Of a stretch of DNA of 34,880 nt, positions 1 through 34,880 are shown piece after piece. A model generated the notes under the pieces. The model ran no database searches, was not told the DNA's origin, and was given only the letters and a program-made list of their open reading frames with translations. The stretch's first letter is position 1. Every line of letters begins with the position of its first letter. A program made the position numbers and the translations under genes. Source of the DNA: Psammoneis japonica. Lineage: Eukaryota. The DNA is taken from assembly GCA_008632985.1 (NCBI GenBank), contig QPGO01000388.1, positions 1 through 34,880 of the forward strand, in the 5' to 3' direction.

Positions 1-329
1 ATGGACAAACTGAAGTAGTTGCCCATCGTCTCGTTGTATCGATAAAAATAGAAAATCACAGCCATTTCGAGGAACGCATGTGGCTGGCACGAAGAATCAG
101 GTATTTTTTCTTGTGCGCCGAGTACAGCGGATGATCGTTCCGATTTGATTGTCAGTGCCCATTGCATCTGACTCTCTCTACTCGGTACAGCTTCATCTCT
201 ACTCAACGCCTTGTCTGGAAGAGCCCTTTTTAATGGTTTCGCAGCAGTGGTTGTCGACGCTCACGCTGCAGCGGAACGTCATCGTCGTTCGTCGTTCTGC
301 AGCGAGCTTTCATCATGTTGAATATGTGT

Positions 330-465
330 TGGAAGGATGCAGGAGACCGAACTCTTGAAGCAATCGATCTTGCCGTGAACGAAGCAAAAACAGGAGATCT
401 TGTCTTGGTTATTTCCGATGCGAATTTGAAGCGTTACCGTATTATGCCGGATGATGTGTCTGGAT
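330..465 (+). pseudogene. VWA8: Fragment of the C-terminal VWA domain of a VWA8-like protein
   Basis: AGDRTLEAIDLAVNEAKTGDLVLVISDANLKRYRI resembles the VWA8 motif GDxTLEA...V(I/L)SDANLxRYxI; no flanking VWA8 sequence in frame. Confidence 0.6.
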
Positions 466-1013
466 CTCCAAACTCTCCATGCTTTCCAGATAGTTTCCAG
501 TTTACATACTCATATTCCTTCACACACCACTTCAAAATATCCTCTGACTTTTTTCCCACGTAATGTCACTTGAAAACTTACTAGGGTCCGAGCCTATGAA
601 GGCTCGGTGCGACGACCTTGGTGACAACAGTGCTAGCGCCGTCGACACCACTCGTATCGCTTGTGCCGGCAATAGGCGCTTTTCGAGAACACGTCAAACC
701 GATGGCACCATTGTCTTCATCACTAGACGAAGCAAGTAACTGTTCCGTACTGAGAGTATGCATTGTCTTGCCGCTGGAAGGGGCGTGAGTAGTCTTCATA
801 GAGCATAGAGCTGCTCGTGGTTGCTTGTGTGTTTTTTGATGTGAGAAACGGTTGGAGGGAGTCGCTGTCAAAGTGCTACCAGAGCACGTAGGACTGTTTC
901 AGCGGCTCACCGGAGAAATAAATGAGAAGGAGGCATACACAAACGAAAGCTCTCTCTTTCTCGATATCCATCATTAGGTTCTGAGTGTGTTAAAACAACA
1001 ACGAAAAACTCAC

Positions 1014-1118
1014 AATCACACCGCCCTTGAGCATTTGAGCCAAGCCCATCTTGACAGTGTCGGTGCCGATCTTGGTTCCATTACCGTTCGTTCCATTGCT
1101 TCCGTTTGTTCCAGTCAT
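1014..1118 (-). pseudogene. PDX1: Orphan first exon of pyridoxal 5'-phosphate synthase subunit PDX1/SNZ
   Basis: Manual translation MTGTNGSNGTNGNGTKIGTDTVKMGLAQMLKGGVI, then donor GTGAGT at 1013; the expected next exon (MDV..EQA.IAE) is not found downstream. Confidence 0.8.
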
Positions 1119-1549
1119 GATGATGATGCGTATACATGTATTGTTGTTGGAAATTTGTTGCTAGTAAGTAGTTTGTTGTTGCAACAGACTCTGCACAGAA
1201 GAAGAAGCCAAGTCAGTGAAAATGATGAGCAAGAGGTGGGATGGATTTGAGTGGCTCGAATTGGCTTCCTTGTTTTTTTATGCCTCACGACATATTATAC
1301 GACAACAACCGTTTATCAATGTTCGATTTCTATGGCCCCAAATTGTTTACTCGTATGGCCCACAAATTGTTAAAGACATCTCAAACATTTATCCGAAAAC
1401 ACTTAATTGAGACATCTCTCTTCTCACCTTTTCGAGATTCAAAGTAATCACAATGGTTCATCTGTGTTCATCACAAGGCCAGTTGTCCATTTAGTTCTAA
1501 TTAAACCATTGGCTCACAAACTGTGCAGCTTCAGCATCACACACATCGA

Positions 1550-1650
1550 ATGGGAGTGCACGTCATCTTGACTCCAAAACGCCACCCTGAATTGGCGTGG
1601 GAAGGCACAGAGTGTCTTTGGGCTTGTGCAAAACGCAAGTGCAGAAATCA
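1550..1650 (+). mobile_element. Degenerate IS630/Tc1/mariner-like transposase fragment (C-terminal catalytic Glu region)
   Basis: GVHVILTPKRHPELAWEGTECLWACAKRKCRN fits the PKxHPELxxxIExxWxxxKxxYR motif after reverting ACA>ATA and TGY>TAY. Confidence 0.65.
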
Positions 1651-2199
1651 TGGTGGACCCACTCATCAGAACAGAGGTGGGCATGGACAGGGTCATGCTA
1701 AAAAAAAACAGAAGAAACACAGGCAGGAACAGCAGGTGCCCATCTGGCATGGAGGCCATGGAAACAGAGGTTCTCTTGGGTTGAACCGGGGTCGACTGCC
1801 AGAAGAAGAATCGTCGCGGGCTGCGAATCATGTGGGCCCTGACATCACCAGACAAGACTTTGAACAGCTCAATTTCAAGGCCAAGATTGACCACCAACTC
1901 CATGAGGCAAGAGTGGGAGGACACCCCAAGGATGCCATTGCACCATCAGAGTGTGCAACACAGTGGTCAGACCGACCTTCTTACAGCGAATTTTTTGATC
2001 TTTCATGGTCAAAATTTTTGTGGTTTCAAACCTCATCAGTTGTGTGCACGGTGACAATTTGACAACTGTGAAAGATGAGCTTTGTTGCCATGGAGCCCAC
2101 AACTGTCCTGTGAGGCAACACCATTCACTGTGAAACAGCCAACCATTTTCCCTGTGAGAGTGCCCACCCTCCATTCCTGCAAAACCTGCAATTTAAAAT

Positions 2200-3450
2200 C
2201 ATTTGTGTTGCAAACGCTCTGTTTTGTTGTTTGCATTTAATTTAAATGACGCAGACGGAGACAATGCCATGATGCCCGAGGCTTGCCATTCAGAGACACA
2301 AGCCCAGCGGAGATGCTGCCAACAGCGCTCCAGTCGACACCAAGGCTTGCACTCATGGATGCAGGTCGACAGTTTGCCGGGTTGGCGCTCAACCATGCAG
2401 CCTGTTGGGCATGCAAGCATGCACAGCAACAAGAGAAAACCACAAGGCTGTTTGGTTTGAGAGGTTTTTTCAACAGAGTGCATGAGAGCTGCAGACTGCC
2501 AATCCACAAAGAACGGATGCTTGGGCTGCACTCGCGACCTGCGTGTGGAACAGCGCACCAGCAGAAGTCACAAACATTGTCAGAAGCAGAGCAGCAATGG
2601 GGTGCAATTTCCCCTTTCCTGTTGACACTTGCCAAGAAGCAACAGCTCCATGGGAGAACACCAATCAGGAAGAATGAGTGCTGGAACACATGAGCACAAC
2701 TTTCCCTCTCCCAGCAAAACAGCGACTCGTGTTGAAGTTGCTCATCAAAGACAGCAGAAACCACCACAGAATCTTGCTCCAAGCAGCCAACAAGAACCAT
2801 TCAGGCAACAAGTTCCATCCAGGTGATCTGGCAATCGTGAGGAAGCAAGCACAAAAACAGCACAAATGTCAGAAAAGGGCCCAGGGAAACTTGTGACCAA
2901 GGCATGAGGGCCATGCAGAGCACTGAAGAAAGTGCACAAAGGGGCATGCAATGTCCAAAGAACTCCTTTTGCAGAAGGCAACGGACGCGCTGGCAAACCA
3001 TGCAAAGAAAGCTCAGCATGCATGGAAGCCATGCCTTTGACTTTGGCACTCCATGAGACCACCAATGGCACAGACACTTGCATGGCAATGACAGAACGAC
3101 CCACGGTCAACCATCCCCTGGAAGTGGACTTTGGCAGATGTGCCAAGACAGCACCAGAAAACAACTTTGCCTGTGACAAGATTGAGGATGTGTGCCCCAC
3201 CTTCCAAATGTGCAATGATGACGGCAACAGCAATGACAACAATGACAGCAACAATGACAGCGACCACAGCACAGCTGCAGTCTTTCTGGATCTGGACACA
3301 AAGATTGGAGAAGACGGATGCATTGTTGGTGTGAACATGTCAAAAACCAACAAATCTTTTTCTGCACATGCCTTGTTTGAAGATCGCCATTTGTGGCAAC
3401 TTGCAATGATTTTGGATGCAAAACTCTGACATGCGTGATTTGCCAACGCT
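2200..3450 (+). mobile_element. Degenerate Ty3/Gypsy-like integrase with GPY/F motif
   Basis: 2525-2626 AALATCVWNSAPAEVTNIVRSRAAMGCNFPFPVD; FHPGDLAIVRKQ; 2881-2970 PGKLVTKA*GPCRALKKVHKGACNVQRTPF (GPYRVL-like); multiple frameshifts. Confidence 0.7.
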
Positions 3451-4599
3451 GAAGAAAAGTTTGTGATGTGCGTGCACACAACAACACGCTGGCTCTGCAT
3501 GACAATTCTTCGACACAGCAGATTCGTGACAGCACACTTGTGATCATGAAACTCAAGCTGCACCTGAATCAAAATTCATCTTAGCCAACCAGATGGACAG
3601 CAGGTTTCACCATGCGTTGAGCTGCTGTCATTGGCCAATGGGGCAAAGTCTTTCACTGCCATGGCCGGTTGTCGATTTGCAGATTTGCGACCGCACACGC
3701 AGGATCCAAGTGAATCACAACAGCGCACGCTCTCATTTTTCAAACTTTGGGGAGAGGGTGCACTGTCATGAAGTGTGTGGAAAATTGCGCATGCAAAACA
3801 CACACTGAAAATGCACAGGCAGACCGACAGGCTGCGCAAATCTTAGAAACATGAGGAAAATGAAGGTGGGTCACGTGTGTGCGTGAAGTGCTGCAGACTG
3901 CACACGTGCAAAGACACACACATGTGTCTGCACATGTGCAAAGACACACACACACGTGAGTGAGGAGGACAAAGTTAAAACCAAGTTCAAATTGATTGCA
4001 GTCAAAAGGAACCAAACCACGCATCACAAAAAACAGATTTTGATCCCAATTAAATCAAACATTGCGTGCAGTGCATTGATTGAAGCTTGTGGAAGAAAAG
4101 TCAATGAGACATCAGATGAAATGCAAAAAACAGCTTCATTTTGTCAAGCACTTTTGCTGGCATTTTTTTAAGTTCTGTTTGTTGACAATTTTGACAGTGC
4201 ACTCTAAAAATGTTACAAAGGAAAGTGGAAACCACTGTGTTGCCACCTCTGATGACAGACAGAAAACAATGTGCCATTTTGGCAAACAACACGAGAGAGG
4301 ACAGTGTCAATCCCATTGCACAGAGCAATCTCTGCGACAACAATGAAGCTGTTTCAACATTCTTTGCACCTTGCCCCACATGCACAATGTGCTCGACTGT
4401 GCCAAATTTGAATCTTGAGATCCATGAATTGGCCACAAACGCGGGAATTGAAAATGGCCCATCTTCTTCATAAAAACTCTTTGACACACTTTCAACTGCC
4501 ATGTCATCTCACATTTAAAACAAATGTTGGCACACAATGTGCTTGGCATTGTTGATTGCTGCATTTTGGTTTCATGAATTGACACAAAGATTGGTGATC

Positions 4600-6900
4600 T
4601 CGGTCATTTGTTGTGACAGCATCTCTGATGCTGCGATCACAAAAATGCTCCTTGAAAGCTCTGCAAACAATGCAGTGAGCTTCTCTCACATGGAAAAGTC
4701 ATCCTGCTGTGCGTGCAGCATGTGTTTGCCATCATTGCAGACCCAAATTTTTGAGGTGCTGTTTTTTGCATTTTGCGCCTGAACCTTCCTTTTCTTGACT
4801 GTTGCTGCGATTTCAAGACTTGGGCTGCCACAACAAGGTCGTCCTTGTTGTGTTTCACAATGTTGTTTAAAGGTGGATTGTTGACAGATGCCAGAGTTTG
4901 TAAAACGGCGGTCGCATCATCATCAAAGTCCCAAAATTTGTGCATTTTTGGCATGCACATGTTTGCATGCCGACAAGGTGAAGAAGAAAATGTGTGGTCC
5001 ACTGTGAACAAAGAGCCAAGTCATTGCCCCAAGAGGTTTCAAAGCATGTGGAACAACATTCTAATGTCACTCAGGGGCTGCAAAGGTTTTAGCAATTTGG
5101 CAAGGGGCGTCAAAAAACCACCTCAATTGAGGGCATGGGCATCACATTCATTGCAAGACACATGACCTGGGGTTGCATCATTTGGAATTGCCAGAGCATG
5201 GGCTGACCACACCCATCTGTTCAAGGTTGCCAAGACTCTGCAGGAGCTTCTCTCAACATTGTTTGAGCAGGGTTTTGATGGCATCAGCAGTGAGAACAAA
5301 GACAGAGCAATCACATTTGTGCAACATGATGCTCATGCTGATGCCGTGCCATCACCTGAAAACATCAAGCATCAAGCACGTGCACATCCTGTGCTTGAGG
5401 GTTGAACCTGTTGCTGTTGTTGCAACAACTGTTCTGCACTCTGGTGGTGCATGCCCGCCACTTGCCGCCCTTGTTGTCTGCAACCTCCTTGTCCAGCCAT
5501 GTGCTTGCAAGCTTGCACGACATGCGTGTGACCACCACTGAACCTCAATTGCTGCCATTTGTCTGGAGAAAATGGGCAAATCATTGGATTTGACACCTCA
5601 AGCAATCAATCATGGTGCCTTGGTTGTCCACCAAAGTGCCCCCCTGCCTGCCTTGGCCTCTGTCACTTTGGGGTCCGCTGCCTCTGCCTCCTCTTGGTTC
5701 ACAGCCACTGCCTCTTGCAAAAGCCCCTGCCTGGGTTTCCATCATGGGACATGTCTGAAATCTTGTGCTTTGAATGATGTTGAGCATCCAATTGAGAGCT
5801 GCTCCACACAAATGGGAAAGTTCTGTGGACAAGAAGATGTGCAAGCACCAGCAAAGTGGTGGAGACACTGTTGGCTGATCATGGGGGTGCAAGCATGTGA
5901 CCTGACATTGTCAGTCTTAACTCCTTGAAGGAGAATGTCAACCTTTAGCCTGTCTGTTTTGTTTGCACTCATCCTTGCCCTTGTCAAGGTTGCAAACACA
6001 CTGGCACATTTTGCTGTGCAGCACTCAGACAACAAGCACCTCTCTCTTTCTTGAAATGTGATGTCCTGATGTCATCCAATGCCATCTGTGCATGCTTGTT
6101 GAGCTCTCCCTGTCCATTGCAATGGTTTGCCCATGCCCAGAATGCAGCGCATCTGCCCCATTCTCCACAATGTCATGACTTTCAATCCAAGTCCACCCTT
6201 CCATGTTTGCAAGACATCCTTTTGACAGATCAAGCTGAGCAGGCACATGCACTCCTCTGCATCATTGACAAATGAAGCAGGAATTGCTGCCGGCCTTGCC
6301 ACATGTTGCAATGGTTCCTTTGGCACACCTTCTGTGACAAAAGATTCAAGAGCGCATCTTCCATCATGTTGAAATCCTCTCACTTGAGTGTTGGTGATGA
6401 GCTGACCATCAAGTCGGATTCAACCATGTCCTTTTCAGCATGCTTCCATTGACATGCTTCTGCCAATGCTGCTCAATTGAACTGTGCTGCATCTGACAGG
6501 AGGTTGTGCTTCTGACAATCACAAAGCCACCAAACCAAAGCTTGCAAGTTCTTAATCTGGGCTGCACAAAGTGCCACTCTCCCATCTTGGACAATGCATT
6601 GACCAGCCCCGTTCACCATTTTTTCTGCATCCCGCAAGTCTCTTCCACAACTGCAACATTTTCCAAAGTGCGCTTGTCATGAAACACCAAACAAGCTCTT
6701 GCATTGATGTCAGCAATGCCACATGACTGCAACATGTTGTCAACATCTGCTGCAAGCACTGATGCCGCCATGACCTGAGCTGGTGCTGCTGCCATGCTTT
6801 CTGCAACAATGTCAACAGAACAGTGTCCATTGTGGACAAACAAAGTGACTGTGAGACTCACATGATGGGCAAGAACAGAGACTGAATGCTTCACGAGCAT
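4600..6900 (-). mobile_element. Degenerate Copia-type (CoDi-like) gag region
   Basis: Broken minus-strand frames: MLQSCGIADINARACLV...TLENVAVVEE, DGRCALESF..EG, DRLKVDILLQGVKTD; resemble diatom Copia gag by recollection; boundaries approximate. Confidence 0.4.
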
Positions 6901-9580
6901 TGTGGTGACAGGTTGTCACAATCAGCCGGTGATGAGAGGCCACCCCACCCCACACTGTTGTGTGTTCAAAACCTGTCACACATGTTGAAAACTGGTTCAT
7001 TTGCAAGTGTGATGCCATTTCAGCCCCACAGCAATTCTCATTGTTTGCACTCCAGTCATGTTTGTGATGTTGCACAATGCACACACACAAAACCACTTTT
7101 TCTGCGGCTGACAACTGTGTGGGCATGCACAGCAATGAATGGCTGTGTCATTTTGACTCACACCCATGCAACAATGACAACATTTCACTTGGACTCTCAA
7201 TGATGCAGTGCAGCTCTGACAAAGCAAACAAACAGCAATGTGGTGCTGTGGCTCATGCCACAACACTCTTGCCCTTGTCTTCCTGTCATGTCAAACACAC
7301 ACGTGTGCATTTGCACAACCATTGCTGCAAAGATGACAAGCCTTTCCCACCCAGCCATTCCACACACACTGACCAAGAAAGACCACTTCACTCAGATTTA
7401 CTCAACATTCACAAGCGAGTGACTTTAGAACTGAAAATTTCAAGCGCACAAAATGTCGTCAGAAGCACGCACACTCTGGCCAGCTCTGGCAGTCTAAAGA
7501 CACCTGGAGAGGCTCTCAAAACCTTTGCTTTTCGAAAGCAATGGTGTCCAATGATGAAAGACAACAGCTGTTGTGGCAAAGAAGTTTGAAAACAATGACT
7601 CACTGGGGGAGAGGCACAGGTCCCTGGTGCAAGAAGCCCTCCAATGTCAGACAGAACTTGGCCCTGAAGACAATTTCAGGATAAAAGGATTGTGGATGCG
7701 ACAGACCAGAAGAAAGTCATGTGTGCATTGTGCATGGCCAACCAAAAAGCATTGTCGCCACCGTGTCAGACCGCAGTTGAAGATCGGAGTGCCGCATGTG
7801 CAATGACGGGAGAGACGCAACGATTGCAGCTGTGGTGCAGTTCATTGGCGGCACGGTCTTTGAGCGTCCACTCTTGACGATTGCCTAGACAGGATGCATC
7901 CAGTTTCCAAGAGTATCTCTTGACGATTGCCTGCCATATACAGGATGTACACTACAGAAGCTAACATGCTGTTATAACCAGAATAGATACTCTGCACTTG
8001 GCCACGCCAAAACTTCTCCTCTAATCCTATCAGCACACAAATCGTCTCCTCCCTGACAGCACTGACACGGAGCGTTGGACTTACAAAACCTCCTGTTACC
8101 ACTCTCTGCCCAAACACATCCACTTGAAGTAGCCCGCACTTCCATGCCAAGGGATCTATCCCATCCAAATTGCGAGTGTCACCGCATCAATAAGTATAGG
8201 AGAGCAACCACCAGCGCCATTACGTCAAAGGGTGTGACGTTAACGGATTTCAACGAAGAGTTATGAACTCGCTGAAAAATACAGTAACGGCAAGATAGCC
8301 AAGGTGTGAGTTGGCATACAATATCACATCCAGCTTTGCTCTGAATGTTGTCATCGAAACTCAAAGGAATAATGGCCGACCTTGACGATGAACAAGAGTG
8401 CGCACGGAAACAATGCATGAGCCGTGTTCTTCAATTTATGTGGCGAAACACAGATGCCCGTATATCACACAACAGAACATACCTTACACCGCCGCATATG
8501 AAAAGCAATAAAATGGGCTTTGAGGCTTTGACGACTCTGTCCGTTCTGTAGCGGATGGTTCAGACCCCGAATGCAATGTGTAGAAGATTTTTAGTGTCCG
8601 AAAGGGCAAAGCCAATGCCACGTAGTACCCCGTTCAGGTAGTTGTAGTCTATCTGGACCTTTGGTAGAGGCGGAGGCATGTTGGTTATCCCGTCTCAGTA
8701 AATGTAAGGGGTCAAACTACGCCACGTTCAGCTCGAAAGAAGTCCGTCCGACAGCATCAAACGTGACATTTCCGGTTTCAGTATCTTTTTGTCGAATGAA
8801 GTTGAGCAAGTGGTATTATGCGTGGACAAATCACGAGGCCCTGTCATCAGATCAACATCAATATAATCCGTAACACCCACAAAGCTTGTATTGACAGCGT
8901 GCTCGTAACGGGAGACGCCGTCTGCTGCAGACTTGATTATTCTTTCGACTGGAAGCTGATCTCCACCTGATCGGGATGGTTCTGGAGCTCTTGCATGCTC
9001 GAAACCAATGTATCAAGCGCACGAGTTCCTGGTATCGGCATGGAACTTCCACGAGTCACTTGCAGGATTGATGTAGGCTATCTCAGAAAATACAGACACA
9101 AAGAGAGATTCGGATCGGAGCCGCAAAGTGTTGCGCATTCGCTCATGGTGTACAGTATTTGTGATCGGTGGCGAATAACATCAGCGATCGTCACAGCGCA
9201 GCTAATCAACAGCCCCAACTAATATATAATAAAATGTCATGTGCGTGTCAACGGAAACCACGAATAAGATTTATTGCCTCACAGAGACTTTTGGCGAATA
9301 GTCGTCAGTCGTCAGAAGCAAAGAGGAAATGAAAAAGGCGTGGCCATGGCGCTGCCGTAAGATTGTAGCGGTATTCCGAGTTTGGATTCGAGATGATTAC
9401 TTGGATCAAGCCCAGTACCGTTTAAATTGTGTCAAAACCAACTCTGCACTTCGCGGACACGATTGCCTACACGCGAAAATCCGAAATGTGCAAGCACGCA
9501 CTTTCCCACGCTCTTATCTTTCTTCGGCTCACAACCGCAGTTCTGGCAAGAAAGTAAAGTATCGCATCGACAATATCACC

Positions 9581-11310
9581 ATGTTGTACACTTTCCTCTT
9601 CTTGAACGCCTTGTTTCTCTTTGGCACTTATGACCGAATCAAGGATCCTGATCAGTTCAGCCCATTTGTCGCGGTTTGCTGGTTCCTCGTGTTTCTCTTT
9701 TTGAGGACAGTCAACGTCTGGTTATTTGCGGCTGTATGTCTTATCTATCTCTATCTTGTCTTTGAGGAGCGGGCTCAGGCGCATTATGACGACGAGGGTT
9801 TGACTACAGATTCGACCTTTGAAGACAATGAGCCATTTCTGCAGTAAGTTCTCTATTGCGCTCGTTGTTTGTACTGCCTGTTACGACAACATTTGTTTCT
9901 CACGTCGCATTCCTTCTGTTCCTTTTCCTGCTTTCATCCCTATTCACGGCATTGATCGCGACAGTATTGCTTTTCTTGAGCCGGTGTCAGAAAAAGAAAA
10001 GATCAACCTTTTGCCTCCCAAGCCGAGCCCTCTGAAGCACCAGCTCAGCCCAGCTCACGGTGTTGGTTGCAACAGCAGCACAATTCGCGAGCCAGTTCCA
10101 ATGTACAAACCCCCACCGGCGGTCGAAATGGAATCAGAAAAAGACATCTTCAAAGCTTTGCCTCCCAAGCCGAGCGCTCCAAAGTGCCAGTTCAGCTCTA
10201 CTCACGACATTGGTTGCAACAGTAGCGACTCTCGCGAGCCGGTTCCAATCTACAAGGACTCTCCACTGTCGGTCAAATGGAGGACAAAAAAACTCAACAA
10301 CATCAAAGTTCCGCCGATCGAAGTTCCGCCAAATCGAAGTTCCGCCGCCCACGTCAATCCCTAGGAAGTATCGGTTCACCCCTGTTAACGGTGCTGGTTG
10401 CGATGGTGGCGCCTTTCACGAGCCGGTTCCAACGAACAACTCTCCACCGTCGGTCAAATCGGAAGCAGAAAAAGACAACGTGCCCCAGCCAAAGTTACAG
10501 TCGGCAGTATCTGAAGGAGACGCGGAGCCTTTTGAGGTGCCCCACCCAAAGTTGCATTCGGCGGCATTTGAAGGAGACACGGAGCCGTGTAATCCAAAGG
10601 AAGAAGAAGACACTGTCGAGGAAGCTTGTTTCGAGGCGCCCCAGCCAAAGTTGCACTCAGTAGCATCTGAAGGAGACACGGAGCTTTTGAATCCAAAATG
10701 TAAAGAAGACCCTGTCATGGGGCCTTGTTCCGAGGTGCTCCAGCCAAAGTTATATTCGGTAGGGGACAAGGTGACGTTCAAGTATCGGTTCTTCGACAAA
10801 ACCATTCCAGCTGAAATCGACGAAATTATCTATGACGGCAACACAGTTCGGCACTACTCTGTCTGCTACCCCCCTTGCTCAGTGAATTATGCCAATCCAG
10901 TGCAAGAACCTGGAGGAGAGCTTGTTTTCTTGGAGATTCCTCCAAAGTTTTCGGTGGGTGACAAAGTGATTCACAAGGCTCGAAGTTGGCAAGAGGCCAC
11001 TCCTGCCGTCGTCGTTAGAATTATCACCCACGAGGACTTCTATCCGTCCTATGCTGTCCGTATGCCTGATGGGGAAGAGAGAGAGGCCGTCGATTCACAT
11101 CTCACTCCTGCGCCGAAAACTCCTATTTCAACGTACACGAAGGGCCAGGACGTGCTTTACTGCCGCAACAACACTCGTGTAATGGCCAAAGTTGTAAATG
11201 TCTACTTTGATGATGATCTCGTGGCGTACTACGACATTCAATGTGTGGATGGGAGCGAGAGACAGACGATTGATTCCTACTTGGAGGAGGATCCCGATCC
11301 GGATTTGTAA
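9581..11310 (+). CDS. Putative membrane protein: N-terminal hydrophobic helices, Pro-rich internal repeats, three C-terminal SH3/Tudor-like modules; one apparent frameshift
   Basis: Exon 9581-9843, intron GTAAGT 9844-9964 (CAG), continues in the 9819 frame, switches to the 10060 frame at ~10332; modules begin YSVGDKV, FSVGDKV, YTKGQDV; last two end Y(A/D)(V/I)xxxDGxER. Confidence 0.6.
10302..10347 (+). repeat. Three copies of the 15-bp unit ATC(A/G)AAGTTCCGCC(G/A) with one extra A
   Basis: Units at 10302, 10317, 10333. Confidence 0.9.
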
Positions 11311-12574
11311 CGAGTGTTCTGACTGGGTCTGGGTTTTTTGCTATTGCGGGTGGAAAAGTTTGTCCATGATTGTATCTTATTTTTCGTCCAGACCTGCATT
11401 GTCGTATGGACATTATGGTCATTTCAGATGTCAGCTTGCTTTCCGTAAGCACGTGTCATGCTGAGAATGAGAAAACGAGAAACAAACATTGGACAGACTT
11501 TTCGCGTGCAAGGTAGAAGCTCACGGATTGTTGGATTCAATATCGCGGGTGTGAGGTATGGGTTACTGGGGCTCAAGAGGGATTGCTTAGTGCACTGTAG
11601 AGTATTAGGCCTACAGATCAAAATGATGAAAACAAAACAAAAAATTAGCCAACAAATTATGAATTAAAATATCTCTCTTTACGCTTTTTTGAAAACAAGG
11701 ATTCGAAGCTATCAAGTACACCAGTGCCGGCAGTGGTAGCATGCGGCGAGTGGCCAAAAGAGCGGAAAATGGTATTACCGATAGTCAGTCCGAAAGAGCG
11801 TAAAGGTCGTTCAAGATACATCTGCCGAGTGGTCAAGGATTTGTGTACGCACCCTTCTTGGTTTTGTTTGAACTGGCAAATTTGTTTTAAGTACAACACG
11901 AGAGCTTTATAGTTCATAGTGAACACCTCTAGTTGTAGCTACACATGTATTCTCAAAAGCTTTGTTCTCTTGAAGTATCGATTGGTGGGTTGCTTCTCTA
12001 GCTTCCGCAGCCCGGATATCTTTCGGATTTCTTCTTCTGGGATGCCATCGAGATATTCTCTCTGTGTCTTGATGCACGATATGGTTTGGCGGAGGCGAAG
12101 ATGATGGCTTCTCTATGCTAGCTGTGCTGGTTTGTGGCTGCATCGGAGTTGAAGTAATAGTTTCCGACTTGGAAATAAATTTTGCAAAGTACTTGGACGA
12201 TTATTAGTACTGAACAAAGACTATAGCAGCGATAAACAATAAATGAGCACATGCGTCCGTTCAATAAAAGTATCAAATACAAAAATGACACGTACCCTTC
12301 GCCAATCACCTTGTCTGGAGTGGGTCCAATCATTTCACAAAGTCGTCTCAGCTGATCGTGCTCATAAGCACAGGTAGTAGAGACAATCCGAGGAACAGTT
12401 CGGCGGCCACGCGTCAAAGGACCACATGTCAAATTGCGGAATTGTACGGTAGCACTAGAGTAGAAGAACAACCAGGCTGTGGTAAAATCGAGATTGAACA
12501 TAGGTATGAGCCGTGTGTCCTTCAAAGCAAGCCGTACCGAAATTGATTAACTTGATATTGCTCAAACCAGACTA

Positions 12575-12935
12575 CTTCTCGGTCAGCGAGATATTCTCAG
12601 GCTTCAGATTGCAATTAACAATCGATCGCTAACGCAATTCCTGCACGCCGTCCATTGCTCGCACGAGCAGCGACCGAACCATTGTCAACGGTAACCCTCG
12701 GAACTGCTGCTGATTCAAAACCTCGTAATAATTCATCACCAACAATTAAAACACCAAGCAAAGGCGATTCTGATGCGTACTGTATGATTGCAGGTGCACC
12801 ATCTTGCGATCGTTTGCTTGAAAGTTAGTGGCCAAGCCATCCTCGTCTTTACTCAATACCCGAAAGACATCAATCTCCACAGCTGCTTGTTGTGCATAAG
12901 CTTGTCTATTCTTCACCACTTTCAGGGCCACACCT
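12575..12935 (-). pseudogene. YAK1: YAK1/DYRK/HIPK-family kinase fragment (subdomains II-VIb)
   Basis: VALKVVKNRQAYAQQAAVEIDVF...RLCLVF*LL..NYYEVLNQQQFRGLPL...IVNCNLKPENI; in-frame stops; catalytic HCD reads NCN. Confidence 0.8.
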
Positions 12936-13332
12936 TGAACAGATATTTAATCAAGGATAGGGAAAATAGGAAGTGTCGGAAGAACGAGCTCTTACACAAG
13001 ACATACATACATACCCTTCCAACACGTTCCGACGCGGTAAACAAATGGTTCCCCATTCCTTTTACAAGAGTATCTCTGTTTCTTCCACGCCCTTGAACAG
13101 ATATTTAAAGTAGGATAGGGAAAATAGGAAGTGTCGGAAGAACGAGCTCTTACACAAGACATACAATACATACCCTTCCAACACGTTCCGACCCGGTAAA
13201 CAAATGGTTCCCCATTCCTTTTACAAGAGTATCTCTGTTTCTTCCACGCCCTTGAACAGATATTTAAAGTAGGATAGGGAAAATAGGAAGTGTCGGAAGA
13301 ACGAGCTCTTACACAAGACATACAATACATAC
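12933..13332. repeat. About 2.5 near-identical tandem copies of a 158-159 bp unit (one exon plus one intron on the minus strand)
   Basis: Units start CCTTGAACAGATATTTAA at 12933, 13091, 13250. Confidence 0.95.
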
Positions 13333-13762
13333 ACAAAAAGTCTCAACATATACACACACCTTGAAAGAATCTGGGCATCCATTCGAGTATCTATCCCACC
13401 CATCATAGCTGGTACCACGAATGGCCACCATAGCATAGCAGAGATCGTCTTTGGGAAAGGTAATTATTAGTTTGTACATGACGGCCGATTCAGCTCCCAA
13501 CAAAACTTCATCACGAAACTCGTCCACTTCGACCACCTCGGGGTCATCTCCAAACCAAAAGAATTGAGGAAAAACTGCGTATTTCGGGATCGACTTAGGC
13601 AGGCGCACTCAAAAAGGCTTTTTCGGCAAGCACCCTTTCGGGACTCCGCTGCGTTTCCAATCCATTTCCCATCCGACACGTTGGGAGTAGGGCGGCCGAT
13701 TTGCTTGATTGTACACATACACACACTGAACCGGTGTTGATGAAGAGACGGACACTGTCTCT

Positions 13763-14170
13763 TTGCTTTCACTGGAACTCACTGCAATGAATGATCAAAA
13801 TGAGCTTCACTGTGTCAAGTTTATGAGTTTCTCGAGCTTTGTGGATGCTCTGATCTCTCCATCCCCTGCTCCTCCAACTGTGCTGTCAACGGAAGCATCG
13901 ACTAAAACATTAGCGCCGTCTCCTGCTGCCACTGGTACGATGCCCTCTTTGACGACACCAAGTCCATCACAAGGAGATCACTTGGACGCTTCTATGGGTG
14001 TCTCTCCAGCCCCTCCTCCAAATGTACTATCAATGAAAGCACTGGCTTTAGCACCAGCGCAGTCCCCTACGACTCCAACGGAAACTGCTACACTTGCTGG
14101 TACGATTATTACAATGCAATCAGTACACGCACACCCCATATTCATACGAAAGTCCATTCACAGTCGTTGA
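13763..14170 (+). CDS. Pro/Thr/Ser/Ala-rich mucin-like ORF, probably a fragment
   Basis: Two related segments SPSPAPPTVLSTEA and SPAPPPNVLSMKA; no clear gene structure. Confidence 0.3.
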   Translation: MLSLELTAMNDQNELHCVKFMSFSSFVDALISPSPAPPTVLSTEASTKTLAPSPAATGTMPSLTTPSPSQGDHLDASMGVSPAPPPNVLSMKALALAPAQSPTTPTETATLAGTIITMQSVHAHPIFIRKSIHSR

Positions 14171-15609
14171 TACTTGTCAAGAGGCAAAGCATCGAAGAAT
14201 GCCACGTGCAGCTTCAACGGAGAACATCCTTCTATACGTTCATAACACTTGACTTGGTCGGGACGTCCCAGCCATCCATAGCCATCCACACCTGCAAAAT
14301 ATGGTACAGACATTGTTCAAGGTCGATCAGAATGAAAAAGTACGACATGTTAGAAATGAGTTTGCTTTGTTTGCATTGTAAATGTTTTGGAGGACATTCG
14401 GCATTAAAAGACCGACCCCAGCACTAGTAAAAAAAACTTCCCTTGAATCATCAATCATCAACTCCTTCATACGTACGACAGCTTCGTCCCATTACCACAA
14501 GCAAGGTGATCAAGAAAACAACGACTCGAGCCATCTGTCCGAATTCCCTTTGTCATTGAGATAGCGGAGGGTCGTATGATGCCGAGTCCGTCTCGTAAAT
14601 CGATGAATTGCTGCTTGGATGATTTTCTTGCGTCACCGTTGTCCTCGTAAAGATGGTGCAAGCACATGTTCTAGAACCAAGCGAAGCTTCCACCACAACT
14701 GGCAGTTCCAACTTGATTTTAACAAAGTTGCTCTTCCTTTCTTGTCCTGTCTTCTGATCCAAGGTAGGCCTCCATGTTGGTTCGACCTTCAACTTTGCAT
14801 CGAGGATAGGCCGGACTACCACGTGCCTTCGCGAAGAGACCAAGAAGACGCTTCGTGCAACAAATCTCGCGTTGGAGGACAATGTCGACCGCCGCAAGCT
14901 TGTGCATATGCTTAAGCCAAAATAGACCGGTTAGAGAATCAGAGTGTAATGAGTGTCAGCATTGGGTTTCTTGCTGCCAGATAACAGCGGCAGAGTCTAA
15001 ATATCATCAATCTCTCATAACTCATCAATTGATTTCATGCGTTATCCGCCATCGCGATCGCGACGGCAGAGAACGAAACATACCGGTACACTCAGACACC
15101 TCCCGGCCGTCATCCTTTCATGTCCTTACCATGAATGATATCAACAGTAAAGCAATGTTAGGAATGTCTGACAATCTTCATATGGTAATATGACATTGCC
15201 TTTTAGGGAAAACTCACATTAAATAAATACGGTATTATTTATAATTTTTTCTGTCCTACGAGTCATGCAACACAATAGCCAATATTGCCCATAGTAGAAA
15301 TCGTCCTTTTATATTTGTTATGATGTAAAAGTCATACTGCATTATTATGGCATCAGCACAATATAAAAGTTTCTTTTATACAATGTCTAATACAAATCAA
15401 AATATCCTTGTTAACTGCTCTGTACTTTTTATTCGATAGTGTAAATGTAAGGAATGTCCGAATAAGTATTGTTCAAGACCCGCCACAAAATGGATGAGCT
15501 GAACAGCAAAGACTTCGGGTGGCACTGATCAGTAACCGCATCAAAAGTCTCACAATTTGAATCATCCATCAGTTGAGATCGAGCCGAGTTGTTCTTGTAA
15601 AGCTGAAAG

Positions 15610-17838
15610 ATGTTCGTTTTCAAAGGAGGTCTTCTTCTCTTGGCTCTTGCGTTATGCAAGGCAGCTGGTACGTCTTGATGTTTGTTTATTGTTGTCGTTT
15701 GTCGTCTCGTACCGTATTTAGATGCCAATAAATATGGATTAATGTACGGTCCACTTCTTCTCTCTGAAAATTCAGATATCTCGAAAGACACTGGTCTCAT
15801 TCATGATACCGAGGAGGAGGAGGAGGTAAGTTTCAGTAGAGATAGCATTGTTGATCATGCCGACTACGTTTCGCTCACTCACTTCGCCGAATCCGACATC
15901 CCGCCAATAAATACAGCTTGACCTCATCCCAGAAAGCACTAGCTTGATCGACAGGTTTCTCAGTGGTGTACGTAATTAAAAACGAGATTGCATTCGTTGT
16001 CTTGTGTACAGCAATCAAGAGCTTACGATGTTTCCATTTTCGACTTTCATTTTACAGTACACCGGTGCATGTTGCTTTGCCGACAACTGTCTGTCTCTCG
16101 ACCAGTACACGTGCGGAGGAAGAGGTGGAGTCTTTGGCGGTTTCGGTTCTAAGTGTAACAGGAAGACATGCCCGAATGCCTTTGGCGCTTGTTGCAAGGA
16201 TGGGTCGTGTAAAATCCGCAGCAAAAAAGGATGTGCCAAAAAGGGTGGTTCGTTTCAGGGCACCGGCACCGTCTGCCGCAATGCCTATTGCCCAGTCCAT
16301 ACGCCCGCTCCAACGCCTAAACCTTATCATCCGCCTAATCCTCGAGGTGGGTGCTGCTTTCCGTATCTCAAGGATTGCAAGAACATTAAAAAGAAGAACT
16401 GTGCCAGAAGGGGAGGACACTTCCTAGGTGAAAAGGTTTTCTGTGACAGGTACAACTGCCCGGATGCCTTTGGAGCTTGCTGTCTCCCAAATGGATACTG
16501 TGAAGTTCTTACGAAGAAAAGGTGTGAGAGGAAGTATGGCAAGTTCAAGGGACCGGGTATCGATTGCTCGCATGGCATTGTAAGTCAATACTCCCTGGTT
16601 CTCATTTTCAATATCATTGGATAGTGACATTCAATGTGATTTAACATCACTCTCTTTGCTATTGCTCTCTTCAAGTGTGGCCCTTCCCCCACCCCGTCAC
16701 CAACACCCAAGGTAGAAGATCCAAAGGGCGCGTGCTGCATCGACGGGCATTATTCCTGCCTACATTTAACGGCAAAAGAGTGTGCTCTTGCTTATGGTAA
16801 ATTCCAAGGTGAAGGTACCACTTGCTCGCATGGCATTGTAAGTCAAAACTCCCTGGTCCTCATTTTCAATCTCATTGGATAGTGACATTCAATGTGATTT
16901 AACATCTTTCTCTTTGCTATTGCTCTCTTCAAGTGTGGCTCTCCCCCCACCCCGTCACCAACACCTGCGGTAGAAGATCCAAAGGGCGCGTGCTGCATTG
17001 ATGGACATTATTCCTGTCTACATCTAACGGCAAAAGAGTGTGCTCTTGCTTATGGTAAATTCCAAGGTGAAGGTACCACTTGCGAGCATCCCGGTATTGT
17101 AAGTCAAAACTTCCTGGTCTCCCTGGTCCTCATTTTCAATCTCATTGGATAGTGGCATTCAATGTGATTTCACATCTTTCTCTTTGCTATTGCTCTCTTC
17201 AAGTGTGGCTCTCCCCCCACCCCGTCACCAACACCCAAGGTAGAAGATCCAAAGGGCGCATGCTGCATCGACGGGCGTTATTCCTGCCTACATTTGACGG
17301 CAAAAGAGTGTGCTCTTGCTTATGGTCAATTCCAAGGTAAAGGTACCACTTGCGAGCATCCCGGTATTTGCGAAAAGAAATCGGCCTGCTGCTTCCCTCA
17401 GGGTGTTTGCTTTGACGTGGAAGAAAATGTGTGTTATGGTATCAGTGGCAAATTTTTCAAGGGAACAAAGTGCAACGGCGTCAAGGACGCAAGGTGTTCT
17501 GTTACTCCACCTACTCCCGGTGCGTGCTGCAAGAAAGGAGGAGGAGGAGGAAGCCCACGAGCAGTAGCTCAAAGAGCAAGGGAAAAGGCAGTAGTGGCAG
17601 CACTGGTAGCAGTGGATGGGGTGGTAGCAGTGGCAGCAGCAGCAGCAGCAAGGGTAGCAGCAAGAGTAGCAGTGGCAGCAGCAGCGGTGGCAAGAGTTGT
17701 GAAATTGTCGACACCAAAGACGATTGCGACGGACACTTTTTGGGTCCTGGTACCACGTGTGATAAGTGCCCTTCTTCCCCTTCTCCTCCAAGCAGCAGCA
17801 GCTCAAGCAGCAAGAGTAAGGGCAAGCATAGAACGTAG
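15610..17838 (+). CDS. Secreted Cys-rich repeat protein (9 GACC repeats) with signal peptide, acidic propeptide ending at RFL, and Ser/Gly/Lys-rich tail; apparent frameshift at ~17550
   Basis: Exons 15610-15667, 15776-15825, 15917-15967, 16058-16579, 16676-16837, 16934-17098, 17204-17838; all introns GT..AG and phase-compatible; spliced N-terminus MFVFKGGLLLLALALCKAADISKDTGLIHDTEEEEELDLIPESTSLIDRFLSGYTGACC. Confidence 0.85.
16565..17368 (+). repeat. Triplicated intron+exon unit (~258-270 bp)
   Basis: Introns 16580-16675, 16838-16933, 17099-17203 are near-identical, each followed by CG.PTPSPTP.VEDPKGACCIDG.YSC. Confidence 0.95.
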
Positions 17839-18167
17839 CTTTCAGTGGCAGCTTATATTGAGTAGTTCGTTAGTGGTAAAGGAAAAGACCGGAGCGTCTG
17901 TTGACGAAATGGCAGACTTGTGGCAATGGTCCTTTTTTTTGTAATAATAGTTTCATACTTGTGTGCTTCCAAAAAATATATCAATCGACCTAGCAACAAT
18001 ACTCTCTAGAGCTCCCCGATCACTCGAACAAAATCCTACTACTCTTTGCAATTTGAAATTCCATAGGGTGACACTCCTTGCATGCTCGAAATGGGTGTCT
18101 TGATTCGAATGCTAGAGCGGGCATGGAAGTGAAACTACTTGGACAAACTCAAGTCGGACCGAGCCTG

Positions 18168-18370
18168 AAATTTTAAGTCACTCTTTATAGGATTGTCAAG
18201 CACCGAACACGCAAACTACTCACTAGAGACTACTCTCTATAGCTAGAGCGTCCACCATGATTCAGTACTCACCCTACCGTAATTTTAGTCGCTCTTTGAA
18301 TAGCATTGTCAGGCATAAACCATGCAAACTACTCACACTAGACTACTCTTTAGCTAGCGCGTCCACTATA
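18168..18370. repeat. Two diverged ~90-bp direct repeats (period ~112 bp) in the convergent intergenic region
   Basis: AATTTTA(A)GTC.CTCTTT...ATTGTCA.GCA...GCAAACTACTCAC..AGACTACTCT..TAGCTAG.GCGTCCAC.AT occurs twice; also present in copy 2. Confidence 0.8.
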
Positions 18371-18500
18371 ATAAAGAATAAAGCACTCTCTAAACCGTAG
18401 CGTCGTCTCACTGTCTCACCATTACTACGGTACTGACTACCACAACCACACATTCTACTACCACAACCACATCATCATCATCTCTCTCGCTCACACACTA

Positions 18501-19126
18501 TTATTTCTTCTTGGCACCACTCACGTTATGCATAAAGACAACTATATCACCCTCTTGCATAACATAGGTCTTTCCCTCTTGTCTGTATTTACCCGCTTCC
18601 TTGACTTTCGCCATGCTCGCTTGTCCACCATGCAATGCTTTAAAATCATCAAAATTGGCCACTTCGGCCTTGATGAAACCACGTTCAAAGTCGGAATGAA
18701 TGACACCGGCGGCTTGGGGTGCCAAGGTGCCTTGCATAATGGTCCAGGCCCGTACTTCCTTGGGTCCTGCCGTATAAAAGGATTGCAAACACAAGGCGGC
18801 ACGACCCGAACGGATAATGCGGGGCAAGACGGATTTGCACACAAATTGTGGACCCGTCAAACCCAATGCCTTGGCCTCGTCGGTGCATTGATTGAGATAG
18901 GCTTGTTGGAAATATAATAATGAGAATCGCAAGTGTTGTGTGAGATTATTACAGTGCAATGCAATGCAAAACACACTCATCTCATAATAACAATGCTATT
19001 TACCTTTCTGTGCCTCCTTGTCGTCTCCAATATCGGCCAATTCTTGTTCAAATTCACACGACATGGGTATGATTTGTCCACCACCGTGTTCATTCACCCA
19101 CTGTTGAATCTTGGGTAACCACTTGC
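18501..19126 (-). pseudogene. OLA1: 5'-truncated copy of OLA1/YchF
   Basis: Last exon 18501-18901, intron 18902-19003, partial exon 19004-19126; P-loop domain missing, replaced by foreign sequence from 19127. Confidence 0.92.
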
Positions 19127-19249
19127 GAACTTGGAGAAAAAAGTGACCATCGTGCACGCTGTCAATCAACGGGGGCAAAGTGCGTCTCTCGAGCAAATTG
19201 TGAGAGCAAGAGGGATTGGAGGATGAGGAGACTGAATGAGCAGTCTGGG

Positions 19250-19456
19250 TAGGGCTTTGGATATAGGGCCTAGCGGGGCGCGGGGGGGCCCCGCGATTTT
19301 CCTGTGATCGTGCCACGTAGACTCTACGTAGCACGCAGTATGTACACCCATGGCCCAAGCAGTACATTGTTCACGCGCAGTATCGCGTAGTGCGGGGCCC
19401 CGCCGCGGGGGTGCCGTCTTTTTTCCTAAAATCGCCCCGCTATATCCAAAGGCCTA
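19250..19456. mobile_element. 207-bp hAT-type MITE
   Basis: TIRs TAGGGCTTTGGATATAG / CTATATCCAAAGGCCTA (1 mismatch); perfect 8-bp TSD AGTCTGGG at 19242-19249 and 19457-19464; GC-rich subterminal motifs. Confidence 0.9.
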
Positions 19457-20769
19457 AGTCTGGGGGGCGTGAGATCGTCGAAGGCGGTCTGATCGCCAGT
19501 GCGTTTGGGGGGTTTTCCAGTGCAATTTGCACGCACAAGAAAACACACCTGCCATAGGATCTGTCAAGTTGCGCGCAGACTTTGGCGGCCACAGAAGGAG
19601 GAAAGGTGGTGCTGGGTGGGCGGGCACACGATTGATGGAAAAAGGTGATGGGATGATGTGGGCAAGGAGGGGGGCAGCAGAGCAAGGTGACAGGCTTGTT
19701 GCTGTGGTGTGACAAGTGTCGAGTGTTGGCACTCTGGCTGTCTGTTGACAAAATCAGAAAGAACAAGGGCCCAACAGGCAAGTGCCAGCTGCAGCGCCAT
19801 CGTGCCTCTCCTGGAGATCCAGGGCATTTGGCACAACCTGAGTTGTGGCACGCAGCTTGAAGTCAAGGGGGGGGGGGGGGGAAGAAAGCAGGTGGGGCAA
19901 GAAATGGCGCACTGGTGCACACAAAAGACACAGCAGCAAGGCACCTGCTGCAGCAAACACAGGTTTTGCTGTTGGAAAAGCAAAAGATTTGCATTCTTGG
20001 ACAGCTCCATGGTTGGCATGAACCGCAAGTTGCATGGAAGGAAGTTCAAGTGCCGCGCAAGTTGCACTTTGTCAAGAGGCAAAGTCAAGCCACAAAGACT
20101 CCTCTTGTGCTGAAAGCAATGTGAAATGAAAAGCAAAGAGGGGGGCCTCACTGGGGCGGAAGAAAAGTCCCGGCTCGGTTCACTCGCCGGGATGAGCTGG
20201 TTGTTTGTTTTGCGGTGGGCTCAATTTTGACATCAAAGCAGTTGAGAGCAAACTCCAGATGCAGCTTTGACGTGAAATGACCAGTTTCTCAAGGATTTTC
20301 CTTCACCCAGTTTGTGCTGTGGTGTGAGTGCTGTGTGGACAGCAGCTGCAGCTCGGGGGCCAGTGCCAGGCGGCAACCCAGATGCATCAGCTTGCTCTTT
20401 GAAAGAGCTGCAGTCACAACCCAACAAAGCCAGGTGGCAGTTGCCAGAAGCAGATCTCTTGCTTGAAGTGAAGCTGCTGCTGAGTTGTTTTTGCACATGA
20501 AGAAAAACAACAAGAAAGCTCATTTCCAGCTGTGCCAGCGGGGCTGCTGGGTTTGCAAGTGAGAGCAGGGGTCGTGCTGCAAGCTGGGGTGAGCAAAGTC
20601 ACTGGAGACAACTCAAACTGGGGTCATGTGCATGATCTTGAAAAAAGGGAACAGGAGCACTGGATCAAAAGAAGAGAAAAAAGCACTGCACAGGCAAGGG
20701 CACCCTGCCGAGGCAGCAAAAAGCACGCCAATTGGCTTTGCTCCCTAGATGCACCAGCTGCTCCCCTGC

Positions 20770-20905
20770 AAAAGAGTTTTGTTGTTGCTGTGTTTCTGTC
20801 TTGTGCTTGTTGTCAAAGTTTTGCATGCACTGGACAAGCTGATGATTTGAGCAAGGTGCTGAAGCAACACACAAACATCGAGTGTGTGCATGGAAGTGGG
20901 CCGCA
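20770..20905 (+). mobile_element. Possible degenerate GIY-YIG endonuclease fragment
   Basis: SFACTGQADDLSKVLKQH...GSG resembles YxGxTxDLxxRLxQH with Y>C. Confidence 0.35.
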
Positions 20906-23900
20906 TTTTGTGAAAGAGTTTCTGGCAATGCAGAGCAGCAGAGAACCTGCTGTGCAATTTAAAACCACACACAGATGAATCATGGTGAGGCACTGAAAAG
21001 CGTGACAGAGCAAACTGGTGAGGGAACAAACTGCAAAGCATGGTCATGGTGTGCAAGCACAAAACTCTTTTTCTGTGCTCTGCATTTTTGATGCACTGGC
21101 CAAAGGACTGCTCCAATCTTGACATCTCTCAGGCTTTGCTCCTGACAAAGTGATGAGGACTCCAATGTTTGTGCCATTGGCTGCGGGCATCCCATGGCCT
21201 GTCATTGTTTTGTCTTTCGTTGGTGCAAACACAGTGGCACAACAGATGCACAGGCAGATGGGTGTTGTGTCATTTTTGGGGGTTCAAGTGATTGTTCATT
21301 TGGGCTTGTGTGATGTTTTGTCAGCGGGCATTGCATTTGGGTGTTTTGGCCAATCAGAAAACTCTTCCTGAGATTTGCAACATTTTCGTCAAAGAAAAAG
21401 AACAAATGAAATGCTCTTTCTTTTGTCACAATGACAAGTTGCAATTGGCCATGTCGAAACAAAGGCAATTTGTTGATGTCACATGTGTGGTCACATGTTC
21501 ACTCTATTGCTGGGTCACAATCATCACAACACTGTCGTGTGGCCCTCCAAAAACACAATTGCAGCAGCGAACTTAGCGTCGCACAATCACACTTCTATGT
21601 TCACGAACAATTTTTAGAACTCCTCACATGCGCTCTCATCAAAGAATGCTCTTTCAGGCAGTGACGTCATTTGTGCTGATTTTTTTACAACTTCAATGCC
21701 TTCCATCTTGAAAACGAGTCAGAATCCCCCCACTTTTCTCATTTCCAAAACATCTCTTTCACTCAGCTGCACGACATGAGCAAATCATAAAAAAATCTGC
21801 AGAACCATTTTGGAGATGTTTCTGCTTTTGTGCAATCGTGTGGCATGTCACGAGCTCTTTTTCTGAATTTTGGTCTCAACTTCATGATCGGTGTTCCATG
21901 CGTGGCAATGCAGACAGAACCCTGAAACCATCATTTCCTCATCCACCTTCATGTGTTGCACTTGGTCCACAAAAGTCAGACCCATCCATCCGGTTTGAAA
22001 AATCACACTCCGTTTGCTCCTCCTTTTGCTGACCCAGGTCCCATTTTTTCAAAATTCTGAAAAAACAACTTAAACTTCAAGGCCCTGATTGGCACACAAT
22101 GCTTGGTTGATGTGCACCTGACTGCAAGACGCCTCTCCGGGTCCCTCTCCGTGAGGCAAAACACTTGGCCGGCTGGACCATGAGAGTGCAGCCAGTCCAT
22201 CCAGAGGTCCCAAATGCCCAATCGCACTGATTGACATGCTGCCCCAGTGCAAATTCTGTGCAACTTTCTTCGACAGTCTCACTTTCGAAGACGTCCCCCA
22301 AGTCACGGGAAATTTGCGGACATGAGCAGTCTCCTTCCACACAACTTGCACCAGCTTCCATGGATTCCTCTCTCAACTGACATTTGCAGTGACTGTTTCG
22401 CTCCAGCAATTTGAGTGTCTTTTGCGCTGGAAGCTGCTTTCTGCCCCCCAGCTCCATGATGCCACATGTAAAAATCAACCCCCCATTTTTGACCAAATGC
22501 CCACCTTGGTCGACTGACAGTGTGCAGATGCGAAGTTCAGCACTCTTTTGGGGGCCTGGAGTGGGGGTGGATGTCAGGGCCCAGTTGCTTGCCAATCACT
22601 GAATGTTGGCTCTCGCACTTGCCCGTGTGACAAAGGTGCTCCACGAAAAGTTAGTTCTGTTTTGAAATGCCAGATGCCATGAACAACACACGCCTGTCAC
22701 ATTCTTGCAAGACATCAGTTTAAAGAGCATGAGACTGACAATGCTCGCATCTTGTGCATTTTGTGGCTCTAGAGCGGGGGTCAAAGTCTGGCCAATTCTT
22801 CCAAAAATTCGAGTCGAGTGGTTCACACGGGATTCAAGACACGTGGCTCACTGCACAATTGAGCCTTTTTTCTCCTTTTTTCCGAGATTGGATGATGACA
22901 TCAACACAAGACCTGTTTCATGGCCACACTCCATTCTCCAATCCATGGCTGGCCTCGTGACAACTACATTTGACCTCTTTCATGCTCTGGACAGGCCAAG
23001 CAATCCACAAAAACTCAATGCAAGCAACACACTTCTGTTCTCACATTTGATGTTTGTGTCTTTGCGGTCAATCTAGAGCAGATGTGAGCCAGGGAGGAGC
23101 TCTGTTCACTGACATTTATCATCCTGTGGAGTGGCATCATCAGAACAATTTTGTCAACGTTGTTTGACTGCTTTTTTGTTGAACCGTGCGCCAGCATCAT
23201 TCTTCATTTTCGCCCCAATCCGCCCGACTCTCTCCTGTTCAAGAATGCTTGGCTGAATGCATTGCAGTTGCTTTGTTAAAGTCTTGCAAATGTTCGTCTG
23301 TTCAATGCCATTGATCAAATGGGATGGATGACATGACGACGACGTTGGATTCGTTCATGTGCTCATGCTGGGAAAGACAACAAGAATTGGCTGCGGTGGC
23401 AAGAAAGTTGAGTGAGACAACAAGTGGTGAGCCTTGGACACATTGGCAAAACAATTTTGATTTTAAATTTACTTGCCTTTTTACAAACTCGGACTTTAAC
23501 ACATCGGGTTCCAAAAATCTGGCAAATGGTGAGTTGATGCGTCGTCTGCATGCAACATGGCGTCACGACAAAGCAAAGCAGCATGTTTCAATGTTTCTCG
23601 CCAAAATGAACGTCTCCAAATGGAAAATTACAACCGTGTGTCAATGAGGGTCCAATGGAGCTTCTGTTGCAATGGTCCAAAAAACGACAAATGTTTAGAC
23701 ACCCCATCTGCCGCGTCAATGTCATCGTTGGCTCCGGCAAGTTTTTGACAATTTCTCCGTGTTGTCACCACGGGGATGGTCTGTGCACTCATCCGGAGCG
23801 CACCGGCCATGCCAGTTTGAAGTTGCTCAGAGCCTGGGTCTCACAGCTGCGTGAAGGGAACGGCAGCTCGAATGCACACTGGAAGCAACATGAATGCCAT

Positions 23901-24479
23901 GGATTCCTGCTGAAATGGAGAGTTTTTCATGGCCCCAATGGCAGCTTGAATGCATGTGCTGGAAGCCACGTGAATGTGCCACGGATTCCTGCTGAAACGG
24001 CTGGTGGCGGCACTGTTCCCAGTGGCATGTGAGCTCAGAAAGTGGCTCTTTTCTTTTCCCTCCAATCTCCGATGTCTTGCAAACAGCTTTGAAGCTCCTC
24101 TTGGCAGTGCTGTCCCACCATTTGCTTTCGGACGATGCTTGCTTTTGAATTGGTGCATTCCTTCCACAGCAAGCTGGCACCTTCGTTTCTTGCTAGATCG
24201 AAAGCAACGCAAGCCAATGTGCTTGGACTGCAGAAGACAGAGCCTGTTGGTTGTGTGGGGCACAGATTCCCAAAGTTGAGTTCCAACTGCTCCTCCTGAC
24301 CACCTCATTCATTCGTTGTTGTGTTCAGTTGTCCCGTTGAATTGAAAGCATCACAGAAGTCGAGTTTCCATCATTTGATGGGACGCAACTCCATTTCCAG
24401 CAGAAAGACAAGACAACAACATCGTTGTGCACACTGCACAAAGTGGCACAAAATCAAAAATGGAAGACGCTGAGCTTCC

Positions 24480-25010
24480 TTGTCCATGGCGAAGATTCGG
24501 CTGCACTCTTCCTGTGTCAAGCCTCGATCTTTGATGATCAAATTGATCATTTCAAACATTTCTTGGATGTTTTCTTCATTGGCAGACCTTGTGACACACA
24601 ATCTTTCCCGACTCGTTTGCATCAATCATGTCAAATGCTTCACGAATCTCCTCCTTGGTCCTTGGAAAGGTGCACTTGATTTCGGTGCAAACCGCTTTCT
24701 TGAAGTCATGTCTGAGCACAAGTTCTCGAAGTCATCATGAAGCGTCGGGTCAGCATGAAAGAGCTGGTGCATTGCCTTGGCGGGCAGCATGGAAACCTTG
24801 CATGAGTCACTGATGCACTGGGCTGTGACACTGTGGGGCTTGCCAAAGTGGACAGTGCACTCACCCGTCATTTCACTCGGTCGCAACAACCGCACCTTGT
24901 GGCCATGAACGGAAATGTCAATGTCACCCTCCATCTTCATGCAGAGCTTGTTTCCCTTTTGACCTTCAGAAAAGATCTTGTCACCTGCAAGTTCTGAACA
25001 CTGCATTTTT
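24480..25010 (-). pseudogene. Hypermutated host-gene fragment: cyclic-nucleotide-binding domain followed by an EF-hand-like segment
   Basis: LAGDKIFSEGQKGNKLCMKMEGDIDISVHGHKVRLLRPSEMTGE...KPHSVTAQC is a cNMP-binding pattern; EENIQEMFEMIN follows. Confidence 0.65.
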
Positions 25011-25809
25011 TGTTGAGACTCAAAATTGCACTGGCTCGTTCTCGTCTCTCAGCCATGCCCAGAAAGGTCTCCTTGTCTGTTGCGACATGCTTTTCATGCA
25101 AGTTGCAAGAAACTTCCAACAAGTGCACCGGTGTCTTGCGGGTGTCAATGCCGTGCTGCTGGAGTGCTCGTCCTTGGCATTCATCAAGACGTCTTGTCTG
25201 AAAATCTCACCCGACCCTCACATTTTCTTGAAGCCATCCGTGAAGAAGCCAGCTTAAATTGACACGAGTCAGCTCTCATGTCATCATTCAAAAGGGGCGC
25301 AACTCACTCATTCACTTGTTCTGCTGTTCACATCATTGTGTCGTTCCACCAGCTGTGTTTTCCATTGAAAGGAACAAGTCAGTCGGAACAATGCATTCAG
25401 ACATTTGTGGAAGTCATGACTGCTGCATCTCAGTTGTTCACCTTGGGCGGCGTCTCGTTCTGTCACACAACAAAGGCACAAAGCGTGGCCACAAGGCTCA
25501 ATCCAACTCTCATTGGCCTGCACTGGCCAGAACCTTCTGTTTCACAGTGTCTGGCAAAGCGACAGCTTCCAACATGCCACGTGCCGTTTGCTCACCGTCA
25601 TCCTCTGTCCTCGCACCTCGCACCCCTCCCAAGGTCCCAAGGGGTGGCTGGGAGTGCGTCGCACCGCGAGCGAGCTCTGCTCCACATGGCTCTGCTCTCT
25701 GCTCTCTCTGCTCCACTGGGGCCCTACACCGCGACAGTGACTGGTGACCCAAAATGCCTCCGGGCCCCGAAACTCCTCTGGGTCCCAAAATTTCTCCACA
25801 ACACAAAAT

Positions 25810-27313
25810 GGACAGCTTGCCGAGTTTCATTTTTGGCATGCCAGTAGAAATTCAATGTGTTTCTACATGCGACAGTTTCTCACACATTCGCACGAACATC
25901 GCGAACTCTGCGAGCTCCAACACGAGAATGACGCGAAGCACCAAGAGTTTGTGAGAGAGCAAATGGTGTTGCTGGCACACTGTGAGTGCCAAGCAAAAAT
26001 GCCAAAACATTGTTGTCACATGACACATGGATGGTTGGTCTATCGACAGACAAAACAAATCGCCTTCAAAGCTGGTCAGAAGCTTCAACAGACTGCACAG
26101 CTGTTTGCATGTTGTTGGGTTGCAACAGAGGCCTGCGTTGCCCACTTTGAATCATTCTCAAATGATGACCACAGCCAACTCCTCCACCAATGTTACTGTC
26201 ATCTCCTGCATCAAGTTGCTGTTCAATTCAATCAATGCTCTCTGCAGCCGGAGAGCAAATGATGAGACTTCTGGCTCGTCCAACAAGATGACAACGATGC
26301 CGACTCGACAACTCGCCAGCATTTTTGTTTCAGTCACAGATTTGTCATGTGACTGGTTGATGTCCACAACCATGAATCTTTTCGAAAGCATTGCTTGTTT
26401 GCATCCACAAAGCAGAGCCCTCTAAACTGCTGCTGCTGCATGAAGAGAAGGACGACAAAGCAGAGCCAGTCACAGCCCCTGGATGAGCAACCATTTCAGA
26501 ACAAGTTTTCCTTGGGATCAGGCCAAATTCACTGTCACACCACCAATTTGAGCTCTTCTGAGTCATCCACACCGGTTGCATTTGCCAGAGTTCTGCCAAA
26601 GTAACTTCCAATGGGGCCAACGCGTCATTTGCGGTTCTTGCATCCACAGACACACATTCAGGGTGAGTCCTCCTTGGCCTCCAGCCAACTCCGCTGTCAT
26701 GCCAACACATTGAGAACTGCTGAGTCTTCCACACTGCATGCTGACGTCACAACACCGCTAAAGATGCTTCAAATGGGGTCAACACATCGTCGCAATGTCA
26801 ACACCGACCATTGTGCGTCATGTTGGTGGGTCCAGCGGCGTCTTTTTGTCGCGAAACAAAACCCCTGTAACGCGGTCACCATTGCTGAGTCTTCCATGCT
26901 GAATGCCAACGTCACAATGCCACCAAGGACACTTCAAATAGGATCAACACATCGTCGCAATGTCAACACCGACCATTGTGCGTCATGTCGATGGGTCCAA
27001 CGGCGTCCTTTCATGGCGAAACAAAGCCCCTGTGACTCGGTCACGACCGGCCATTTTCTTGAACCAGCTGTCAGTTGCATTCTAAGACTCCATGGTGAGG
27101 GAGACATGATGTGGCAAGGTAGCGTCAGAGTGCAAACAACGCCGCAGTGTCATCATCATTGTGAGTGCGGCATGCACGGGTAGGTCGCCGCACAAATTTG
27201 AAAGAGCTGATGGGTCCAACTGCCATTTCAGTACAAACGTACGTAGAAACTTGTATGTACAGATCTACACAACTTTGTACTGGCATGCCAAAAATGAACT
27301 CGGCAAGCTGTCC
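25810..27313. mobile_element. 1.5-kb non-autonomous TIR element with AT target duplication (ISL2EU/PHIS-like)
   Basis: TIR GGACAGCTTGCCGAGTT(T)CATTTTTGGCATGCCAGTA at 25810-25846 and inverted at 27278-27313; AT at 25808-25809 and 27314-27315. Confidence 0.8.
26718..27044. repeat. Tandem duplication, period 165 bp, two copies
   Basis: TGCTGAGTCTTCCA starts at 26718 and 26883; shared core TCAACACATCGTCGCAATGTCAACACCGACCATTGTGCGTCATGT. Confidence 0.95.
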
Positions 27314-27320
27314 ATTCCTA

Positions 27321-27406
27321 CCTCCGAGGCACAAAATTCCTCCGAGGCACAAAATTCCTCCGAGACACAAAATTCCTCCGAGACACAAAATTCCTCCGAG
27401 ACACAA
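27321..27406. repeat. 18-bp minisatellite CCTCCGAG(G/A)CACAAAATT, ~4.8 copies; diverged units also at 25746-25809
   Basis: Read directly from the sequence. Confidence 0.95.
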
Positions 27407-28299
27407 TTTTCAAGAACTGTGTTGTAACAAGAAAAACGATGGATCAAAATGACAGTCAAACAAAAGAAAAATCCGACACTGGTACTTGCGTCGTCTTCCT
27501 TTAACAGAGGTGGATGTTTCTATTTCGTATTCGTAATCGATTCGCTATACGTCACCCGATTCGTCGCTTGCCAAGATTTTAACTGGACTGTGACCACGTC
27601 TTTTGAGAGAATCAAACGACAATTCCTGTATTCTTGATTCATCCATCGAGTTGTTGCAGCGGCCACAAGAACTATTTTTCTGCCAACAAATGCAGGGGGG
27701 TTCACACGCTATCCAACGAATCAAGGCAAATACCAACACTACTATGGCAGTTGCTGGATAGGTGGATGCTATTTTAAAGGGTCTAGCCGAACTCGTAGAG
27801 GCTTACGAGAACCATGGCACTGGCATTACTCGAGACGGCGGCACAACAACAACAATAACAACCATCAAAAGAAGTGGCATTGAATGCCTTGTTGAAATTC
27901 ATCAATGGTCTCTGCCAAAAGAATATACAGTCTCGAGAGTCGGAGGCAGATGTACGGTATAAATAGCGGATCTCACGACGGCTTGTCGGTTGGTCATTCA
28001 ATTTGCAGGCAAGCAAATGAAACTTCTCCCGATGCGTGATTGGGACTTGATGGACTTTGGTCGTTCCAAGACCAATACAACTGCAAACTTGCCATATATA
28101 TATAGACGGAAACGATACAAATCAAATGGTTTTGGTTTGATTAATTGGATGATGGATCGATTTCAAGTAGTCATTTTGGCGGTGGTTCTCTCTTTCCTCA
28201 TGGACTAAAGGCATCTCCCAGCATGGACAACAACCATTAGAGACTACGAGTTATTGGTCCAATCATCAAGGCAGCAGTCAAGTCTACTATACTGCTTGG

Positions 28300-29364
28300 A
28301 TGCCGTTGTGGTTGCCCTATTTCTACTTGGCAATGTTGTGGTGTGCCCAATTCACTGCGTTTGCTTTCGGCGCTTTTGTCGGTCTAATGGTATCGGCGAG
28401 TCCGACACGTTTGACCAATTGTGCACGATCGGCACTCTCCATGTTGGCCCAAGGGTCGCTCTATTGGCAACACTTGTTTATTCCAGTCTTGTCACCTCAT
28501 TTACAACAGTACCTGGCGGCGCCCATGCCATATTTGATTGCGATTTTGATTGCCATTTCATTACAGGGTGTACCGGGAATTGGAGAAGTGCTCATTATGC
28601 ATTTGGATACGAATGAAATGGAAACACGAGGCATACCCGCATCGCAAGTATTCAACAAGATTCCTGACTTGTGTTGGAGAAGTATGCTCATGGAGACGAG
28701 CTTGGATACGTCGGGGAATTGTGAGTAATTTGGATTGTATATGGTTGGAGGAGATTTATTGTATTTTGTTTTGAAGAAGTATCCAAACAAGTACCAGCCA
28801 CCCGTGATGCTCCGCTTTTTTCCGTTGTTCGTATCAACACCGCGTCAGTCGAATCGAATCCACCAACTTTGATGTTCGCCGCGTTTGTAGGGAATTGGCC
28901 CAAACCAATCCGAGTCGGTTCTTGATCCAATCCAATGCGACGGCACGACGATTGGCCATGTCACTCACAAGCAATTCGGGATACCAAGGAGATTATCAAG
29001 AAGCATTGACACGATTGACGGAAAGTTGTCGTGAGGCGAGTGCCGTCTTGTTTGATGTCATGTCGGTCGTGTGGATGCGAATCCGTGATTCCAAGGGTAT
29101 GCAATGGAAACACGGATTGTACGCCTTGCATATTTTGCGGAATTTGATTCTGCACGGACCACTCGCAGCCGTGGCGGAAGCGACGGATGGTCTTGATAAG
29201 ATTCGTGCGTTAAAGTCACACAGTGATAGTTTGAGACCCAAACAAGCACAACAAGTCCGAGAGGCTGCGACGCAAGTGTATTCGCTCTTGGTGGATCGAG
29301 CCATGCTGTTTTGGGCAAGACGGGTTTGTGCCAATGCGCGGCGTGTCATGAAGAATTCGCCACA
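28300..29364 (+). pseudogene. Fragment of a DENN plus ENTH/VHS-like domain trafficking gene, cut at the duplication breakpoint
   Basis: SPTRLTNC...WQHLFIPVLSPHLQQYLAAPMPYLI (cDENN-like); VWMRIRDSKGMQWKHGLYALHILRNLILHGP...VREAATQVYSLLVD (ENTH-like). Confidence 0.7.
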
Positions 29365-29373
29365 AGCAGTGGC

Positions 29374-30897
29374 AGCAGTGGCAGCAGCAGCGGTGGCAAG
29401 AGTTGTGAAATTGTCGACACCAAAGACGATTGCGACGGACACTTTTTGGGTCCTGGTACCACCTGCGATAAGTGCCCTTCTCCTCCTCCTCCAAGCAGCA
29501 GCAGCAGCAGCAGCTCAAGCAGCAAGAGCAAGGGCAAGCATAGAACGTAGCTTTCAGTGGCAGCTTATATTGAGTAGTTCGTTAGTAGTAAAGGAAAAGA
29601 CCGGAGCGTCTGTTGACGAAAAGAAAGAAAAAAGAAAAAAATGATGGCAGACTTGTGGCAATGGTAAACCTTTTTTGTAATAATAGTTTCATACTTGTCG
29701 ACATGAGCATTGCGTGCTTCCAAATAATATATCAATCGACCTAGCAACAATACTCTAGAGCTCCCCGATCACGCGAACAAAAGCCTACTACTTTTGCAAT
29801 TTGAAATTCCATGAGGTGACACTCCTTGCGTGCTCGAAATGGGTGTCTTGATTCGAATGCTAGCTAGAGGGCATTGAAGTGAAACTCTTTGGGCAAACTC
29901 AATTCGGACCGAGCCTGAAATTTTAAGTCACTCTTTATAGGATTGTCAAGCGCCAAACCACGCAAACTACTAACTTTGAAACTAGACTACTCTCTTTCTC
30001 TCTAGCTAGAGCGTCCACCATGATTCAGTACTCACCCTACAGTAATTTTAGTCGCTCTTTGAATAGCATTGTCAGGCATAAACCATGCAAACTACTCACT
30101 CTAGACTACTCTCTAGTTAGCGCGTCCACTATAATAAAGAATAAAGCACTCTCCAAGCCGTAGCGTCGTCTCACTGTCTCACCATTACTACGTGACTATA
30201 CCACAACCACACATTCAACCACAACCACAACCACATCATCATCATCTCTCTCGCTCACACACTATTATTTCTTCTTGGCACCACTCACGTTATGCATAAA
30301 GACAACTATATCACCCTCTTGCATAACATAGGTCTTTCCCTCTTGTCTGTATTTACCCGCTTCCTTGACTTTCGCCATGCTCGCTTGTCCACCATGCAAT
30401 GCTTTAAAATCATCAAAATTGGCCACTTCCGCCTTGATGAAACCACGTTCAAAGTCGGAATGAATGACACCGGCGGCTTGGGGTGCCAAGGTGCCTTGCA
30501 TAATGGTCCAGGCCCGCACTTCCTTGGGTCCTGCCGTATAAAAGGATTGCAAACACAAGGCGGCACGACCCGAACGGATAATGCGGGGCAAGACGGATTT
30601 GCACACAAATTGTGGACCCGTCAAACCCAATGCCTTGGCCTCGTCTGTGCATTGATTGAGATAGGCTTGTTGGATATATAATAATATGAGAATGACAATT
30701 GTAGTGAGATTATTACAGTGCATTGCAATACAATACACACACCCATCTCATAAAAACAATACTACGGTATTTACCTTTCTGCGCCTCCTTGTCATCACCA
30801 ATATCGGCCAATTCTTGTTCAAATTCACACGACATGGGTATGATTTGTCCACCACCGTGTTCATTGACCCACTGTTGAATCTTGGGTAACCACTTGC
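29374..30897. repeat. Segmental direct duplication, copy 2
   Basis: Matches 17668-19126 with scattered substitutions and indels. Confidence 0.95.
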
Positions 30898-31663
30898 TTC
30901 CCTTGCGAATAAAGTTCTTTTTCGACATGTTGACAATGTAAACTTGTGGCTTGGTCGTAATCAAACCCCAATCCTTGATGATTTCCACTTCACCCATGGT
31001 AAAGTCATTACCCGTTTGGACGGGTGTGTTGGAATTAATGAGTTGATTGCATTTTTCAAAAGCCGATTCAAACACTTCACTCAAGGGTGGTTCGGCCGAT
31101 CGTGCCATGCCCTTTTCTTTTCGAATACGATCCTTTTCACGATCCACCACCTTTTCGAGAGTCTCTTTATCTTTTAAACACAATTCCGATTGGATTGTTT
31201 CCAAATCCCGAATCGGATCGACAGAATCATCGACATGAATGACTTCATCGGAATCAAACGCCCGTACCAATTGAAAAATCCCATCGACGGCAGCAATATG
31301 ACTCAAAAAGGCATTGCCCAATCCGGCACCCTCGGATGCACCCGCAATGAGTCCAGCAATATCAACAATTTTCAATACGGCCGGAACGACACTGGGTGGT
31401 TTGAATACTTGAGCCAAATATTTGAATTTCAAATCGGGTACAATACACGAAACGACATTGGGGTCAATGGTACAAAAGGGATAATTGGCAGCCTCGGCAT
31501 GATTGGCACCCGCCAAGAGATTGGTCAGTGTCGATTTGCCAACGTTGGGTAATCCAACAAACCCCATGCTGAGATTGTTCTTGACACGACCAAACCGAGC
31601 AGCCTTCATGAGACCCAAATCATCTCCGGATTGAGCATCTTTTTTCTTGTTTTTCGGTGGCAT
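30265..31663 (-). CDS. OLA1: Obg-like ATPase 1 / YchF (429 aa, 2 exons)
   Basis: GFVGLPNVGKST, ANYPFCTIDPN, DIAGL, GEGLGNAFL-like, FYTAGPKEVRAW, IHSDFERGFIKAE; exons 31663-30775 and 30665-30265. Confidence 0.97.
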
Positions 31664-32040
31664 GGTTGGAGAGTTTACAGAGAGAGAGAGAGTGTTGTGT
31701 GTTGGTGTTGTTGTTGTTGTTGTTGTCGTGACTCGTGACAAAAAGCAAAGATTGGCGGTATGGTACGTCCGTCCGTCGTCACAAAAACGACCGGCTCCGA
31801 TTATGAGCGTCTGTACGTCAACAGATTGAAGTTGAGATACTGTATGATGCGTACGTTGGGTCGTGCGCCACCCAAAGCACGTGCACGTAGCTTTCTACAG
31901 AGTATTCGGTATTATGTAGAAATGTACATAATTCAAGTACTATCAACGGTTCCGCGCTTTTTTTTCTCTTTCTCAGCACACACCACGCACTCTCATCATT
32001 GTTGTTGTTGTTGCTATCCTCCAATATATTCAAAACCACC
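31664..32040. promoter_or_regulatory. Probable bidirectional promoter between OLA1 and MTHFR
   Basis: 377 bp between head-to-head start codons; contains (GTT)n and (GA)n tracts. Confidence 0.55.
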
Positions 32041-33486
32041 ATGACGACAACGAAAGCGGCTGACCCCAAGATTATTGACTTGTTGAATCAACACAAGGAT
32101 GGAGATAAAACACTCTTGTCTTTGGAATTCTTTCCACCACGAACCGATGCCGGTGTCAAGGTAAAATGTTTGTTGTTGTTGTCGATATGACATCGTCGTC
32201 GTCTGTTGTTGTTGTAGATGTGCCGAATCATCCATCTCATATTACTATTCTTTTCGTTTGTTTCTATTCAAGAATTTATTTGCACGCATGGATCGCATGA
32301 GAGATACGGTCCAACCACTCTTTTCCGATGTCACGTGGGGTGCGGGTGGTTCTACGTCCGACCTAAGTTTGGAAATTGCCAAGTATTTGCATGATTCCGG
32401 TCATGTATCCAATATGCACTTGACATGTACCAACATGGAACGCCATGGAGATCCAATCGCAGCCGTCAAGGAGGCTTTACAAAAGGCACATGATGCGGGT
32501 ATTCGCAACATTGTAGCGTTGCGTGGTGATCCACCCGAAGGACAAGACGAATGGAAAGCGACCGAGGGTGGATTTACGTGTGCGTTGGATTTGGTCACGT
32601 ATATTCGTCAAGAATATGGAACTGAATTTGGAATTTCCGTAGCCGGGTATCCCGAGGGACATCCCAATGCCATTTCGAAAATGGACAATGCAGAAGAAAT
32701 GACGGATACGGAAAAGGCGCGGTCGTCGTGTTTTGATGGAATCACGTACACGTGCAAGGATGAAGATTACCAAAAGGAAATGGAGTATCTCAAACAAAAA
32801 GTGGATGCTGGAGCAGGTATGTTCTTTTGTTGTTGTTGTATTGGTATTCTTCTTCTTGTTCTCGGCGTTTCTCACTACTCTTTTTCTCTTTCTCTTTGGT
32901 CTTAGATTTTATAATTACACAAATGTTTTTTGACATTGATGTATTCAAAACCTTTTGTCATGATTGTCGTGACATGGGTATTACCGTCCCGATTGTTCCG
33001 GGTCTCATGTGCATCAATGCCTATCCGGGATTTCGAAAAATGACCAAATTTTGCAAAACACGTGTCCCCCAATGGCTCGATGAGAAAATGGAATCTCTCA
33101 AAAATGACGCGGATGCCGTCAAGGCATTTGGTGTCGAGTTTGGTGTACAAATTTGTCAACAAATTATCGATTCCAACGATTTGACGTCCGTGTTGCATTT
33201 TTATACATTGAATTTGGAAAAGGTCGTTTATGGCATTTTGGATGGTGTGGGATTGGCACAAAATGCTACCGGCAAAGCCAATGAAGCCGATGCCAAAGAC
33301 ATGGTGGCCATGGGCAGTGCGTGGGCGCGTGTGGGGGATACCATTACAAGTGTTTATGGACAGGGTATTGTCAAGGAAGTACGCAAGGGTGGAGTGGCTG
33401 TCGTGGAAATGAACAAATGGATCATGGCGGATGGACAAAAGCCAGTGGCGTATTTGCAAGGAGGACAATACAAAAAGGTGTTCTAG
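32041..33486 (+). CDS. MTHFR: Methylenetetrahydrofolate reductase (414 aa, 3 exons)
   Basis: SLEFFPPRT, DVTWGAGGST, MHLTCTN, NIVALRGDPP, VAGYPEGHP, KVDAGADFIITQMFFD, LHFYTLNLE; exons 32041-32160, 32273-32816, 32906-33486. Confidence 0.97.
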
Positions 33487-34084
33487 ATAGAGACGATAGC
33501 GAGTAGTAGTAGTATAGCTAGAGCGTGTTGTTGTTGAAATGAGTGGTTCCTGTAAAGTCTTGTTGTGTCATGGTGGTAGGATTAAACACTTCTTGAGACT
33601 TTCTCTCTCTCTCTCTCTCTCTTCAATGTGCCGCACGCAAGCAAGGTGCCGGGGTACAGTAGGGCCTAGTCTATCACAACTCACCTACATAGTCCTACTA
33701 TCTCTACCAATACGTGCCGTTCTAGAAAGATATTGATTCAGAAACCAAATATGAATGAACGGAAAAGGTACTGCTTTTTAAAATAGAGTTCACTAGAATG
33801 ACACGATTCATCTCTACTAAGGTTCGTTGGTATTAGTTGGAAATGTTACTGGTTTTGTAGGACATATCTACTTGGACTTTTAGAGTTAGAACCTAGTAGC
33901 TATGATGTGCAAATATCTCGAGCTACAGTAAAGTAAAGACTACAAGTACAGTGGAGACTGTAGCTCGACGACAGTGGAATGGAGAAAACAGACGTCAGAA
34001 GAAATACTCGTACTGTCCACTTTCCCACGCGCAGAAGACCTCACTAAAGAGAGAATTGCATGACATGGGCGTGACTCGGAGAAG

Positions 34085-34615
34085 CAGTGGCTTGATGCGC
34101 TTGTGAAATGGTCCATGATTGATGTCTTTGCCTGCTTGGTCATGTCTCTCACGTCTGCTGCTCTCCGCGCATCCATTGGAAAAGCTGGGATGTGGCATTT
34201 CTCACGGACGACAGCTTTTATTCGCTGAACCTGATGGTGGTCCCAAGCAATGTGGGGGTTGTGTGCCAACATGATTGCTCAGCTAATACCTCAAATCAGC
34301 TCGCGTTTCATCATCCACTGCTACATAACCGGGTGGTGGTGGCTGCCACATCGGCTCTTGAGCTCTCAAACTCGGCCTGAAAAGAAGGAGACGAAGCATT
34401 TGTCAACACTCCACGTCCGAAACCATTGTGGGGTGTTCCCCGGCTTTTACTACAATTCAACTTCAGCTTCCACCAGACTGTGCGGTCTTTCACTTGCCAA
34501 GTTTACCAGTCTGAAGCAAGCTTCCGTCAGTGAGTTCTGGCTGCCAAATCACATGTGGTTCGTCGCGTGTGATGGTGTGCCGCTAGGAGATGCGACACTG
34601 GATTTGTGCCAGTAG
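34085..34615 (+). pseudogene. Frameshifted PqiA-like membrane protein fragment
   Basis: WLDALVKWSMIDVF (PqiA-type WSMxDVF motif), then DDSFYSLNLMVVP and WGLCANMIAQLIPQISSRFIIH spread over different frames. Confidence 0.55.
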
Positions 34616-34880
34616 GAGATGCTCTAGTGCTCTTGTTTGTTCAGGAACAGTAACCGTTGCGGCCTCCACGATGCCGCAGCCATCATCCATCATTGTTAGA
34701 GCGTGCGAGGAGTGACAAACATACCGATTTTCTGGAGGGGTTCGGGGCCGTTAAATTATTACTGGGGCAATTGTGTACAGTATCACGTGGAAGAGAATAC
34801 CGTTGCTTGGCGGTTTGCGGACGCTCACTTTTTCGGCATTTTTTGTTTTGGCAAACAACACAACATCACCACATGATGGG

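Follow-up and report, generated by a model that had tools for sequence, protein, structure and literature searches.

RIP, in Neurospora and other fungi, turns CpA into TpA by C>T change; it is triggered by duplication, depends on RID and the sexual cycle, and is linked to cytosine methylation. ADAR and APOBEC inactivate invading sequences by deamination, acting on RNA or on single-stranded intermediates and leaving a one-strand signature; APOBEC converts C to T at TC or CC, and ADAR prefers a 3' G. TadA and ADAT2 deaminate A34 of tRNA, which is preceded by U33 (the native TadA loop is U-A-C), and DNA editors have been derived from them. Mettrop et al. describe TpA hypermutation of giant-virus and virophage DNA integrated in the genome of the rhizarian alga Bigelowiella natans (bioRxiv 10.64898/2026.01.13.699255). 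According to that preprint, 230 of 231 mutations in mutation-accumulation lines, in integrated viral DNA, were A>G or T>C, all GC-biased mutations fell on TpA, and transposon and viral domains are over-represented among coding sequences poor in TpA. Its authors suggest that a DNA adenine deaminase resembling ADAT2 is at work, and cite natural DNA activity of ADAT2 as reported only in amphioxus and, on cytosine, in Trypanosoma.

We analysed a window of 34,880 nucleotides from the diatom Psammoneis japonica, in which two multi-kilobase blocks have lost nearly all TA and are rich in TG and CA:

1503-7885, no strand: block 1, a TA-erased, CpG-depleted domain of 6383 bp (TA observed/expected 0.06, CG 0.32)
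19167-19455: spacer of normal composition, 289 bp (TA observed/expected 1.2, CG 0.95)
19456-27231, no strand: block 2, a TA-erased, CpG-depleted mosaic of 7776 bp, with multi-copy pieces around a low-copy gene fragment

A preliminary description of this DNA had reported two such blocks with sharp edges, and composition counts agree; its boundaries of about 1400-7910 for block 1 and 19127 for the start of block 2 are replaced by those above. Block 1 contains 25 TA (observed/expected 0.06) against about 276 expected, with 117 CG (0.32), 700 TG (1.99) and 786 CA (1.76), and block 2 contains 39 TA (0.08) against about 320, with 240 CG (0.51), 777 TG (1.61) and 823 CA (1.68); the expected counts take the composition of the flanks, which are mostly genic, as a proxy for the ancestral blocks. 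In the three flanks the corresponding ratios are 0.55-0.67 for TA, 0.87-1.00 for CG and 1.15-1.30 for TG/CA. A sliding-window check confined to this window separates blocks from flanks completely: TA observed/expected in 1-kb windows is 0.00-0.16 within blocks (n = 50) and 0.37-0.90 in flanks (n = 73), and the ranges thus do not overlap. The three longest TA-free runs measure 1339, 1191 and 1061 bp; were TA as frequent as in the flanks (0.0466 per base), a run of the first length would arise with a probability of about 2e-28. Pooled over both blocks, 64 TA remain where about 596 are expected, and 357 CG where about 754 are. Block edges are sharp to 100-200 bases, on the left of block 2 as shown by the ordinary composition of the spacer, and neighbouring genes and tandem repeats are unaffected. 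The stretch at 15900-17650 is CpG-poor (0.62) but ordinary in TA (0.61), which indicates that CpG methylation alone does not mark the target.

Measured against flank dinucleotide ratios, block 1 has a TA+CG deficit of 463 (of which TA accounts for 251) and a TG+CA surplus of 510, and block 2 a deficit of 467 (TA, 281) and a surplus of 417, so that surplus matches deficit to within 12% in both. Decay of 5-methylcytosine resembles this pattern in that CpG is depleted to 0.32-0.51 and TG/CA gained, but it cannot remove TA, and the TA share of the deficits bears out the earlier statement that CpG decay alone is insufficient. GpC is raised by 102 and 85 in the two blocks, a second-order footprint expected of TA>TG/CA, and ApT is lowered by 31 and 68, likewise as expected. 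TG and CA are each raised in every 500-bp bin of the blocks, and the TG:CA ratio shows no overall strand bias (1477:1609 in blocks, 1508:1627 in flanks). The dinucleotide balance and the TG/CA symmetry support conversion of TA to TG/CA on both strands. The blocks carry near-saturating transitions at TpA (TA>TG, seen as TA>CA where the opposite strand was hit), laid over ordinary CpG>TpG/CpA decay. Like RIP, the process produces block-wise, irreversible transitions that ruin repeated DNA but spare the genes beside it; however, it destroys TpA and creates CpA/TpG, and so runs in the opposite direction, as had been proposed. It likewise departs from the ADAR and APOBEC signatures, as both strands are equally hit and A is converted to G at TpA.

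Survival of TA depends on context: RTAY remains at 0 of about 217 expected sites, one-sided contexts at 27 of about 352 and YTAR at 37 of about 90. In an additive per-strand model, the hazards by 3' neighbour of the target A are 0.19 for A, 0.73 for G, 2.02 for C and 2.74 for T (compared with a single shared rate, the likelihood-ratio chi-square is 100 with 3 df). Gains are 355 in the predicted product class, YTGY+RCAR, and 153 in YCAY+RTGR, with the balance holding class by class; this asymmetry is partly confounded, because CpG decay appears to prefer YCG (CG survival 0.68 at RCGY, 0.39 at YCGR), and the ratio of TA-derived products would be about 1.3:1 if all CpG-decay products went to the favoured class. 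Survivor contexts and product counts suggest that the target is the A of 5'-TAY-3' on either strand, a 3' pyrimidine being probably some 3-14 times better than a purine. This context would suit a TadA/ADAT-like DNA adenine deaminase: TadA and ADAT2 also act on an A that follows U or T, and the U-A-C loop fits the putative T-A-Y motif, which we take as a lead to the enzyme and not as membership of that family.

Patch repair by polymerase eta, with its WA>WG signature, had been offered as a candidate mechanism and is not supported: AA is undepleted in both blocks (588 observed and 575 expected; 646 and 554), which argues against it, and AG is unchanged. The broader proposal that a TpA lesion or misincorporation goes unrepaired or misrepaired in silent chromatin, by patch repair or from a photoproduct and with no dedicated deaminase, could account for the sharp edges if repair is active in transcribed DNA and not in heterochromatin, and the low CpG of the blocks is what methylated silent DNA would show. 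We nevertheless regard it as quite unlikely, as C>T change at dipyrimidines of the kind left by UV is weak (TC -81 and 0, CC -34 and -60) next to a TA loss of about 89%, and TA survival is 0.11 against 0.47 for CpG in the same DNA. In B. natans, moreover, mutation exceeds the background rate about 1000-fold, in some lines only, which the authors of the preprint read as a sign of regulation (10.64898/2026.01.13.699255).

The preliminary description had also stated that both blocks contain transposon relics, for which we found no support: Pfam searches of 150 ORFs of at least 60 aa, and of 24 whole-frame translations of both blocks (14.2 kb), returned 0 transposon-type families. Neither a viral protein domain nor a reverse transcriptase was found among these ORFs and translations, and the only Pfam domain detected in the blocks is a host-type cNMP-binding domain in block 2. 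In block 1, no Pfam family was found in six whole frames, no terminal repeats were found, and the longest ORF, 2748-3575 on the minus strand, yielded no relatives. Given that no transposon or viral domain was found, the blocks do not by themselves demonstrate defence against mobile DNA.

Copy number was assessed with k-mer contigs of one public run, X1, in which single-copy DNA has a depth of 47-71 and one contig; for block 1 the comparison covered its last 485 bases. Summed depth in the repeats of block 2 is 662-2819, with 2-17 contigs at each place listed, and block 2 is mostly multi-copy DNA:

19459-24075, no strand: multi-copy repeat pieces (X1 depth 700-2819)
25410-27231, no strand: multi-copy right part of block 2 (X1 depth 662-1158)
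26718-27044: tandem pair of 165 bp (TRF period 165, 2.0 copies, 85% matches)

Loose ends of three to five X1 contigs each mark unit ends near 19469, 22200, 22953-22986 and 23500. The consensus of these loose ends shares the motif that begins at about 19459; a repeat terminus would therefore lie some 5 bases away from 19455, the position of the last flank TA, and so at the left edge of block 2. Other copies of the block 2 repeats match the window at 90% or more, and among the best-supported differences inside block 2 (n = 11) only two show TA in place of the window's CA, which indicates that the other copies are TA-poor too. Of the 24 mismatched columns of the 165-bp pair, 13 are TG/CA double differences (five pairs) or TA versus TG/CA (three).

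These observations bear on the possibility that RNA (ADAR-type) or replication intermediates of mobile elements were edited and the edited copies then inserted. A repeat terminus at the left edge would suit such editing, as would the 5' U favoured by ADAR (bioRxiv 10.64898/2026.01.13.699255). Single-strand editing gives one product only, however, and the rise of both TG and CA in each bin at the TG:CA ratio of the flanks counts against it; most differences between the 165-bp copies are at YR steps, suggesting that they changed after the duplication; and no reverse transcriptase was found in the blocks. The sparing of TAG and TAA is the opposite of the 3' G preference of ADAR, and the host-type gene fragment shows the change to the same degree, making pre-integration editing very unlikely.

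Contigs of X1 reproduce the TA-free sequence: one of 504 bp (7446-7949) extends across the right-hand edge of block 1 with 0 differences, one of 886 bp (23770-24655) has 6 differences and one of 471 bp (24912-25381) has 7. X1 is probably the sample from which the window came, so that its independent support is weak. We give almost no credence to an artefact of sequencing, base-calling or assembly, such as a modified base at TpA, because frameshifts and CpG decay are present in the blocks as well and the same signature arises as new mutations in B. natans (bioRxiv 10.64898/2026.01.13.699255).

The cNMP-binding domain of block 2 belongs to a relic between the repeats:

24473-25238, minus strand: dead host-type gene fragment, low-copy and TA-free (Pfam cNMP_binding, E 2e-8)

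It matches a channel-like protein of 760-825 aa over the C-terminal ~270 residues of the latter (relatives P0121-P0123, E 2e-32 to 3e-28), carries an EF-hand-like stretch besides the cNMP-binding domain, and is recovered by tblastn as pieces spread over three frames, with TGA twice in frame. Its low-copy region includes the 1061-bp TA-free run; at an X1 depth of 66-147, this fragment has undergone mutation as complete as that of the surrounding repeats. Tyr is absent from its 256 residues and occurs 5-8 times in each of three relatives over the 270 residues that match it; the five consensus-Tyr columns hold His, Cys, His, His and Ala (CAT, TGC, CAC, CAC and GCC). Among its 53 substitutions, 6 are TA-type and 11 CG-type; the intact flank gene YchF has 39, with 0 TA-type and 3 CG-type, and keeps Tyr at three of four consensus-Tyr columns. 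In place of an unmutated or ancestral copy of either block, this relic gives the direction of change: its Tyr columns (n = 5) support A:T>G:C, alongside a TA-type codon count of n = 6 changes. An origin of the blocks as foreign or mobile DNA always lacking TA, without hypermutation, would agree with the TA-poor state of the other repeat copies; we consider it highly improbable, given His or Cys where the family uses Tyr in a fragment broken by frameshifts and stops, a TG+CA surplus that balances the TA+CG deficit class by class, and a TA ratio of 0.06 with kilobase TA-free runs far beyond the flank range.

A duplication outside the blocks, with copies 10 kb apart, serves as a control:

17659-19166, no strand: copy A, 1.5 kb, the 3' part of YchF (TA observed/expected 0.77)
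29365-30937, no strand: copy B, comprising part of the intact gene YchF (TA observed/expected 0.74)
30268-31894, minus strand: YchF, intact

The copies are 93.3% identical, neither is TA-erased, and their 101 substitutions comprise 55 transversions, 12 TA-type and 8 CG-type changes. Given this ordinary divergence, the process does not appear to act like homology-triggered RIP. The same A>G chemistry at TpA could still be triggered by pairing of duplicates, with both mutated, since most of block 2 is multi-copy and diatoms have DNMT4 enzymes related to fungal RID (PMC9998398). We consider such a trigger unlikely, however, as tandem arrays outside the blocks (258 bp x3 and 159 bp x2.5) also have ordinary spectra and the low-copy gene fragment is equally TA-free.

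The blocks share with B. natans an exclusive TpA>TpG/CpA change on both strands, confined to clustered regions, and a long-term footprint of low TpA with high CpA+TpG. They differ in that erasure is near saturation here (TA observed/expected 0.06-0.08, against a Rho of 0.45 in the B. natans viral region), and in that the target is unclassified multi-copy DNA with a host-type gene fragment, in which no viral or transposon domain was found. CpG decay co-occurs here and a TAY preference is suggested, whereas the main text of the B. natans study has no occurrence of 'CpG' and no trinucleotide or flanking-base analysis; its evidence is experimental, and ours is a footprint in sequence. The earlier remark that no description was known holds for diatoms, for which none of TA-erasing hypermutation was found in the literature, but not more widely, the footprint having been reported once before, in the unrelated B. 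natans (bioRxiv 10.64898/2026.01.13.699255).

We consider it likely that the blocks arose by targeted A>G mutation at TpA, on both strands, in silent and partly repeated chromosomal DNA, with a TadA/ADAT2-like enzyme as the probable agent. The mutation would act in place, and deamination of adenine to hypoxanthine, read as G, would be the most economical chemistry. Such an enzyme may be sent to silenced, CpG-methylated, repeat-derived chromatin, targeting being probably by chromatin state or element identity and not by pairing of duplicated sequence. Methylation in diatoms is mainly at CpG and extends over transposons, with which the CpG loss in the blocks is consistent (PMC9998398, PMC5124317). 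The effect would be irreversible inactivation, with Tyr codons turned into His or Cys and CpG decay adding stops. These blocks of a diatom genome appear to bear the mark of a DNA mutator that converts A to G in a targeted way and has left the neighbouring genes untouched.

A 1-kb sliding window resolves two domains in which the observed/expected ratio of TpA is 0.00-0.16 and that of CpG 0.12-0.69, with TpG/CpA at 1.6-2.1. We set their limits by listing every TA, which places block 1 at 1503-7885 and block 2 at 19456-27231; the rest of the window is treated as flanks. The TpA ratios inside and outside are disjoint: the 50 in-block 1-kb windows span 0.00-0.16 and the 73 outside them 0.37-0.90. 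The longest TA-free runs measure 1339, 1191 and 1061 bp, and at the flank TA frequency a run of 1339 bp has P of about 2e-28. The scan and the TA listing thus confirm the preliminary description, according to which two TA-poor, TG/CA-rich blocks lie beside DNA of normal composition. Its two domains stand, but its start of block 2 at 19127 is 330 bp too far to the left. The 289-bp spacer adjoining block 2 (19167-19455) is normal, with a TA ratio of 1.2, and the loss is confined to clustered domains of 6.4 and 7.8 kb with normal DNA alongside.

Dinucleotide composition: counts with observed/expected ratios in brackets for the blocks, ratios only for the flanks
Block 1, 1503-7885 (6383 bp): TA 25 (0.06), CG 117 (0.32), TG 700 (1.99), CA 786 (1.76)
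Block 2, 19456-27231 (7776 bp): TA 39 (0.08), CG 240 (0.51), TG 777 (1.61), CA 823 (1.68)
Three flanks: TA 0.55-0.67, CG 0.87-1.00, TG 1.15-1.25, CA 1.21-1.30

We consulted two public sequencing runs of the same sample, here coded X1 and X2, and aligned the contigs of X1 to positions 7401-27400. Of the words sampled from 18500-28400, X1 contains 56%. One X1 contig of 504 bp (7446-7949) runs across the right edge of block 1 and agrees with the window at every base, and contigs of 886 bp (23770-24655) and 471 bp (24912-25381) show 6 and 7 differences from the window. X1 could itself come from the sample that was assembled, which makes this support only weakly independent. Even so, a sequencing or assembly artefact is an explanation to which we give almost no credence, as it would have to account for the frameshifts and the CpG decay as well as for a rule of sequence context.

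Taking the flank dinucleotide ratios as reference, we drew up a mass balance for each block.

Mass balance of the two blocks against flank expectation
Block 1: TA missing 251, CG missing 212 (sum 463); TG+CA gained 510
Block 2: TA missing 281, CG missing 186 (sum 467); TG+CA gained 417

TG and CA have both risen, by an amount that balances the deficit, the pattern of TpA becoming TpG or CpA through A>G on either strand. The second-order footprints expected from this change are also seen, with GpC at +102 and +85 and ApT at -31 and -68 in blocks 1 and 2, respectively. Decay of methylated CpG has occurred as well (CG ratios of 0.32 and 0.51), and accounts for the pattern only in part; the earlier argument that CpG deamination alone is insufficient therefore holds. 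Across the blocks 64 of about 596 TA survive (0.11), compared with 357 of about 754 CpG (0.47), which indicates that the TpA process outran methyl-CpG decay within this shared DNA. At the 11 best-supported block-2 sites at which the window stands alone against all other contigs, these carry CG in six cases and TA in two where the window has TG or CA.

Patch mutagenesis by polymerase eta, with its WA>WG signature, had been put forward as one possible source. A>G after A is not seen: AA counts are 588 against 575 expected in block 1 and 646 against 554 in block 2, and AG counts 376 against 383 and 441 against 436. AA and AG are thus unchanged in both blocks, and this option fails. A second candidate, ADAR-type hyper-editing fixed via reverse transcription, was rejected because the one-strand signature is absent. 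TG and CA number 1477 and 1609 in the blocks, and 1508 and 1627 in the flanks; both strands have been hit, which argues against editing of one strand of RNA or cDNA. A deviation from 1:1 (chi-square > 3.84) is seen in only four of the 27 bins of 500 bp, in each case towards CA (TG:CA of 40:62 at 1503-2002, 36:70 at 2503-3002, 51:80 at 7003-7502 and 38:68 at 26456-26955), a hint that the mutator may be locally strand-biased in blocks that are otherwise symmetric. We infer that a deaminase is the likely agent of the TpA changes.

The TA dinucleotides that remain are unevenly distributed over sequence contexts.

Surviving TA in the blocks by context, observed against expected
RTAY (ATAC/GTAT, GTAC, ATAT): 0 against about 217
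One-sided contexts: 27 against about 352
YTAR (TTAA, CTAA/TTAG, CTAG): 37 against about 90

A per-strand model in which A is lost according to its 3' neighbour fits all ten classes, with hazards of 0.19 for A, 0.73 for G, 2.02 for C and 2.74 for T, and beats a single rate (chi-square 100, 3 df). Survivors alone do not separate an effect of the 3' neighbour from an effect of position -2 on the other strand; the products do. The 3' rule predicts that YTAY gives YTGY in preference to YCAY, and the gains are 355 for YTGY+RCAR and 153 for YCAY+RTGR. All three context classes balance to within about 15%. The survival of CpG relative to flank-based expectation is 0.68 in RCGY, 0.54 in one-sided contexts and 0.39 in YCGR, so that CpG after a pyrimidine decays faster, a bias that could reflect the preference of a methyltransferase or of a deaminase. 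As CpG decay seems to prefer YCG and adds to YTGY+RCAR as well, the ratio that stems from TA lies between about 1.3:1 and 3.7:1; the product asymmetry at TAY is right in direction and uncertain in size.

Block 2 holds a dead fragment of a host-type gene (hereafter the relic), the C-terminal part of a channel-like protein, which bears on the direction of change. Pfam identifies cNMP_binding at 24629-25048 on the minus strand (E = 2e-8), and HMMER with the 140-aa relic ORF yields 164 relatives at E <= 0.001, the best being P0121 (2e-32, 41% identity). A word-filtered search for longer relatives of this ORF, of a kind that may miss mutated sequence, returned none. With six relatives as tblastn queries the relic extends over 25238-24473 on the minus strand, in three frames and with two in-frame TGA, and corresponds to the last ~270 residues of proteins of 760-825 aa. 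It lies within 24076-25409, a stretch that is low-copy judging by an X1 depth of only 66-147 and that includes the 1061-bp TA-free run.

At five consensus-Tyr columns the relic codons are CAT, TGC, CAC, CAC and GCC, and all but the last (His or Cys codons) lie one transition from TAY. The relic has no Tyr in 256 residues, whereas three relatives have 8, 5 and 7 over the corresponding stretch. Its 53 substitutions at 175 consensus positions include six single TA>TG/CA and 11 single CG>TG/CA changes. As a control we used the intact YchF gene (30716-31894, minus strand), which shows 39 substitutions at 285 positions, none of TA type and three of CG type, and retains Tyr in three of four consensus-Tyr columns. 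At E <= 1e-20 YchF has 7991 relatives; of the 120 best listed (66-85% identity), all that carry a name are from diatoms, namely Thalassiosira, Mayamaea, Epithemia, Fistulifera, Odontella, Attheya and the MMETSP diatom transcriptomes, which assigns the window to a diatom and not to Bigelowiella. The relic numbers are small but agree with one another: TA was formerly present and was converted, from A:T to G:C, which makes the TA-poor state the derived one. Among the normal genes, 12416-12691 (minus strand) gives a weak tblastn match to the N-terminal part of the relic's family (31-40% identity over 35-80 residues, E to 5e-5), suggesting an intact paralogue.

Both blocks had been described as containing transposon relics, which we could not confirm. 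Pfam was run on 150 of the 164 ORFs of at least 60 aa in the blocks (the 14 omitted lie at or beyond the block margins) and on 24 whole-frame translations with stops as X, six frames each of 1401-4900, 4701-8000, 19101-23400 and 23301-27300; in these 14.2 kb cNMP_binding was the only family above its cut-off, and there were no hits to reverse transcriptase, integrase, transposase or viral families. Self-comparison, both plain and in a transition-blind, purine/pyrimidine-coded form, gave no pair of LTRs or terminal inverted repeats for either block. It yielded only a 165-bp tandem and a 44-bp inverted match; weak matches were disregarded, since E-values of two-letter comparisons are unreliable. 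The longest block-1 ORF was without relatives in a word-filtered search, which may miss mutated sequence, and metagenome contigs contained no match to either of two degenerate 36-letter patterns taken from high-copy block-2 sequence.

Block 2 is nevertheless mostly repeated DNA. In the genes between the blocks, single-copy contigs, one per place, have an X1 depth of 47-71, compared with summed depths of 700-2819 at 19407-24075 and 662-1158 at 25410-27400 and 2-17 distinct contigs per listed place; for block 1 the comparison with X1 covered the last 485 bases. Loose ends of three to five X1 contigs mark ends of repeat units at 19469, 22200, 22953, 22986 and 23500. The loose-end consensus at 19469 shares a motif that starts near 19459, which would put a repeat terminus some 5 bases away from 19455, the position of the last TA of the flank. 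The 165-bp tandem copies in block 2 differ at 24 columns, of which ten form five TG/CA doubles and three pair TA with TG or CA. These differences fit change after duplication, although the TG/CA doubles could descend equally from CG.

Several further features were recorded around the blocks. Directly to the right of block 2, 27274-27406 begins with the 44-bp inverted match to 25807-25850 (95% identity), followed by 4.8 copies of an 18-bp unit (27321-27406). A 16-base direct repeat, CTCTTGACGATTGCCT, flanks the right edge of block 1 (7886) at 7870-7932 and may represent micro-homology or chance. X1 contigs over the genic stretch 8735-14070 have a depth of 200-870 and differ from the window by about 2%, while the single-copy contigs beside them stay at 47-71. 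Possible causes are a second haplotype, additional copies or a mixture of strains. X2, whose source is listed as 'DNA?', covers only gene-like parts (8068-15404, 18073-19406 and 22742-24075). Short segments are missing from its contigs, and three of these gaps have CT..AC ends (12220>12296 and 13090>13359 are examples), resembling spliced minus-strand transcripts; the X2 depth over 22742-24075, inside block 2, is 71-106. The cover of 22742-24075 together with the splice-like gaps suggests that this repeat family may have a transcribed member.

Duplicated DNA outside the blocks allows the targeting to be compared with that of fungal RIP, which is triggered by duplication of about 0.4-1 kb or more and depends on a RID-type methyltransferase and a premeiotic stage. 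A 1.5-kb segmental duplication (17659-19166 and 29365-30937, 93.3% identity) contains the 3' part of YchF; the copy at 29365-30937 belongs to the intact gene, and the other is truncated and presumably dead. It ends 290 bp from block 2. The idea that it runs on into block 2 in mutated form was rejected, as it ends at 19166. Its substitution spectrum is ordinary (101 substitutions, 55 of them transversions, 12 of TA type and eight of CG type), and its TA ratio is normal. Two tandem arrays are similar in this respect: 44 substitutions in the 258-bp array of three copies include 14 transversions and four TA-type changes, and in the 159-bp array of 2.5 copies all four substitutions are transversions. 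Duplication as such is thus not the trigger here, unlike in RIP; the duplicate and both arrays have been spared, whereas the low-copy relic is TA-erased. The region 15900-17650, which includes the 258-bp array (16564-17353), has ratios of 0.62 for CpG and 0.61 for TA. As it is CpG-poor yet has kept its TA, CpG methylation alone is not the mark, and the losses of CpG and TpA are separable.

The chemistry is also the reverse of that of RIP, in which C>T at CpA gives an excess of TpA; here TpA stands at 0.06-0.08 and CpA/TpG at 1.6-2.0. The core of the preliminary description, a TpA>TpG/CpA mutator that acts in the opposite sense to RIP and goes beyond CpG decay, is supported by the mass balance and by the direction seen in the relic. 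According to the available text of two sources, diatom methylation is mainly at CpG (PMC5124317) and a RID-related enzyme of unknown function, DNMT4, is widespread in diatoms (PMC9998398).

The same kind of process has been reported from the chlorarachniophyte Bigelowiella natans by Mettrop et al. (bioRxiv 10.64898/2026.01.13.699255). In the available text of that preprint, two integrated viral regions of mutation-accumulation lines mutate about 1000-fold faster than the remaining genome; A>G and T>C account for 230 of 231 changes, and every GC-biased change falls on TpA. The genome carries 124 TpA-poor, CpA+TpG-rich clusters, and the authors propose an ADAT2-like deaminase. Our case differs in its host, a diatom, and in its targets, which are unclassified repeats and a host-type gene fragment. 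Erasure here is near saturation (TA 0.06-0.08), against a Rho of 0.45 given for a B. natans viral region, and is accompanied by CpG decay, whereas the main text of the preprint, as available, contains no occurrence of 'CpG' and no analysis of flanking bases. No description of TpA hypermutation in diatoms was found in the portions available of the full-text literature, including the Cyclotella methylome (PMC5124317) and a 2025 transposon preprint (bioRxiv 10.1101/2025.10.24.684338). The kind of process has been described once, in 2026, and the diatom case is a new instance of it.

We tentatively consider an old defence common to diatoms and chlorarachniophytes, that is, to stramenopile and rhizarian lineages, though we would stop short of calling it probable. 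In such a defence a DNA adenine deaminase acting at 5'-TAY-3' would be recruited to silenced chromatin and would rewrite TpA in place on both strands, independently of duplication, permanently killing the contents of the domain, host gene fragments included. If true, such a system would mirror fungal RIP and represent a natural equivalent of the adenine base editors used in the laboratory. To our knowledge, no cellular organism was known to have such a system until the 2026 preprint, which deals with an unrelated alga. To that report the diatom case adds near-saturation, a testable TAY motif, co-occurrence with CpG decay, and evidence of targeting by domain or element and not by duplication. 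TA-erased blocks also mask transposons and dead genes from homology-based annotation and bias composition-based analyses of diatom genomes. As some diatoms are genetically manipulable, the enzyme could be found, and such a protein, a natural deaminase of DNA adenine that has a defined motif, would be of interest to chromatin biology and base-editor engineering. Should this reading hold, major marine primary producers would have a mutational genome defence that is based on adenine and not on cytosine.

What the first reader, a model, noticed from the sequence alone, without database searches (positions are those of the whole stretch)
1400..7910. Surviving TpAs define a target motif: RTAY is erased, YTA/TAR persists
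Seen by eye: residual TAs in both blocks have a 5' pyrimidine and/or a 3' purine (TTTAAA, CTTAG, CTAAA, GTTAC, CATAAA, CTAGA). I found no GTAC, ATAT, GTAT or ATAC. A strand-symmetric tetranucleotide preference suggests an enzyme footprint rather than general GC-biased drift.
Basis: seen in the sequence. Interest (0 to 1): 0.7.

Follow-up and report, generated by a model that had tools for sequence, protein, structure and literature searches.

The report
Flank rule of diatom TpA hypermutation
In transposon-rich blocks of this diatom genome almost every TA step has been mutated to TG or CA after insertion, fastest where the A is followed by C or T, which gives a sequence fingerprint for a still unidentified DNA-mutating defence so far reported only in one unrelated alga.

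Summary
Observation confirmed. In 1400-7910 only 31 TA steps remain: RTAY 0, RTAR 4, YTAY 3, YTAR 24, against 318/265/251/129 outside; no dinucleotide shuffle reaches this. The genome is a diatom. Unmutated sister copies give the direction: of 406 reference TA sites, 341 became TG/CA/CG, 55 stayed and 10 changed otherwise. The footprint is not a palindromic tetramer. It is a one-strand motif, TA followed by a pyrimidine (about 2.6-fold faster than TA-purine), applied independently to both strands, so RTAY offers two good targets and YTAR none. Mutation follows chromosomal domains, not copy number. It outruns CpG decay (31/39 TA against 5/65 CG in a young Copia segment), is not strand-coordinated and is not fungal RIP. 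The same TpA-only A:T>G:C signature is reported for Bigelowiella natans (bioRxiv 2026), whose main text, by word search, mentions neither diatoms nor a flank rule. Adenine deamination is the likeliest chemistry but is inferred; no enzyme is shown. This scan has already noted the process and this flank rule on other pieces of the same genome. New variant of a known kind.

The parts
1509..7886 (.). TpA-erased domain 1 (the finding): TA o/e 0.06, CG 0.32, CA 1.76, TG 1.99
1944..4255 (.). multi-copy repeat, unclassified; its part 3268-4255 has dozens of copies at about 76-83% identity, and all fetched copies are TA-poor
4256..5132 (.). second multi-copy repeat (74-85% identity to copies elsewhere)
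5132..7300 (-). decayed coding element; the frame 5581-6857 belongs to a multi-copy protein family (92 matches, some in stop-free frames of about 535 aa); no Pfam or database homologue found
19459..27083 (.). TpA-erased domain 2, same survivor rule (RTAY 0 of 36 TA)
19564..22204 (.). 2.64-kb repeat; copies L022 and L027 keep TA in the right-hand part where the window has TG/CA
22447..23851 (.). 1.4-kb repeat without a long ORF; 17 of 22 copies examined are unmutated, the window copy has lost 40 of 50 TA sites
24455..25241 (-). decayed copy of a host kinase gene with cNMP-binding and EF-hand domains; the intact gene (L113, contig C3) has normal TA and CG
25807..27316 (.). element with terminal inverted repeats; the domain edge (about 27083) lies inside it and its last ~230 bp keep TA, including RTAY
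17659..19144 (.). control: host-gene duplication (partner 29365-30915, 90% identical), not hypermutated

Best explanation
A host mutator acts on kilobase chromosomal domains of silenced, transposon-rich DNA after the elements have inserted. It turns A:T into G:C only where the A is preceded by T. It prefers a pyrimidine after the A (TAT ~ TAC > TAG, TAA; TA flanked by T- and A-runs such as TTTAAA is nearly immune). Each strand is hit independently and one hit destroys the site, giving TG or CA about equally. RTAY has a good target on both strands and vanishes first; RTAR and YTAY have one; YTAR has none and survives. SHOWN: direction, purity, one-strand TA-Y motif, both strands, domain limits, speed relative to CpG decay (confidence about 0.9). 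INFERRED: the chemistry is deamination of dA to dI by a zinc-dependent adenosine deaminase (ADAT2/3 or the diatom ADAR/ADAT1-like paralogue), recruited to silenced chromatin, acting in episodes and read as G at replication (about 0.5). It is probably the process seen in Bigelowiella natans.
For: Direction: 17 of 22 copies of the 22447-23851 repeat have TA o/e 0.71-0.81 and CG about 1.0. Against sites where five close unmutated copies agree, the window changed 40 of 50 TA sites (RTAY 13/13, RTAR 11/11, YTAY 8/14, YTAR 8/12). Transitions per base: A in TpA 43/111, other A 14/449, C in CpG 14/89, other C 4/337; four leave-one-out controls give 0.017-0.049 at TpA. The kinase pseudogene and the Copia pair L257/L283 give the same spectrum. 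Purity: 406 reference TA gave TG 174, CA 163, CG 4, TA 55, other 10. Motif: base 3' of A gives relative rates C 2.6, T 2.75, G 1.05, A 1 over 586 events. Retention in 361 kb depleted vs 275 kb normal DNA: ATAT 0.006, ATAC/GTAT 0.015, GTAC 0.021, up to CTAA/TTAG 0.26 and TTAA 0.65; an additive one-neighbour model fits the 10 classes with R2 0.97 and TTTAAA is retained at 0.99. Speed and domain: in a Copia family of 11 copies at 98-99% identity, L275 has 31/39 TA changed in its first 1.1 kb, 4/109 beyond, and CpG 5/65. In the TIR element, 6 of 7 copies with one normal flank keep TA at the end facing that flank (4 right end, 2 left end; L093 keeps TA throughout), and 2 of 2 copies with both flanks depleted keep neither end. 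Chemistry: TadA-derived ABE7.10 prefers TA and TAC (PMC8065034, passages); the B. natans preprint proposes A-deamination; the genome has ADAT2 and two ADAR/ADAT1-domain genes.
Against: Sequence alone cannot tell an A lesion from a T lesion. No result here links any gene to the process; the deaminases found may all be ordinary RNA or nucleotide enzymes, and neither of the two A_deamin genes was classified by a tree. ABE7.10 is far less strict (TA:GA about 3-4-fold, CA second, small 3' effect) than this process (TA 0.41 vs GA 0.04, AA 0.04). The two estimates disagree on TAA vs TAG: survivor ratios give 0.24 vs 0.96, polarised sites give about equal rates. Proximity is not sufficient: unmutated copies L086, L089, L090, L100 and L103 directly abut TA-free blocks, and L107 has a mutated island between normal flanks, so episodes or later insertion must be assumed. 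The sharp edge in L275 could also be a recombinant between a mutated and a clean copy. Methylation and chromatin state were not measured.
Confidence: 0.55

Rival explanations
1. A modified base marks silenced DNA at TpA and is itself mutagenic: an oxidised thymine read as C in R-T-A context, or N6-methyladenine that is later deaminated. The mutations would be a by-product of an epigenetic mark rather than of a dedicated editor.
For: Same sequence outcome, since T>C at RTA equals A>G at TAY. Independent hits on both strands with no clustering fit a standing mark (131 of 273 adjacent pairs on the same strand vs 137.7 +/- 7.9 expected). Domain-like distribution. Thymine oxidation marks in dinoflagellates and kinetoplastids are recalled, not looked up.
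Against: No Tet_JBP match in the genome (0 candidates; the controls did not ring either, so this is weak). Eukaryotic 6mA is ApT-directed (recalled), yet the A in CAT, AAT and GAT changes at 0.04-0.08 vs 0.54 in TAT. 6mA methyltransferases were not searched.
Confidence: 0.22
2. Error-prone gap filling by a Y-family polymerase (Pol eta or iota, G opposite T) during mismatch repair of deaminated 5mC in methylated repeats, as at the WA hotspots of somatic hypermutation.
For: CpG is also depleted in the blocks and correlates with TA over 88 1-kb tiles (Spearman 0.41). A Pol eta-like gene is present (L294). POLH is error-prone at template TW (PMC6423074, passages).
Against: AA is not hot (0.041 vs TA 0.414; 0.027 vs 0.417). 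Transversions are at background (10 of 351 changes). There is no same-strand clustering. TA loss far exceeds its supposed trigger (31/39 vs 5/65), and Copia families with TA 0.1-0.2 keep CG at 0.8-1.0.
Confidence: 0.1
3. RIP acting in the usual direction: the TA-poor state is ancestral and the TA-rich copies gained TA from CA/TG.
For: Diatoms carry DNMT4 enzymes related to fungal RID (PMC9998398, passages); 27 C5-methylase matches in this genome.
Against: The same TA column becomes TG in some copies and CA in others (57 such columns inside the finding). The TA-rich state is the majority state and the intact-ORF state. CA/TG to TA is 0 of 147 in the L275 segment.
Confidence: 0.02
4. GC-biased gene conversion, drift, selection against TA, or an assembly or base-calling artefact.
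For: TA and especially YTAR are somewhat under-represented everywhere in the window (0.64 and 0.34 outside). Some Copia lineages with long ORFs are TA-poor.
Against: Only TpA is affected; other A:T pairs and transversions stay near control levels. The class most avoided outside (YTAR) is the one that survives inside. The change is private to single copies within about 1% divergence. X1 contigs at depth 61-76 match TA-free stretches letter for letter.
Confidence: 0.04

Closest known systems
TpA hypermutation of integrated NCLDV and virophage DNA in Bigelowiella natans (Mettrop et al., bioRxiv 10.64898/2026.01.13.699255; parts 1-3 of 5 read plus a word search, supplements closed)
   Same: A>G / T>C only at TpA, giving TpG and CpA; both strands; bounded regions; long-term TpA depletion with CpA+TpG gain, also in TE-like sequences; deaminase proposed, not shown.
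   Different: There: two viral inserts, TpA still common (rho 0.45), 124 clusters. Here: near-saturation (o/e 0.07) over 48% of the one 200-kb stretch sampled, in transposons and a host pseudogene, with CpG decay alongside and a 3'-pyrimidine rule.
Repeat-induced point mutation (RIP; RID/DIM-2) of ascomycetes
   Same: Dinucleotide-specific, transition-only erosion of repeats in bounded blocks beside untouched genes.
   Different: Opposite direction (TpA is the substrate, not the product). Duplication is not sufficient and partners are spared. No strand coordination seen. Defining features of RIP partly recalled.
TadA / ADAT2-3 and TadA-derived adenine base editors (PMC8065034, passages)
   Same: A>G with a 5' T preference and a TAC favourite.
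   Different: Engineered or tRNA-directed; much weaker 5' discrimination, CA second best, small 3' effect; not a natural genome-wide mutator.
Pol eta WA hypermutation in immunoglobulin genes (PMC6423074, passages)
   Same: A>G at TA.
   Different: Includes AA and, as recalled, many transversions and patch-wise strand bias; none of these is seen here.

Membership tests
Bigelowiella-type TpA hypermutation | Mutations confined to TpA | tested here: met
   TA 0.41 vs GA/AA about 0.04 per base; 43/111 vs 14/449
Bigelowiella-type TpA hypermutation | Almost only A>G / T>C, on both strands | tested here: met
   341 of 351 changed TA sites; TG 174, CA 163
Bigelowiella-type TpA hypermutation | Restricted to bounded regions of foreign or mobile DNA | tested here: met
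   blocks are nested repeats plus a pseudogene, neighbouring genes are normal
Bigelowiella-type TpA hypermutation | Targets of viral origin | tested here: inconclusive
   the decayed frame in block 1 has no Pfam or database match; Copia elements are hit elsewhere
Bigelowiella-type TpA hypermutation | Rate about 1000-fold above background, on in some lines only | not testable with these tools
   needs mutation-accumulation lines; unmutated copies beside mutated blocks fit episodes
Bigelowiella-type TpA hypermutation | ADAT2 homologue with HxE, PCxxC and the conserved Asn | tested here: met
   contig C26 gene, motifs in two exons; recalled as the ordinary eukaryotic tRNA editor, so not discriminating
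Fungal RIP | C>T at CpA producing TpA | tested here: not met
   0 of 147 CA/TG became TA in the mutated L275 segment; direction is the reverse
Fungal RIP | Triggered by duplication, both copies mutated | tested here: not met
   1.5-kb linked duplication unmutated (6/88 and 5/88); 17 of 22 repeat copies and the intact kinase gene unmutated
Fungal RIP | RID/DNMT4 gene | not tested
   27 C5-methylase matches were not assigned to families
Pol eta WA mutagenesis | AA as well as TA is hot | tested here: not met
Pol eta WA mutagenesis | Same-strand clusters from repair patches | tested here: not met
   131 of 273 vs 137.7 +/- 7.9; near-saturation lowers the power of this test
TadA/ADAT-type DNA adenine deaminase | 5' T preference, TAC favoured | tested here: met
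   against PMC8065034; stricter here
TadA/ADAT-type DNA adenine deaminase | Inosine intermediate and a responsible gene | not testable with these tools
   needs chemistry and knockouts

The most novel reading that the evidence does not exclude
Diatoms and chlorarachniophytes share an old SAR-wide genome defence in which a natural nuclear DNA adenine deaminase with a TA-pyrimidine motif is guided to silenced chromatin and rewrites up to half of a genome. A candidate is the ADAR/ADAT1-like paralogue on contig C79: conserved in centric and pennate diatoms, only the A_deamin domain listed for 120 of 120 homologues shown, and lacking the RTK loop motif of the ADARs.
Probability: 0.25. Interest if true: 0.9.

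Novelty: new variant of a known kind. Interest (0 to 1): 0.62.

Why it matters
A TpA-only A:T>G:C mutator is in print, as far as my searches reach, for one alga and two viral inserts. Here it has run to saturation across much of a diatom genome, which moves it from a curiosity to a major force on transposons and pseudogenes. It also explains why such repeats lose tyrosine and TAA/TAG codons and escape homology searches. The flank rule (TAY about 2.6-fold over TAR, one-strand motif, TTTAAA immune) is a quantitative fingerprint. It can be checked at once against the 231 de novo mutations of B. natans to ask whether one enzyme family is responsible, and it can be used to screen candidate enzymes in vitro. 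A natural DNA adenine deaminase would also matter for base editing.

Tried and rejected
Palindromic tetramer recognition: rejected; additive half-site model R2 0.97 and strand direction. 5'-neighbour model: small gain only. CpA as a second target: weak and inconsistent (A after C 13/355 vs about 0.04 for GA and AA in one family; somewhat higher in Copia families B, C and the kinase). Strand coordination: none at 15, 30, 60 or 200 bp. Nucleosome phasing of survivors: a ~180-bp period exists but equally in normal DNA, so it does not discriminate. Identity of the block 1 element: six-frame Pfam scan negative, homologue search negative among 2924 candidates, no match to intact ORFs already held; it stays unclassified. 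Other diatoms: the metagenome scan returned mostly distant (about 40% identity) YchF/OLA1 loci; the four closest show no TA-free block, which is uninformative, so spread across diatoms is untested. Tet/JBP search empty with silent controls. Runs X2 and X3 hold next to none of the words and were not used. The wider flanks of L275 and of the unmutated copies were not obtained, so whether L275's mutated segment joins a larger block is open. Literature searches for a diatom report found none; subscription journals are not covered. No report of the diatom ADAR-like gene appeared in one search listing. PMC10661471 passages were uninformative.
Full report
Observation. The window is eukaryotic and lies in a 91-Mb assembly with 24 silicon-transporter matches, so it is a diatom. 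Two blocks, about 1509-7886 and 19459-27083, have TA o/e 0.06-0.08, CG 0.32-0.51 and CA/TG 1.6-2.0, against 0.64, 0.90 and about 1.2 outside. In 1400-7910 the 31 surviving TAs split RTAY 0, RTAR 4, YTAY 3, YTAR 24; block 2 gives 0/7/12/17; outside gives 318/265/251/129. YTAR is the rarest class outside and the commonest inside. No dinucleotide shuffle of 1000 reaches RTAY 0 in either block. Contigs of run X1 match four TA-free stretches without a difference, one of them across the right edge; X1 may be the source sample.

What the blocks are. Both are nests of dispersed repeats. Block 1 has three families whose fetched copies are all TA-poor; its coding part belongs to a multi-copy protein family that I could not name. 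Block 2 has a 2.64-kb repeat, a 1.4-kb repeat, a decayed copy of a host kinase gene and a TIR element. Domain edges do not coincide with repeat ends: about 430 bp at the left and 590 bp at the right of block 1 had no match among fetched loci (searches give lower bounds), and block 2 ends about 230 bp inside the TIR element. In the one contiguous stretch sampled elsewhere (C1, 200 kb), 48% falls in 17 depleted segments, eight of them 7.6-12.1 kb long.

Direction. Of 22 copies of the 1.4-kb repeat examined, 17 have normal TA and CG, three (window, L102, L111) are depleted and two are half depleted. At sites where five close unmutated copies agree, the window changed 40 of 50 TAs to TG, CA or CG: RTAY 13/13, RTAR 11/11, YTAY 8/14, YTAR 8/12. 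Transitions per base are 0.387 for A in TpA, 0.031 for other A, 0.157 for C in CpG and 0.012 for other C; four leave-one-out controls give 0.017-0.049 at TpA. The intact kinase gene against its window copy (17/38 vs 2/122 for GA and 4/122 for AA) and Copia L257 against L283 (151/362 vs 13/484 for AA) agree. Pooled over these comparisons and L275, 406 reference TAs gave TG 174, CA 163, CG 4, TA 55 and 10 others. Inside the finding itself, where no clean copy was found, 57 alignment columns carry TA, TG and CA together, and RTAR columns favour CA (203 vs 93) while YTAY columns favour TG (115 vs 79).

The motif. Retention of each NTAN word in 361 kb of depleted against 275 kb of normal DNA (loci chosen by repeat searches plus C1, so not a random sample) runs ATAT 0.006, ATAC/GTAT 0.015, GTAC 0.021, ATAG/CTAT 0.037, ATAA/TTAT 0.085, CTAC/GTAG 0.10, CTAG 0.12, GTAA/TTAC 0.17, CTAA/TTAG 0.26, TTAA 0.65. 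Four additive half-site terms fit these ten classes with R2 0.97, so no palindrome is needed. Survival alone cannot say which flank matters, but direction can. At YTAY/RTAR sites the TA-pyrimidine strand is hit 164 times against 63. Leaving out the ten 2.64-kb copies, which may share ancestry, gives 95 against 34. A likelihood model on 586 events gains 45 log units from the base 3' of the A (C 2.6, T 2.75, G 1.05, A 1) and 5 from the base 5' of the T. The two methods disagree on TAA vs TAG; a protective second A (TTTAAA retained 0.99) and stop-codon avoidance in the normal background probably contribute (inference).

How it is laid down. Copy number is not the trigger: a linked 1.5-kb host duplication (6/88 and 5/88 TA differences), 17 repeat copies and the intact kinase gene are untouched. 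Position matters: among nine copies of the TIR element, six of the seven with one normal flank keep TA at the end facing that flank, whichever end it is; L093 keeps TA throughout; the two copies with both flanks depleted keep neither end. It is fast: Copia L275, 98% identical to ten sisters, has 31/39 TA changed in 1.1 kb, on both strands, against 5/65 CpG, and 4/109 TA beyond; a recombinant origin of that edge is not excluded. Other Copia families have TA 0.1-0.2 with CG 0.8-1.0, so CpG decay is a slower companion and not the cause. Against simple spreading, five unmutated 1.4-kb copies abut TA-free blocks and L107 holds an isolated mutated island; episodic action or later insertion would explain this. 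Neighbouring hits are not strand-coordinated.

Mechanism. The purity, the strict 5' T and the 3' pyrimidine bias fit base-flipping deamination of A (inference). ABE7.10, derived from TadA, favours TA and TAC but is much less strict (PMC8065034, passages). The genome holds ADAT2, an organellar-type TadA, dCMP and riboflavin-pathway deaminases (named from their sequences, by recall) and two A_deamin genes. One of these, on C79, is conserved across diatoms with no second Pfam domain listed and is distantly related to solved ADARs. Nothing links it to the process yet. A mutagenic modified T or A remains open. Pol eta repair synthesis (PMC6423074, passages) is disfavoured because AA is cold, transversions are at background and TA loss exceeds CpG loss. 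RIP (diatom DNMT4 noted in PMC9998398, passages) is the reverse direction.

Comparison and novelty. Earlier notes of this scan pointed to a preprint on Bigelowiella natans, which I read in parts 1-3 of 5: 230 of 231 new mutations in two viral inserts are A>G/T>C, all at TpA, in some lines only, with ADAT2 as candidate. Its main text has no occurrence of diatom, trinucleotide, flanking or context; its supplements were closed and may bear on the flank rule. My searches found no diatom report (listings and abstracts only). The scan has recorded this process, and this flank rule, many times on other pieces of the same genome; those notes are not independent evidence. Verdict: real and well polarised; a new variant (new lineage, genome-scale saturation, defined one-strand motif) of a process described once; enzyme unidentified.

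Noticed in passing
window and G000 C1:100001-300000, plus fetched loci: A ~180-bp periodicity: CG in phase, TA and AA/TT in antiphase, in both TA-depleted (362 kb) and normal (301 kb) DNA; nucleosome scale.
   Followed up: partly
L299/L300 (G000:C79:344558-345390): Second ADAR/ADAT1-domain gene, conserved in centric and pennate diatoms, no dsRNA-binding domain listed, loop motif unlike ADAR.
   Followed up: partly
L154 (G000:C79:87006-90176): Zinc deaminase fused in one frame to DIOX_N and 2OG-Fe(II) oxygenase domains.
   Followed up: no
L164, L165 (G000:C301, C297): C5-DNA methylase matches inside TA-depleted DNA, possibly carried by mobile elements.
   Followed up: no
L258, L260-L264, L273, L278-L281: Copia families with long open frames, TA o/e about 0.1-0.3 and CG mostly 0.7-1.0, 95-98% identical within a family: lineages that seem to have kept spreading after purging TA.
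   Followed up: partly
window 17659-19144 and 29365-30915: Direct duplication with the 3' part of a YchF/OLA1-type GTPase gene; the left copy is cut off at the edge of block 2.
   Followed up: partly
window 19564-22204: The repeat begins TCAAG and ends TC(T/A/C/G)AG with no long inverted ends; class not determined.
   Followed up: no
window 15980-17944: Cys-rich secreted-looking protein with GACC repeats in three ~260-bp tandem units; no Pfam match.
   Followed up: no
window 7870-7935: Short direct repeat straddling the right edge of block 1.
   Followed up: no

Follow-up and report, generated by a model that had tools for sequence, protein, structure and literature searches.

A dead fragment of a Ty3/gypsy-type integrase from the diatom Psammoneis japonica was very probably mutated in place, as double-stranded DNA, by a process acting on TpA dinucleotides and by CpG decay. 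The fragment lies in the window, i.e. the whole stretch of DNA analysed (34,880 nucleotides of contig QPGO01000388.1, assembly GCA_008632985.1, positions 1 to 34,880 of the forward strand), in a 6.4-kb block. After insertion, this block would have been subject to two processes, both ending in TG/CA: A:T to G:C transitions, on one strand or the other, that would have converted TpA to TpG or CpA nearly to completion, and the ordinary decay of CpG to TpG/CpA. In the coding frame they would have changed Tyr (TAY) to Cys (TGY), Val (GTA) to Ala (GCA), Ile (ATA) to Met (ATG) and Arg (CGC) to Cys (TGC), and probably Arg (CGA) to a stop codon (TGA). As Tyr, Val and Arg positions are conserved in the homologues, TA and CG can be assigned as starting states and TG/CA as products, with both strands affected. 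Composition alone would leave the direction of this mutation process open; the relic supplies it by comparison with an outgroup.

Homology searches confirmed 2274–3316 (+) as what is, judged from its sequence, a dead C-terminal fragment of a Ty3/gypsy-type integrase, 5'-truncated and twice frameshifted. It spans the end of the catalytic core, the GPY/SH3 module and the conserved tail of this module, leaving about 350 C-terminal codons in three pieces:

2274..2393, + strand, integrase relic piece 1: end of the catalytic core, the weakest piece; codons at positions divisible by 3
2396..2869, + strand, integrase relic piece 2: end of the core up to the beginning of the SH3/GPY module; position mod 3 = 2
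2872..3316, + strand, integrase relic piece 3: SH3/GPY module and conserved tail; position mod 3 = 1

Piece 1 is covered by only 12 homologues; tblastn joins it to the main match through linked HSPs, for instance at residues 1301–1346 of homologue P0009. Piece 2 contains the motif ATCVWNSAP (2534–2560) as well as in-frame TGA codons at 2483 and 2675, and matches homologue P0001 with a BLASTP E-value of 1e-36. In piece 3 the TGA at 2905, GPCRAL (2908–2925) and GACNVQR (2941–2961) share one frame; the stretch 2872–3318 matches homologue P0005 with a BLASTP E-value of 2e-29, and the tblastn match reaches 3318. All three in-frame stops of the relic (2483, 2675 and 2905) are TGA. The segment 2525–2970 is not a single open frame, as it holds a frameshift near 2870 and the in-frame TGA codons at 2675 and 2905. 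The truncation near 2274 marks the sequence as a relic rather than a gene.

The relic was detected by phmmer, using the read-through frame 1904–2875 as query against 1.84 billion representative proteins. The search returned 133 proteins with E ≤ 1e-3 and 52 with E ≤ 1e-10, the top match having an E-value of 2.1e-26 and 44% identity, and all matches fell on query residues ~155–320, corresponding to window positions 2390–2863. In the reverse direction, tblastn of 17 long homologues against the window recovered the relic in three frames, with linked (sum) E-values down to 1e-49. Among ten of the best homologues, Pfam assigned Integrase_H2C2 to all ten, RT_RNaseH to five, Integrase_p58_C to four and RVT_1 to three, and, below the cut-off, SH3_Tf2-1 to four (at the place of the GPY/F-SH3 module) and rve to one. 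Homologues P0003, P0009 and P0021 have the domain order RVT_1, RT_RNaseH, Integrase_H2C2, and it is because of this order (RT, RNase H, zinc finger, integrase) that we assign the relic to the Ty3/gypsy type, in agreement with the first-pass annotation, which had named a Gypsy integrase.

A six-frame Pfam scan of 1401–7700 (E ≤ 0.1) yielded no family, so that the integrase was visible only via phmmer; we attribute this to the divergence of the integrase family, rve being weak even in intact members. Neither the zinc finger (HHCC) nor the N-terminus of the core (D,D35E) was found in 1–8200 with a profile built from the 300 residues that lie upstream in 16 homologues, only the last 27 profile positions being matched, at 2390–2470. 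Likewise, tblastn with the 17 long polyproteins gave no RT or RNase H window-wide at E < 1 save weak scattered matches, self-blastn of the window revealed no direct repeat flanking the relic that could be an LTR pair, and a word-indexed search of longer proteins with 2908–3429 gave no match. Compared with Ty3/gypsy integrases, the relic keeps G-P-x-R-x-L and the conserved block downstream of it, but carries Cys in place of the GPY Tyr and lacks detectable counterparts of the zinc finger, core N-terminus, RT and LTR. In the module behind the core, which we take to be the GPY/F module of Ty3/gypsy (Metaviridae-type) integrases, the relic reads G-P-C-R-A-L and the homologue majority G-P-Y-R-V-L.

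Ancestral residues were assigned site by site by mapping the tblastn alignments of 132 of the 133 homologues onto the codons of the window, with an HSP at 13865–14104 set aside. The principal sites are:

2540..2542, + strand: TGC (Cys); homologues Tyr (Y95 C14 F3 of 116); predicted change TAC>TGC
2603..2605, + strand: TGC (Cys); homologues Arg (R110 of 127); CGC>TGC by CpG decay
2905..2907, + strand: TGA (stop); homologues R20 K12 T2 of 34; CGA>TGA plausible
2908, + strand: GGG; homologues G35 of 35
2911, + strand: CCA; homologues P32 of 35
2914..2916, + strand: TGC (Cys) at the GPY Tyr; homologues Y31 C2 F1 of 34; predicted change TAC>TGC
2917, + strand: AGA; homologues R27 of 34
2920..2922, + strand: GCA (Ala); homologues V26 I6 T1 A1 of 34; predicted change GTA>GCA
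2923, + strand: CTG; homologues L20 of 34
2947..2949, + strand: TGC (Cys); homologues Tyr (Y30 of 34); predicted change TAC>TGC

The codons GGG CCA TGC AGA GCA CTG (GPCRAL) at 2908–2925, preceded by TGA, are present as the first-pass annotation had described them, and its proposal that Tyr was ancestral at 2540, 2914 and 2947 is borne out by the homologues. The three Tyr columns are invariant in an alignment of 16 proteins. Of 80 metagenomic DNA relatives, 78 encode the first Tyr by TAT/TAC, and at the GPY Tyr we found TAC/TAT in 62 of 74 and Phe (TTY) in 12 of 74, with Cys in none at either position. Pairwise BLASTP illustrates the same replacements, the relic reading PGKLVTKAxGPCRAL against PAKLMIRARGPYRVL and LATCVWNSAP against FAVYAWNSAP. 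In the tblastn and profile alignments it is thus Tyr and Val, rather than Cys and Ala, that the homologues predominantly carry at the annotated sites.

Two further claims held with limits. The GCA at 2920 had been traced to GTA; Val is the residue in 26 of 34 homologues, which makes the direction Val>Ala safe, but the GTA codon is rare in the relatives (6/76 and 3/74 at two of the columns), and the single-step route GTA>GCA is rated likely for any one site. Similarly, the TGA at 2905 had been explained as a decayed CGA. Arg is found here in 20 of 34 homologues, but Lys in 12 of 34, and the Arg codons that the relic has kept are mostly AGA/AGG, so that CGA>TGA is plausible at this site. One CpG event is directly visible: at 2603 a contig with about half the local depth reads C, restoring CGC and hence Arg. 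As blastn of the relic against the 80 metagenomic relatives gave no DNA-level match and the closest homologue is only 44% identical, ancestral codons were deduced from residues.

Extending this comparison to the whole relic, we followed a path of 347 codons, 304 of which are covered by at least 10 homologues and 161 of which have a majority residue (≥50%). The relic is identical to the majority at 105 of these 161. A single TA>TG/CA change would account for 15 of the 56 mismatches and a single CpG>TpG/CpA change for another 7; the other 34 consist of 17 transversions, 7 transitions of other kinds and 10 sites requiring at least two changes, showing that much ordinary decay is mixed in. Sorted by the 5' base, single A:T>G:C explanations follow T in 15 cases, A in 2, G in 1 and C in none, and sorted by the 3' base, C:G>T:A explanations precede G (CpG) in 7 cases, C in 2, T in 2 and A in none.

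The residue classes give a matching picture. At five Tyr columns the relic has Cys four times, Phe once and Tyr never; at nine Val columns it has GCA seven times, GTG once and GTC once; and its codons at 14 Arg columns include three TGC and one TGA. In the homologues, C/H occupies 33 of the 308 cells in Tyr columns and A occupies 49 of the 565 cells in Val columns; against this background the excess in the relic has binomial p-values of 6e-4 and 1e-6, respectively. The background probably comes out too high, since some homologues seem hypermutated in their own right, such as P0019, with C/H in four of five Tyr columns, and P0012, in which five of eight Val columns carry A. Val/Ile is the most frequent residue at 8 of 23 GCA codons and at none of the 12 remaining Ala codons (Fisher p 0.02), and only one of 15 Cys codons in the relic corresponds to a native Cys. 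Of 40 native four-fold codons in the relic, 15 (38%) have A as the third base, and GCA at 7 of 9 Val columns exceeds the prediction from this share (p 0.017). Tyr codons, whose loss had been predicted, are absent from the 304 aligned codons, where about 7 were expected.

On the sense strand 8 of the deduced TA changes are TA>TG and 7 are TA>CA. Thus, both strands were affected, as the first-pass annotation had argued, provided that one chemistry acts, and the target would have been double-stranded DNA in place. Overall, its observations are confirmed and its interpretation is supported.

The loss of TA extends well beyond the relic. A dinucleotide scan in 500-bp steps together with a list of TA positions located two islands in the window:

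1503..7885, no strand assigned, island 1: TA-depleted and CpG-poor, holds the relic; 25 TA in 6383 bp, with sharp edges (1503, 7886)
19456..27231, no strand assigned, island 2: TA-depleted and CpG-poor, without sequence similarity to island 1 (self-blastn)

The relic occupies 1 kb of the 6.4-kb island 1, and the loss spans the whole island. TA is absent from 2243 to 3582, including the ~1045 bp of the relic, and the segment 2525–2970 contains TA 0, CG 7, TG 31 and CA 64 times. Taken together, the islands have 64 TA in 14,159 bp (4.5 per kb) versus 965 in 20,721 bp outside (46.6 per kb), and 25.2 versus 47.8 CG per kb. The rise of TG+CA in the islands by 66.6 per kb about equals the drop of TA+CG by 64.7 per kb. 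The observed/expected ratio (o/e) of TA is 0.42 in the window overall and 0.5–1.0 outside the islands, and that of AA in the islands is 1.0–1.5.

The first-pass annotation had ascribed a thicket of spurious open reading frames to the removal of TAA/TAG stops. Such frames are present, but the effect is modest, 33 of the 67 ORFs of at least 120 aa lying in the islands, which make up 41% of the window. Stops drop from ~3.7% to no less than ~2.8% of six-frame codons, since TGA remains.

Island 2 holds a relic of a host-type cNMP-binding protein, cNMP_binding being the sole Pfam family in 19301–27400; a word-indexed protein search with the cNMP ORF at 24626–25048 gave no match. Outside the islands ordinary eukaryotic genes of normal composition are found (ENTH, DENN, MTHFR, YchF-type GTPase, protein kinase), and scans of the window for tRNAs and Rfam families gave no match. 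The sole named relative among the 25 matches of the ENTH gene is from Cylindrotheca closterium, and the MTHFR exon matched only bacterial clusters in the protein atlas. A gene duplication (17668–19144 and 29374–30915; 1.5 kb, ~90% identical) is unmutated: its copies keep 85 and 89 TA, and only 10 of their 81 differences are of the TA type. The sparing of this duplication suggests that duplication alone is not the trigger of TA loss. Contig depth shows island 1 to be high-copy in part. At its right edge contigs of one run differ at TA sites in both directions, the window reading TG at 7971, where other contigs read TA, and TA at 7984 and 7988, where other contigs read CA. TG/CA doublets between contigs could derive from CG as well as from TA.

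The TAs that survive follow their flanking bases. With the non-island (flanking gene) DNA as stand-in for the ancestor, survival in the islands is as follows:

TAC reading on either strand: 5% survival (18 vs 342 expected)
TAT reading, no TAC: 4% survival (9 vs 227 expected)
YTAR only: 41% survival (37 vs 90 expected)

The survival differs among the three classes with a chi-square p of 3e-19. The gain of TGC (418, both strands) is close to the loss of TAC (378), with smaller gains for TGT, TGA and TGG. Ten of the 15 polarised sites in the relic are informative as to strand: the TAC strand was edited in 7 of 7 sites with a TAC option, and the order C>T>A/G is broken at 2 of the 10 (2355, 3055). 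The surviving TAs and the choice of strand point to a preference for TAC and TAT. Under this rule Tyr turns into Cys rather than His and Val (GTA) into Ala rather than changing silently, and changes at Leu (CTA/TTA) are mostly silent.

The agent may be an adenine deaminase that acts on DNA at 5'-TA(Y) and is aimed at silenced repeat chromatin, an assignment that we make tentatively. Its TAC preference resembles that of TadA/ADAT enzymes. A broader reading is more speculative still: diatoms and Bigelowiella natans could share a defence in which a TadA/ADAT-like DNA deaminase attacks silenced, CpG-methylated repeats, a counterpart of repeat-induced point mutation (RIP) across the SAR group with opposite chemistry. 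Such a natural, chromatin-targeted adenine base editor would turn 5'-TAC into TGC and 5'-TAT into TGT, on both strands, in silenced, CpG-methylated repeat islands, would have as its endpoint the disappearance of Tyr codons and of most TA-containing signals, and would be an old trait common to Stramenopiles and Rhizaria.

TA is palindromic, so that deamination of A at TAY leaves the same footprint as a T-directed change at RTA. It is therefore conceivable, if unlikely, that a thymine-directed enzyme, e.g. a hydroxylase, modifies or oxidises T in 5'-(R)TA, which then pairs with G or is misrepaired, giving T>C; TA>TG on one strand equals TA>CA on the other, and the TAY rule can equally be written as RTA. 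Against this, the TAC preference fits the substrates of TadA/ADAT. The only paper found on this signature proposes adenine deamination, likewise as a hypothesis (bioRxiv 10.64898/2026.01.13.699255).

A rather less probable source of the changes is error-prone patch repair, in which the T:G mismatch left by deamination of 5-methylcytosine recruits a polymerase-eta-like enzyme that makes errors opposite T at WA motifs. Misincorporation by polymerase eta at WA motifs is the basis of the A:T phase of antibody hypermutation. The CpG depletion of the islands would suit this mechanism, deamination lesions coinciding with the loss of TA. WA, however, includes AA, which is not depleted in the islands, and the deduced A>G changes follow 5'-T in 15 cases versus 5'-A in 2. 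In addition, a conversion of ~90% and a 3'-base rule fit the site preference of an enzyme better than polymerase error.

It is very improbable that the changes arose in RNA, by ADAR- or ADAT-like A-to-I editing with a 5' U preference, and that the element was reverse transcribed and inserted in an already mutated state. A 5' U preference is indeed known for ADARs (Discussion of 10.64898/2026.01.13.699255), but editing of the sense RNA yields TA>TG only, whereas 7 of the 15 deduced changes are TA>CA. Moreover, the loss of TA has sharp edges and fills 6.4 kb, part of it sequence to which the element has no match, the unrelated island 2 carries a host-type relic, and at the border of the island contigs disagree at TA sites. 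ADAR-type RNA hyperediting was rejected since both the 8 TG-type and the 7 CA-type changes lie on the sense strand.

We consider it slightly less probable again that the TA-free state is absent from the DNA itself and is an artefact of sequencing or assembly, a modified base in TA context being misread. No platform is recorded for run X1, which may be the assembly's own data. Nevertheless, short contigs with word depths of ~50–75 match the sequence exactly, e.g. one of run X1 that copies 2867–3292 at depth 61. Misreading would also leave unexplained the two frameshifts, the three stops and the 34 mismatches outside the TA and CpG classes, and 64 TAs survive with a clear context rule next to genes that read normally on the same contig.

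Native avoidance of TA by the element family, by codon bias or selection, has a negligible probability: TA is under-represented window-wide, but TA o/e values of 0.37–0.79 in the 80 DNA relatives show that low TA is not native to the family, these relatives use TAT/TAC for Tyr at the columns tested, and the replaced invariant Tyr, the stops and the frameshifts imply that the region is not under selection. Fungal RIP was also rejected as the cause, because TA is lost and not gained and the homologues polarise the changes as TA>TG/CA.

In-place mutation of double-stranded DNA, the reading that we favour, can be set against known systems. RIP, known from Neurospora and other ascomycetes, makes TpA from CpA by transitions on both strands and kills transposons. 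The process in P. japonica resembles it in being local, dense, dinucleotide-specific and active on both strands, with neighbouring genes untouched, but runs in the opposite direction, destroying TpA, and spares a ~90% identical gene duplication in the same window. TadA/ADAT enzymes and the adenine base editors derived from them act on an A that follows U/T and precedes C (UAC of the anticodon loop), their natural substrate being tRNA. This context matches the order TAC>TAT>TAA/TAG that we deduce, but here it would apply to DNA. The preference for TAC and TAT narrows the search for the enzyme and predicts Tyr>Cys, Val>Ala and mostly silent changes at Leu. A DNA adenine deaminase, should one prove to be the agent, would be the natural equivalent of the engineered adenine base editors and would constitute a novel form of genome defence.

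The closest known case is the rhizarian alga B. natans, in which mutation-accumulation lines are described as having a ~1000-fold hypermutation of two integrated viral regions, composed of giant-virus and virophage DNA (bioRxiv 10.64898/2026.01.13.699255, Mettrop et al.). According to the same text the changes are almost exclusively T/A>C/G and occur only at TpA, giving TpG or CpA depending on the strand; TpA-depleted, CpA+TpG-enriched sequences are found genome-wide and are enriched in reverse transcriptase and DDE domains; and an adenine deaminase is proposed as agent (10.64898/2026.01.13.699255). As far as this account goes, the two cases agree in their TpA transitions, in low TpA with high CpA+TpG and in the confinement to foreign or transposon-like DNA, and in our relic 15 of 18 single A:T>G:C explanations lie at 5'-T. 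They differ in that the P. japonica case concerns another lineage and an LTR-retrotransposon relic in a mixed repeat island, is coupled with CpG decay, is ~90% complete and is read from sequence rather than from mutation-accumulation lines. The 3'-neighbour rule, with TAC and TAT lost and YTAR spared, is seen here; the words "diatom", "trinucleotide", "context", "TAC" and "flanking" are all absent from the main text of the preprint, whose supplements may hold data on flanks or species (10.64898/2026.01.13.699255). Full-text literature searches listed no description of TpA hypermutation in diatoms or retrotransposons besides this preprint, which is the single source for this type of process. 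The TA-free islands can be read as the long-term footprint of TpA hypermutation, a process whose only measurements to date come from B. natans. What P. japonica adds, extending the process to retrotransposons and to a second algal lineage, is this second lineage, a retrotransposon target, a protein-based polarity and the flank rule.

Comparison of the window with contigs of sequencing run X1 revealed sequence differences in and beside island 1, the first of the two TA-depleted, CpG-poor blocks (1503-7885). At its right edge (7950-8005) the window and a contig at ~44% of the local depth disagree at three TA sites, and neither of the two always has the TA: position 7971 is TG in the window and TA in the contig, whereas positions 7984 and 7988 are TA in the window and CA in the contig. 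These two-way differences hint that, at the border of the island, two alleles or copies have recently changed independently. Furthermore, the window and other contigs show four adjacent double differences (2067-2068, 2746-2747, 5857-5858, and 6930-6931), in all of which one sequence has TG where the other has CA, the expected product if one ancestral TA (or CG) were converted independently in two copies.

In island 1, the contig word depth reaches 1800-5200 at 3343-4250, as compared to ~50-110 across most of the island, which places this part in a high-copy repeat family. No protein search gave an identity for the family.

The window also contains a 1.5-kb duplication, ~90% identical between its copies and spanning a segment of a YchF-type GTPase gene:

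17668-19144, one copy of the duplication
29374-30915, the other copy

The TA count is normal in both copies (85 and 89). The copies differ by 81 substitutions, of which only 10 are of the TA type and 47 are transversions. Thus, the YchF-type GTPase duplicate is spared by the TA-erasing process, i.e. the inferred conversion of TA to TG or CA within the islands.

In island 2 (19456-27231) an open frame of 140 amino acids is free of TA and matches a cyclic-nucleotide-binding domain:

24626-25048, (-) strand, open frame matching Pfam cNMP_binding (domain ~24752-24988; E 1.5e-6, just above the family cut-off)

A word-indexed protein search found no relatives of this frame. The domain match suggests that the mutated blocks contain host-type gene fragments besides transposons.

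Self-blastn identified three tandem repeats, and tblastn yielded a weak match outside the islands to the N-terminal part of P0109, a polyprotein homologue of the Ty3/gypsy-type integrase relic in island 1:

12933-13332, tandem repeat, period ~159 bp
13865-14104, (+) strand, match to P0109 amino acids 203-274 (E 5e-4)
16535-17368, tandem repeat, period ~258 bp, within a Cys-rich repeated open frame without Pfam match
26718-27044, tandem repeat, period ~165 bp, at the right-hand end of island 2

The P0109 match may stem from low-complexity sequence or mark an unrelated, gag-like remnant.

Finally, judged by their residues at conserved alignment positions, some database homologues of the integrase relic themselves look hypermutated. 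P0019 carries Cys or His in four of the five Tyr columns and Ala in three of eight Val columns, and P0012 has Ala in five of eight Val columns.
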